In this document: one piece after another, positions 1-64,000 of the stretch
How positions within the stretch are numbered: position 1 is the stretch's first letter
Layout: each line of letters begins with the position of its first letter
DNA from: Rhynchopus sp. YZ270_cl-10
Lineage: Eukaryota
Length of the DNA: 64,000 nt
Direction: 5' to 3'
NCBI GenBank assembly: GCA_964035575.1
Contig: OZ037833.1
Coordinates: 2,046,001-2,110,000 of the forward strand
Position numbers and translations under genes: made by a program
Notes under the pieces: generated by a model
Told to the model about the DNA's origin: nothing
The model's input: only the letters and a program-made list of their open reading frames with translations
Database searches by the model: none

Positions 1-1185
1 TGTGCTGTTTGCAATGCTAATGTTGGTTGCAGACGGAACCGTACCGCCCAGCGTGCATTCTGTCGCGGGCCCTGCGTCTGTGAGTGCGGTCATCCCGTGG
101 CTCTCTTCAACAGTTCCAGTCACACGGACGAGAGTGTTGATCGGGACATTTGGTGCTGTGCCCTTCACGTAGAGACCCTCTGATGTGGCATCGTCGCCGT
201 CGTAGTCCTCAAGCTCCTCCTGCAGGAAGTAGCCGCCACCGTTGCTGCCGATGTAGAGAGCCTCCACCACGACCGCTTGCCCCACGAGGGGGGACTCATC
301 CGAGGCGCCTTGCACTTCACTGATCTTGACTGCTGTGAGCCCACACTGCTCGACTGGGATGATTACGGGTGCATCCGTCTCAGCAATGCTCCCAGCACAG
401 GCAGCAAGCCCCACACAACCAAACCCATTTGTCGCCCCTGCGACGACAGCCGTGAACACCGACCCCACCAGAGACGCAAACCCCTCTGGGTTAGCGACGT
501 TCTCGCCTCCTCTTCTGATGGTCAGACCCTTCAGCCATGATGTCTCCATGGGGACCACCCCTACCAGGTCGATCAGCACTCCCCCGAACACCAGCCCTAC
601 TGCACCTCCATTGGGCGCAAACACACGCTTCTCCACCACCGCTGCACTCAAGGTTGGCTGCAGGAACAACACCTCAGCCGCACTGTGCGCGAGAACCAAC
701 ACACCCCCTGGGGGAAGCACGCCGGTGGACACCACGATATTCTGCGTCGCATCGGCAGAACCGACGCTGTAGATTGCGAATGTGAGTGGCGTTGCGGCGA
801 AGGTGATGTAGCTGTCTCCGATGTTGGTCACTTCCGCAGCGGTATTGTTCCCATTCTCCATGTACTCCGTGATGAGGAGGGGTGCAGACGGGACGAGGGG
901 TGTCGGGGGGACACTGGTTGGGGGGGCACCGGTTGGGACGGCCGTAGTGACCACCTCCTTCAAAGGCGTCTCGGTCACAGGAACCTCTGTAGGAGGCGAC
1001 TGGGTGGTTTTCGGCGACGACCCTGTGTCGTACCGCTCCTTCCCAATCCCGAACCCTACTCCGATCCCCACACCAAGACCGCACACCATCACCACAGCAA
1101 CAGCAAAAATCTTCATCGGCAGCGAAATCCCTGACCCCTTCGCAGGCACACATCCACTCTCCGAGTCGGGTGCTCTTTTTCCCAT
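1..1185 (-). CDS. ExeM/NucH-like extracellular nuclease, 5' part (runs off the window start); membrane anchor, Pro/Thr stalk, lamin-tail-like domain, YhcR-type OB fold
   Basis: Not in the ORF track (no stop in window). Manual translation from ATG 1185 stays open: TM segment IFAVAVVMVCGLGVGIGVGFGIG, LLITEYMENGNNTAAEVTNIG, and ISEVQGASDESPLVGQAVVVEA...GYFLQEE...DGDDATSEGLYV...VRVTGTVEE, which matches the YhcR/ExeM OB-fold pattern. Confidence 0.75.
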   Translation of the reverse strand, partial: MGKRAPDSESGCVPAKGSGISLPMKIFAVAVVMVCGLGVGIGVGFGIGKERYDTGSSPKTTQSPPTEVPVTETPLKEVVTTAVPTGAPPTSVPPTPLVPSAPLLITEYMENGNNTAAEVTNIGDSYITFAATPLTFAIYSVGSADATQNIVVSTGVLPPGGVLVLAHSAAEVLFLQPTLSAAVVEKRVFAPNGGAVGLVFGGVLIDLVGVVPMETSWLKGLTIRRGGENVANPEGFASLVGSVFTAVVAGATNGFGCVGLAACAGSIAETDAPVIIPVEQCGLTAVKISEVQGASDESPLVGQAVVVEALYIGSNGGGYFLQEELEDYDGDDATSEGLYVKGTAPNVPINTLVRVTGTVEESHGMTALTDAGPATECTLGGTVPSATNISIANST

Positions 1186-2379
1186 TTTTCCTTTTCTCTA
1201 TCAAATTTATCTGTTTGTTTAGGATGGAGGGAAGGGGGAGGAAGTATGGTTTGTTAAGGTGGGATGGTTGCAAAATAATGGGGGAGTAGGGGGGAAGGTT
1301 CGTTGGTCAATCTTGGTACTGTCAACTCTCTCGGTTGGAGCCCTTCGAGTGGCTCCGATATTTTAAACAAAGCGGGGGAAAAGGTGCTGTAAAAGAGAAA
1401 AAAAAACGAAGGGAAAACTAAACATAACATTATACCAACTGATCTGTCTTTACTACTCTACTACTATGTCTTTTTTCGTTGACCGCAGCCATTTAGGCTC
1501 TTTGCCTATGACGCACATGATAATGGATGAGGGGGAGGATTCAAAAGGAAAAAGCGTAAAGACAGATCTATCGTTGGTTTTAAATATGTTTAGTTTCCAA
1601 TCACACTTCGTGTGTGCAAAAACTAAACATAACATTATACCAACTGATCTGTCTTTACTACTCTACTACTATGTCTTTTTTCGTTGACCGCAGCATGACC
1701 CAAAGGGACCGCGCAGCGGAATAGTAGCATAGTACGGAGTTAAACGGGGAAGAAAAAAGGGGGGAAACGGTAGGAAAAGAAAGAAAAACGGTAAACACAG
1801 CACCGAGCAAGCCAGCACTCACAGAAAGAAATCGTGTTGATATCCATTCGCCGTCTCGAAGACAGTGGATAAGGGGGGGGCCGTAAGCGCAAGGAGTGCC
1901 AAGCATAGTCAGCACACCCCATACAGGGGAACACATTTCATACAAAAATAAAAGCGCATGGTGCACGAAGCAGAGTCAGTACCATCAAACGGGAGAGCAA
2001 AAAATAGGAAAACGGTGTCAGTGATAAGCAGGGACTACAAAAACCAGCACGGGCGGACCCACCACCGAAACGACAATCTTCCGCGAGAGTCGCCTCTCCA
2101 AACTACCGGGCAGCGGACGTTCGTGAAGCAGGGAGGCGTGGTACTAAAACGTGTCCTCAACCGCGTATAGCGGGGCTCGTGGCCATCAGAACAACCCGCC
2201 CTTGGCAGGAAAATACCACGTACACAACGCAAGAAAACAGAACGCGCACGCACAATACGAGGACAAGCTCCTCAAAGAAAAACCAGTCGTCCCGCGACAG
2301 GCCCACACAGACCACCATTGAACCCTAGGTGATGAAAAATAAAACAAACACTAAACACTCCTACGACGCACTGTGAGCG

Positions 2380-3200
2380 GGAAGGCAAACAATAAAATGC
2401 ATGGGGCACTAAGCATAGTCAGCACGCACCAGCGATGAAATGTTGATGAACAAGAAACACCCCTTCGTCGCTCCTCGAGCAGGAAGGTAAAATAAAATGC
2501 ATGGGGCACCAAGCAGAGTCAGCACGCACCAGCGATAAAGTGTTGATGAACATTGACACCCCTTCAGGGGAAAAAGTAAAAAGCACAAGGGGCACCAAGC
2601 AGAGTCAGCACGCTCCAAGCGAGAAAATGATAACAATAACAAAACCCTTCGTCGCTCCGTGAGCGGGAAGGTAAAATAAAATGCATGGGGCACCAAGCAG
2701 AGTCAGCACGCACCAGCGATAAAGTGTTGATGAACAATAAATACCCCTTCAGGGGAAAAGGTAAAAAGTACATGGGGCACTAAGCAGAGTCAGTACGCAC
2801 CAGCGATAAAAGGTTGATGAACAAGGAACACCCCCTCGTCGCTCCACGAGCAGGAAGGTAAAATAAAATGCATGGGGCACCAAGCAGAGTCAGCACGCAC
2901 CAGCGATAAAGTGTTGATGAACATTGACACCCCTTCAGGGGAAAAAGTAAAAAGCACAAGGGGCACCAAGCAGAGTCAGCACGCTCCAAGCGAGAAAATG
3001 ATAACAATAACAAAACCCTTCGTCGTTCCGTGAGCGGGAAGGTAAAATAAAATGCATGGGGCACCAAGCAGAGTCAGCACGCACCAGCGATAAAATGTTG
3101 ATGAACAATAAACATCCCTTCGTCGCCCCGTGGGCAGGGGAAAAATATAAAAACTCATGGGGCACTGAGCAAAGCCAGCACGCGCCATAACAAACAAAAC
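2380..3200. repeat. Tandem array of 86-101 bp units with a 371-bp higher-order period inside the retroelement
   Basis: Core ggggcacyaagcagagtcagcacgc at 2403, 2503, 2589, 2687, 2774, 2874, 2960, 3058, 3159; diverged copies near 1800, 1894, 1961. Confidence 0.9.
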
Positions 3201-3202
3201 AA

Positions 3203-5107
3203 TTATTGACAAAACATTGCCTCCACACTCTCGTATTCTTTGAGCACAGGGGGGAGTGACACCATCGTGGGGGCCACCGTCCCGCGAGTGAACTCGTCAG
3301 CACGTTGACTTAAAGTGTCCACCCACGTGGCGGATACACACATGTTTGCTGTCTTTGCAGTGTCAAAAATCGCACACAGCAGCTCGTTAGCTAGATAATT
3401 CTTGCTGTGACCTTTGTTTATAGCTGCCACTGCAGCGGCGTTGTCGACCTGAAGAGACACTTCATGATTAGGGTGGTTTGCGGCCGCTAACCGAACGGCT
3501 AGCCAAGCAGCGTATAGCTCTTTCAGGTATATGTGATGTTTCTCAGGATCTGGAAACACACCCTGAACAACAGGTTCGAAAAACTCAGATTCTATTAAAG
3601 CAGCCCACTCGCGGTCCGAGGCATCTGACCAAGTCACCACGGTGGGTCTCTCTGGTTGGTCTACAATCCAGTCATTACAACGCATCACAGACACTATGCC
3701 TGTGAATTCTGAGATAACAGATGGGGGGATAAAAAGTTGAACATCCCACTTTTGTGGGTCAATAGCAAGTAAAGACGCGGTACGCCGCAGAAAAGAAAGA
3801 GAATCACGGTAATAACACAAATTCCGTTTGGTACAATACAAAAACCACACGAAACCTCCCAATACTTTGTAGAAATCCCGGGCAGTGCAGTCGTCTTTCA
3901 ACACCGCACTGAGAACGGGGGATTCCACACACTTCCCAATCCAGTCAGGGGCAGCACGGTACCGTCTTGGGGAACTCGCCAAGTCAAACTCCAGGCCCAA
4001 AGCGCAAAAGTTCGTCCTAGGCACTCCCTCTCCCTCGTCGTCATTCAGCTCGGCACCGACACGTTCAGCGCGTCGGAGGAACGAAGAGTAGCGCCTCTCT
4101 GCCTCCTGCAAGGTATTGCCCACGACAAAGAAGTTGTCCACCCAAGGTATCCCTTCATCCTCTGGCAGCAACACCATAGCCGAGCGGTGCGCGATGCACG
4201 GCGCCCAACTCCACCCCATGCACAGCACGTTGAGCTTTGCCCTCACAAAGGGTCCGCGTGCACCTGCCAGGTTCACTCCAAAGAAATCGTCCACACCATC
4301 TGCCAGCGGAAACTGGTAAAACCAGCTCCGCCCATCAGCTTGCACCACGTACGCACTGTCCAGAAACCTCTTCACTACCTTATGTATGGAAGGTAGATAC
4401 ATGGGAGGGGGGTCACGCATCAGGCGGTTCAGCTTCCGACCGTCGCAGACCAGCCTCAGTCCCCGCACCTTCTTCGGCACGGTGAAGGCGGGAAGTATCA
4501 CCTTCTGCTCGCCAGACCGAGACATCACACCCCACTTCTGCAGCTTCCCCCAGTGGCGCAGCATATGCCTGGAAGTCCCTCTCTTTACCGGGACTGACGA
4601 CTCCAGGACTTTTCGGCCCTCCTCGGTGAGGGCTGCCGTGAAGGCTTCGGGGGACCGGATCACGTCGAGGACTCCTGTCAGAAGACCTTGAGAGTCCATC
4701 GCCGTTAGGGCATCCAGGTCCAACCTAGCACGGGAGATCTCCGCCAGCTCCCCCTCAGCGCGTTCGGCGGGAGCAGACACAAAGCGGCGATCCAAAACAA
4801 TCGTTGCCTCCCCGTACAGGAGCACAACATCAGGCCCATCGTCCTCCTCCGTCCTCCTCGGGAGCGCGGGCGGTGGTGGAGGCGCGTACATCTTCGGCGG
4901 CGCTCCGAATGTCGGGAAAGCAGGACGCAATGGTGGTGCACGCGCTCTTCTCCAGCGTCGTACCCACACACAGGGCCTCAAGCCACACTGCAGCGGAGGG
5001 TGCGTCAGCGAGGGCCCAACTGCTCCTGCGACGCACTGCACGACGGCAACCCGTGCTCCTCCTCGTCCCCTGCCACCCCGCGCACGAGTCCTACTCCTCC
5101 GTGCCAT
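3203..5107 (-). CDS. Reverse transcriptase + DIRS1-type RNase H
   Basis: RT motifs LRLVCDGRKLN, ADGRSWFYQF, LCMGWSWAP, WVDNF, ALGLEF; RNase H motifs WSDAS, HIYLKELYA, VDNAAAV, QRADEFTRG. Confidence 0.92.
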   Translation of the reverse strand: MARRSRTRARGGRGRGGARVAVVQCVAGAVGPSLTHPPLQCGLRPCVWVRRWRRARAPPLRPAFPTFGAPPKMYAPPPPPALPRRTEEDDGPDVVLLYGEATIVLDRRFVSAPAERAEGELAEISRARLDLDALTAMDSQGLLTGVLDVIRSPEAFTAALTEEGRKVLESSVPVKRGTSRHMLRHWGKLQKWGVMSRSGEQKVILPAFTVPKKVRGLRLVCDGRKLNRLMRDPPPMYLPSIHKVVKRFLDSAYVVQADGRSWFYQFPLADGVDDFFGVNLAGARGPFVRAKLNVLCMGWSWAPCIAHRSAMVLLPEDEGIPWVDNFFVVGNTLQEAERRYSSFLRRAERVGAELNDDEGEGVPRTNFCALGLEFDLASSPRRYRAAPDWIGKCVESPVLSAVLKDDCTARDFYKVLGGFVWFLYCTKRNLCYYRDSLSFLRRTASLLAIDPQKWDVQLFIPPSVISEFTGIVSVMRCNDWIVDQPERPTVVTWSDASDREWAALIESEFFEPVVQGVFPDPEKHHIYLKELYAAWLAVRLAAANHPNHEVSLQVDNAAAVAAINKGHSKNYLANELLCAIFDTAKTANMCVSATWVDTLSQRADEFTRGTVAPTMVSLPPVLKEYESVEAMFCQ

Positions 5108-5640
5108 ATTTATTCGGTAACGAAGTTAAAAAATTTTTCGTTGACCGCAGCCATTTAGGCTCTTTGCCTATGACGCACATGATAATGGATGAGGGGGAGG
5201 ATTCAAAAGGAAAAAGCGTAAAGACAGATCTATCGTTGGTTTTAAATATGTTTAGTTTCCAATCACACTTCGTGTGTGCAAAAAAAAAAAGAAAAAAAAT
5301 AGAAGCTGTGGTTGCACATATATTTATTGAGACTGAAGAATGAAAAAAACGTACCACAAATCTCTATACGAAAAACAACCTGAGATGCTTCTTATTTTTT
5401 TTGTTGTGTTGCTCGCAAACAAAAAAAAACGAAAAGAAAAAGAAAAAGTTAGTAAGATGGACTCTCTGTGTGTAGCCACCATATTTTAAAAAGAAATATA
5501 ATTTGAAAGAAGTGCCTCTCGTGCACACAAAAAAAGAGGCAACAAAACTGTCCATACAAAAAGAAGATGACCTTAAAAATTGAGAAGAAGAAGAAATGAG
5601 GGGGGATTTTTGTTTTTTGGAGACTTCCCCCCCACGTTCA

Positions 5641-6642
5641 TCACAGTTCCTCGAGGTAGTTCGGGATGTTGAAACCGTTGTATTTTCTGTCGAGGTACTG
5701 CTTGACTTTGCCGGCTTCGCGGCGATCTTGGGGGTTGACTTGGAGACAGCCGTGGATGACTGAGAGTAAACAGAGCCAGTCGTGTTCGAGACTGGTGAGA
5801 GCGACGTCTGCATCGCGGCGTGCAAGGACGCCCTCTAGCGCGGCAGAAATCTCGAACTCACCCTCAACAATCTTTTCCTGAAGCAGGACGACGTTGTCAC
5901 CATCGAAGGGATACTTCAGGAAGGCCAACTCATAGGCCACAACCCCTGCAGACCACACATCGCACTTCGAAGTGTACGACCTCCCCTGCACTATCTCCGG
6001 TGCCTGGTAGTACGGCGTCCCCACCGTCGACGTCGCCAAGGTGCTGCACTCCGACTGAAACGAAAACCCAAAATCGCAGAGCTTCAGGAAACAGCTCGAC
6101 ATCATGAGGATGTTTTCAGGTTTGACGTCTCTGTGCATGATCCCGCGGGTGTGGAGGTAGTCCAGCGCATCGCTTATTTGACGGACCAGACCTAATACCT
6201 GGATTGGAAGCAGCGTTTTGGTCATCAGCTGGTAGTACGATACGAAGTGTCGGAGGTCGCGGAACTGTGCGTATTCCATGACAATGTAGACAGCGCGGGA
6301 GGTCTGCCAGTAGTCGAGGAGGGACATGATGTGGGGGTGGTTGACGGTGCGCATCACTTCGATCTCGCGTTTGACGCGCCGTAGGTTTGTCGCGGATTGC
6401 ATCGGAATGCGTTTCGCCACCAACGGTGTCGAGCTCGGATGCCCCTTCATCCTGATCAGCATCGCATTGCCGTATGCCCCGCTCCCAACGTGCCCTACCA
6501 CCTCATACTTCGAGCAGGAGTCGTCCGGTGTGTCTGTGTCCTTCGCAATGCACAACGTCTCCTCGCAGACCCTTACGTCATGCAATGCATGGTTCACCCT
6601 TGAACCCGTTGAGATTTGTCCACCATGCTGTGCACGTGGCAT
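5641..6642 (-). CDS. NEK (NIMA-related) Ser/Thr protein kinase
   Basis: GSGAYG, VAKRI, HRDVKPENI, DFG, TVGTPYYQAPE, YTSKCDVWS; probable start MPRAQ after a pyrimidine tract. Confidence 0.88.
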   Translation of the reverse strand: MPRAQHGGQISTGSRVNHALHDVRVCEETLCIAKDTDTPDDSCSKYEVVGHVGSGAYGNAMLIRMKGHPSSTPLVAKRIPMQSATNLRRVKREIEVMRTVNHPHIMSLLDYWQTSRAVYIVMEYAQFRDLRHFVSYYQLMTKTLLPIQVLGLVRQISDALDYLHTRGIMHRDVKPENILMMSSCFLKLCDFGFSFQSECSTLATSTVGTPYYQAPEIVQGRSYTSKCDVWSAGVVAYELAFLKYPFDGDNVVLLQEKIVEGEFEISAALEGVLARRDADVALTSLEHDWLCLLSVIHGCLQVNPQDRREAGKVKQYLDRKYNGFNIPNYLEEL

Positions 6643-6905
6643 TTTTTTTTGTGTAAATCTGTAAAAGTGGTGGAAGAGGGGGAGAGAGGAGAGAAATATG
6701 TATAAAAAAAAAGTTGGCTTGTAATACAGCCTGCTCATGACAATGTACCTTGGTAGATTTAAAGACCTCAAGAAAGACATAGGGGGGAAGGGGGTGGTTC
6801 ACTTTTTTTTGAAGCGTACAGAGGGGAGGGAATGGGGAGTTTGTTAATTATGTTTTTTTTTTTGCAGAATATTGCAAAATGGAAGTTTATTTGGTGCACC
6901 AAATA

Positions 6906-6950
6906 CCCTCCAACTGACCATACAATGCCAGCCATCCGGATGAAAAGCAC
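6906..6950 (-). other. Dispersed hairpin family A, diverged copy
   Basis: Shares atgccagccatccggatgaaa(a)gcac with four other copies. Confidence 0.7.
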
Positions 6951-6995
6951 AAAAAAATAACAATTTTTTTATGCATCATTTTTTAAAAAGGGGTT

Positions 6996-8750
6996 TCATC
7001 GCCGACCCCGCTTGTTATTATCATGCCTGCTTCTGAAGTAAGAGAGCACCAGAATGCATAGTATGCCAAAGATGAGGAGTTGAAACATGACTGTTTCATC
7101 TGGGATCTGAAGGCTTGAGGTACCGGTTATTGAGACCGGAGTATTGCGTGATGCGGTGGTTGTGTCTGATGTGGGCACCTTTTCGACAAATTTGAAGGAC
7201 CGGTTCTGCATCGCCTCTGCCAGAACCCTTTCTATATCGCTGCCCTCTACACCACACCCTACCAGCCCTTTCATCCCAAACACCGTACCGGACTCTTTCT
7301 TCGCTTCATCCTTTATCCTCAACAACTGCCTCAAAAACATCCCAAACACATCCACCGAACTTGAGTCAAAATCGTACACCAATTTTGTTCTGTGCAAAAG
7401 CAGGCTTCGTACCCTTCGTTGATATTCCTCTTCGGTTATCGCTGTTAGAGTCGGCATGATGCCTTCGGTATCAAACGTTTCATAGGGGATTTCTACGACA
7501 AAGTCTTTGTAAGGTATTTCATCTGCAAAGGGATAGGCATCGTTGATGGTTCCAGGCATGTTTTTGTCGGTATATTCAAAATCTGACCCAGCAGAGATGT
7601 TTAAAGGGTCGCGCCACCAGCTTTCATTGAGGGTTCCTTTCGCATAGAGGATTACTACAGGGAGACAGCCATGGTGGATTGCTTCAAAGAAGCGGGTTTG
7701 GTGCGGGATATCCCCGGAGAGTACGGGGCAATATTTTGAGTTGTTGAAATGCCGGCGCACCTCATTTGGCTTGAGATGTTTCTTTTTGTACTGCAAGGCA
7801 AGATGTCGGGTAAGAGGTTTGCCTCGTTTAGTCACTTTGTTAATCCGGTGAATGCTTATGTTATACCGCCGTCTATCCGAATCGGTGACGTTCTGTGCAA
7901 TGAGCTCTTCCTTCGAAAGAATTTTATACTGCAAAACCTCATCAATCATCCGTTTCCTTACAGGGATATGCTGCAATTCCGCTCCAAAATAGAAAATAAA
8001 ATTCTCCCGGTTTTCATTAAAAACATACTCCCTCGGCTGGGTAAACGGTGTAATCTGCGGATCAGGTATCACTATATGCCAAGGTCTACCCGGAAAACAT
8101 TCTACATCCGGTTTTCCATACGGCCTAAATGGTGTGGATATACGAGGTCCCATATGAACAACCAACGGCTGTACTTTGATAACTGGATGTGTTGAAGGTT
8201 CGTCTCCAGTAATAAAAATGTGTTTATGCGCGGTTTCGGGGGAATAATGGTGTAGATAGTCGAAGAGGCGAAGCTGTTTTGTGACGTTCACTCCAATAAG
8301 CCAGGACCAACCAGCATTGTATATCATATGGTTAAGAGCGGGGACCACAAAATAGTCAGCTTCTTCTGGTGTTGTTGCAACAGGGAAGAGAGACAGCTTT
8401 GCGAGAAGGTTGATGCCTCCTCCGTTTTGTCTGATAACAATGTCTGCCCCTCGGCTGCCCCAACCCCCGTCGTCGCATATTTTGCACCCAGGGTCGCAGT
8501 AGTAGCGGTGGTTTCTGCTTTTCAGATTCCAATAGTAAAGCAGCTCCTTATGGTACTCTGGTGGCAAGTCATACCAATAAAACTTCAAGGACGTCGGTCC
8601 ATCCCCAACCCCAGCGCCCACCCTCCTAAAATACTCCTCCCCCCCATCCAGCTGTTCCGTACAATATTCCTCAAATATTTCTTGAAATTTGTTCGACACA
8701 CCGACCTCAATACAGCAAAGCACTGCTAAGGTATGTAGCCAAAACCTCAT
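6996..8750 (-). CDS. Exostosin-family (GT47) glycosyltransferase-like protein with signal peptide and C-terminal TM
   Basis: KFYWYDLP, TPEEADYFVVP, NSKYCPVLSGD..TRFFEAIHHGCLPVVI, YPFADEIPY. Confidence 0.8.
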   Translation of the reverse strand: MRFWLHTLAVLCCIEVGVSNKFQEIFEEYCTEQLDGGEEYFRRVGAGVGDGPTSLKFYWYDLPPEYHKELLYYWNLKSRNHRYYCDPGCKICDDGGWGSRGADIVIRQNGGGINLLAKLSLFPVATTPEEADYFVVPALNHMIYNAGWSWLIGVNVTKQLRLFDYLHHYSPETAHKHIFITGDEPSTHPVIKVQPLVVHMGPRISTPFRPYGKPDVECFPGRPWHIVIPDPQITPFTQPREYVFNENRENFIFYFGAELQHIPVRKRMIDEVLQYKILSKEELIAQNVTDSDRRRYNISIHRINKVTKRGKPLTRHLALQYKKKHLKPNEVRRHFNNSKYCPVLSGDIPHQTRFFEAIHHGCLPVVILYAKGTLNESWWRDPLNISAGSDFEYTDKNMPGTINDAYPFADEIPYKDFVVEIPYETFDTEGIMPTLTAITEEEYQRRVRSLLLHRTKLVYDFDSSSVDVFGMFLRQLLRIKDEAKKESGTVFGMKGLVGCGVEGSDIERVLAEAMQNRSFKFVEKVPTSDTTTASRNTPVSITGTSSLQIPDETVMFQLLIFGILCILVLSYFRSRHDNNKRGRR

Positions 8751-10095
8751 TTTAAAATGGAAAGAACTGCGTTTTTTTTTTGGGGGCGATTTGCCAAAAA
8801 AGCGAGAGAAAAAAATGCGGTGTGTAATGTCAGACCATTTTTTTTTAAAGGGGTTGCGAAGGAGGGGTTCGGTCTGTATGAAGGGTGTTTGAACGAATGT
8901 ATTCAGTTTTTGATTTTTTTTTTTTTAAATCTGATTACGGTCAGCCATCAACGCAAGCGGGTTTGCATACTGTCACCATTTTTTGTATGGACAAATCCCC
9001 ACGGAGGGTTCTGAAACGGTCCTCAAAATGTCACCCGAAGAGGGGGGTGTTAACCGAATTGTTCTGCTCACATAGACCGTTGGGAGATGTTAAAAAATAG
9101 GGAGGAAATGGGGTTCTTTTTGAAAACTTGGTTGCATTAGTGTAGATATAAAGATGGAAACAATTAGGAAAAAAAATTTCTTTCGTTCTTTTTAGCCTGG
9201 TGCGGGTCGTGGCGACTATCGGATAGTTTTCTTGTTCCTTTAAGGAAGTGAGGAATACGGAAAAGGGATGGCCAATGCCAGGATATTTTACGGTCTCCAG
9301 TGCTGAACAAAGAGTAGCTGAAACGTGCATAAACGCACCTCGGTGCGTTGTGGGAGAAATATTTTTTTTTAAAAAAATGGTGAAGTGATGCAAAATTCCA
9401 CAAAAAACACCGTCGTGATGGTGACGGTGGTTGCAAAAAACTGAACTATCTCCACCAACTGATTGATGATAACTTGATAACACCTGTCTTTGAGCGCACA
9501 AACAAAGACCCTTTTCTTAAAACGCTAAAAAGTTTCGTTGAAACGCAACTCTACTGCTTGTCAAGGATCTGTGTGGCGCAATGTGATGATAAAATCAAAA
9601 TAACTGTGTCATCAAATCATCTGAACGCTGACTTTCTTATTATCTGCTTCTAATCAAACTATCGTGTAAGAGGGGAAAATAAAGAAGTGGCATTGCTGTA
9701 AGAAGTCACCCTGTAAAGGATGAACATAAGCATACTGGGAGGGGGAAAGGGGACAAGATCCTTGAGTTTTTGCTTTGCTTCTTTCTTTTTTGAAAATTTG
9801 GTTGTATTAGTGTAGCCACCCTAGAGTATGCCCCACTATACTTTTTTGTTGTTGCTTTGCGTTTTATGCTGGAATCGTGGGGGCTTTCTTGGGAGGGATT
9901 CGAACATCCCAATTTTTCGACACTTTTTTAATTAATTATGACCATTTACAGGGCATTAGTTAGGTTTTTCCCCCCAAAAACCGGTTTTCTGGTTATTCCC
10001 CCCCATGATGATTTTTCATTGATTCTCGCACTGTACCCACTTCAGAAAAATGTCCACCCTTTGAAAAACCAGATTCCGCGAAAAACCGATTTAAA

Positions 10096-12579
10096 CTAAT
10101 GCCCTGATTTCTTATCCTTCGACGTAGACTCCACGACTTGCTGGAAGTATACGATTCTTTTTAAAAGAGTTGGGTCTTCCACACCGACGTGGAGCGTGGG
10201 GAGTAGCTCTTTGAGGGCAGTAAAGTGTTGCTTCTTTACGAGCCCTATCGCCCGGACAAAGGCTTTTTTGTCGGCTTCATATTTTTCATCCGCAGCCGCG
10301 ACTGCTGCAGCGACGGCGGCAGCAATGTGCGACATATGCAATTTGCCCTTTTTGGGCGCAGGCTTTTTCTCCTTCTCCTTCTCCTTCTCCTTCTCCTTCT
10401 CCTTCTCCTTCTCCTTCTCCTTTTCCTTTTCCTTTTCCTTCTCTTCACCCTCCTTCTCTTCCATCACCAACTCACAGAAGACCTTTAACGAGACCTCTCC
10501 TACCATCTTATTGTACAGCACCCCTGCAGGTCTTAATGCAAGCGACTCCTTCTGTAGGTCCTTCACCCGCAGCCGTCTTTGCGGGAGTGACGTGAGGATA
10601 GCCGCACCTACCTTCTCTGTAAGACACGCCAGCTTCAAGAGTTCTTGCACAGAGGGGCCGGCGAACAGCTTCGATTTGAAAGTTCCGGTGGAAATGATGC
10701 CTGATGAAAACTTCCCACCTGCCAAACTAATTGAGGGCACTGCATGGAGTTCTTCTAGATACCCTTTAATTTGGATCGCGCATTTCGATGCCTGAGCAGG
10801 GTCACCAAAAGCTGCAAGGACGTACATCGGGTTCACATCCAACACCCTTCCTCTATTGTCAAGAACCGACGAATTAAAACGCTCCAAAGCTGCCCCCAAG
10901 CGCGCCCCCGAGTCAACCTGAAACGTTTCATCTACAATATCACTGAAGAACGTTGCCTTGGCCTTCTTTGCTTTTTGGGTAGAAGTGAAGAATTTTTTGA
11001 GGGAAATGAGCATCATGGTGCTTGCGTCTGAGGCCAAACCGCTGTCAAATTCGAGGTAGAAGGGGGTGTTGCCTCTCAGTATGATCGAAGACATCAGACT
11101 GTCCCTCGGTGTAGCCGCAGAGGTGCTGGATAAAATCGACATCTGGGACGATATGCTGCCCGACTTCGACAGATCACTGCCACTCCCTGAGTCATCCACC
11201 ATGGACGGGGCTGTCTCGGCCATCGGCGGACTTAATTGCGTCTCCGTCACAGATTCTGATAATGCCGCTTTCTTAGTCGCAAACACCCAGGTCGGAACAA
11301 ATGGACGCAACTGCTGTACCGTCAACACCGCCATCTGCAGATGCTCCTCCACAGCAGAGACTGGCTGATCAGTGTCAAGCAGAGGCACGTCTTCGACAGA
11401 TTCTTCTGCAGCCTCAAGCAGTTCTGGAGGAGTTATAGTAAGTCCTTTGGGAGATACGGCACTTCCTTGAGGGGAGGTGAGGAGTCCTTTCGGAGATGCG
11501 GGCATCTCATCATAGGCGCTAGCTTTTGATGTTTTCCCCCAATTTTCAAGCTGACAGCAATACCGTTGGATAATCTTGCTGGTATCCCCTGCGTGGTCGA
11601 AATCTCTTCGAAGCGATGAATCTACATTCGCGAAGTCATTATGAAGAAGCAACCGTTGAAGCGCAAGAAGAAAGCACCCTGCAATGAGGTACGCGGCTAC
11701 TGCATAGCGGGCATGCTTTTCGGAACGTTTTACTTCGTCTGCGGTTGCGGATTCTACTCCGTCCACGGTTTCTAGCGCATATTCTGACAATCTATCAGTT
11801 ACATATCGTCCTAATACCACTTCAACGTGCTCTCCAGGAGAATCCGACTCAAATCCACCCATTAACTGCGCCACCTCTCGTAAGGTCACCCCCGCAGCTC
11901 CATCGATGTTTTGCACCATCCCAACAAACGACGCCATCTTCTCCTTCAACGCAGCTCTTTGCCCATCTGTAACGTACAACATCTCTAACGCAAGCGTTCG
12001 CGTTCTCTGCATAGAGTAAACTGTCAACATATACATACTCATATCCTCCGATCCTTCAAAGCGAGACGCCTGCGTATATTCCTTTACAGAAAGCTCGTTA
12101 AGATGAGTGACATGAGACGTGATTTCATCAAATAGTTCTGGAAATGAGGTAGGGTCCATGTCGTCGCGAAGGCGTTGAAGTGTTTCGGGGGGAAGAATGT
12201 AGTCTGGGGTGAGATGGAGCGCATTGGTCGTTTCCTCGCGCAGTTTGGAAAGCCGTGCATGGCAGTCATACGGTTCTACCTTTGCGGAGCAGGAGGTGGC
12301 CTCAAGCAGTTCTCCTGATAAAGTGTCGGCAAGATGTGCATACCGTATTGCCTTGAGTGTATGAGAATGTTCCGCCCCAAAGACCGGTCCGATAGCACGG
12401 CTTGCGCCACATAGCGTCACAATTGTTATAGCAAACCCCGTATAAATCCCCAGTAACACCCCAGTTCGGTGATAGATCTTGGTCCCTCGTTCAACCTTTT
12501 CTTCATGGTTCTCATGAGTAACATTTTCAGACAGTTCACATGAAAACAGTTCAGGCGCAACCGGGGTGTCTTCAGCCAT
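10096..12579 (-). CDS. Two-TM receptor-type protein with a degenerate class III nucleotide-cyclase-like domain and an EK repeat
   Basis: Two hydrophobic segments, LRPFVP linker, cyclase-like GRVLDVNPMYVLAAFG and ISLAGG..SGII...GPSVQELLKL with catalytic residues apparently replaced; (EK)n at about 10370-10445. Confidence 0.55.
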   Translation of the reverse strand: MAEDTPVAPELFSCELSENVTHENHEEKVERGTKIYHRTGVLLGIYTGFAITIVTLCGASRAIGPVFGAEHSHTLKAIRYAHLADTLSGELLEATSCSAKVEPYDCHARLSKLREETTNALHLTPDYILPPETLQRLRDDMDPTSFPELFDEITSHVTHLNELSVKEYTQASRFEGSEDMSMYMLTVYSMQRTRTLALEMLYVTDGQRAALKEKMASFVGMVQNIDGAAGVTLREVAQLMGGFESDSPGEHVEVVLGRYVTDRLSEYALETVDGVESATADEVKRSEKHARYAVAAYLIAGCFLLALQRLLLHNDFANVDSSLRRDFDHAGDTSKIIQRYCCQLENWGKTSKASAYDEMPASPKGLLTSPQGSAVSPKGLTITPPELLEAAEESVEDVPLLDTDQPVSAVEEHLQMAVLTVQQLRPFVPTWVFATKKAALSESVTETQLSPPMAETAPSMVDDSGSGSDLSKSGSISSQMSILSSTSAATPRDSLMSSIILRGNTPFYLEFDSGLASDASTMMLISLKKFFTSTQKAKKAKATFFSDIVDETFQVDSGARLGAALERFNSSVLDNRGRVLDVNPMYVLAAFGDPAQASKCAIQIKGYLEELHAVPSISLAGGKFSSGIISTGTFKSKLFAGPSVQELLKLACLTEKVGAAILTSLPQRRLRVKDLQKESLALRPAGVLYNKMVGEVSLKVFCELVMEEKEGEEKEKEKEKEKEKEKEKEKEKEKEKEKKPAPKKGKLHMSHIAAAVAAAVAAADEKYEADKKAFVRAIGLVKKQHFTALKELLPTLHVGVEDPTLLKRIVYFQQVVESTSKDKKSGH

Positions 12580-13098
12580 TATAAAGAGAAGGTTTTAAAA
12601 AGAGATTATAGGGGGAGGAATTCTACGCAACCATTGTTTTGTGTTTTGTTGTTTTAAGAAAAGATGTAGTGCTTCAATGTTGGGATCTCTCTGGGTGGTG
12701 TTTGTTTTTAGGGGCAGATGATAGGAGGGTGATAGGGAGGGCTAATGGGAGAAGGGAGAGAGAGATGCAGGAATCTTTCATTTTTCCATTCTGCAAAGCA
12801 AGGGGTGTGGCATCACAGTTTTTTAAATATGCGGAGAAATGGAGGAGGGTGGTGGGCAGGGCGCGCGCTAACTTTTCGGAAATTTCCCGAAAAAATGGAT
12901 ATCGGGTCCAAAAAAATGTACCTACAGGAAGTATGTGAAGGGGGGCAGAAAAATCAGGGTCATGTTACATTTCCGAGAAAATCCCGGGCTGTGGTGGGGG
13001 ATATACGGAAAAATGGACAAAATTTTGGTGACTTAAATTTTCACAAAATATGAACCCATACTCGTAAACAAGGGTCATTTTCAGGTCTTTCGGACAGC

Positions 13099-13468
13099 CA
13101 GTACACAGTACACAGTACACAGTACACAGTACACAGTACACAGTACACAGTACACAGTACACAGTACACAGTACACAGTACACAGTACACAGTACACAGT
13201 ACACAGTACACAGTACACAGTACACAGTACACAGTACACAGTACACAGTACACAGTACACAGTACACAGTACACAGTACACAGTACACAGTACACAGTAC
13301 ACAGTACACAGTACACAGTACACAGTACACAGTACACAGTACACAGTACACAGTACACAGTACACAGTACACAGTACACAGTACACAGTACACAGTACAC
13401 AGTACACAGTACACAGTACACAGTACACAGTACACAGTACACAGTACACAGTACACAGTACACAGTAC
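13099..13468. repeat. Perfect heptamer satellite (GTACACA)n, about 52 copies
   Basis: Directly visible. Confidence 0.97.
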
Positions 13469-13730
13469 CGTGACTTCACCGGCCAACACCGGAAAACACC
13501 GGCAAACATGGTCAAAATCAGGTGGAATATACATAAGTACATCATGGGGGGGTAGGGAACAGGTAGCGCCGCAGGCGCACGGTACCCAACTTTTTTCTTT
13601 TTTCTTTCCCCTTTTCTCTGCTTTCTTTTGATTGCGCGAGCCGATTGCTCTCCACGGTGGGGTCACATGTGTGTCCAAAAACTATCTGAAGTGCCCTTAC
13701 TGTACAACATGGGATTCTCTGATTTTCTTA

Positions 13731-14031
13731 CTGGGGGGGGGCGAATAAGAGATGTGGCATCTCTTATTAGGCGAACGGACGAGCCAAAAATAAAAAAAAT
13801 TTTTTTGGGGAAAAAAAGCAAATAGACATTTTCGCCGGAGGCAAAAAAAATTTTTTGACCACTTTTTTGCCAGACCGGGTAGACAGGGTAAAATTTCAAA
13901 ATGTTTTTTCAAGATAAAACCCTGGTGCGTGCAAAAAAAAAAAAAAAAAAATACCCCCAAAATCTCAACCTGATCTCTTATTCGGCTCTAATCTCTTATT
14001 CACCCCTGATCTCTTATTCGCCCCCCCCCAG
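13731..14031. mobile_element. TA-flanked (Tc1/mariner-like) MITE nested in the hAT MITE
   Basis: TIR ctg(g)ncgaataagagat / atctcttattcg(c)nag; TA on both sides; near-identical copy at 29159-29457; empty site in the 20057 hAT copy. Confidence 0.88.
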
Positions 14032-14491
14032 TAAGGAAATCGTGTAATCAAAAAAATTTTGTACCGCGAAAAAACCTCGAAAAAACCGGGTGTGAGGGTG
14101 TGGATTTAGCGCGCGCCCTGGTGGTGGGGGGGTGTAAAAATAAAATAAATAAACAGAGAAAGGTTTGGTAAGGATGAACCTAATCCACACATGGTTGGTC
14201 ACCTATAGCCACCTTAGAAGAAAAAAAAAACCCGAAGAAGCCTTGAGAGATGGGCCTCGCTTTGCACATTTAAAATAAAAAAAGAAAGAGGGTGCGGGAA
14301 GATATCAACTCTCGCGTGAAACGCGCAGTTCACCCTCTATTTTTTTCAACACAACTAGCACAACTATGTTTTTTTTCTAACTCTTTTGGGATATTAACAT
14401 TTTTCTCTCTGCGCGCGTTCTTTTCTTCAAAAATCGCACAATCAAATAGACTCGCGGGTATTATGACACAGTCCCAGGGGAGGGGGTGTTT

Positions 14492-15060
14492 CTACTTCTT
14501 CTGGTCCAAAAGCCTTTGTAAATATTGTCGGTGGAACTCAAGACGGGATGTCTTTGCGGCACCGGGGTCGGTGACGTTCACCCCTGGCTTCGCTGCGACG
14601 AATGCAAGCACCCATTTGTCGAGGAAGTCGCTGACTTTGTGTGTCTTCGTGTATCTGTTTGTGTGAGGAAGGTTAAGATACTATTTTCAATCGAAAGATG
14701 GAGTTTTATCCACCAGGTGAGGAAGGCTATTTATTTTATTTTTTTGGACACTCTGTGTTTGGCTTTAATAGCTGCCGTTCTGTCCTACCAGATTTTTTTA
14801 AAAACAAACACATACTTTGCGTCATCCACGCGAGCGTGTACGTGAGCTGCATATTGCGTGGCGGACTCAGGGTCCACAGTACCCTCCTGTTTCAACAGAT
14901 CGATGTACTCCAGGCAGTACGGGACCGGGTCTGGCGGCTGGTGTTTAAGCAGACGGCTTGCGATTCGTTCGTAGAACTCCACTGTCTCGCCCTGCCTCAG
15001 GTATTCCTTCGCCTGCTCCACGGCAGTTTCGTCTGCAAGCACTTCTGCGTCGGTTAACAT
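14492..15060 (-). CDS. Small protein with two RIIa/Dpy-30-like docking motifs; exons 14816-15060 and 14492-14654
   Basis: KEYLRQ...IASRLLKHQPPDPVPYC; a GTATG..CAG intron at 14655-14815 joins in frame to KYTKTHKVSDFLDKWVLAFVAAKP...QKK*. Confidence 0.65.
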
Positions 15061-15251
15061 TGTTTAATAGTGTTTTCCTTCAGTGGGGTGATTGGATTCA
15101 GCGAGCGAGACAAAAAAAAAAAAACAGAAAACGTTATTATTCCAAGGAAACTCTAATTCGCGGGAAAACAATATAAAAAAACGAAGATGAACTTCTGCGC
15201 CACCTCCATGCTCGAATACAATGTCTATAAATCGGCTCGGCCTTGGAACAA

Positions 15252-16616
15252 TCAGCGCAGTCTTCTCAACCTTCCTCGCAGAAACAGAGCAAACCCTAAC
15301 AGGACCAGCAGTACGACAAGCCTCCAACTTCCCTTTTTGCTGGCACCTTCCCCCCCGCTGCTATGTGGCCGCACGAATGACTCTAATTTTGCAGAAATCT
15401 GCGTCCACTTCCGCGCCAGTGGCTCCGTCAACACAATGTCCTTCCTTCTCTTCACCTCACGCTGCAATGCTTCCACGGCAAGGTGCTCATCCGACAGCTC
15501 ATGCTCCCTGATATCACCTTCATACTCAAACACCATATCACAAACACGACATTTAAACTGCCTCTTCTCATCCACCTTTACCCCCCGAATCACATCTAAA
15601 TACGCTGAAGACAGTCCCATATCATGCAGATAATACGGTGAAGTACAGAGATTTCTTCGTATAAGGTTTTTTGCTTTATATAAAAGATGTTGATGTAAAT
15701 TGGTGTGAATAAAGCGAAGAAGGTGGTCAACGGTGATGTGCGCAGCGGGGAGCGCATCTGAACGGACAAAGGTGCCCTGATCGCCACAGAGCGAGGTGTA
15801 TTCTATGAAAAGCAAAAGGGGTGTGCGGGATGGGGTGCCACAACGTTGGCCCCCTGAAGCTGCCATTCTGCTGCGAAGGGAGGAGACCCGTTTGTTTGGA
15901 TTGGTTTCTAGAGCAAATGCGATATTTGTGTCGCGTTTGCAGAGTTCCGCAGTGGTTGTAAAGCTTTCAACAGATTTCTCCTTCAATGCATCGTCTAGCA
16001 CTCCATCCAACAATAACACCACCATCGCCTTTCTCGATACCCGCATATTCCCGCACCGAGATTTCATCAAAAATGCGATTCCATCCTCCGACGCCTTCTC
16101 ATAACTCCCATTCACAGCGTTGTGCCGATACACCAAGCAATTTGTCTCGCACCTCACGCACCCCTCCTTCCCCACGATGCTTCCATAGAACAACGCAAAA
16201 AACCGCTGATGCGATTCATTTCCATTGCACAACCCCTCCAGCTGTGTACAATGCTGCGACGAGGCCTTCACCCAACGTCGTGCCGCCTTTTTGAAATGCG
16301 TTTTTAAGAGAACCTTTGCGGAAAATGTTTTTGCAGCATCTTTTACCCAACCAAGCTCGAAATGGACGTTGACATGCGAGTTGTCGTCGTTGTAGAAGAT
16401 TAGGTACGGTGCAGTGGTATTGCCAGGTGCAGTAAGAACGCCAGGAACTTCGCCATATGTGATCTGACGCGTTGTGGCCTTGGTGCGGCTGCTGTGGAAG
16501 GTGTCAGCCCAGCGCTTCCTCTCGAGACAGAGCTCCTCCTCCACAGTGTGGAGGCGTTCTAGGGAGCAAGTAGGTTCGTCAGTGACGGCTTCCGGCTTGG
16601 ATACATTACCTCCCAT
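15252..16616 (-). CDS. Hypothetical protein with MG N-terminus, one C2H2-like finger and C-terminal TM
   Basis: 454-aa ORF; FKCRVC...REHELSDEH; hydrophobic tail followed by basic residues. Confidence 0.65.
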   Translation of the reverse strand: MGGNVSKPEAVTDEPTCSLERLHTVEEELCLERKRWADTFHSSRTKATTRQITYGEVPGVLTAPGNTTAPYLIFYNDDNSHVNVHFELGWVKDAAKTFSAKVLLKTHFKKAARRWVKASSQHCTQLEGLCNGNESHQRFFALFYGSIVGKEGCVRCETNCLVYRHNAVNGSYEKASEDGIAFLMKSRCGNMRVSRKAMVVLLLDGVLDDALKEKSVESFTTTAELCKRDTNIAFALETNPNKRVSSLRSRMAASGGQRCGTPSRTPLLLFIEYTSLCGDQGTFVRSDALPAAHITVDHLLRFIHTNLHQHLLYKAKNLIRRNLCTSPYYLHDMGLSSAYLDVIRGVKVDEKRQFKCRVCDMVFEYEGDIREHELSDEHLAVEALQREVKRRKDIVLTEPLARKWTQISAKLESFVRPHSSGGEGASKKGSWRLVVLLVLLGFALFLRGRLRRLR

Positions 16617-16991
16617 CCCTGCAGTGAAGGGAAAGAGATAAAAAAGAGAGAAATAATTCAGATAAATCCTTCTAAAAGATAGAGTTGCCCATTAATATCT
16701 GAGAGGAAGATAACACCAAGTCTGTGTGTTAAGTCATCTGAGAGAGATGGAGAAGAGAACTGGAGACTCAAAAAGTGTGGCCCTTTTTTTTTGCGACTAT
16801 GCTAGCTTTTTTTGTGCAAAAAAAAAAAAAAAAAATCTTCCCTCTCTTTTGTTTTGGTATAAAAAAATAGTTGCAAAAAGTGAATCTAAAGGGTTTACCC
16901 AACAATCCACTATAATTGTCTTCGAAACAATGTGGTTGAAATTTTGCCGTTGAAACACACGTATTGCAAAATATGTGCCTTCAAAAAAAAA

Positions 16992-18263
16992 TCATTTCCG
17001 TTCACTGAGAGTTACCTCAGCGATAATGGGGTAATGATCAGAGGTTTCCTCGCCGTTGGGGTATTTTGGTATGGAACACGTGTGCACCTCGAGAGATGCT
17101 GTTTTGTCGTCACCGATTGCTTCTACGTAGAGAATATAGTCAAGACGCTCGCCTACTCCCCATGTGGCAAGAGAGTTTTGAGCTGAACAGTACGTGACAA
17201 GCTTGCTGTCAAAGAAGCCACTGTTTTCTTTGTGGATGTCGCAGATTGTGAGGTCATCCCGCCCACCTTGGTGACCTGCGTTAAGAATGGTTTTGTATAG
17301 CTCATGAGAGTAGTTGGAATCAATGTTGAAGTCTCCAGTCAAGAATATCCCGCACTGTGCCAAAGAAAAGCCAAATTTTGCGCTGAGGGATCGTGCATTG
17401 CGAGCAACGGCCTCGTGGAGTTGTTTGAGTTGCTTGCGTTGTGAGTTATTCTCGTTGGTAGGGTCAAGATGGGTGTTGCAACAAAGCAGGTATGGCGCAG
17501 TGGGAAACGCCACTGACACATCGAGCAGAACAAACGCAATCCCTTTCTGACTCTTTGTGTTCGAAAACTCGAATTTTTCCTGCGAAAAGTGAAGCAGTGG
17601 GTAGATAGACTTGGACCCCGCATAGAGCCCTCCGGTCTGCCTCATAAAATAGCTGACTGAATCAAGCAAAGTAAACCCAAAGCTTTTCTGCGTCTGCGGA
17701 TGCACATTCATATTGCTCTCAATCTCCTGCTGAAAGCCAGCCACAGAGCTCCCCCACATCTCCTGAAACAGAAGCACGTCGACCCGTTCAGAGACCACTG
17801 TCTTCCCTGCCTTCACAGCGCGCTCCCCTTGGCGGACACATGTCTTGTTGTCGTCATTGACAAGCCATCCTGGAATAAGATAAGCATTAAAGCTCATGAT
17901 CCTCAGCCGATCTTCGTTTCGTTGAGCAAGGAAGGTGTGGATGGTGATTCTCAGTGCTTTCTGTGTAGTCTCATCGTGACGCTTGGCGACGTCGAAGATG
18001 GACTCCCCCTTTGAGGTTTTCACAGCAATGTCAATGACAGAGTTCGCGACACACAGAATCTTCTCCATCGCCTTGAAGTCTGCAAACCACACAGCGTGGT
18101 GGAGCAGTGTAAACTCACGGCCCTCTGGGCGTTTGTTGATGAGATCCGACGACAGTGATGGAACATGCTCTTCAGAGAGTGCATCCCCCCATCTCCCCTG
18201 TTTTGCGTGATCTAGAATGGTATTTAATTGCGAAACAGACGCTGTGTCTTCGGATTGCAGCAT
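16992..18263 (-). CDS. Ankyrin-like repeat + EEP-family (sphingomyelinase-like) phosphodiesterase
   Basis: FTLLHHAVW; LRIMSFNAY, DVLLFQEMW, NTHLD, TGDFNID, RLDYI, SDHYPI. Confidence 0.85.
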   Translation of the reverse strand: MLQSEDTASVSQLNTILDHAKQGRWGDALSEEHVPSLSSDLINKRPEGREFTLLHHAVWFADFKAMEKILCVANSVIDIAVKTSKGESIFDVAKRHDETTQKALRITIHTFLAQRNEDRLRIMSFNAYLIPGWLVNDDNKTCVRQGERAVKAGKTVVSERVDVLLFQEMWGSSVAGFQQEIESNMNVHPQTQKSFGFTLLDSVSYFMRQTGGLYAGSKSIYPLLHFSQEKFEFSNTKSQKGIAFVLLDVSVAFPTAPYLLCCNTHLDPTNENNSQRKQLKQLHEAVARNARSLSAKFGFSLAQCGIFLTGDFNIDSNYSHELYKTILNAGHQGGRDDLTICDIHKENSGFFDSKLVTYCSAQNSLATWGVGERLDYILYVEAIGDDKTASLEVHTCSIPKYPNGEETSDHYPIIAEVTLSERK

Positions 18264-18333
18264 TTTTGTCTGCTTCTTTATGTGGTTTTGTGTATTCTGG
18301 AATGTGATTGGAGGAGGGAGAATAAGAGCCCCC

Positions 18334-18499
18334 AAGTGTTTGCACTTTGGGAGGTGCTTTGCCGGAAAATTATATAAGAATAGCATAAACGCCTCGCCGT
18401 ACAACCCAGCGGACGCAACACCGACAAATGAATCTGTGCAACATGAAAAACGCACAGGAGGGTTAGAGGATGAAACAACCACTCTCTCGCTCTCTATAC
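18334..18499. repeat. About 165-bp dispersed repeat at the duplication junction
   Basis: Homologous to 24568-24734. Confidence 0.8.
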
Positions 18500-18949
18500 G
18501 CATTAAAGCGCATGATCCTCATCCAATCTTCGTTTCGTTGAGCAAGGAAGGTGTGGATGGTGATTCTCAGTGCTTTCTGTGTAGTCTCATCGTGACGCTT
18601 GGCGACGTCGAAGATGGACTCCCCCTTTGAGGTTTTCACAGCAATGTCAATGACAGAGTTCGCGACACACAGAATCTTCTCTATCGCCTTGAAGTCTGCA
18701 AACCACACAGCGTGGTGGAGCAGTGTAAACTCACGGCCCTCTGGGCGTTTGTTGATGAGATCCGACGACAGTGATGGAATATGCTCTTCAGAGAGTGCAT
18801 CCCCCCATCTCCCCTGTTTTGCGTGATCTAGAATGGTATTTAACTGCGAAACAGACGCTGTGTCTTCGGATTGCAGCATTTTTGTCTGCTTCTTTATGTG
18901 GTTTTGTGTATCCTGGAATATGATTGGAGGAGGGAGAATAAGAGCCCCC
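18500..18949 (-). pseudogene. Truncated tandem duplicate of the 5' end of the EEP gene
   Basis: Near-identical to 17884-18333 (offset 616); frame ends just after RIMRFNAY. Confidence 0.8.
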
Positions 18950-19380
18950 CCTCGGTACCCTTTGGCGGAAAGAAACCCTGCAGTGTTAAAAAAAGAGGAG
19001 AAAAATAGAAAAATGAAATACCCCCCTTCTTTATTCGTTGCGCGTTGTTTGTGTTGATCACTAAGCCTCTACGCATAGTAATAATTTACTGCGGTGCCGC
19101 AGTGAATAGAGAATGAATACACATGGTCCCAAAAAAGAGGAAAATATTGGGGAATCAGAGGATTTATCTTTTTTTTTTGACAATCACCTACCCGAGTAGG
19201 GGATCGCGGTACTCAAATACCGCCCGAAGGCTATTTTTTTCTGGGAGAAAAAACAACAGGCCTGACACTCAGGGGGGGGAACGGCACCTCAATTGAGATG
19301 CAGGGTGTTGAGGTTACACATTGCTTTTTTTCTTCTCCCCATCCCTACCCCAGTTAAGGGAGGGCTGTGGGTGGCTATAT

Positions 19381-19615
19381 CGGAGTGAACCAGCTACTAG
19401 ATGGTTCGATGGGTCTTTCGCCCCTATACCCAGCTTGGACGAGCGATTTGCACGTCAACACCGCAACGGTCCTCCACCAGAGTTTTCCCTCGGCTTCGAC
19501 CTATCCAGGCATAGTCCGCCCCTATACCCAGCTTGGATAAGCGGTTTTGCCCTTCAACGCCGTAAGGGTGTTACACCAGAGTTCCCCCTCGGCTTCGACC
19601 TACTTAGGTATAGTT
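19381..19615 (-). pseudogene. LSU (28S-type) rRNA fragment plus a second, decayed partial tandem copy
   Basis: Reverse complement reads ...GACGTGCAAATCG...GGGTATAGGGGCGAAAGAC..ATCGAACCATCTAGTAGCTGGTTC, a conserved eukaryotic LSU segment; 19518-19615 repeats part of it. Confidence 0.85.
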
Positions 19616-20056
19616 GCCTCCACATTACGTTTTTTGAAGTATAAAAAATGAAAGTAAAAAAAGGGAAAGTTGTAAATGCAAACACCGTGAAGACGCATAC
19701 ACCGGGATAGCAAATACTAGGGAAAATAGTAGGATCGGGTATAAGTAAAGTTGTTTTTTTTTTCCGTTGATGTGCAATCCTCCTGTTTGCGGGATGATTT
19801 GGCGACCGTATCGGTAAATACTATTTCTCCTTTAAAGCAAAGCTTCGTAGGAATAAATGAATAAAAAAATGCACAGCGCCCCAAGGTTGCATCCCATCAA
19901 AATTCCCCTCCATAGTTGTCGAACCACAGAGGGATCACTTTAAGAAAAAAAATCGTGCGAAAAAAAAAAAAGGTGGGAAAAAAAGGATATAAAATGAGGA
20001 AGACTTCGGCATGTGTGAGTGTTTGGACACAAAAAAAAAAGTTACAAGAGCCCCGA

Positions 20057-20929
20057 CAGAGCTCGCGCTAAAGTCCATCCCTCATCCCGGGATTTTTGGG
20101 GGTTTTGGTAGGAACGTTTTTTTTTTGCAGTACGGGGATTTCATTAAGAAACCAGAAGTTCTAATATTGTTGAGTAAGACCACCACATAGTGGACTTGCA
20201 TATACATGTGACCCCGCCGTGGAACGCAATTGGCTCGGAAAGTCAAAAGAAAGAGGAGAAAAAAGAAAAGGAAAAAAAAAAAAGTTGGTTACCGTGCGCC
20301 TGCGGCGCTGCCTGTTCCCTTCCAGTTTCTACAGGCAAACACTTGCCCCCTTTACCTTACACTTACGGGTTTTGACCAAAACCAAGAACTTGTCCATTTC
20401 GGCAAATTGACCCCACCACAGAACGGACGAATTCCGGAAATGCAAATGCCGGTGTTTTCGCGCATTTTCATGTTGCAAGACGTCAGGATCAGGGAGAGAA
20501 AATCTGGTTGTGGGATTTACATTGGCCCTCTTTACCCTACATGGATTTTGACCAAAACCAAAAAATTGGCCATTTCGGCAAAGTGACCCCACCACAGCGC
20601 GGACGGATTCCGGAAATTCCAATCGCGGTATGTTTTGAGGCTGAAAACCCACTGATTTTCAGGAGAAAAATTGCTTCCAAATCTCGGAATTTTCCGAATT
20701 TTCCTGAAAATGACCCTTGTTTACGAGTATGGGTTCATATTTTGCGAAAATTTAAGTCACTAAAATTTTGTCCATTTTTCCGTATATACCCCACCACAAG
20801 CCGGGATTGGCCCGGAAATGCCACAAAACGGGGTTTCCGGGCCTCCCCAGCTAACCTTTTCAAGGAACGTTTTTCCGTACCCGAAATCCATTTTTCCCCC
20901 ATTTTTTCCCATAATTAGCGCGACCACTG
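20057..20929. mobile_element. hAT-like MITE, inverted relative of 12857-14120
   Basis: Imperfect TIR cagagctcgcgctaa / ttagcgcgaccactg; 8-bp TSD agccccga; internal homology to 12860-13085 and 13550-13730. Confidence 0.88.
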
Positions 20930-21143
20930 AGCCCCGACAAAAAAAAAACCCTGTTAGCAGCTAGCAGTAAACAGGTCTTTTTTTGAAGTGCTTTTTTGGG
21001 GGGGATCTTTGTTTGAAGAACGTACATGATGACAGACACACACAAACAAACACTACCAACACATGAGGATTAAACAAAGCCACCAAAAAAAAAAAAAATA
21101 GAAGTTGAAAGTACAAACGCAGCAAAAAACCTCCTCCCCCTTT

Positions 21144-23365
21144 TCACAACTTGCACTGTTCCTCAGAGACAAAACCCGCCTCTTTGCTCCAACACTCCCT
21201 GCCGAGAACAAATGTTTTGAGCGGCTCCAGAGTACTAGAGTCAAATAGAACGAAATCTGCGTCTGCGCCGTATTCGAGATGTCCTTTCCTGTTGTTGTTG
21301 GTGTTGTTGTTGTTTCTTCCAAATTTGTACTGATTCTACTCAAAATACTATTCATATTTCATTTTGGTTTGTTTTGTTTGTTTACATACCTCCTTTCAAT
21401 CCCAAGCGCCTTCGCTGGGTGCAGCGACGCACACACCATCGCCTCCGCAATACTACACCCCGTAAACCTTACCAAATTCTTGACACATTCTATCAACGTC
21501 GGCACTGCACCTGCTAATGTGTCTTGCCCTTCTAAGGTTGCTTTATACACCAAATGCCCTCCATAACGCTCCGGCACACGCGTTTCCACTACGGTCACCT
21601 CTTTTCCTGCCAATTTGTACGAACCTGGTGGCATTCCCATCGCTTCCATTGCGTCGGTTACGAGAATACAACCGTTTGGGTGCGCTTCGTATGCAATACG
21701 AACCGACGCGGGGTGGGTGTGCAGGCCGTCAACGATAATACCGAAGTACGGCTTGTTTGGTATATCTGACCCAAGAATTCCAATGAGCCCAGGGTCGCGG
21801 TGAGAGAAGGACCGCATTGCGTTGTACAGATGGGTGACTAGGCTTGCTCCGTGCGCGACACCTGCCTCTGCCTCGCAGAGGGTGGCGTTACTGTGACCTA
21901 CAGAAACCTTGACACCCCTCTGCGTCAACCCTTCAATTGTCGCTAAGGCACCTTCCACCTCAGGCGCAATGGTAACCAACGCCACTGCCTCCATCCGCCC
22001 ATACATCGCCACCGCATCCTGAAACCCCCTCTTCGGTGGAATAATCAACTCCCTATCGTGCGCACCGTTCTTCAACTTCGACAAAAACGGACCCTCCAGA
22101 TGACATCCTAACATATGAGCACACCCATTCTCCCCTCCCTTCTTTGGAAGCAAAATCCCAAGATTCTTCCGATAAAGCTCCGGACCACTAGTAATAACAG
22201 TAGGACAATACGAAGTACATCCATGAGAAAGAATGCCTTGAGAGACCTTCCGAACGCCAGAGGGTGTGAGGGAGGGGTCTGTGAAGTCTACACCAAACGC
22301 ACCGTTTATTTGTATATCGACCAGCCCTGCACAACAGAACGCTCCGTGGCCATTTACAATCGTTTCTGCTGCGTACTCCTCTTCTTCATGCGCTTCCCAG
22401 AAGCGTGCGGAGGGGTCGATCACCCTGCCTTCTCTGATCCAGAGGTCGTCTTCTACAAAGGTGGTACCACGGAGAAGCTTTATGTTTACTACCTTCATGA
22501 CTCCTGAACCTTGAGAAATGGGTATTTTGATATCCAATGGGGTGAAGGCAGCGGGGGTGAGGTCGTTGTGGAGTGCGTTCTGTTCTAGGTCTTTGTAGTA
22601 TGTGTAGGTGCTGCGCAGCATTCCTTCGCATGCGTCTTCGTCGGAAACGACGGTTGCTGCAGGGTGGTTTTGAAAGTATGTTAAACTGTTTGAATGTGAT
22701 ATCTCGGCATTCGTCAACGCAACCACCGCATCCCCCATCCCCACCCCCACCGCAATAGTGAGCAGTTCTCTCGCAGACAAAACAGTTTGCACCCCAACCG
22801 TCAACCCAATTCTCGGCACCTCCCAGGTCTCATCCGGTCCGATAATCGCATGGGTCTTCCTCGTTGAAGAGGACAACGTCTTAACTCGGGTGACGCTCGC
22901 CAAAGAGGATCCTGGCATATTAAAACCAACATGCCCATCGCATCCAGGGGAGCACACAGAGAAGTCCAACCCTCCGGTGTTCGCAATCTGTTGCTCAAAT
23001 AGACTGCATTCTTGATCTAAATTATCCGCATTTCCATCAAGGATAATGACATTCTGTGGTTTCACGTCAATGTGTTTCAGCAAAGCACGCCAGAGAATAG
23101 CATGAACCGATTGAGGGTGTGATTTGGGCAGCCCACAGTACTCATGCGATGCGAAGAAGGTGACGTTCTGGAAAGACACCATGTGGTCGCGGTGGTGACG
23201 TACGAGGCGGTCAAGAAGGGGGTGGATCATTGCATTCGGGGAAACCAAGATGTTAAATGTTTTGCGGGTTTCCGACGGCACAAAATCACGTATTCTCTGA
23301 ACTAATAAACGGGTCGCATCACGATACACATCCTCAGGTGACGCCTTAATGAATACTCTTGGCAT
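21144..23365 (-). CDS. Fusion of a glucosamine-6-phosphate deaminase-like domain (NagB) and N-acetylglucosamine-6-phosphate deacetylase (NagA); exons 21390-23365 and 21144-21288
   Basis: NagB-like HEYCGLP..HPQS, GCDGHVGFNMPGSSL; NagA GLVDIQING, HLEGPF, GHS, THLYNAM, DGLH, LVTDAM, TLAG; an intron at 21289-21389 restores KGHLEYGADADFV and ends in CKL*. Confidence 0.9.
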
Positions 23366-23708
23366 TGTTACCCACCCGTTGTCTGCAATAGTGAGGGTAA
23401 AAAGAGGGGGAAGGAGAATAAAAGTAAAGTTGATAGTGCAAACGTGAATAAAAAAAATGTCTTTTTTTTTTTTGTCTCTTTTCTCATAATTCATATGCAA
23501 GGGTGTGTTCTGCTTGAAATATTTCTGGTGATTTGGTAGCCCTTAAGGATGACCTTTGCTTTTGTTCCCCTCTGATTCTCACGTTGTAGGAGAGTCATCT
23601 TTTTGTCTCGGTATTTACAGAAAGTCTTTAGAGAAAGATGGAAAGGTGGGCGTTATATTGCGCACATCCGGTGAAGAAAACAGAGAAAAAAAAAAAGAAC
23701 TGTGGTTG

Positions 23709-23763
23709 ATGCAGGCACCTCCGACTGACCCACCTACGATGCCAGCCATCCGGATGAAAGCAC
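23709..23763 (-). other. Dispersed hairpin family A copy
   Basis: atgcaggcacctccgactgacccacctacgatgccagccatccggatgaaagcac. Confidence 0.8.
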
Positions 23764-24567
23764 AAAAAAAAAGGGGGAAACGCTCATATAGAGTTGTGCA
23801 TGCACCACGAGAATGCGTTTTCACAATTGTTGGATTTTGTTTTTGTTTTTTTTTGTTGGGAAACAAAAATGAGGTGCTAGAGTGGGGTGGTGTTGGGCGG
23901 TGTGGAATAACTAAGAGAAAAAAAACATAAGAAAAAAATATACAATGTTTTTTTTTTTTTGCTGAACAAAAGAAGAAGAAAAAATATGGCAAGATGAAAA
24001 AAAAATACCCCCAAAAATAAAAAACAATGGCATCGAACAGCACGCGTTTTTTTCCCCCCCCTCGAGAGAACTGGAGCTCACAGTTCCATGAAAAACCCAG
24101 GAGTCATTCATGTCCAAAATTCTCATTTCTTTTTTTTTTTTTTTTTTTGTATTCTTTCAAAAAGAAGAAGGTATGGAGAATGTGTCCATGTACACAATCG
24201 TCTCCATCCTTTTGTCCAAAATGGCGAATGTCGTCTACGGATTCCAATGAATCCTAAAAATACCAAAAAAATCTCGAAAAAAAAAACAAAACTAGACACA
24301 AAAACCTAACCTCTCTCAACACAAACTAAAGGTTGAACGGAAGCGTAAACGCTCCTAATAAGGATCAAGGGGGTGAGTCTTCAGCAAAACCTTCACATAT
24401 AAAAGAAAACGTGAGGTTTTCGAGAGCCCGATCGACTACAAAACAAGAAAAGGAAACACACACACACACACACACTTGAAAGATGAATATGCCTCTCACA
24501 CACATTTTTCAAAAATGCATCTGCAATGGCATCTCTGCCACCACTCTGTGGGTGATCGAACCCCTCG

Positions 24568-24734
24568 AAGTGTTTGCACTTTGGGAGGTGCTTTGCCGGA
24601 AAATAATACAAGAATAGAGCATAAACGCCTCGCCGTGCAACCTAGCGGACGCAAAACACCGAACAATGAATCTGTGAAACATGAAAAAACACACAGGAGG
24701 GTTAGAGGATGAAACAACCACTCTCTCGCTCTCT
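24568..24734. repeat. Second copy of the about 165-bp dispersed repeat, ending in (CT)n
   Basis: Homologous to 18334-18499. Confidence 0.8.
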
Positions 24735-25553
24735 CTCTCTCTCTCTCTCACTCTCTTTGTCTGTTCACCGGATAATTAGTTAGATTTTTTCTTCTTTGAT
24801 AAATTTGGTTGGAGTAGTGTAGTTGCCTCGGTTGTGTTGCCACAGTTGTGCAATCTCCACTGTCAACTCTTTTTTTTTATTGTCCGGATCTTCACTGTTG
24901 GTTTGTCTGTTCACTCGCTTCCCTCAAGTAATAAACTGTTCGTGTTTTTTTTGGATAATTTCGAGCCGACGCAAGATTCAGATGATAAGCTCGTTCTTAG
25001 TATGATTAGATTACTTAATGTTTTGAACATTGGTTATTCATCAATCTTTTTTTGTTGTATTTTTGAATCCTTTTTTGTCACGTTATTAGTCACTTTGAAT
25101 ATGAGAAATCTACTGATGTAAGAGCAGTAGGCACACACACACACACAACTATTGCAAAGATGTGTAAAGAAATGCCATTTTTTTTTTGCTGACAGCACCT
25201 CTGAATTGGGAAGAAATTTAACAAAGGTTTTTGGGGGCAAAAAAAGGGCGATTTTCACTCTTATCTGCAGTGTTCTTGCTCTCTGGCAAGACTTCTTTGG
25301 GGATCTGGTTAGTTTTACAGCAGAGGGCAGGCTGTTGCACAGAGGGGGAAAGAGAACAGTGAATATCATGATCACATACACTGAGATATTCACAAGAAAA
25401 AGAGAAGTTAGGCTAGCTCCAATCCGATCCTCTTTGTGCTATAGTTCCCTCTATAGTATGCGTTTGACACATAGTAAATTTTGCGGAATATTACGATATT
25501 TACAATATGTGTTTACACAACGAAACGCTCGCAGACTACAACAAAAAAAGGTG

Positions 25554-25598
25554 AAGTTGATAGTGCAAACGTCTCTACGACGCAAGCACTGACACTCC
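25554..25598 (-). other. Dispersed hairpin family C copy
   Basis: Near-identical to 62895-62941. Confidence 0.75.
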
Positions 25599-26019
25599 GC
25601 GGGTTAAAAAAAAAGTATTTTCATCATATGCAATCAATAAATTGATAGTATATGGTGAGGGATCAACAAAAATGGTCCCATCTTTCTTTTTATGTTGTGT
25701 GTTTTGCAAAACGTAGAAAAGAAAAGTAAAATGCTTCGTGCACAAGTTGAAACTTCAGTAGATTGGTTTCTGATATTAACCCTGTTTCAGTCCTAAGAAT
25801 CATAAAAAAAAAAAAAAAAAATAGAACACATCATAAGACACATTATTTAGTGAAGAAAAAAAAAACGGAGGGGGGGAAAGTAGGTAAGAATGAACGTAAG
25901 CTTCACTGTGCTTAGTCACCTGAAGGAGCAGATCTTTCTACAGAGGCAAGAGTTGTACAACACGAGATATTCAAATCCAAAATGTCCACATAACACACAA
26001 AAAATAAAGAAAAGTTTAT

Positions 26020-26052
26020 AAGATGATCCTAAGCCTCTCGTGCTTAGTCACC
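26020..26052 (-). other. Dispersed hairpin family B, representative copy
   Basis: Sense strand GGUGAC-UAAGC-ACGAGAG-GCUUA-GGA-UCAUCUU; about 20 related copies in the window. Confidence 0.8.
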
Positions 26053-26374
26053 AATAAAAGTTACCCTTGCAATACAAAGCCCTGGCTGTGTATCGTAAAA
26101 GCACAAAAAATAGGTACATAACCCTGACAGCAAAGCATAAAAAAAAGGAGAACAGGTTGTGAATACACAGACCTCCCATTTTGTTTTTTTTTTTTCGAAT
26201 CATCGGAAAAAATACAGTACCATCGCCAACACCGCCATGGAGTTGCACACCCCTAAAAGAACCCTCCCCAACCCTCCCGAATCACTCCTTTTTTTTTGGA
26301 TAGATTATGCCAAGCAAAGACACCCCCCCTAACAAATGAGTACGCTGAAATGAGAGAGGCTAGGTAGGATGTTC

Positions 26375-28057
26375 TCAGCACGCTGCACCTGGGCGGGGTT
26401 CTGTGCTTATGCAGGAGCGGAAGAGGGATTCGGAGGAGAGGTTGTCACGGCTGGCTTGTGAGGCAATGGTGAGGGAGGTCTGCCTTGCGAGGTCGTGGCT
26501 GGGCTTGGGGGAGCTGCGCACGTCTGCGTCGGCAGCTCTGGCGGCATGATCCGCATCTGCACCCGCCTTATCATCGTAGTACTGAAGAGGTGCTGGTTCA
26601 TGTCTCGCAGGTTCGCTTGCACTCAGCTCAGGACTGCTCTGGTGAGAAAATACAGGAGAATGTGTACGTGAAGACTCGTTCGCCTGTCGGGGTGCAACCC
26701 CCCTAACCCCAAAGGCGCTAGTAAGCAGTCGACTTCCCCTAGTCCCAAAGGCGCTAGAGGAAGCCTTAAAGTGTCTCCCAAACGTAGAAGCATGTGTAGG
26801 TGAAATAGGCTCCATAACAAAGTCTTCGGATGGAATGCAGGCAATGGTAGAGGCACCAAGCGACGCAGGGGAGGTGGGGCGTGGCTCGTCGCGCAGGAAG
26901 GCCATGTCTGAGACGCTGACGGCAGGGCGCACAGTCTCGGGTGTTTCCTTGCCTTTGTGCACGATGACGATGGAGCCGTCGTCGACAGTGGTGGGCTCGT
27001 GCCGGCGTTCACACACAACGTCGAGGTCGACAGCAAAGGCGCCACCCAAGGAGCTTGAGATGCTGTCCATCTGTGCTGCGGGGAAGGTCAGCACAGCGCC
27101 GTTCTGCAGGCCGTCGGGGAAGAGGTGCGACGAGTGCATCTGCAGGTTGAAGAGCACCTCACGTCGCCGGAACTCGTTCACACTCCACATTGTGATGTTG
27201 AAGTCGTCGTCCACATGTGTGTCCACCACAAGCTCCACTGTCTCTGTGCTCCCTGTCACACGCCGGCGTGAGTGGCGGTGGATGCCTTCCTCACCAGGTG
27301 TGAACACAACAGACTTCGACATCCGTGCACGGTTTGAGAACGCGTTCCCTTGCGAGTACACTGCACGCACGTGCTCAATCTCCACCACAACCTTTGCGCG
27401 TGCCATCACAGACGCAGGGATCCCACGCAAGGTAATGAGACGCACAAGAGCAGGCATGTGTGGAGGTGGGGTGAACATCTGCCGCGAGGACATCCCCATT
27501 GAGAAGTACGAGAGGTAGCGCAGCTGCGAGGGTGTGAAGTGCACAGGGTCCTTCCGCTTCCCACGGTACCACCCCACAGCAGTCTTCTCGTCCACAAACA
27601 GGTTTGTGTACAGCATGAAGCTGATCACACACAATGCCGCACGCCCCTCCCCAGGCCCATCCAGCAACACCAGCACACGTGAGTTCGGCCGTGCCAGGTG
27701 CTCCGTCACCACCGCCACAAAGCTCCACAGCATCTGCAACGATGGGGTGGCCTCCTTGCACGCAAAGCACGCCACAGGCCCTTCGTGCAGCACCGCAAGT
27801 GTCCCAGACTCCCCCGTCAGATCCACAAGCAGGCAGTTGTACCCACGGAACTCCTGCTGGATGCGCGCCTTCACCCACTCCGACCCACGCCCCAGCGACG
27901 ACGCCACCACATTCTGTGCAGGCGGGCGCACCAAGACCACTTCCCGCGTCACAGGGCTCAGCAGGCCCTCCTCCTTCCCACCCACAACACCCCCCACAGC
28001 CTCGCCTACGTTACCAAGAGCAGATTGCGCTACTTTCAAGAAATCCCCGAAAGGCAT
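26375..28057 (-). CDS. PTEN/tensin-like phosphatase-C2 protein (catalytic Cys absent), paralogue 1
   Basis: LLDGPGEGRAA in place of HCxxGxGR; TPSQLRYLSYF motif; C2-like region. Confidence 0.75.
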   Translation of the reverse strand: MPFGDFLKVAQSALGNVGEAVGGVVGGKEEGLLSPVTREVVLVRPPAQNVVASSLGRGSEWVKARIQQEFRGYNCLLVDLTGESGTLAVLHEGPVACFACKEATPSLQMLWSFVAVVTEHLARPNSRVLVLLDGPGEGRAALCVISFMLYTNLFVDEKTAVGWYRGKRKDPVHFTPSQLRYLSYFSMGMSSRQMFTPPPHMPALVRLITLRGIPASVMARAKVVVEIEHVRAVYSQGNAFSNRARMSKSVVFTPGEEGIHRHSRRRVTGSTETVELVVDTHVDDDFNITMWSVNEFRRREVLFNLQMHSSHLFPDGLQNGAVLTFPAAQMDSISSSLGGAFAVDLDVVCERRHEPTTVDDGSIVIVHKGKETPETVRPAVSVSDMAFLRDEPRPTSPASLGASTIACIPSEDFVMEPISPTHASTFGRHFKASSSAFGTRGSRLLTSAFGVRGVAPRQANESSRTHSPVFSHQSSPELSASEPARHEPAPLQYYDDKAGADADHAARAADADVRSSPKPSHDLARQTSLTIASQASRDNLSSESLFRSCISTEPRPGAAC

Positions 28058-29158
28058 TTGTGTGTATTCTGTGGAGGATATGACTATGCACGACACAACA
28101 TCGCAAACGGTACAAAACAATATTCTCTTTCTTTTTCTCTCTCTTTTCTGAGAATTCTTGCTGACTGCACCAACCGCTTTGCCAACAACAGCGCTAGGAG
28201 AAGGGGTCAGCTGAAGTGGCAAAACGGGCCAAAAAAAAGAGGAATAGAACTTTCAGTGTTGAATGCCAAAAGAGACGAAACCCCAAAACCTCTGCTTCAA
28301 TAGTGGTTGTGGTGTTTTCCCCATAGTCAGCTACGATACCTTCCCCCCCTCCTTTCCCCCGTTCCTTCTCTGAGGGGGTTCAGGCTCAGCTGCTTCAAAA
28401 CAAACAAAACTTTAAACATCCAAATTCCAAACAAAAACAGGGTCATATATGCACATTTCTCCCCCACTCCCACAACTGAACAATACCATTAAGGCTTTCT
28501 TGGATCAAAAAAGAAAAAGAAAATTTGATAAGATGACCCTAAGCCTCTCGCGCTTAGTCAGCTTTGATCAAAAGGTACGATGCATCTAAACCTCATGTTT
28601 AGTCAAACAAAGAATACCTCATAAAAAAAAATTGTAAAGATGAAAATGCCTCTTGTGCACAACAACAACAACTTTAGAAGGAAATGCCAAAAGGAATTTG
28701 TCGAAGATGTGACCATGGGGGAGGGGGAGGTACAAATAGAGCATCCTCTCGCGAAGACACAGACTCATGCCCTCAGAAGACGACAAAAGGGAGGAGGGGT
28801 TAAAAAAGGGGTATTTTAATATCGCAGGAAAGGGGGGGGGGGGAAAGGAGGGAGAAAAAAAATTGATTAGATGAGCCTCAGCCTCCGCTGCTTCACCTAA
28901 AAATGAAGGAGAACCAAGAAAAAAAAACCCCCTTGACAAGATAAAGAGATGCACTACCTCACTCTGTACGCATCAAAAAATAATAAGACCAAACCACCAT
29001 GGACATGTGTCCACAGGAAAAGAAGAAGAAAAGAAAAAAAAACCTTGATCAAAATGTGCCTTGTGTATGCACCTCATTACGCCTTTCTTTTTCAAAAAGG
29101 TGTTTTGTTTTAGAGTAAACCAATCAAGCGGGGCCCGGTAGATATCCCCCAGCCCTTA

Positions 29159-29457
29159 CTGGGGGGGGGCGAATAAGAGATGTGGCATCTCTTATTAGGC
29201 GAACGGACGAGCCAAAAATAAAAAAAAAATTTTGGGGGAAAAAAAGCAAATAGACATTTTCGCCGGAGGCAAAAAAAATTTTTTGACCACTTTTTTGCCA
29301 GACCGGGTAGACAGGGTAAAATTTCAAAATGTTTTTTCAAGATAAAACCCTGGTGCGTGCAAAAAAAAAAAAAAAAATACCCCTAAAATCTCAACCTGAT
29401 CTCTTATTCGGCCCTAATCTCTTATTCACCCCTGATCTCTTATTCGCCCCCCCCCAG
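29159..29457. mobile_element. TA-flanked MITE, second copy
   Basis: Near-identical to 13731-14031; TIRs and TA flanks. Confidence 0.88.
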
Positions 29458-31613
29458 TAACGATTTGTTTTTTTTTTTTTTTTTGATTTTTTTTTGTTGC
29501 CATAGCTTTCGAACGCGCGTTCGAAAAACGAAAACGCGCAAATCCAAAATCGGTTGCAGAACAAAAAAAAAAGAATGCCACTCACGATACACGCAGAGCG
29601 CTCTGTAGATAATAGTGCCTTGCTTAATGAGTGGAGAAGGTTCTGAAGGTGCCTCACAGAGACCTCGAGAGGAGGGGTGTACAAAACTAAACCGAAAGAA
29701 GAGGGAGAAAAAAAAAACCAGAAAGACAACTTCAAAGATTCATGGCTTCAAAAAGCTAAACAAATAAACATCAAGGTGAAAATGGGACACACAATAAATA
29801 TAACCACGTATCTCGGTAAAAGCTAGAACAAACACCTAGATACTCATGTGTATCGCACACCCACTCCATTCTCACCTTTATAATAGCATCAATATGCAAC
29901 GAGGGGGGTTTTGTGCACAAAATTTGATGTGAATTGAAACAAGAAAATTCAGGAAAAAAGAACAAAAACAAAATCACCCCCCACAACACTCTTGTGTATG
30001 CACAAGAAATGAGTTGGGTAGAAACATTTTTTGTCGTTAATAAAAATCGTCAAAGAGTATAGAAAAATGGTGAGAGCCTCGACAAGACTTAAAACCGCAC
30101 CAAAATTTAAAAGATGTCATCTTTAAAATAGCAAATATAGCACAAAAAAAGAAAAAGTTCGGGAGAGAGAGAGAGAGAGAGAGATTGTGTTTATGAGGAA
30201 AACACAGCCTTTTAAATGTTACAAAATGAACCCCCCCTCTGTTAGTGTAGCTTGCCTTGCAATTACCCTTTTGCAGTTCTTTTGAAATACTTCGTTGCAT
30301 TTGACTTCATTTTTTTTTTTTTTTATAGTTTCGACAATCACCAGTCCGAGGACGGGTTCTGTACACAACGTCGCCCGAAGGCTAATGAATTTCACAGGTA
30401 TAAATGCAGTTTTTTCCCTTCTCCCCATTTATATTAGCCCAAAAAAGCAATTATTTTGAGGAAGTAGAGTTGCGACAAAGTTAAATACCCATGAAAGGTG
30501 TATACAAGGAGTGGGGATTGCTCTATCTATCACCCTCAATGAAAAAAGGGAAAGAGAAATTGAACCTTTCAAATGCCCCACCGGACACCACGCCGGACAC
30601 AAGGCACCTAAAAAGAAAATCTTGAAGAATGAATGTGCCATGCCGCACACCACTATAAGGCTACCTAGACCTTAAGGTAAGTACAGTAGTCCAAATTTGA
30701 CATCCAAATAATCGCGAATTTGGGCAATTTAACACCTTTCTTTGGACACCAATATTTGGACCACTGTATTGTTTTTTGACACACGGTTAAGCCTTTTTGG
30801 GGGAAAGGAAAAAAAAATATCAGACTCTTGTATTTTGCATACGATGGGTATGTTGTTAAAGCAATTAAACATTGCCATAAAAAGGGCAGGAAGGTTTTTT
30901 TTTAAAAAATGCAAGATGAACATAAGCTATGCTTAGTCACCTTCAAACAAGTATCCGACAAGGTTATGACACAATTTTTTTAAGGAATTGGAGATGGGGT
31001 TTTTGGTTGTTTTACGCCGTAAAAAAAATATCATCATGTCAAAAACGACAAGGCTCAATTACATTTTAACAAACCTCTAAGGCTAGGGTATTTACAAAAC
31101 GACACACCTCATCCATGAGAGTGGGAGGGTTGGTTGGGTTTTTTTTTAAAACGTGGAGAAAAATATATAATGGAGTTGAGACGAAATAAAGAAAACGCTT
31201 TCTTGGGCGTACATAACCGGACCAGCTCCGGGACCATCTTGTGGGTTCTTCTGCGTGAAATCAAAAAAGAACAAAAAAAAACAAAAACAAAAAACACCGA
31301 GTCTATGGCATTGCACTCACTTTCGTTTTTCATCCCATGGAGAAACAAAGCGTGGGGGGATCTATGAGAAGCGAGGCGAATGAATAAGAAAAAAAAGAAG
31401 AATTGCCTCATATACTAACTATTCTACTGAATAGAAGGTATAATAGGGTGCACTAAATGTACCCAAACTTTTTACTTTATGTGGATTGTTTGTTTAGAAG
31501 AAAGGTTTATAAGATGACCCTAAGCCTCTCGTGCTTAGTCTGAATAGATTATTATTTGGTTCATTCATCAGTGCTTAGTCACCTTGATCACATTAAAAAA
31601 AGTGAAGTTATTA

Positions 31614-31668
31614 ATGCAGGCACCTCCGACTGACCCACGCACGATGCCAGCCATCCGGATGAAAGCAC
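31614..31668 (-). other. Dispersed hairpin family A copy
   Basis: Matches 23709-23763 except in the apical loop. Confidence 0.8.
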
Positions 31669-33009
31669 AAATAAACAAAAATGTTATCAGGTAAACCTAT
31701 TCCTCTCCGTGCTTAGTTACCTTCAAAAAAGGGGTGGGAGAAAAAAAAAAAGAATATTGTTTCACATCTGAAAGGATCCCTTTAAAGAGTTGGTAAGCTA
31801 CTCCTCTAAGCGTTCATGATTTTTGGTCACCTTCACATCGGAAGATGTAGGATGGATCTCGCATGGATCACAATTTAAATTCAAATACTTTCAATTCAGC
31901 ACAGAAAGCATATAGGGGTGTTAGCGCACAACACTTTCTCTCTACCACCACCACCATCCCATAGAACCTTCACAGAAGAGAAAAACCCAAGAATTATTTC
32001 ATACCATTCTATTGAATAGAATAGTATAAATGGTGTTCCTGAAACACCATTTAGTCAAGGAAGGATGTCATTATAGGCCCCCTCCGGAACACCAATAAAC
32101 CAAGAAAAAAAATATGAGAAAAGATGAAAGTGCCCCTCTGTGCACACATCTCTAATCTGCATTGGAAGTTAGGTTCGAACGGTTAGAACGACAAAAAAAG
32201 AACAAACACAAAAATAAGCCTCTCTGTGCTTAGTCAACCAAATGGTGTCAGCTGGTCTTTGAAGTGCAAAGACCAAACAAAATCTACCAAGAGACAGCAA
32301 AGAGAGAAAAATCAAGTTTATAGTGCAAAACGCTACGGAAAGGCACTAAAAACAGACAAAAATACAAGATAATCAAGGAAAAGGAAACTGGACAGATGAG
32401 GCCAAAAATGGCACAAAACCCGTCGCCTTTTTGTATTCACAAAAGAAAGAGCCCCGGGCCGATTAAGCAGGAGAAAGTATATCACAAATGGAAAGTCATG
32501 GTTCTTGTTTCGCTTTTTTGGAGAGAAACGTCATAAAAGAAAAAAAAAGCGAATTGCATAAAAAGAACCCGGGTAAGAAAACGGGTTGTATGGACTGAGG
32601 GGGGGTATGCGTGTCTGCTTATGACCTAGACGGGTGTAGCTCCTCCAGGTGCAGCCGACGGTTCATTTGGCTGTGGACGCAGCGTCACGCTGAAAGATGG
32701 GAAAAAGAGATGTTGAAAGTGCAAACGCCTCACCGGACAATCGGGGGACGCAGGGTACTGAAAGAAAAATATGTTAACACGGGCTTACGTTAAGAGACGA
32801 GCACCAATGAGACAGGCACAGAGCATGGGCATATATTGTGCCAAGAAAAACAGCAAAAACAACACTTGAAAAAATATAGTTCAAGTTGGAAAAGTCTAAC
32901 AAAGAATGTGAAAGGAACAGAGCAACCAAACGAAAACGGCTGTATCGCCATTTTGAGAATATTTTATTTCTTTCCATGCCCCGTGCCGAGAGGCAAAGGT
33001 GTCTAGGAT

Positions 33010-34539
33010 TTAGAGAGAAGGTCCGGCGTCCACATGTGCCTCTACACTGCTGACGCACGACTGGAACAACGCTGAAGGTTCGCGTGGCAGGGAGGCGTAG
33101 CTGGCACAGGACTTCATCCCGGTAGTGGCGATGCGCTGCAGTGCTTGTGCGCTGTTGTTTCTCCGCATGGCGGGGCTAGTCGCTCTGGGTGTGCCCGCCC
33201 ATATGCCTTCTTGCTGCACACGTTTTCTGCCAAATTTGCTTTTGCCAAGGGAAGCAAACAGACTGCCCTCCCACGCTGTGTGTGGGTCCACGCTCGCCAT
33301 CAGGTCTTCGGATGGAATGCAGGCAATGGTAGAGGCACCAAGCGACGCAGGGGAGGTGGGGCGTGGCTCGTCGCGCAGGAAGGCCATGTCTGAGACGCTG
33401 ACGGCAGGGCGCACAGTCTCGGGTGTTTCCTTGCCTTTGTGCACGATGACGATGGAGCCGTCGTCGACAGTGGTGGGCTCGTGCCGGCGTTCACACACAA
33501 CGTCGAGGTCGACAGCAAAGGCGCCACCCAAGGAGCTTGAGATGCTGTCCATCTGTGCTGCGGGGAAGGTCAGCACAGCGCCGTTCTGCAGGCCGTCGGG
33601 GAAGAGGTGCGACGAGTGCATCTGCAGGTTGAAGAGCACCTCACGTCGCCGGAACTCGTTCACACTCCACATTGTGATGTTGAAGTCGTCGTCCACATGT
33701 GTGTCCACCACAAGCTCCACTGTCTCTGTGCTCCCTGTCACACGCCGGCGTGAGTGGCGGTGGATGCCTTCCTCACCAGGTGTGAACACAACAGACTTCG
33801 ACATCCGTGCACGGTTTGAGAACGCGTTCCCTTGCGAGTACACTGCACGCACGTGCTCAATCTCCACCACAACCTTTGCGCGTGCCATCACAGACGCAGG
33901 GATCCCACGCAAGGTAATGAGACGCACAAGAGCAGGCATGTGTGGAGGTGGGGTGAACATCTGCCGCGAGGACATCCCCATTGAGAAGTACGAGAGGTAG
34001 CGCAGCTGCGAGGGTGTGAAGTGCACAGGGTCCTTCCGCTTCCCACGGTACCACCCCACAGCAGTCTTCTCGTCCACAAACAGGTTTGTGTACAGCATGA
34101 AGCTGATCACACACAATGCCGCACGCCCCTCCCCAGGCCCATCCAGCAACACCAGCACACGTGAGTTCGGCCGTGCCAGGTGCTCCGTCACCACCGCCAC
34201 AAAGCTCCACAGCATCTGCAACGATGGGGTGGCCTCCTTGCACGCAAAGCACGCCACAGGCCCTTCGTGCAGCACCGCAAGTGTCCCAGACTCCCCCGTC
34301 AGATCCACAAGCAGGCAGTTGTACCCACGGAACTCCTGCTGGATGCGCGCCTTCACCCACTCCGACCCACGCCCCAGCGACGACGCCACCACATTCTGTG
34401 CAGGCGGGCGCACCAAGACCACTTCCCGCGTCACAGGGCTCAGCAGGCCCTCCTCCTTCCCACCCACAACACCCCCCACAGCCTCGCCTACGTTACCAAG
34501 AGCAGATTGCGCTACTTTCAAGAAATCCCCGAAAGGCAT
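33010..34539 (-). CDS. PTEN/tensin-like protein, paralogue 2 (different C-terminus)
   Basis: 33304-34554 appears identical to 26822-28072. Confidence 0.75.
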   Translation of the reverse strand: MPFGDFLKVAQSALGNVGEAVGGVVGGKEEGLLSPVTREVVLVRPPAQNVVASSLGRGSEWVKARIQQEFRGYNCLLVDLTGESGTLAVLHEGPVACFACKEATPSLQMLWSFVAVVTEHLARPNSRVLVLLDGPGEGRAALCVISFMLYTNLFVDEKTAVGWYRGKRKDPVHFTPSQLRYLSYFSMGMSSRQMFTPPPHMPALVRLITLRGIPASVMARAKVVVEIEHVRAVYSQGNAFSNRARMSKSVVFTPGEEGIHRHSRRRVTGSTETVELVVDTHVDDDFNITMWSVNEFRRREVLFNLQMHSSHLFPDGLQNGAVLTFPAAQMDSISSSLGGAFAVDLDVVCERRHEPTTVDDGSIVIVHKGKETPETVRPAVSVSDMAFLRDEPRPTSPASLGASTIACIPSEDLMASVDPHTAWEGSLFASLGKSKFGRKRVQQEGIWAGTPRATSPAMRRNNSAQALQRIATTGMKSCASYASLPREPSALFQSCVSSVEAHVDAGPSL

Positions 34540-35910
34540 TTGTGTGTATTCTGTTTTGTGGGGAAATCATACGACAAATTGAGACAGATTGAGAAGCAAA
34601 AATAACACTCTTTTTTTTTTTTCCTCCCGCCAGTACTCTAACATACGATGCAACGTGACGACAAGCGATAAACAGGTGGTACCTGTTGCAACAGTACTCA
34701 ACGAACTGTTGTTCATTTTACTTTTTCGAAGAAAAAAAAGAGGGGGTTTTTTGGTTCTGAAAAATGAAAAGAGGCGTGTTGTGTGATAAATAACACACAA
34801 CCCACCGAACAAGCTAGAAGTGCACACACAAACTGGAGAGCCAGACCGTAGGTTTTCTGAGTTCTCATTGGTGAGAAAATATGAGATCTGTGCTCAGGCT
34901 GGGTAAACTAAAGGGGGGAAGAACGCGATGCACATTTTTTTACTGAGTAAAAACGCTTCGCTTCAGCTTTGATAGATCGAACGTGAAAGGTATCAAAAAA
35001 GAAAACGTTTTTTTGTGTGTGTGTGTGGGTGGGGTTCCAATAAAAGACACCCTCAACAGAGTTTGAAAAAGGTTAACAAAAAAAAAATAGTGAAAAATAA
35101 ACCCCTTGAAGACAAGCGTGGACCTCACGGAACTCACTATATCTTTATAAAAAAAGAAAAAAATTCACAGGGTTTTCGTTTCGTCCTTACCCTATATTTT
35201 TTCCCCCCTTTTTCGGTAGTCAAAAGCAAAGCAAAAAACGAGAAAAAAATGAAAGAAAAAAATGAATGCAAAAAACTGCACAACGTTTTTCTCTTTTGAA
35301 TTTTTTGTATTCTTTTTTGGGCAGCCAAAGCTTAGATGGGGGTAAGACGCGAAAATGAAATATCAAGAAATGAACGGAACTTCCGCCCCCCTACCTTAAA
35401 GTGTCCAAGATAGTAGCGATGACGAGGATTGTTCGTGTGGGAGAAAAGAGATTTTGTGCAAATAAAAAGCAAAGAAAAAAGCAAAAACAAAAGGTAAACA
35501 TTGAGCACAAAACACACAAACTCCACACGGAACAATATGACTCGCATCGCGTATCAAAGAACTTTATTTTTTTCGAATGAAAAAAAGGGTGGAGGGGGGA
35601 GGATCTGGACCGAAGCATCGACCTTTCCTCACAATTGGTACCCCACAAAAGCAAACTGGCTGTTAAAAAAGAAAAAAAAAGAAACTGTGAAAGCAACATA
35701 GATAGTGGAGAACGTCTGAACTAAAGCAATGATGATATTGGACGGGCGTGGGGTCTTAGTATTTTGTTTTGAAATAAAAATACCTACACTCCCGATATGT
35801 TCTCCAAAAAGTAAGATGAACCTAATCCTCTTAAATAAAAACGCGCACATCACCACACTCTTTTTTTAAGCGTTTTTTTCTTCCCCCCTTTTGTCCCAAA
35901 ACACAACATT

Positions 35911-37378
35911 CTATTGTGTCTTCTTCGAATCCGATGAGTGGTAGATCGACCTGTTCACGACCTTCTCTCCGTCCTTTGGTGCGAACTGTATTGTTTTGTG
36001 TGGTTTTTTTTACTTTTCGTTCAAAAAAATGGCCAAAAATGCATACCTCACTCACACAGTTCTTCAGGAACTGGTGGTGTCTGACGACGGCCTCGAGGAG
36101 GGACTTGGAGAAGACAGGCTTGTCGCCCTCCTTCTCCATGTGCTCGTAGATGATCTTGGTCAGAGCGGGGTAGTGCCTGTAGTGCACACCGGGGAAGAGG
36201 TGGTGGCAGATCTGCAGGTTCAGTCCACCGGTGTACTGGTTCATGAACCATGCGCCCCAGCCGAGCGGGTGGAAGTCCGCAGACGAGATGGCCTGGTACT
36301 TACCCCAGTCAACGGATTTGCCAACAACGTCGTGGAAGAAGTCACATCCGTCAATCTCGTGGTTCACAATGAACTCAAACCCGAACAGCGTCGAGGTGAT
36401 GACCGTCTCAATCTCAATGAGGAACATACCCCACAGGAAGCCGCATGCGTAGAGCGGGAGGACGTACGTGATCATCAGGTGGAAGAACTGTGTGACAACG
36501 TTCTTGACGCGGGCCGATCTGGACATGGGGAGGGCGCCGGTCTCTCTGAAGTTGTTTGCGAGGACGTCGGAGAGGGTCCAGATGGGGAGGATGTGGACGT
36601 AGAGGAACCACATGTAGATGTGCTGGTGCTTGTGGATGTCGAACCACATGGCGCCTTTACCAGCGCACTTCAGGGGCTCCATTCTGTCCTCATCAAGGCC
36701 GTCCTCGTTGGTGTTGACGTGGTGGCGGACAACGTGCTTTCTGGACCAGAACTCTGGGGTGGTGCCTGCGAAGACCATGGCGATGTAGTACATGGCGTTG
36801 TTGAACTCCGGGTACGGCGACAGGGAGGCATGCGAGGCAACGTGCGCGATTCTCATGATGTTGGCAGCACGCAGCACACCGACCGCGATCGCAGCCTTCC
36901 ACGACCCGGCAATGAGCAGCACCGAGGCAAGCGAGAGCAGCACCAGGTGCAGCACGTCGCACATCATGTAGATGTCATCTCCACGCAGGTTCGTCTTCTT
37001 CATCGCCTTCTTCTTTCCTCCGCCACGGATAGCAGCCATACCGGCCTTCTTCAACTTGCGGTAGAAGCCGCTCTCCTCAAAGGTGTACTGCACTTTGCTG
37101 TCGTAGTACATGTTCACGGGGTGTGTCACCTCGTAGTTGGTGGACTTGATCTCGTACTTCTTGATCGTCTCGTACACGAAGTCTGCGTCAGGGTGGTACG
37201 ACTCCACGAACAACTCACCATGCGGATGCGCAGCCGCACAGTCCAGCGCATACTCACCACCAGGGTGCTGCGACATGAACGGCTTCAGGTCATACGCCTT
37301 CCCGTTGATGGTCCACACCTTCTCATAGAGCTTGGGGGTGTTTGCACCCGTGTCCGGGGATTTGCAGCCTTTTCCCAT
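35911..37378 (-). CDS. Cytochrome b5-fused front-end fatty acid desaturase; exons 36047-37378 and 35911-35985
   Basis: HPGG, HVASH, HVVRHH, QICHHLFP; GTATGC..CAG intron at 35986-36046. Confidence 0.9.
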
Positions 37379-37483
37379 TGTGGTTGATGTGATTCTTTTA
37401 TACCTGATTTTGATGATGATAAAATTGAAAAGGTAATAAAAAGGGTGTTTCTTTTTTTTATATAAAATCACCATTAGGTGAAG

Positions 37484-37933
37484 CTAGCGGGAACGACCCC
37501 CTTCTGTGCGCATTTCGCACTCCTGTTGTACTAGGAGACGGGTGTTCTCATTTTCCTCTGCCCTTTCTTTTGCCCAGAGGATATAAAAGGTGTACGTCAT
37601 GAAGGACATTGCGCAGGAGATGCAGGAAAGGTAGGCGAAACGGGCGATGCCAAACTCTTTGTCATTGATGAGGTAACGTGCCTTTTCGATGTAGCGCAGG
37701 TCTCGCTTGGCTTTTTCCACATTTGCATAATGGGGCCGGGTGTACGAAAAGGCAGGGCTCATGGGCTCCTGCAACGGATGGTTCGACACCCGTTCTATAA
37801 GCTCCCTGTCCTCCTGCGCCTGCAGCCTCTCCTTCAACTTCTCCGCTCGCCGTTCCATACGGTCTTCATAACTCCGCCCCCACCTCCTCTGCACACCACC
37901 CCACCCCACACCCCTACGTGTAAACCGCAGCAT
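37484..37933 (-). CDS. Small single-TM protein with a mitochondrial-presequence-like N-terminus
   Basis: MLRFTRR... start; one hydrophobic segment. Confidence 0.55.
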   Translation of the reverse strand: MLRFTRRGVGWGGVQRRWGRSYEDRMERRAEKLKERLQAQEDRELIERVSNHPLQEPMSPAFSYTRPHYANVEKAKRDLRYIEKARYLINDKEFGIARFAYLSCISCAMSFMTYTFYILWAKERAEENENTRLLVQQECEMRTEGGRSR

Positions 37934-38150
37934 CCCTTTGTTGTTTGAAATGGGGGAGGATGGTGGGATGCAAAAAAACAAAAAATGGCCGTTTTTTAGT
38001 CTACGAATCTATCTCCAAAGGGGTTCTAAGCTTCTCTGTGTCAAGAAAGCTAGGTCCGAAAAAAAAGAAAAAGATGAAAGGCATTTTTGAGCTGTCTCTT
38101 CTCGTTCTCGTTGGTTTAAAAAAAAAAGGTAGAAGAGAAGGTCTCTAGCA

Positions 38151-41045
38151 CTACCAAGCAACAGCACGCCCTGATACGGTGAACCCTTCTTTACCGGGGC
38201 CACTGACAAAGGTGTTGTCACGCTCTGGTTGGCGTCTTCGGGAAATGGATGGGATTCGTCGCTTGGGTTTGTCGCTTGCGGTACCGGTTACGATCCCTTC
38301 CTTGCGTTCACGGTGTGGTTGTGGTTGTGGGCGGTCAGACCAGGCTTGTTGCTGTCCTCCTGGATGACGGGGCTTGCGTGTTGGGCGTGGTGGTGCGGGT
38401 AGTGCGATGGGTGATGCTTGTGGTGTGCCCCAGGATAGTGCGTCACCACCCATTCCCGCCCCAGGGAGTTTGACGTGGTGCCGATCCAGCACCCTCCGAC
38501 ACCGCTCGTAGAACTGTGCTGGCTGTGCCGAGGTTTCTGCAGTGTTGGCGGCCCAGCGTTGCAGTTCGCTTAACACCATTTCCGCGCTTTTTGCGCTTCT
38601 CTGCCGTTGCTGTGCCGCATCGGTAAGAACCTTCTTGTACTTCTGCAACTGCTTCTTCTTGAGGGCGTGCTGCTTCGACACCCAAGCCAATTGGTGTGAT
38701 TGATCATACAATGCGCCGACCTGAATGTCAATCTCTCTTTGTGCTTGCAAGCAGTTCTGCCGCAGGGCCGCAAATTCGTGCATAGCCTTCTGCTCCTTTT
38801 CACTTAAGCTGGGGTTCTTCGCAACGATAAGCTCAAATGCAGTGGGCTCATCAAACGCAATCCTCCCCACCTCACTCCGATAGGTATCAATTGTACCCAA
38901 TTTGAGAAGCGCTTTGTTCAGTTTTTGGTTGGATTTATGTATTTTGACGATCTCAGAATCTAGCATATCGCCTTTATCTTGAAGATTCAATCGAATTGAT
39001 GCAATCGACGCAATGTACTTTGCTTGAATCTCTTCGGGTTCAAGCGAGACCAGCTCTTCTTGACGAACCACCGACGCTTCTCCATCAGGCAGAGCAAGGA
39101 GGTCATCATTGTACATGCTTGCTGCAGCGTATATTGTGTTCATAACCTCTTCATAGCGGGCGCGGAGCAACGTTATAGAGCTTTTTTTTGCGTTCAATTC
39201 GATACTAAGCGCACTACGTTCATCCCCTTGGAGTCGTAACGCATGCCTTAAGGTTCCTTGATGTACCCGAATATCCTCTTCTCTTTCCTTCATTTCTGCA
39301 CGGAGCGCGATTTTTCTTTGTTCTTCATGTTCCACACCTTCAACCTTATCCACAACTTTAGGGCGTTCCGCTTCAATACGCTTTTGCATAGTAGACACAT
39401 CCCGAACCTTCAGTGCCTTCTGTTCATCTAAAGACTCTGTAGCGCGACGTAGTCCTTGCAGCTCAATTTCGGTTAAATTCAGTTCTTTTAGGACAGAGGA
39501 TTTCTGCGCTTCTTGAGATTCCATATCGTGGTGGCATTGTAACAGAAGCGAATGAGCTGTGGTGTTTGCGGCCTTGAGAGGGGCGTTAATGTGTTCCATC
39601 CCATCTAGCTCTTCTCGGAGCGATCTGGCACGGTTTAGCAAATTTTCGTGAAGTGCATTTAGGTCCGCCTTAGCGTTGTCTACTGCAATGAGTTTAAAGG
39701 ATTTAACCTCATCCAAGGTGTTGTTCGCTGCAATAGAATCTGCGTGGCGTTGTTCAAGGAGAAGAATGTCGGTCCGTTGTTTGCGCTCAATATTAAAATA
39801 GAGTGACACATTCTTGCTGAGCATTGCATGAGATGCGTTGTGTTCTGTGTTTTCTTGGATTTCCGCTTCAAGTTGTCGCTTCGCTTTTTGGGTGGTCTGG
39901 ATTATAGTATTAAGCTTTGCAATATGTTCTTCTTTATATTCAGCTATTCTGCGAAGGAATGCGTCCTGGTTGGTTTCCTCGCTGTGCAGAACATCCAGGT
40001 CGTGTTGCAGTCTGTACAGCTCATCTTCTGCTTCTTCGTATTGAAGAAGCGCAGTACGCAACGCAGATTTCGCAACGTGAAGCTCCGCGTCCTTCCTTGC
40101 AGAGGTCTGTTTCTCCGCAATCAGCTGTCCCTCTAAGAGCTTTACCTCTGAGAAGAGACGTTCGTCCTCTGCCTTTACCTTATCACATAGGAGAGCAGAG
40201 GAACCTCGTTTTCGGTCGTATTGTGCCCAGCGTCGTTCATTTTGTATGACATTGTCACGCACTTCAGAACAGACTGCTTCTAGGCTATGTGCATCAAGTT
40301 TTCGATCGGCGATGACGGTTTTGTTAGATTGGATTTGCATTGAAGTTTCGCCATGGCGGAGGTCGAGGGAGCGTGACTGTGCAAAGACCTTTTCGAGCTG
40401 TTCTGTCGCTTCAGAGCGTTCAAAGGATAGGGTAGTGGCCTGTTTCAAGACAGAGAGGGTTTCAATGCGGAGTGCCTCCGTGTCTTGCATCTCGTTTTCT
40501 ACCTGGGTGCGTTTTGCTTTGGTTTCGTTGATAAGCGCGTCACGGTGTTGCATTAATCGTAGATATTCAGTTCTCTCCATCTCCGTCATCTTTTCCAGTA
40601 CTTCGTGAGAATCTTCTGCTTCCCGTTGTGATTCTATAATTTCTTCTAGACGGCGTTCGGAGAGCTTAAAATCAGAGAGAAATTTTTGAATTTTCGCCTT
40701 TCTCTCCTCAGTACCGTGTTGCACCTCGATTACCTCGTTTTTGAGGGTGCGCAGGGTGGTTTGGCTTCGTTTCAAATCGGTGTTGGTGTTGCTCAGTTCA
40801 CGTTGCAATGTTTTGACCTGGGATTCTTCGCTCTGTAAACGTTGTTGTATGACCTCGCCCATCCCATTCCATTCCACAATCGTCTTTGCAAAAGCTCGTA
40901 ATTTCTCCTCATTATCCTCAAGCAACAACGTCCCCTCTGCAGTCGCCATCTTCAACGACTGCAGTTTTTTCTGCTTTTTCACAACCTCATCTCGAAGCTT
41001 TCGGTTCACCCCATTTAACATCTCATCTGGTAATTCTAGGGACAT
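38151..41045 (-). CDS. CCDC39: CCDC39/FAP59-like axonemal coiled-coil protein
   Basis: 964-aa coiled coil; QAKYIASIA...LQDKGDMLDSEI resembles the CCDC39 conserved block. Confidence 0.6.
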   Translation of the reverse strand: MSLELPDEMLNGVNRKLRDEVVKKQKKLQSLKMATAEGTLLLEDNEEKLRAFAKTIVEWNGMGEVIQQRLQSEESQVKTLQRELSNTNTDLKRSQTTLRTLKNEVIEVQHGTEERKAKIQKFLSDFKLSERRLEEIIESQREAEDSHEVLEKMTEMERTEYLRLMQHRDALINETKAKRTQVENEMQDTEALRIETLSVLKQATTLSFERSEATEQLEKVFAQSRSLDLRHGETSMQIQSNKTVIADRKLDAHSLEAVCSEVRDNVIQNERRWAQYDRKRGSSALLCDKVKAEDERLFSEVKLLEGQLIAEKQTSARKDAELHVAKSALRTALLQYEEAEDELYRLQHDLDVLHSEETNQDAFLRRIAEYKEEHIAKLNTIIQTTQKAKRQLEAEIQENTEHNASHAMLSKNVSLYFNIERKQRTDILLLEQRHADSIAANNTLDEVKSFKLIAVDNAKADLNALHENLLNRARSLREELDGMEHINAPLKAANTTAHSLLLQCHHDMESQEAQKSSVLKELNLTEIELQGLRRATESLDEQKALKVRDVSTMQKRIEAERPKVVDKVEGVEHEEQRKIALRAEMKEREEDIRVHQGTLRHALRLQGDERSALSIELNAKKSSITLLRARYEEVMNTIYAAASMYNDDLLALPDGEASVVRQEELVSLEPEEIQAKYIASIASIRLNLQDKGDMLDSEIVKIHKSNQKLNKALLKLGTIDTYRSEVGRIAFDEPTAFELIVAKNPSLSEKEQKAMHEFAALRQNCLQAQREIDIQVGALYDQSHQLAWVSKQHALKKKQLQKYKKVLTDAAQQRQRSAKSAEMVLSELQRWAANTAETSAQPAQFYERCRRVLDRHHVKLPGAGMGGDALSWGTPQASPIALPAPPRPTRKPRHPGGQQQAWSDRPQPQPHRERKEGIVTGTASDKPKRRIPSISRRRQPERDNTFVSGPGKEGFTVSGRAVAW

Positions 41046-41894
41046 TATTTTTGTGTATTTTTTTTTGTGTAAATCGCTGACAGAGTGTTGAAAAGGGGGA
41101 GAAGGAGAGGAGGGGGAGTTTGAAAATGTTTTTTGTAGATCTTTAATTTTGCATTGAGGGGGGAGGAGGGGGAGAGAGCAGAGGAAAGGGTTGGGGGAAA
41201 AAATGGAGAGCTTTTTTTTTTTTTTGAATGTTTTCAGGGTTTCGTTTATCGATTTTATTGGAGAGATGTGAAGGGGTGGTGATGGTGGTGATGGGGGAGG
41301 GGGGGGAAGGGCAGCATATTGCAGTTCTGCTTCGCCGAATACGCGTCCAAAACGTAGGGGTGCGATTTTAGAAGAGTGTGGCTACAAAAAAAAAAAAAAA
41401 ACACAAAGAAAAGTTTATAAGATGAACCTAAGCCTTTCGGACAATCTCGTGCTTAGTCATCTTGAAGGAGGGGGTTAAAATTGATCAAAAAAAACAAAAA
41501 AAAAACGAGAGAAAAGTTTATCAGATGAACCAGAGCCCCTCGTGCTTAGTCATCTTCAAAGGGTGGAGATGAGTTGAGATATACCCGAAAACCCAGAGGG
41601 TATATCTGACCATATCTGTATTTTCGGTGGGTATCCCAAACTTATTTGGGAACCCACTTATTTCCCTTAATTCGCGACTATTTCTCTGCTAAAAAAAGAA
41701 ACCTAAATTGCTGATGTTTAGGTACCTTGAAGAGGGGTATCACAAAGATATCATGATTGCAAAAAAAGGGCAGATTATGTGTTAAGTCGACCGCCGGCCA
41801 AGGCAGTCGGATTGGGGTGTGTGTACAAGGTGAATTTCGTCGCCTCGTAGAAGAAAATAAAAACGCACAAAAAAAAAAAATTGAAAAATGAATC

Positions 41895-41941
41895 CACCTC
41901 CGACTGACCCACCTACGATGCCAGCCATCCGGATGAAAGCA
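41895..41941 (-). other. Dispersed hairpin family A copy
   Basis: cacctccgactgacccacctacgatgccagccatccggatgaaagca. Confidence 0.8.
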
Positions 41942-42433
41942 TAACCCTACCTCCGGCCTACAACAGTAGATGTAAGCAAAGTGCACACACAGCTGAAAAG
42001 GAAAAAAAAATAAAAGAACAAGAGGTTAACCTCATCTGAAACACCTCTTCGGAAGCAGACTTTCGTCGTCTCTGTAACTGTACATATTTTTATTTTTGGA
42101 TCTTATTGATGCGCCAAAACCGGCGCCAAACACCTGAAGGTGGAGCGGAGAGGTTATGCTTGGGCACAGACGATCCCTTTTCTTCTAATGGCAAAAAAAC
42201 AAAAAAATTGTTTTGAACAAAACCTACATAGAAACCAATTCACATAGCAATAGGAGTTTTAACGACAAAACGTAGGGGAGGTGGCAATTGTTGATAAAAA
42301 CTGCATAAAAACAATTTGAAGGATATTGCACCAAGTTTTTTTTTTTTCTTTTTGATAGCATTTAGCAATGCTGGCCTTCGAGATAAATAGGGGAGTTTTC
42401 TTTGGGAAGATCTCGAGCTATGACTCGAGATAT

Positions 42434-42581
42434 TAACTAGTCGTCAGACCAGTCTAAAAATGACTAGTCATATGACCAGTCTCAATTGGTCATTTTCTGT
42501 TTGAGAGAACAAACAGAGCTACATACTAGTCTGACTAGTCATACGACTTAGTTATTTTTAGACTGGTCAAATGACTGGTCA
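42434..42581. repeat. Imperfect long inverted repeat built of GACYRGTC palindromes
   Basis: gaccagtctaaaaatgactagtcatatgac (42447) versus gtcatacgacttagttatttttagactggtc (to 42568). Confidence 0.65.
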
Positions 42582-43903
42582 AGGGTCCGACCAGTCCACC
42601 GTGTCAAGAAGAAACTCTCCCCCTCTCCCCACCTGGCAACTCTACATCATATTTTCCACGAATTCTGCAAGAAAATCTAATAAAGTGCCTCTCTGTGCTT
42701 TGTCACCTTTTAAAAAAAGAAACTTGAAAAAAATGCATCCCAATTCTCGCCTCAAACTTGCCACCTGACGAGACAAAAACGATAAAAACAGATTTGATAC
42801 TGCCTATACTGGGCGCATAATACAAAATATAAAACTTGAAAGATGGAATCCACATCATCGACAACAACACATCTTTTAAACAAAACTGAACACATGAACG
42901 AAGCGGGAGGGGAAATGAATGGGGGGCTTTTGTTGGAGACTTTGTCAGGTTAGTGTCTGAAAGCGCAAAATTCTGGTTGCAAATAAGAACACCCGAAGAT
43001 GCACTCGCTCCACTCTACCCCCCTTTTTTTTTTGTTTTGTACAATCACCTTTGTACGGAGACAAGGGGTCTGTACATAACCTTTTTTCTTTCTTTCGTTT
43101 TGAAGAGACGATATGCATCCTAAGGGAAGAGAGGCTGCACTGCGTCTACAAACCCACACACAAAAAGAACACACAGAAGAACATACAAGGGGAGAGCAAG
43201 ATTGAAAAATAAATAACAAAAACAACAAAAAAAAAAAAACGAAAAATTGGTGAAATGATATCACGGTTTTCATTGTTTAGGTATCTTCAAAAAAAAAAGG
43301 GGGTGTCTGTGCTGGGAAAGCATATGACATTTACAAAAGGAAATGCCTTTTGAAAAAAGGGGGAGGAAAAAAAATCTTTGAAAAATGGCCTCATGTGGGT
43401 CACATATTTCAAAACAAAAGCAAAAAAAACAAGAAGTGGCAAGATGAACGTAAGCCTTTGCTCGCTTAGGTTTATCTAAAACAAAGAAAATTTGTCAGAT
43501 GAAATGTGCCTCTCTTACACACACATATTTTACCACTATCGTTATCGTGTGGGGAACACGGAAATATTGGGATAAAGTAGGGGGTTACACGAGAAATATA
43601 CTCATTGTCTCTGTTCAAATTCTACCATAACTACAAAACAGAACTGGAAGAAAAGAGGGGTTAGTATAAAAATCCCGTGGACACACACAAAGCGTATCGT
43701 TTTAAAAAAGACAATTTCTGGCAGTTTTACCCACCTTTTGTGACACAATTATTTTTTGTCGATTCGTTCGAGACCAATTATCTTAATTTTTTTGGAGAAT
43801 AAAAAAAGTTGAAAAAATGATTCTAAAGAAAACTTAGAAAAAGTGATGAACCCATCCTTTTCAAGTTTTAAAAAAATTCCCCTCCCCCCTCCCTCCCTCC
43901 CTC

Positions 43904-43982
43904 CACAGCAGAGAATAAGACTCGGGGACCTGGACCAGGACCTGGACCCAGGGACCGGGGACCCGGCTTATTCTCTGCTGTG
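43904..43982. mobile_element. 79-bp element with perfect 16-bp inverted ends and internal GGACC repeats
   Basis: cacagcagagaataag ... cttattctctgctgtg; no clear TSD. Confidence 0.5.
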
Positions 43983-44045
43983 CTTCCCTCCCCTCATTTT
44001 AACACACTTTTTTTTTTTGAGATTTTTTTCTGTCAAAACTAATTT

Positions 44046-45862
44046 CTATCCCTCCATGAGAACCAACGTTGCTTCGTCTTCACTGAACGTGGAGTCGGTG
44101 AGGCCGGTACTTTGGGCTCCTTCGATTAGTTCACGGGGGGGTGGGGGTGTTGTGAAGGTGGATGACGCACTTGCAAGCCTCGACACAGAGAAGCCTGCTA
44201 CGTAGTGCGGGTCGTTGTGGATGCGCAAATTGACCAACTCGTCGTCCTCGCTCTCCGCAGTTCGCTTTGAGGAACCTACCACCGGCGTCACAGTCGACAA
44301 CGCAGAAAGAGACGAAGAATGCTCTGAAGCAGAGTATCCCGGAGACGGCCCTGTGCAGTCCGACGCAATCGCAGACTCTTGCCATTCTGTATTTTAAAGG
44401 GTAAAGCGTTGCACCCTTTAAGCAACATACCTCTAAGCTCCGCAACACAGGCCTTCAAACGGCACTTCACCTCCTGAACATTTTCATAGTCGTAGTCTGT
44501 TTTGGTATTGACAATCATAATACCAAAAAAAGTGAGTGCACAAAACGCTCTCTGGGAGAGGCGTCTGACACTTCATTTTTTGTTAAAATCTCTTCATTTT
44601 CTGCCTATTTTCCCTTCTTATTTTTTTCTTGTACTTCATTTTGTTTTGGTTAGATACGCTCAATCGCCGTTCTGTGAATATCACGGAACTCCTTTTTCAT
44701 GAAGTTGATGGAAAAAAAAAATCATACGTTCAGGGTGGTACTCTGTTGCTGCCTCTGGGGAGTATGTGTTGTCGAAGGCGAGAAGAAGTTGGTCCGCAGT
44801 TTTGCGCATTTGCGGACAGAACTGCAGACTATCACAGAGAAGAGTCTGCTCTAGCAGAGACGCTGTAGGGAACTTCTTCTGAAACCACGCCAGGTCCCTC
44901 CCTTTGAAGGCCTTCTGTGCGCCTATGAGACTCTTCTCATCCCCAGGGAAGAGCTGTTCACCCAACACCATCTCCGCCACACAGCACCCCACGGACCACA
45001 CATCCAACTGAAACGTATAATCCACCGCATTGCCTGTAATCTCTGGTGCCCTGTAGGGGTAGGTGCAGACATATTTACCGTGAGTCATATCGGGGAATTT
45101 CCCTTTTTCTTCGTGATGAGACATAAGGGGTCGTCTGCAGGAGCCTAGGTCAACGAGTTTGCAGTCAACAACACCAAGGGATCCGTTTACATTGCCAAGG
45201 CGAAGGCAGATGTTCTCAGGTTTGATATCGCGGTGAAGCATATTGCAACGGTGGAGATGCGCAATCCCAGCAAAGCTGTTGGTAATAACAACCCTCCTCT
45301 GTGCCTCATCCAGCTTGCGAACCGATCCACGAAATTCATTGGGAAATTTCTTAAAAAAATACTTCAATTTTTTTGCAGCCCGACCGACACTCCGCCCTGC
45401 AATATCCGATACGTATTCAGACAAATTGCAGTCCAACCCTTCTTCAACAATATAAAAAAAGTTTTCTACCCACCAACAATCCTTCAAAGATATTATCGAG
45501 GGATGGGGTGACGTCTTTAACATATGGATGAGCGTACGCACTTCACGGTACGATGCTTCGCAGGAAGAGGTATCGTCGGTGGCCTGACGCTTGATGATCA
45601 TATCCCCACCACTATGCGAATCATGGCAACGGATTATACAGCCGAAACTCCCATTTCCCGCAAGATGTGCATATCCGTAGTACCTCCCATCCACCTCCCG
45701 CGGTACCTTCAGTACAATCCCTTCATCCCCTTTTTCATTCTCAATATAATGCACTACCGGAGCGTCTCCAGCTTCAACACAACGTTGCTGCTTCACAAAT
45801 CTCTGCTGCAACGACCCAGCATGCGGTTCAAATGCTGTCGCTGCACTCCGTTTTAGCCCCAT
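44046..45862 (-). CDS. CMGC/MAPK-like kinase; kinase exon about 44730-45862 with probable small 3' exons to 44046
   Basis: GNGSFG, HRDIKPEN, DLG, YVCTYPYRAPE, DVWSVGC; GTATG donors and CAG acceptors near 44729, 44430 and 44388; exact middle exons uncertain. Confidence 0.75.
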
Positions 45863-46106
45863 CTTCGAAGAAAAAAAAAGGGTTTTCCAAGGGGTTTGGA
45901 GGGAGGAGGGAGGGAGAAAGGAAGAAAAAAAGGTTGGTGCTAGATCGCCCCAATAAAGTCTTAAAAAAACAAAGAGAAAATGATTTGAATCAAAATGATG
46001 GGGTTTGTGTATTGCTGTAAAAGGGGATGAAAAATGGAGGGGAGAAATGTTGATTAAAAGATTTTCATATTGAGGTTGTGTTATGAGAATTTATTCTCTC
46101 TTTTTT

Positions 46107-47354
46107 TCACCAAGGAATTGCATCAGCACGGAGTGAGAGAGAATCGGTCTGAGGGGTTTGTGTGTCTTTGGAAGAGGTAGTGCTTTTCCTTATTGGGTTT
46201 GGCTTGTAGCGGTAACGACCGGATCTGACTTGGTTGTGGAGGTTTTGTAAGGTATTGCAGTTTGCATGGTCGGCGACGGCTTCCCAGAAAGCATTTCTCC
46301 GTTTTGCGAGAACGATGCCAGCACCACGAAGAAGATATTTCCTGCAAACAAAATCCAGCTCCATCCCGGTTCTCTCCAACGCCCGGTATTCACGTCGTGC
46401 CGCAGCCTCGTTGCCAAGAATGCAGTAAAACAGTACAAGACCACCCCATCCACCGGACCAGGTGTTCATCCTCCGTTTCCGACGAAACGCCTTTTCCCTT
46501 AGATCTGCAAGAATCGCATTCGCAGCGTCTTCATTCGTTTCTATCTTTGTTTCTGCTGATTCATCCTTTTTGATGAAATCTGGGCAAATCGGGTCTGCAA
46601 AATCGCCTTCCAGCACCCATTTAATGAGCACCGCACAACGACTGTCAAGAAGACGCAACGACACCTCTACCAACGCATATGCAAGGCTTCTCCCTGTTAT
46701 CCTCCAGTTGTGTATTTTGTTGAGCGTCACATTCAGGTCTGTGTATGTATCTATGGAGGACACCCACAGAGACATGATATCAGCGGATACACGGTGGCGG
46801 TACGTTGCTTGGCGTCTGGTGATAAGCTTGGCCAGTTCTGTGTGCTGTCTTTCACGTGCAAGGTATTGGCAAAGCTCATTTAACACTGGTGCAGTAGGTT
46901 GGTCTTCTTCGAGAAGCCCCTCCCACATGGTCTCAAAATCTTTGAATGCCCCGGTTCTGATGCATAATTTCATCAAAAAGGTGGCAACGTGAGGCGCATC
47001 TTGGATGTTGTGTTCTTCAATAAAACGACGTGCATGCGTTAATGTAGGTGCAGTAGTCAATAATAGCTGCAACGTGCGACGCCCTACATGGTACTTCTCA
47101 AGCTTAACACGAATTACTTCTGCCATCTCCTTCTCCCATAGGTGCGGCTCCCCTCGAGACAACTGCTTCAACCCATCCATATACTGGCGAACCTCCATCA
47201 AGCAGTCCACATCCCCATATTGGTTTGGCAAGTGTACACCAGGCTTTCCCTTTGTAGTGGGAATGCCCTCAAGCCTTGCGGTGTAAACATGACGTCGCAA
47301 ATACCCAATCAACGCACAATACCTTCTCTGAGAATATAACCTAAATATGTGCAT
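46107..47354 (-). CDS. Hypothetical, probably mitochondrial, protein with PPR-like helical repeats
   Basis: 415-aa ORF; presequence-like start; ATFLMKLCIRTG...PTAPVLNELCQYLAR. Confidence 0.5.
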   Translation of the reverse strand: MHIFRLYSQRRYCALIGYLRRHVYTARLEGIPTTKGKPGVHLPNQYGDVDCLMEVRQYMDGLKQLSRGEPHLWEKEMAEVIRVKLEKYHVGRRTLQLLLTTAPTLTHARRFIEEHNIQDAPHVATFLMKLCIRTGAFKDFETMWEGLLEEDQPTAPVLNELCQYLARERQHTELAKLITRRQATYRHRVSADIMSLWVSSIDTYTDLNVTLNKIHNWRITGRSLAYALVEVSLRLLDSRCAVLIKWVLEGDFADPICPDFIKKDESAETKIETNEDAANAILADLREKAFRRKRRMNTWSGGWGGLVLFYCILGNEAAARREYRALERTGMELDFVCRKYLLRGAGIVLAKRRNAFWEAVADHANCNTLQNLHNQVRSGRYRYKPNPIRKSTTSSKDTQTPQTDSLSLRADAIPW

Positions 47355-47771
47355 CAGGAAATTATCACATGTGTTTTTTTTTTAATCCGCTGTCGAATAA
47401 AAGCCGACTGCGAAACAAAAAAAAAAACAAATTCTGAGAGGTTGTTGAAGTTGTGGTTACCCTGCACCAACCCCACAACGAGACAGGTTTGAGATAAACC
47501 TACAGTCGAAAAACACCCCATACCAGAAGAACATTGAAAACCGAGAGGAAAATTATCACCTTTTTTTTTCGTTCGTTCGAAGATTTTTCTTTTTTTTCTG
47601 TGTATGAAATATGAAGCCACACGGCTCCTAGGATGCTTTTTGTTGTGGGGGGTATCGACAAAAGTCGAACCCTAAGTGCAATCCCGTCTCTTCTAATCGC
47701 ATGCCGTATGGACTGCTGACCGGGGTTGTGAAGTAGAAATGGCTAGGGTAGATTTTTTTTTTGTTGGAAAA

Positions 47772-48642
47772 CTAGTCTTGTTTTCGTCTCTTCGCAGCGG
47801 AGTCCTCTGTAGTGTCCTCACCCCGTTTTCTCTTCGCACTGTCACTCTCTGCGTCGCTCGCACCGTCCTTCTCTTCCTTATCCTTATCCTCATCCAGCTC
47901 CACAGCGCAGTAACAGAAGTCATCATCCCCTTTGCAGCGGTCGCTGTGGGGAATGAGTGTGTGTTTTTTGCTTGGTTTTGGGCATGTGGCGTGGGATTCA
48001 TACCTATCCTCCAAGTCCAGCAGTACATTCGCGTTCGCGATAGACAGCTTCATGAGACCACAGTTATTGCACCGTGCGGAGAACTCCTCATCAAGGATTT
48101 CCGCTCTGTTTGTTAGAGTGTTTGGAAGAAGAAGAAAAATTCATGATAAAAAACCGCAGTCAACCTTGAACACAATCAATTATCGTACAGCAGCAGCAAC
48201 ACAATACAAGAAAAAATTGAAAAGACAGCTGCAAGCCTTCCGCAGAGAGCGATGCTTTGCCACCGCAGCAACACCATTACTAGCAATCTTTGAGGGGGGG
48301 GGGGGGGGGGGGGGTTTTGCCCCTTCTTACATACGCAAGCTCCTCCTTGCGGATCTGCTCCTTCTGGAACTTCTGTTTGTGTGTGCTCATATCCTTTGGC
48401 TCCATGGCTGCCAGCTGCGATGGTGTGAGGCTCGAGTCAACCAGCATCGGAGCCACTGTCCGGAAGTTCAAACACACTGCACGGAACTGCGCCATCAACT
48501 CTGCGTTTGCCGATGTGGAACAGTCAAACGCACTCCACAGCTCTGCCACAACATTCTGTGCAAGCCCCGGATGGCTTTCACCCACCGCCTTTTTAAACTC
48601 CGCACTTATCTTTTTAACGTGCGCATCTTTGAGAGCGCTCAT
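47772..48642 (-). CDS. TFIIS central-domain protein with a Cys-rich C-terminal part; exons 48335-48642 and 47772-48105
   Basis: FRAVCLNF...LTPSQLAAMEPKDMS; GTATGT..CAG intron joins in frame to RCNNCG. Confidence 0.6.
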
Positions 48643-49068
48643 CCCTTCTTCCTACTTGTTTTATGTTGGGGTGAGAGCGGAAGAGGGGAGAAGGGGAGGG
48701 AGAAACGTATGACCATTTTTTTTACCCAAATCAGATTAAATATGTTGGGACAAAAAAAAGGGGGGTGGTTTTTGGCTAGAAAAATATCCCCCACCCCCTA
48801 CCCCCTGTGTTGTGTCCTCTATGAATGAGTGGCCTTTTTCGGTAAAAAGCCGGTCCCATCCTCTCCTTCCCAAAAGGAATAAAGGAAAGTTGGAAAGGTG
48901 GTGCATAGAGGGGGAGACAAATAGACAACAAATGCACACATCTGAAAAGAGACTGAGCGGATATCATTGCCGAGAAGGGAGGTACTGTTGGTGCATTCGC
49001 ATTGCGCGTGGTATTGCCTGTCAAAAAATGAGGAATTTTTTACTGAAAAACTTATTAAAAAAACCAGA

Positions 49069-50830
49069 TTAACGTTCTAAATCCAACAAATTGTACACCC
49101 GCAAAGAACCTAATGAGGGGCATACCGTTTGCGCTCGCGCCGGCCAGTCGTACCTTGCGGCCCCAGGCAGTATGACGCCAGAGAGGACTGGGAGACGGCC
49201 TTCTATTGAATCTTCCATTGCATCGGGTGAGGCTGGTGTGGGGTGTGCGCCGGGGGTGGTCTCGAGATCGTCAGAGGGGACGGGGCTGCGGTTGTCGCCG
49301 TGGTAGACGTGGGCGTCGTGTTGCTTGTGTAGGGGTGGGAGGGTCAGCTCGCTGTCGTCGATGCTTGCGTGTGCGTCCTGTGCATAGGGCGAGAGCCCCT
49401 GCTGGAACAACCGATTCTGCTCCAACACATATTCATCCAAACGCATAATCTGCTTCTGACTTTCCCGCCGCTTTCCACTCGCTTTGCTCCGCTTTTTTTT
49501 CTGCCGTTTCTCGGTTTTAACCGGCTCGGCGACATCGACGACACGCCGTTTCCGGTTTGCTGAGACCTTTCTCTCCTTTGGCAGTTCTTTCTCCAGGGTT
49601 GACTGTTCTTCTACACCGCCACCACCACCGCTCTCATGTAGCTCCGCCGCTTCCACCTCCACTGCAGCTTCTTGATCTGCTATTGGGGATTCGGTAGGGG
49701 TGAGAACCCATATTCGCTGTTCGGTTGTGCGGGGTTCTCCGGTGTGCGGGCGTTGGAGTTTCCCTGCGCTTCGGACGCTTGGTTGTGGGTGCACTGTGCT
49801 GTCGGTGTCGACGCTGTTCGCTGTGCTACTCCGCGGGAAGTGCTGTGTCTCCACTGGCACAGCAATCCCCTGCGGCGGCACCAACCCTGTAAACTGCGGC
49901 ACCACCTCCGCCCAAAGCTCCTGCACCACCACATCGACCACCTCCTCCACCACAGCACCCCTCGGACTCCCCCTCCCCCTCCTCCTCTTCCCTTTCACAT
50001 GCCTCCCAGACTGTCTCCATCGGTCGTACACCGATGCCTCTTCGTCACTCCCCATCACATCCTGCAAACTAGACAAATCTAATGAACACTGCGCGTCGTC
50101 CATGAGAACTTCTTCAATCGGGGTAATGGTTTCGTCTTCGTAGGTTCCACCGTAGGGGCTTTCGATGTGGGTGGGAGGGGTGGCTGTCGTGGTGTTGCCT
50201 TCAATGGTGAGGGAGGCTCGACGGAGTGCGGGAGAGCGGGGGAGACGGAGGCTTGAGGATTGAAGGGAGGTGCGTGAAAGGCGTGCGATATGTGTATTAG
50301 GTAGACGCGACGGTGCGCGATCCAATGTAACGCTACGCTCCACACGACCACCAAGCAGAAGAGCCCTACAAGGCAACGCAAAGTTATGAAACAACGACCA
50401 TTCACACAACAAAGACCGTTCCGCCATCACCTGCATGCCATTCCCTAAAGGACGGTATGGGGCTAGCTCCATACCACGAGGCTTTAAGAGGGGTTCATCT
50501 GCACGCACGCTGGATAGTCTGTTTTTGTTGTTTTTAAGAAAAATGGTTTATTTGGGAAGGGGGGAAGGGAGGTTAAAGACAGTACCTTTCCTCCATTGTC
50601 AAGACCGTTGCTGCAAGTGATTTCTCCAGGGCGGTCTCATAAGAGGCTTGGATTTCGAGGGAAAAACAGCTTGAGGGTGCGGGAAGGATGCCATGGCAGG
50701 TCGCGATGGTTGGGGTTGCTGGACAGCCCCCACGAAGCCCGAGGGCGCTGTTCTGCCTGCCTAAGGACTGCTCCTCGGCCACATCCCCACTGTCCAGGAT
50801 TTCATCGTCGAACAGTGGGATGTACAACAT
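49069..50830 (-). CDS. Hypothetical low-complexity protein; exons 50586-50830 and 49069-50518
   Basis: Long ORF plus an in-frame upstream exon via a GT..AG intron at 50519-50585. Confidence 0.55.
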
Positions 50831-51715
50831 CGTACCTTGTGTTTCAAGGATATTCTTTTCCCCCACTTCACCCTACTTCACCCATAGCAAAATAATCAAA
50901 AAAATCGAAAAAGAAAGAGGGGGAGCTTTGTGTATTATTTGGAGGGGGTTTATTAAAAAAGAGTGTATATTATGTTCTGTTGGGTGTAGATGAAATAAGG
51001 GGGAAAATGATGAATATGGACTTCTCAAAGCAGAGGGTTTGTTTTATGCACTTGACGCCAGCGGTCTTTTAGGCAGGATAAAAAATGATATATTGGAACA
51101 AAAAAGGAGGGAGGGTGTGGCCGTTTTTTTGTTACTTCGAACCGCTGTAGGATCCGTTGGTAAGGGGGGAGGGAGGAGAAATTAGTCTTTTGTCTTTGTA
51201 TGTGTTAAATGTTACTTCTTCAGAAAGGAACAGTCGAAAATGTCACAAAAAAAAAAAAAAAATGGGAAGAGGAGGCTAAATGCTTCCTTCTACAATAAGG
51301 AAGAGAGATGGATGTTTTTTTTTGCTTTTTTTTGGGACAAGCGTATTCGAATTTAAAAAAAGTCATCAAATCTGGAAGGAAAGGGGGGGGATGTACGCAG
51401 GTTAACAGAAGGAAAACGTTTTGCCCCAAATATCCCTTATTCCATCCCTTATTCTTCTCCGCAAACCATGCACCATCCCCCTTCACACACACATCCCCCC
51501 ACCTTTTTTCTAAACCAAATTGTACAGGCCGTTTTTTTTCTTCTTCTCGCCTTTTTTAAAAAAAATACCTTGGTTGGTACTTCCCCGCATTCCCATACCC
51601 CCCTCCTCCCATCCCCAACTTTTCAAAAAAAACCCGGTGTTTGTGGTTAGAAGGATGAATGTTGTGTTATGTTTTTTTTTTTTTTTTGAAAAGATTCCCA
51701 AAAGGAAAAAGCTTT

Positions 51716-53028
51716 CTAGGCAATACGTTGGAGCTCGTGGGAGTAGTTCAGCTGGTTTTGGATGAGCTCGGGGAAGGGGAGGTGGCTGTTGTGTTGTTCT
51801 GTGTCTGAGAAGAAGAAGGCGTCGCCTCTCAGGTTCCACGCGGCGCTGCTGTCATCAAGCTTCTTTCTCTCCTCATCAACGAACTCAAGCACCTCCGCTG
51901 TTTTGTCGAACATCAGCAGCTTTCTTGCACCCTCCACACTCAAGCTGTCGTACGAGCACATCGCACACTTAAAGACCTCACGTCGCACCGTCACAAGAAG
52001 CATCTCCATCAGCGGCTCGTAGTGTGTCGAAGGCGCCTTCTTCCTTGCGGTCAACATCTTCAGGTAGCTTCCTTCCATCAGGTACCGCTCCAGCTGGATC
52101 ACATCCTGTGTGGTAAAATATACAAATAAAAAGTGAGTTTTTTGAGCATACTTTGATGTACATGCTGTCCTGGTCGACGGTCGTAATGCGTTCAAGCTCC
52201 ATGTGGAACATCCGTGTCTCGTTGGTGGCAAGCAGCTTGAGGAGGTGGAGGCCGAGGATCAAGAGTCGTCTCTCGCTTGCCGGCTCGTCTTCGAAGTCTG
52301 AGTAGTATGCACGCAGGATCTCGAAATGTCTTTCAAACGCAACTGAAAGGGAAGAGGTGTTGGGTTGAGGGTTGAGGGGTGCAGGGTGGGTCCGTGAAAG
52401 CAAAGAAAAACTTGTAAGATGAACACGCCTCTCGTGTCACATCTTTTAATCAAACCCGGGAGCAAAGTTGAGAAAAGGGGAGGGAAGAGAGAGGAGCATG
52501 CACAACCGCCATACCCATGTTTTTTTCCGACGCTGCTGCAAGAACTGCGTGCTCCATGGTTTCCCGCACCAGCATCACCTCCTGACCTCTGTAATGGAGT
52601 GGGTTGTTGTGAGTAACGAGATGTGAAGCGCAAGGGTGCATGCCAATAGAGGGAGGAGAAAGCCTGACACCCTACAACCTGAGCTCTGGATCCAACTACG
52701 AGCTTTTTAACAGCAGCAGCATTAATATACACTCTTGGTGTTGGAATTACCGGGGAGGGGGTAAAATAGTTGCGTGAACAGATGAAGTGGACATACCTTG
52801 TTGGGGGTTTCGCCTCGGGGTTCAAAAAGGTCGGGAATTTAGTGAAGAGTAGCTTCAGCTGCGTTAGTGTCTTCTTTGCCTCGTCATAACTCTTCGCCTC
52901 GAGCAGCTGTGTGGAAAAGGGGTAGGTTAAAATTAAATTTTACGACAAAATGCACTAACGGCGCATACCTTTACATAATTCTGGTACAAACTGTGTGCTT
53001 CTACCACCGCTTTTGCAGGATCGGACAT
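51716..53028 (-). CDS. RPN12: 26S proteasome lid subunit Rpn12 (PSMD8), five exons
   Basis: Spliced product MSDPAKA...FERHFEILRAYY...ILGLHLLKLLATN..FHMELE...IQLERYLMEGSY..TVRREV...NQLNYSHELQRIA; four GTATG..AG introns. Confidence 0.88.
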
Positions 53029-53239
53029 TTCTTTTTCTTTTTATCTAGTGTGTGTTTTAGTGTGTGTAGAGCTGAGCAGATGTGGTCGAATATGGTTTGT
53101 ATGCTTTGGGTAGTACGGGGGGAGAAGGGAGATACCGCACCTTCAGACGAAGTGTGGTGAGAATGGTGAGATAGGGTGGGGTGTATAAAAGTGAAGTTAT
53201 TAATGCAGACATTAGATTAAAGAAAAACTGTAGTTGTTG

Positions 53240-53294
53240 ATGCAGGCACCTCCGACTAACCCACGTACGATGCCAGCCATCCGGATGAAAGCAC
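53240..53294 (-). other. Dispersed hairpin family A copy
   Basis: atgcaggcacctccgactaacccacgtacgatgccagccatccggatgaaagcac. Confidence 0.8.
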
Positions 53295-53672
53295 AAGTAC
53301 CCTGCGGCCAACAACAGAAGATGTAAAAAGGAAATCTAATGACTGGCCCGTACCGTAAGGTATAAAAAGGGGGGAGGGCAATCGGGGAACACCATTTTTC
53401 TTTTTATATCTTCAAGCAGAGCGGACCCAACGGGCCAGCGAAAGGGTGGTTTGCAGGGCGAGGCAGGGTAAAAACGGTAAGATCTGGGATAACACAAAAA
53501 CAAGGGTTTCAACCCCCGGAATTTTCCTTTTTTGTCGGCGAAATCTTTAATACCTCCATTGAAGAGGATCAGATCTCTACGATATATCGATTTTTTCTCT
53601 CAAAACCTTTTGTAAAAAAGATCTTTTTGCACAGCAATTTACATCAATTTTAAAAAAGGTACCCCCAAGATT

Positions 53673-54626
53673 TCATGATGTAAACCAGGTGTGAGAAAGG
53701 GCGTCTGCCGCTGTCAGACGAGCCTTTGGATTGACTTGAAAAAGCGCTTTTAGCAGGTCGAGGGGGATATCCTTTTCGGTGTGCCCTGCAGGGAGGGTGA
53801 ACCCTTCGGATGCTGCGGGAGACACTTTGCTGCTGCCACCTGCCCCAGCAGAGGGGAACGGATACTGCTTGAACAACAACACATAGAAGACAACACCGAC
53901 AGACCACATGTCCACCTCCTGTCCATATCGTTTTCCACCTCCTTTTACACCCATAATCTCTGGTGCCATGTAACGCCTGCTCCCACAACATGAAGAAAGA
54001 CACGCAACCCCACCACTATTAACCTGCACTGCAGTGCCAAAGTCAAATAGCTTTACCACCCCATCCACGAGAAGCATATTCTCAAGCTTGATATCCCGGT
54101 GCACGATGTTCATTGCATGCAGCGCAGAGACAGTGGTGAGCAGCTGAAACAGCGTTTTCTTTATGTCCAACCCCCGCGAGGAGGCAACGTGGGTGTACAG
54201 TTCAGAGTCTTCAAAAAGGTCCATAACGATGATGTAGGCCCCGTTCTCTTCGAACCCATGATGCGCATTGATCACACCAAAACCGTCCAAGGTAGAACAA
54301 AGAGCCTGCAAACGAAACTCTTCTCTAGCTGCATTGATTCGTGTCCGTGTCAATGGAATTACCTTTGCTGCATGAAAACGGGGTCCACCAAGTCCATCAT
54401 TACGCTGTACACGATGTACCGATGAATGCGCACCTCTCCCAATCAAGCTCGTATCAGCACCACAAACAGTCCCGGTAGTGTCAACATATGAAAACCGTTC
54501 AGCAAAAGCTGTGCTAGGTGTAGTAGAAACACCCTCCGAAGGGTCTACGGCAGCATCGTTGAGGTTCGTGCACGGTGAGGATAGAGGTTCGAAAAGCAGT
54601 GGGGAGATCGCGTTCTCCGCAATCAT
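53673..54626 (-). CDS. CAMK-group Ser/Thr protein kinase
   Basis: GRGAHS, AAKVI, HRDIKLEN, DFG, CGSRRYMAPE, VDMWSVG. Confidence 0.85.
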   Translation of the reverse strand: MIAENAISPLLFEPLSSPCTNLNDAAVDPSEGVSTTPSTAFAERFSYVDTTGTVCGADTSLIGRGAHSSVHRVQRNDGLGGPRFHAAKVIPLTRTRINAAREEFRLQALCSTLDGFGVINAHHGFEENGAYIIVMDLFEDSELYTHVASSRGLDIKKTLFQLLTTVSALHAMNIVHRDIKLENMLLVDGVVKLFDFGTAVQVNSGGVACLSSCCGSRRYMAPEIMGVKGGGKRYGQEVDMWSVGVVFYVLLFKQYPFPSAGAGGSSKVSPAASEGFTLPAGHTEKDIPLDLLKALFQVNPKARLTAADALSHTWFTS

Positions 54627-56942
54627 GTAAAACAAAAAATTTACAAAAAGATCTGGGTGAGGCTTTCTGGAAAGGATTCTAAGGAGAGTAGGGGAAGGGG
54701 AAGTGTTTTGGAGAGGGGAGAAAAAGGAGGATGGAAGGATGGGATTATTTTTTTGTTGTTGTATTCAACTCTTCTTTTGTGTTGGTTTGTTTTTTTGCTT
54801 GCAATGTATTTGTTGCCTTTTTTTGAAACCTACAAACGTTGACTTTTTTTTGGGTGGGGTAGTTACACACATCCCTCCTAAAAAAATACCAAATAAAGGG
54901 CGACAAAACTGCAACAAATCATTGCTTAATTTTTTTTTTACTGAAATTCTAAATGCTTTTTTTTAAGGGTATTGCCTATTGACATAATTTGTGCAACACT
55001 CTTTATTTGTTTTCCCCCCAGGCAATGGAGAACGGTGTAACACACCTTTCTGATAAATCCGAAACCTGGCGAAGTGTTATTACTGCGTTGTTGTGTGCAA
55101 CGCAAGGTTTTTTTTTTTTTGCTTTGTTTGTTTGTTTTTTTCCCGTAAAATTGAATGCAAGGCTTCAATTCGATACTTCCATCTAATTCGGGGGTTGGAG
55201 TGTGGAGTGAAGGGGAGGGGGATGAAGAAAAGAAAAATCTAAATCAATGCAAAAAAAGTAATCCTGTAATTGTGGTTCACTGGGTCGAAGAAAAAAATAA
55301 GGATAAACACAAAACACGCTGCTGGAATTCGCGATGAGACGGAAAAAAGCACAAAAAAAAAGAAAGCAACAATTTTATATCCTGACTACCTTATCAAATA
55401 GTAAGCAGGGTATAACATAGACTTCCAAAAAAAAATGTCCGATCCCATGGAAAGTGTACAAAGTAACTATATTGTCCCATCTTCTCGTCATGGATTGATA
55501 AATTAATTACACTACAAATTGACAGTACTGAGGGTAGCAAAAAATGGGGATACAGATACCATATTGTACACTCACATTCACAAAAAACGCACGTCGTTCC
55601 ACTTTATTTTATCCGTTCTTTTTTTCCACAAAACCCATTAACAACTAGGCATCGCAGGAACCCCTTCAGACAGAAAATCTTAATGCATTGAAAAGAAACT
55701 TAATGGAGAGAGCTTTTTTGGGGGTGAAAAAGGGTCACATAGATTTCATCAAACAATGTTAAGGGGGTTTTGGGGGAGGGTTCGGGGGAGTGATTTTTTT
55801 TTTTTGCCGGGAGGGGGGGTGATTGGTCCCCCCATTTCCCAAGCAGGGTACGCTCAACGAATGATTTTGTTTGTTTGTTTGTTTGTTATTTTTTTTGTGT
55901 GGAAACAAAAACAAGAAATGGAAATGATAATCATATCCCGCCATTATTTTTTGTCATTCAACCACAGCCCATAGCATTTTAAAAATGCAAAGTTGAAAAT
56001 GTGATAACGCGTCAAAGGACGCACTGAAACCCATAAAAGAAGAAAAAAAGTGGGTAAAGATGAATTGAAGCCTCTAGTTGCTTATCACCCAAAAAAGAAA
56101 AAACTGATGCTCTCTCCCCCACTCATGGAGAAGAGTGCAAAAGGGAATCAAAAATCCCATTACAAAGAAGACCTAAAAGTGCAAAACTCAGTTACATCTT
56201 CGGACTACTATTCGAGAGAAAAAAAACTTGCAAGATGAATGTACCTCTCGTGTACATTACATCTAAAATGAGGGTAAAAAAAGCAACAAGAGGCTGAAAC
56301 TCTGAATAAATTTGGGCAAAAAAAAAAAAAAAAAGGTTTTACCTGATGAACCTAAGCATAAGCCCTCTCTGTGCCTAGCAAAATTCATCTTGAAAAAAAA
56401 ATGCTATTTGTGTTCAAAATACAAGACATTTCGAAGAATAAAGAAAAGTTTATGAGATGAACCTAAGCCTCACTTGCTTAGCCACCTTGAATAAACCAAA
56501 AAAAAAAATCGGATTTTTTCTTCTTTTTTGGGGAGCCAAATAGCCCTTTCTAGCGGTGATCGTAAGATAAAAAGACTTCGAGACTAGCTACCACCAGGGG
56601 GGGAAGGGTTTGGCTCTATTGCTGATACTAATGAAATAGTGGAAAAGCCCACATTATGAAGGGAGGGGGATCGGAGGGAGGGGGGCATCTAAGGGGAGAG
56701 TTGGAAATAATTTCTTTATTTCTGTCGTAAAAATAAATGCATTTTTCGTTTAAAAAAAAGGGAAAATAAGAGATTAAAGAGCGAAAGCAGTTTACCAAAG
56801 GATAATATTCTCTCAACTCTCTTTGCCTCTCATTTATATATTTGCCCCGTCAAAACGAGGAAATGAGACTCCAAAAAAAATTCGTTTTAAAACAAAAGGA
56901 AATTCCTTTTAGATTTCCTCTTTTCTTCTTTGGTTTTTGGTC

Positions 56943-58066
56943 TTATTTCGTACGCTTCCACTCATCGAATCCTTCAAGAAGCGCGCCGTTAACTACACTG
57001 CTCATGATACGAGCAGAGAAGCCTGCGTAGAAGAACAACCTGACGCCACCTGCTGCGTGAACTCCGTTTTTGAAGACATCTCCGTAGCCTCCCTTGGCGC
57101 TGATCAGGTTTCTTCTGATGGTGTCCCATGGGTAGGAAAAGAGCGAGCCGCTCATGGAGATTGCCATAGCGTGGAAGAAGCGTCTGATGGTGCCCATCTC
57201 CTCCCAGCGTGCACCGTAGTGGTCCTTCATCAGATCCCATCCTCCAAGCTGGAGACCACGGAAGATCATCAACCCAGGGGCGTCCATCATGAATCCTCTG
57301 TAGAAGCCCTTCATGCCATGCTCGGAGTGAACCTGTTTTGCTGCATTCCGCCATGACCCAGAGTTCTTTGTTGCAAGTTGTTGCCGCATCACATCAAGCG
57401 GGTACGCCCAAACCAATGCAGTACCCACACCAGTCGCAGCGCCAGATCCTACCTTGCTGAAAAAGTATTTCGAATACTCGGTTTTCTTGTCATAGCTGTT
57501 AAAATGTGAAATTTTGGGGGTGTGGGAGGGGGAGGTGTGGAGGGGGGGTGTGGGAGTATGCAAACCTCGGAACGTAACCAGAAATCGCGTCCTTCATGAA
57601 GAGATGGATGTATTGAGACGGAGCCCATCTCACCAGGGTTGGTGTCACACCACGCCATGGTGCGAGGTTGCCTTCTGCCCTCATTTGGTGGATGGTTTGG
57701 CTGAGAGACTGTTGAGGGGGGGTGTAATGGGGGGAAAGCAGAAAAAAGAACATACTGTAAGAGAAACACCGCTGTAGGTTTTGTTAAGATGCTGCGTTTG
57801 CATGAGCAATCTGATACGCTCCACTGTGGGTGGGTGGTGTACAAAGGCAAATAAAAAAATACACAATTCTTGCAATACAAAACCCTCTCGCGACAGTAAT
57901 GAGTGACAGGCCAAATCATCCCAGAACACCATGAAACACTATGAAACATACTTGGGTAGAGCGTAACCTTGACTGTGAACGGAACTGCCTGAACAGCAGC
58001 GAAATGCCCCACCTTGCGAAGCGTGCCAGACACCGAGTCTATTTGTGTTTGCTGTGCGGTTGCCAT
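56943..58066 (-). CDS. Mitochondrial carrier (SLC25), ADP/ATP-carrier-like, four exons
   Basis: Spliced YPMERIRLLMQTQ, EGNLAPWRG...RWAPSQ..FMKD, YPLDVMR, YPWDTIRR. Confidence 0.8.
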
Positions 58067-58765
58067 TTTCGTTTTTTTTTCTACCCCAATACGAGTATAC
58101 GGTCAAGTAAAGGTGTTTTTTTGGGGGTATTTTCCTTAGTTGTAAGATATCTGGCATTTGGAGAGGTGTTGTGTGTTGGGGGAGTTGGGGACAAAAAAAA
58201 ACGAAAGAACCAAACGTCTCTGGGACAGCAGAGACCCCGCGGGTTTATCGAAACCCGGACAAAAAAAGAAATATACGTCACCCTCAATCATTGAATGCCA
58301 ATCTACAATACAGAAGGTCTCTCACACAATGCACACTATGTGTGTGTGTATTTTTCATGAGATGAGTCATCCTATGACGTTTAAATTAAACAACCAGGGC
58401 TATTGTACTTAAAAGATACAGTCTTTTTTTTATATAGCAATTACCATCGCTCTTTTTTAGATCTAAATAGTTTTCGCCCCCCTTTTGCGCTTTTGTTTTT
58501 ATCAAAGAGACAACTCTGAACACCTCATCCCTCCCCCCAGCACAGAGGCCGTACAGTCTTCCCTTTGTGAGACAAACATTGTTTTTTCATCTTGGCAACT
58601 TGGTAACCGGCCTCCACGTTTTGCCTATCAAAAAGCGGTCGACAACCACCTTCATTAAGGTCGTTTCTATACCCAACATATGCATGGACAACCAACCTCC
58701 CTCCCGGCACAACATTGCTCTTATTTCCGCTTTACTAGAGGCATATTTCACACCGAAAAATTCGA

Positions 58766-59380
58766 TCATTCATTCACCGGCTCAACACTACCTTGCTGGA
58801 CCAAGGCCTCCGCCTCCTCTTGCGTCACAATGAAGAGCTTCCCCCTTCGCACTGCATGCTCCTGCCCTGTTTCGGGCGACATATAGGTGAAGTCTTTTAG
58901 ACCGCGTACGGAGACCATGTCTGTTACGTGGGGAGGTCTTCTGAGAGAGGCACGGAGGTTGAGACCGTGGGACTCCATGTAGGCGGAGCAGAGGCTCGAG
59001 TAGGAGCGGAAGAAGGTGTTTTCGGCGGGGCTGAGGCAGGCGGCGGTGGGGCCGGGGAGGTTCTGTCCGACCTGCCAGTAGGCGTCGGTGAGGGCGTGTT
59101 CACGCATTCTGGCATAGGTGTGGAGCATGCGTTTGTTGCGCAGCGCGCCCTCACAGAGCAGTGTATGCGTCGAGTAGTACTCCCGAAAGTCCACATTAGG
59201 GTTCTCCCGCAGCATCTCCGCCTGCTCCACCTGCACGCTCATCTCCTTCTTCACCTTCTCCACAGACTCTGCCGCATACTGTGGCAATCTATCCTGAGCT
59301 CCATGTGCGCGTTTGCTTGACCTAATCAACTCCGACGCACACCCACCCCAAGCAAAGCCTCCCCCCGCCTCACCGCTCAT
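58766..59380 (-). CDS. PSF1: GINS complex subunit Psf1
   Basis: LRNKRMLHTY..MR, LSPAE..FF..Y, PP....VSVRGLKD, AEALVQQG. Confidence 0.85.
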   Translation of the reverse strand: MSGEAGGGFAWGGCASELIRSSKRAHGAQDRLPQYAAESVEKVKKEMSVQVEQAEMLRENPNVDFREYYSTHTLLCEGALRNKRMLHTYARMREHALTDAYWQVGQNLPGPTAACLSPAENTFFRSYSSLCSAYMESHGLNLRASLRRPPHVTDMVSVRGLKDFTYMSPETGQEHAVRRGKLFIVTQEEAEALVQQGSVEPVNE

Positions 59381-60150
59381 TATAATACCTGTGGAAAAGG
59401 GGTGGAAGAAGAGAGAGAGAGAGATGAAGATCGATATGGTAGGTCAAACATATTTATGGCGATGGAGGTAATATTGAATAGTTCGTGCATATACGCTTGG
59501 AGAAGGAGAAGAAGGTGGAGAATAAAGTCCTCTAGTCCTTCGATACCAATGTGACTCAGCTACAGTTACCTCTTTTTAAAAAGTGCCCGTGGAGAGCAGG
59601 AGATGCAAGAAGAAGCCCGTGTGGAGCTCGGGGGGAGAGAATGCCCTCAATTAGGTCAAGAAAAGTTGGGATGGTGCAAAGGTGGAAAAAGGGGTATGGG
59701 GAGAGAGGGGAGGTTGCCTTTTAAATAGGGAGCAATTTATTGGTATTACAACTCTTTGAAAAGAAGGCAACTGTGTGTGTATGATGGAACCCGAACTGAG
59801 CCAGAATTGAGAAAAAAAAGGGGATTTTTTTTTTTTGTGAGGATGAACCTAAGCCTCACTTTCAATAATTAGTTGAGGGGGGAATCGTTTCCGCCGAAGG
59901 GCCTGCCGGTTGCTCTTTCTTTTTTGCAGGCAGGGCGCACTTAGACATACTAAAGGTCCAACAGTGCACTTCAGGCCGGCATATGGAGAACAGTGTTGGG
60001 ACACAAGCAGAAGGGGAACACAACACAACACAACGCACTATGTAAATAGCGCATCGAAGTGTCCCTAATACCCTCAATATGGTACCTAATACAAACAACA
60101 TTGGAGATGCTACATTGTTTAGAAAGCTGTTAAACACTATTAAGAATCAT

Positions 60151-62748
60151 TTATATCGTTTCGGTTGGGCTGCTCATAACTGTGTCTGCCTGCAGCAGTT
60201 CTTTCCACCGTGCAACGTTCGATTTGAGCTGCTCCAATGGCCACGACACACCGGGGAACGCCTTTGCCAGCGTTTCGTACGTAGGCATGGCGGCGTCCTC
60301 TATGAAGTCGAGCTGTCCCCTTGCAAGGTAGACCAGGTCCGTGACCCCCTTCTTGCTTGATTTGGTGCTCTCTGCAGAGGATTCCGCGCCTTCGCCCTTC
60401 CAGTGGAACTCCTCGGTGACCAAGACACCCCAATTTTTGCTGAGGTTGAAAGGCTTCGTGACGTTGCTGATGTCTGCAGATTTAAGGAGGAATTGGCATA
60501 GAAGCTTTGTGTGCTCTCGATTGTCGCGGATGTAGCCCGCAAAGAAGATGCACCGCGCCCGCTGCAGCAGCTGCGAATGTTTCGCCATATCCGTGCTCAA
60601 GATGTTGCTCACAATCATGTGGTTCAACTCCGCAATCAGGTCTTTGTCGACACCAGAGAAGATGTCCAGCTCCTCCTCCTCCAGGAGCTGCAGACCCACA
60701 TGGCAGTGGTGCACCTCCAGCACAGACGTCGCTCCCGAGGCAGAGGAGAGAATGCCCAGCGGCGACTCTGTCGTGAAGTGGAAGGAGTTGTTGAGCCCCA
60801 TGTGGTCGATGTCGTGCAGCAGGCCCGACACCATCAGCGCAAACACCTCGAGATCCGAGATAGACGTACGCAGATCGCCTTTGTGCAGATACGTGAACAG
60901 TGTCTGCGTCACATCCGCTGCATGCAGGAAGTTGTGATACGGAAGGTTCCTGTACTTCGCACGCACCGCACACAAGAAAGTAACAAACTTGACCACAGGG
61001 AGGGAAAAGAGGTTGAACAGATCGAGCCGCTGGAAGAGGCTGACGATGACCTGCAGAAGCTTGTTCGCTTGCTCGGGGCTGCGGAAGGCGTCGATATTGA
61101 ACTCACATGAGCACGCAAGCTCGATCTCCTCCTGCGTGAGGCTGCACTCCATACAGAGGCTTACCTCAGAGGAGTGCACCTTGAACGACCTCCGCAGCTG
61201 TGTGTTGTTACGCTTTCTCGTCTTCACAGAGCGTGGCGAGCTCCCCTCTGAGAGCACCTCAAGCTGCTTCTCAAACAACGCCATTGTCTTATTACGCGAC
61301 TCCAGCACAAAGTCATACAACTTCGAGTTACTCAACGTCACCCCTGCGAAGTGCGCAAAGTAACGAAGTGTCTCTTCATCCTCTGTTGTGAAACCGCCTT
61401 TATCGTGTTTATTGACTACTTGGGCAACCGCGATGACTTGCCCCATATAGTGCACAGGCATTGTGAGGAGGGAGCGTGTTGTGAGGCCTGTTTGTCTGTC
61501 AATTTCTGGGTTGAACCGTGAGTCGGAGTAGGGGTCCTTGAGGTTTAATATTTCGCCCGAGGTGAAGACAGTGCCTGCAATGCCTTTGAAAGATGCAAAG
61601 CGGATCTCGCCGTGCTCGGAAGGTGCGTAGAGTTCGTTCTTCTCTTTGTCGACCATGAAGAGTGTGCAGCGCTCTGCATTGAGCACCGCTGCTGCACCGC
61701 GTGATACATCCTCCACTACTGTGCCCCACTTCCGCATATCCGCCTGCGACAGCGTCTCCAGCACAGAAATAAAAAACTTATTCTTTTGCATCAACGACTC
61801 CTGCTCATTATACAACTCTGCATTGTGAATCGCAAGCCCCGCAAACGCAGCATACGTCTTAAACAAATTCAAATCCTCCGAAGTAAACGTGCTGATCACC
61901 CCATTCTCGGTTTTGTTCAGCAGCTGCGCCACCGCCACAATGTCACCATCGCAGGTAATCGGCGCACAGAGCAGACTCTTTGTCCTATACCCAGTCATAT
62001 CGTCCACAGTTCTGTTGAACCGTGTGTCCTCATAGGCATCTGCCAGGTTGATGTGCACCCCCGTTGTCGCACAATGCCCTGCAAGCCCTGTACTTTTGTG
62101 CACCCGGATCACTTCTTCTGATTTGATTTGCGTTACCAAGAAGTCATCTTCGAGAAGAAACAGAGAGCACCGATCTGCATTCAACAACTCCTGGCAAGAC
62201 TCAATGATACACGGGAGGAGCACCTCAGAGTGCGTCACATTCGAGCACAGATCCAAACTGATGTGCAGCAATTTTTCAAGAAACTCCGGCCCAAGACGCT
62301 CTGCCGCGCTGAGCGACGTTTTCTTCCTTGCGACATACGAAGACTGCCTACCGAATGATATTGAAGACTTATGTGCCGCACCATCATACGTCCCGGTTTG
62401 CTTGAAAAAAGACCGAGTGGTCTTGAGGGTGTGAAGGTTGGAAGTCGGCAGCTCACCCCCTCTCAATGAACCCGACCTATCAAGATCCAGGTCTTCCTTC
62501 GGAGGAGGTGCTACTGCAGGAGGAGGTGGATGTGGTGTCAGGCTCTTTCCGCATAGCTCGTTCGCTGGTGCCTTCTTGAGGAAGGGGTCAGGAGAGGGAG
62601 ACGTCTCGCAAAGCGCAGAAAACATATCGCGAAGGTGTTCATAAGGGTTTTCAGGGAGTCGTGTGAGCACGTCAGAAACGGCCTCGTTGATGACCTCGTG
62701 TAGCTTCCATTTTTCGATGTATTTGTCATATCTTGCTCCTTCGAACAT
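60151..62748 (-). CDS. Class I cyclic-nucleotide phosphodiesterase with two GAF domains (PDEB-like) and an N-terminal Dpy-30/RIIa-like motif
   Basis: GAF NK..F..ED motifs twice; YHNFLHAADV, HDIDHMG, LEVHH, TDMAKH, ADISN, GQLDFI. Confidence 0.93.
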   Translation of the reverse strand: MFEGARYDKYIEKWKLHEVINEAVSDVLTRLPENPYEHLRDMFSALCETSPSPDPFLKKAPANELCGKSLTPHPPPPAVAPPPKEDLDLDRSGSLRGGELPTSNLHTLKTTRSFFKQTGTYDGAAHKSSISFGRQSSYVARKKTSLSAAERLGPEFLEKLLHISLDLCSNVTHSEVLLPCIIESCQELLNADRCSLFLLEDDFLVTQIKSEEVIRVHKSTGLAGHCATTGVHINLADAYEDTRFNRTVDDMTGYRTKSLLCAPITCDGDIVAVAQLLNKTENGVISTFTSEDLNLFKTYAAFAGLAIHNAELYNEQESLMQKNKFFISVLETLSQADMRKWGTVVEDVSRGAAAVLNAERCTLFMVDKEKNELYAPSEHGEIRFASFKGIAGTVFTSGEILNLKDPYSDSRFNPEIDRQTGLTTRSLLTMPVHYMGQVIAVAQVVNKHDKGGFTTEDEETLRYFAHFAGVTLSNSKLYDFVLESRNKTMALFEKQLEVLSEGSSPRSVKTRKRNNTQLRRSFKVHSSEVSLCMECSLTQEEIELACSCEFNIDAFRSPEQANKLLQVIVSLFQRLDLFNLFSLPVVKFVTFLCAVRAKYRNLPYHNFLHAADVTQTLFTYLHKGDLRTSISDLEVFALMVSGLLHDIDHMGLNNSFHFTTESPLGILSSASGATSVLEVHHCHVGLQLLEEEELDIFSGVDKDLIAELNHMIVSNILSTDMAKHSQLLQRARCIFFAGYIRDNREHTKLLCQFLLKSADISNVTKPFNLSKNWGVLVTEEFHWKGEGAESSAESTKSSKKGVTDLVYLARGQLDFIEDAAMPTYETLAKAFPGVSWPLEQLKSNVARWKELLQADTVMSSPTETI

Positions 62749-62894
62749 CTGGTTACCTTTTTTGGTTAACCCCTAATATGGCCAGCTCAAATTGGGTGAT
62801 TGTGTGTGGGATGAGGAGGAGAAGGGGAGGAGGAGGAGGTTTTATGCTGAAGGATAGGGGTTGAAGGTCGATGAGTGTACGCAGATACCAAAGT

Positions 62895-62941
62895 AAAGTT
62901 GATAGTGCAAACGCCTCTGCGACGCAAAGCACTGACACTCC
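62895..62941 (-). other. Dispersed hairpin family C copy
   Basis: Sense strand AGUGC-UUU-GCGUC-GCAGA-GGCGU-UU-GCACU-AUCAACUUU. Confidence 0.75.
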
Positions 62942-63674
62942 AAAACTTTCTCAAAAACCCCTACTAAAAAGGAAGGATTGTTGAATTTTTTTTCTGAGAA
63001 AGTACAAAAGAAACTCTTTTGAAAAACTACAGATACTAAAAGGGGGGCTTTACTGGAGTAAGGGGGGTAAGAGAAAAACAAAAAGAAAGAAGGGGAGGCT
63101 TTTTTTGTTTGCAAGAAGTTTTTACTTCTGACGCCAAAAAAGGAAAAAAAAAAAAAACGAAGGAACTGAAAAAAGTCAACAAAAAATAATATAATGGAGA
63201 ATGGGTTTGGCTGGTGTATGTCCCTTAACAATATACGTTGTTAGTTGGTTAACATTTTTTTTTTTTGAGGAATTTTGCGGACGTTTTTGCATAGGATAGA
63301 AAATGGTGAATTAGCCACGCAAAGAAACAAAAAAAGGGTGACAATTACCAATTAAACCAAAAGTTCCCAAACTCCGATATTTAAAAAAAAGAGGGAAAAA
63401 ACAATCAAATACAGCTGCTCTGGACAATGAGAGACAACTGACGTTTCATAACGCGAATAACGCTACTTTTATTTTGTGGGAAACGGGCGCCTATTTTTGG
63501 GTTAGATTAGTGGTGCAAACCATTTTTCCCTGCATCATTCTGGTAACTTTTTTTTTATGCGTTTTTTTTTTCGACAAAACAGGCAAAGGGCAACAAAAGG
63601 ACAACGTTTGCAAAAAAGCATCTCGACTGAGAATTTCTCATCTTATTTTTGCTTTGCTTTGTTATTCTGCCTAA

Positions 63675-63863
63675 TCAGGGCATGTTGTCCCACACGTACC
63701 TGTCACGTGGTCCGTAGGCGTTGGTGGTGTTCGTTGCTGTCGCGTGGGCGACGAATCCTCTGCGCTCCGTGCGAGTCGAGTTCTTCTGGTCCTTCGACCC
63801 CTTCTTCTCGTCCTTGTTCCGTCCGTGACGCACACCCTTCCTCGAGTTTCTGGATCCAGACAT
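63675..63863 (-). CDS. Possible small basic ORF or first exon
   Basis: GC-richer island with ATG and a GTACGT donor-like site; no partner exon found. Confidence 0.3.
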   Translation of the reverse strand: MSGSRNSRKGVRHGRNKDEKKGSKDQKNSTRTERRGFVAHATATNTTNAYGPRDRYVWDNMP

Positions 63864-64000
63864 AGTGAGAAAGAGAAAAAAAAAGGAAATAAACTGTTAG
63901 CAAAAAGACTCTGTATTGGGGTTGATTGTGGTTATTTTTTTTCCCTCGAAAATTTTCATCAAACATCCCCTGCATTCTTTTTGCAATACTAAAAATGGGC

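Follow-up and report, generated by a model that had tools for sequence, protein, structure and literature searches.

Family B repeats in a single-strand gene cluster

The window analyzed here is a 64-kb stretch of diplonemid nuclear DNA that comprises one single-strand gene cluster, with 100% of the recognized genes on the minus strand. The same strand carries a reverse-transcriptase ORF with tyrosine-recombinase relatives and a fragment of LSU rRNA, the latter being the sole match in the window at the Rfam gathering score. Among the genes we identified a hairpin-shaped repeat of ~47–50 nt (defined as “family B”). A sequence-only reading had proposed co-oriented hairpins at 24 coordinates, and family-B-like sequence was found at all 24, always on the minus strand. 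A profile HMM built from 20 copies gave 26 matches at E < 0.01 (26 minus, 0 plus), seven of which were held out, and ten block-shuffled windows gave none at this threshold. Covariance model searches returned 20 matches at E < 0.05, all minus and 12 of them training copies, and 30 of the 32 matches at E ≤ 5 were minus. The proposed co-orientation is thus borne out within the scope of one single-strand cluster, throughout which family B orientation is gene orientation. Beyond the copies previously listed, we found two near 28870 and 56340 and weaker ones near 5441 and 30625.

The copies fall into two subfamilies, long-type (L) and short-type (S), as follows.

26006..26052, minus: exemplar L copy with a 7-bp basal stem, 2-nt bulge, 6-bp upper stem, ACGAGAG loop, short A-rich linker and U-rich tail
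56443..56492, minus: L copy between 7-nt direct repeats that begin with T
28519..28568, minus: L copy between 8-nt direct repeats that begin with T; last in a three-copy chain
28570..28613, minus: L copy whose upper stem has a compensatory G-C to A-U change; basal stem broken
28626..28672, minus: S copy with a decayed 5′ arm
28857..28903, minus: L copy, newly found
41511..41560, minus: L copy with two broken upper-stem pairs
41408..41467, minus: L copy with a loop insertion, directly 3′ of the tail of the copy near 41523
31677..31727, minus: L copy in which a basal change is compensatory and two upper pairs are broken; tail continues into a D17-family repeat
31500..31586, minus: split L copy (5′ half 31571–31586, 3′ part 31500–31542)
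25876..25926, minus: L copy with a variant loop
30902..30947, minus: L copy with a 3-nt loop
14160..14209, minus: L copy, diverged
56046..56095, minus: L copy, diverged
56332..56388, minus: L copy with an internal duplication, newly found
43430..43480, minus: L copy with the basal stem mostly broken; middle member of a three-copy chain
56221..56267, minus: S copy with a fully paired 7-bp upper stem
52405..52449, minus: S copy in a predicted intron of a PSMD8/Rpn12-family gene; first downstream YAG ~65 nt away
32110..32156, minus: S copy with upper stem GUGC/GCAC
24470..24511, minus: S copy
43482..43525, minus: S copy, decayed
5500..5530, minus: S upper hairpin alone
42671..42713, minus: chimeric copy (L 5′ arm, S 3′ arm) with a mismatched upper stem
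32215..32239, minus: partial copy lacking the 3′ basal arm
35811..35831, minus: 3′ half alone
59837..59861, minus: 3′ half alone
5441..5482, minus: weak copy that looks like a chimera with a different family of short repeats

Hairpin structure and stem evolution

The whole element is a single hairpin with a closing stem of 6–7 bp that includes G·U pairs. Most full copies have a U-rich tail 3′ of the hairpin, on a sense strand that is somewhat U-rich anyway, and many have YUNAY-like words and a U tract there. In the basal register of 19 copies, 13 G·U and 5 A·C combinations occur, so that the hairpin favours the gene-sense strand, and the folding energy is lower on the minus strand in 24 of 34 candidates. 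Taken singly, these 34 candidates had unremarkable folding z-scores (mean −1.0 on the minus strand and −1.1 on the plus strand).

The consensus given by the sequence-only reading proved overstated: of the 24 copies, 5 have the exact ACGAGAG loop, 4 have the tail as quoted and 3 match the consensus in both basal arms. The stem swaps quoted at 28579, 31688, 32121 and 56232 are present. Covariation, which had been claimed on their strength, did not exceed that of shuffles among the copies within the window (172 of 500 and 203 of 500 shuffles, 12 L copies); in a model-fitted alignment it beat shuffles, but not slid controls. The paired swaps mostly divide the subfamilies. Single stem changes broke the pair in 18 of 23 cases and kept it in 5, against an expected kept fraction of 0.226, and thus match the prediction for neutral decay. 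Substitutions per site are 0.11–0.13 in the stems, 0.27 in the loop and 0.35 in the tail; the better conservation of the stems fits some constraint, or the selection of copies by stem likeness.

Rfam, which bears on the suggestion of tiny structured RNAs as well, gave no match on any family B copy at gathering score or at E ≤ 10. With no small-RNA match from Rfam and 0 tRNA genes from ARAGORN, no tRNA, 5S or 7SL head was found on family B. SECIS elements, K-turns, hammerhead and HDV-like ribozymes and AGA-box guide RNAs were rejected by eye, based on their consensus features, and on the blank Rfam result.

Position relative to genes

The copies in the window are not enriched after stop codons, before start codons or before YAG splice acceptors. 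Many had been said to lie 80–550 nt after stops, yet 7 of 23 intergenic copies are within 550 nt, where 35% are expected (p = 0.76). No copy is present in 15 of the 24 intergenic regions and up to 11 occur in one, with counts tracking region length; the next start is 374–4,158 nt away. The copy near 52416, described earlier as intronic, does lie inside a predicted intron, as judged from the ORF layout. Within the window there was thus neither significant covariation nor a positional relation to gene ends, both of which the sequence-only reading had itself named as findings that would speak against it.

A high-copy dispersed repeat

We compared public DNA runs with the part of the window from 23200 to 35600. 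Summed contig depth in the exemplar bin was 275,411 in run X1 and 145,395 in run X6, compared with ~75–135 for long single-copy contigs of these runs, although depth is not equivalent to copy number. The exemplar ends, 26006 and 26052, are the points where contigs from other loci cease to match, and loose contig ends in run X1 number 87 and 209 at these positions, respectively. At other loci family B is joined to itself, to D17 and to D18, including tandem B–B joints in 13 contigs of run X1. Joint depths of ~130–2,400 at these other flanks indicate nuclear loci, and a mitochondrial source of the high depth was set aside because they are nuclear-like.

In the window, family B copies are chained head to tail, both to one another and to other short repeats, and 21 of 33 candidates have a neighbor within 150 nt (8.7 expected, p = 0.0004). 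The surroundings are T-rich on both sides, with 47% T in the 5′ flanks vs 33% in the background. T-runs in the window are distributed 183 to 128 between the strands, which is too weak an asymmetry to yield 26 to 0 by target preference alone. Support for target-site duplication was p = 0.013–0.045 with the first anchors and p = 0.07–0.35 with corrected anchors (19 copies). Direct repeats of at least 7 nt with two non-T bases flank 2 of the 19, and candidate duplications starting with T border some of the best-preserved copies. Half copies of family B are of both kinds, 5′ halves and 3′ halves, unlike pure 5′ truncation. A cut-and-paste MITE was rejected, as the orientation is 26 to 0 rather than both ways and the closing stem contains G·U.

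The minus strand is shared by three other repeats, D17 (5 of 5), D18 (8 of 8) and J (3 of 3). D17 and D18 occur as long copies plus 5′-shortened copies that retain the 3′ end. The full form of D18 is represented as follows.

62885..62945, minus: D18 repeat, full form; a second full copy is at 25540–25602

By eye, full-form D18 resembles the S type in its basal stem, GUGC/GCAC stem, loop ending in AGAG, and AAC plus U tail. The family B models had no significant match within the retroelement at 1450–5285. A likeness of the stems to the LSU piece at 19392–19527 was noted by eye; the covariance model has no match there.

Scanning viral contigs, prokaryote-genome contigs and metagenome contigs for the pattern found 0 matches in each set. 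The literature covered here describes no such family, and the supplement of PMC10161547 on repeats, UTRs and introns, which lies outside that coverage, may bear on novelty.

Origin of family B

Family B is probably a mobile-type repeat of some kind, and a route through RNA is slightly more probable than not. The reading that we adopt, with just better than even confidence, is a U-tailed, SINE-like minimal non-autonomous retroposon whose source copies need the hairpin for copying. The RNA hairpin and its U-rich tail would be recognized by a reverse transcriptase from another element, and the RNA would be cut from, or primed within, polycistronic read-through transcripts, as family B lacks a head derived from a small RNA. 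With priming at the U tail, new insertions would fall in T-rich tracts, in many cases the tail left by a previous copy. Pairing would be under selection in source copies only, which would explain why paired swaps mark subfamilies and private changes break pairs. Antisense copies may be purged via double-stranded RNA and RNAi, or insertion may be coupled to transcription. Judged against the features of SINEs, family B has high copy number, dispersal, defined ends and a simple-sequence 3′ tail, and lacks a small-RNA head. Neither a partner LINE ending in the B hairpin nor an empty site was seen in the window and the collections searched.

Known elements offer partial parallels. Stringent LINE/SINE 3′ ends are described as hairpins of ~50 nt in which the stems vary with compensation and loop bases are conserved; in the L1-SINE tails of maize and sorghum, a few loop and flank bases are conserved and a simple tail follows (PMC3747384). 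Unlike these, the B hairpin is the entire element, without head or body, and no partner LINE was found. T-tailed SINEs with duplications starting with T exist, and the Au-like and other T-tailed RTE-dependent SINEs share with family B the T-rich 3′ tail, candidate duplications starting with T and T-rich surroundings (PMC6007223); in family B, however, the duplications are not significant, there is no tRNA-derived head and the element is far shorter. The SIRE of T. cruzi, a VIPER derivative, is likewise a short, non-autonomous, intergenic euglenozoan repeat found alongside tyrosine-recombinase retroelements, but is ~430 bp and built of VIPER repeats (PMC6681497), whereas family B has no significant match in the retroelement of the window. 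Diplonema papillatum is reported to have LINEs, RNAi genes and ~10,000 dispersed motifs with up to ~6,000 copies each, many of unknown origin (PMC10161547).

Because the T-run asymmetry falls short of the complete strand bias, selection or co-option may have acted, and some copies may be co-opted. SIDERs of Leishmania, with which family B can be compared here, are several hundred nucleotides long. They are high-copy, non-coding euglenozoan elements with structured RNA, sense-enriched in unidirectional clusters and in 3′ UTRs, and SIDER2 drives structure-dependent cleavage; unlike family B, some are antisense copies within spacers, experiments have demonstrated a regulatory effect and they carry the 79-nt ingi hallmark, so that family B, shorter as a whole than this hallmark, is set apart by length (PMC2689281; PMC5509151). 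By analogy, family B could be a host 3′ UTR cis-element, possibly of domesticated mobile origin, with a hairpin-binding protein that would determine the decay, processing or translation of mRNA. The strand bias, the less variable stems and the sense-strand G·U excess favor this, and 3′ UTRs of D. papillatum, with a median of ~800 nt and reaching several kb (PMC10161547), are long enough that many copies could be within mRNA. From the earlier proposal of a cis-element there stand the better-formed gene-sense hairpin and the complete strand bias. A dedicated signal for processing, polyadenylation or stability is unsupported, given the lack of relation to stops, starts or YAG, the 15 of 24 intergenic regions that are empty, stem changes at the neutral rate with covariation no higher than in shuffles, half and chimeric copies, and high-copy repeat behavior; moreover, one copy is intronic and other repeats are equally co-oriented. 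We consider the host cis-element unlikely.

A minimal DNA-level element, either of the rolling-circle type (Helentron/HINE-like) or a foldback relic, would use the hairpin in single-stranded DNA and insert into T-tracts without duplication. This agrees with the T-rich flanks, the lack of a robust duplication and the B–B tandem joints. Helentron HINEs and DINE-1 share a T-rich target (in HINEs without target modification), a 3′ palindrome and very high copy number with family B, but have 12–15 bp subterminal inverted repeats separate from the palindrome, where family B has one hairpin only (PMC4067079). Helitron ORFs are reported in D. papillatum (PMC10161547). The strand bias, which target preference alone does not explain, and the candidate duplications beside some of the best-preserved copies make this reading quite improbable. 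Genes for tiny structured RNAs, or retro-copies of a single small RNA, could account for the sharp ends and U tail, and an origin from the LSU sarcin–ricin helix is suggested by a loop word of 8 nt that E. coli 23S shares exactly at positions 2657–2664 and by the same-strand LSU fragment. In 23S rRNA the bases bordering this word form the bulged-G motif. These are absent from family B, whose flanks may resemble eukaryote helix 95, and the exact loop occurs in a minority of the copies. The covariance model misses E. coli 23S, Rfam is blank on the copies, and of 120 viral loci with the loop motif, the six scanned had no rRNA match. Even with ~3,600 28S pieces reported in D. papillatum (PMC10161547), a small-RNA origin is very improbable.

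Still less probable is a splice signal, in which hairpin, branch-point-like word and pyrimidine tract would feed a downstream trans- or cis-splice acceptor. The YUNAY-like words with U tract and the position of the intronic copy before its acceptor are in line with this, and the first AG after the element is farther than in the background (median 35 vs 16 nt, p = 0.0005). When controls are matched for T-runs, however, the AG gap is of borderline significance (p = 0.057), and the distance to YAG does not stand out (p = 0.29 and 0.89). By eye, no clear B hairpin occurs in the 130 nt upstream of the first ATG of 27 ORFs, the copies are far from the next start, and diplonemid branch points are described as poorly conserved (PMC12621601).

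Implications

On present evidence, family B counts as an undescribed family of repeats rather than as a proven regulatory RNA, and is likely to be a miniature mobile element that spreads through an RNA copy, not a signal dedicated to mRNA processing. In a broader and distinctly unlikely scenario, B-long, B-short, D18 and D17 would form a superfamily of promoterless, tail-only retroposons of 45–100 nt, cut from polycistronic transcripts and inserting or surviving in gene sense only. Through them, thousands of 3′ UTRs would have acquired a protein-binding hairpin with a GAGA loop that copies the sarcin–ricin word, as a genome-wide layer of post-transcriptional control independent of Leishmania SIDERs.

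Diplonemids are abundant marine eukaryotes with apparent post-transcriptional control and unusually long 3′ UTRs, in which no elements are known (PMC10161547). A compact, high-copy, strictly sense hairpin lends itself to testing, as the lineage is transformable. If family B is only a retroposon, it would be a very small one with no promoter head, and would illustrate the spread of repeats through polycistronic genomes; in the case of co-option, it would be a diplonemid counterpart to SIDERs.

Detection and anatomy of the hairpin repeat

Family B is a real family of very small (~50-nt) hairpin repeats, apparently undescribed. Family-like sequence occurs at all 24 positions listed in the sequence-only reading, each on the minus strand. 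A covariance model built from 12 copies gave 20 matches in the window at E<0.05, and a profile HMM built from 20 copies gave 26 at E<0.01, seven of them held out. All of these matches, from both models, were on the minus strand, and the HMM gave none in ten block-shuffled windows. The consensus proposed earlier was present in a looser form than claimed, with the exact loop in 5/24 copies, the quoted tail in 4/24 and both basal arms together in 3/24. The loop word alone is weakly enriched (11 matches vs 4.9 expected).

B comprises a long-type and a short-type subfamily. In the long type a basal stem of 7 bp (one position G.U or A-U) is combined with a bulge of 2 nt and an upper stem of 6 bp, which AAGC/GCUU closes; the upper stem of the short type is GUGC/GCAC. 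Both end 3′ in a short A-rich linker followed by a U-rich tail. Variants in the window comprise 3′ halves, 5′ halves, one loop-insertion copy and one internal-duplication copy. The copy at 42682 is a chimera and mispairs because a long-type 5′ arm meets a short-type 3′ arm. In the basal stems of 19 copies, read on the sense (minus) strand, G.U outnumbers A.C by 13 to 5, which favours that strand. Folding energy is lower on the minus strand for 24 of 34 candidates, and the single-copy folding z-scores of these 34 are ordinary.

The Rfam search suggested earlier returned no family for B, and the B pattern had no match in viral, prokaryote-genome or metagenome contig collections. We found no description of B in the literature covered, including parts of PMC12621601 and of the main text of PMC10161547. 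Two viral-collection contigs (L044:285-330 and L023:285-330) carry the rRNA loop motif inside a closing hairpin; they had no rRNA match in Rfam.

Covariation and decay of the stems

The claim of covarying stems was not supported in a plain alignment of 12 long-type copies. The covariation score was reached by 172 of 500 shuffles, the 79.6% of cells that pair by 293/500, and the three cells with two-sided changes by 203/500. Among 26 departures at core pairs, 18 break pairing, five keep it, two compensate and one breaks it doubly; the pairing-keep fraction among core-pair changes equals the neutral expectation. A model-fitted alignment (32 matches, weak ones included) did better than shuffles (14 cells, reached by 0/500), but its slid controls gave 15-22, and the alignment is itself fitted to structure. 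The strongest stem swaps divide the long from the short type and are one historical event. Substitutions per site are fewer in the stems (0.11-0.13) than in the loop (0.27) and tail (0.35), which counts against pure neutral decay. The covariation pattern would be the one expected if selection on structure acts in source copies only.

Gene setting, position and orientation

The window is diplonemid nuclear DNA; its GINS Psf1 protein has six matches, among them Diplonema papillatum at 59% identity, and the contig that carries the window measures 1.2 Mb. All recognised genes (ORF-based models) are on the minus strand, a layout matching the unidirectional gene clusters described for D. papillatum in the part of PMC10161547 covered. 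B copies are all on the same strand, and the proposed co-orientation with genes is borne out within the window. One ORF, 21190-23367 (-), fuses glucosamine-6-phosphate isomerase and amidohydrolase domains (NagB-NagA-like). A recent gene duplication (26375-28057 and 33010-34539, both -) has ~1.25 kb identical and differing C-termini.

B is absent from 15 of 24 intergenic regions, and longer regions hold more copies (Spearman 0.72; a test against uniform density gave p=0.16). The copies are clustered, with 21 of 33 candidates (weak ones included) lying ≤150 nt from another where 8.7 are expected.

The strand bias of B is complete (26/26 minus) but common to other repeats in the window, including the short families D17 (5/5), D18 (8/8) and J (3/3), an LSU rRNA fragment and a retroelement ORF. 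T runs are in excess on the sense strand by just 183 to 128, so the bias does not come from target composition alone, and antisense-copy purging, transcription-coupled insertion or function must be added. The RNAi gene set is complete in D. papillatum (PMC10161547, in the part covered). SIDERs show a comparable sense excess (PMC2689281, in the part covered). A palindromic repeat (31408-31467 and about 32000-32035) is seemingly in opposite orientations by eye, a profile search matching one copy only; it is a possible DNA-type control for strand bias.

Other repeats in the window

Four further short families were located, all on the minus strand:

6890-6959, 23701-23771, 31606-31677, 41880-41946, 53232-53299 (-): D17 copies, 65-100 nt, near-identical, high copy
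23413-23449, 62885-62945, 53185-53210 (-): D18-type 3′ ends, with AAC word, pyrimidine tract and AG
19172-19233, 30326-30384 (-): J family, short UUCG-capped hairpins with a common 3′ word, high depth
24800-24865, 9790-9835, 9125-9150, 30240-30262 (-): F family, ending like B in an AAC-type word and T run

Two D17 copies are extended at the 5′ end, and three are cut at one common point. By eye, D17 could form an H-type pseudoknot; it has no Rfam match. The fold frame of D18 is similar to that of B by eye, and D17 has a GUGC/GCAU stem and a 3′ word in common with this frame. Automatic alignment of the short type with D18 is poor (47% column identity), and kinship of B with D18 and D17 is therefore a lead. 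The D18-type 3′ ends lie ~60-250 nt upstream of the start codons of three genes. SIRE of T. cruzi has a trans-splice acceptor role, and by analogy these ends may act likewise. Position 24845 in family F has the highest single-site depth among those listed, about 2 million in one public DNA run (X1).

The LSU rRNA fragment at 19392-19620 (-) matches Rfam model positions 818-952 (E 2.7e-27). A degenerate tandem copy lies ahead of this fragment, which resembles the scattered 28S pieces of D. papillatum (PMC10161547, in the part covered). The retroelement at 1450-5285 (-) looks DIRS/TATE/VIPER-like. RT (PF00078) is present in the relatives of its 634-aa ORF, two of which also bear a tyrosine recombinase (PF00589). 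A direct repeat of ~145 nt occurs near 1480 and again near 5140, a ~185-nt tandem array spans 2380-3190, and near-identical copies of the element lie on further contigs. Two ~310-bp near-identical MITE-like elements (13721-14041 and 29155-29460) have 33-bp terminal inverted repeats and are apparently flanked by TA. A perfect tandem array of a 7-bp unit (CACAGTA) lies at 13095-13470, and its host segment has an inverted paralogue at 20149-20929. A tRNA T-arm-like word at 9880-9915 (-) is a possible tRNA-derived fragment; ARAGORN found 0 tRNA genes in the window.

Origin of family B and composition of intergenic DNA

Direct repeats that begin with T flank some of the well-preserved copies, with 8 nt around the one at 28530 and 7 nt around the one at 56455. 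Testing for target-site duplication with swapped flanks gave p=0.013-0.045 with the first anchors and p=0.07-0.35 with corrected ones (19 two-ended copies, partial copies excluded); duplication around B is suggestive only. We lean slightly towards B being a minimal non-autonomous retroposon. The hairpin and U tail of its RNA would be recognised in trans, priming would occur at T tracts, often on an older copy's tail, and inserted copies would afterwards decay. This proposed mode of action has counterparts in stringent LINE/SINE pairs, with their 3′ stem-loop (PMC3747384), and in T-tailed SINEs (PMC6007223), as given in the parts covered. We do not file B as a SINE because it lacks the SINE head and duplication around it is suggestive only.

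That B is a domesticated cis-element seems unlikely to us. The sequence-only reading had many copies following stop codons; 7/23 lie within 550 nt of one, against 35% expected, no excess, and there is likewise none ahead of start codons (6/23 within 550 nt). A DNA element, rolling-circle or foldback, is more doubtful still. Descent from a small RNA or rRNA would fit the identity of the B loop word with E. coli 23S 2657-2664, but the sequence flanking the word differs between the two and the B model gives no match on E. coli 23S; we consider such descent very improbable. Least probable is a splice signal, the distance to the first YAG downstream of B being ordinary.

We compared contigs of four DNA runs with positions 23200-35600. 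In X1 the bin with an exemplar long-type copy (26006-26052, -) has a summed depth of 275,411 vs ~75-110 for long unique contigs, depth not being equal to copy number. Loose contig ends in X1 number 209 at 26052 and 87 at 26006, and contigs of other loci show B joined to a further B copy or to D17 or D18. The depth contrast marks B as a genome-wide repeat of fixed length, with copies probably in the thousands. Within these 12 kb, six more short families exceed a summed depth of 100,000 in X1, and the intergenic DNA is therefore a mosaic of such units.
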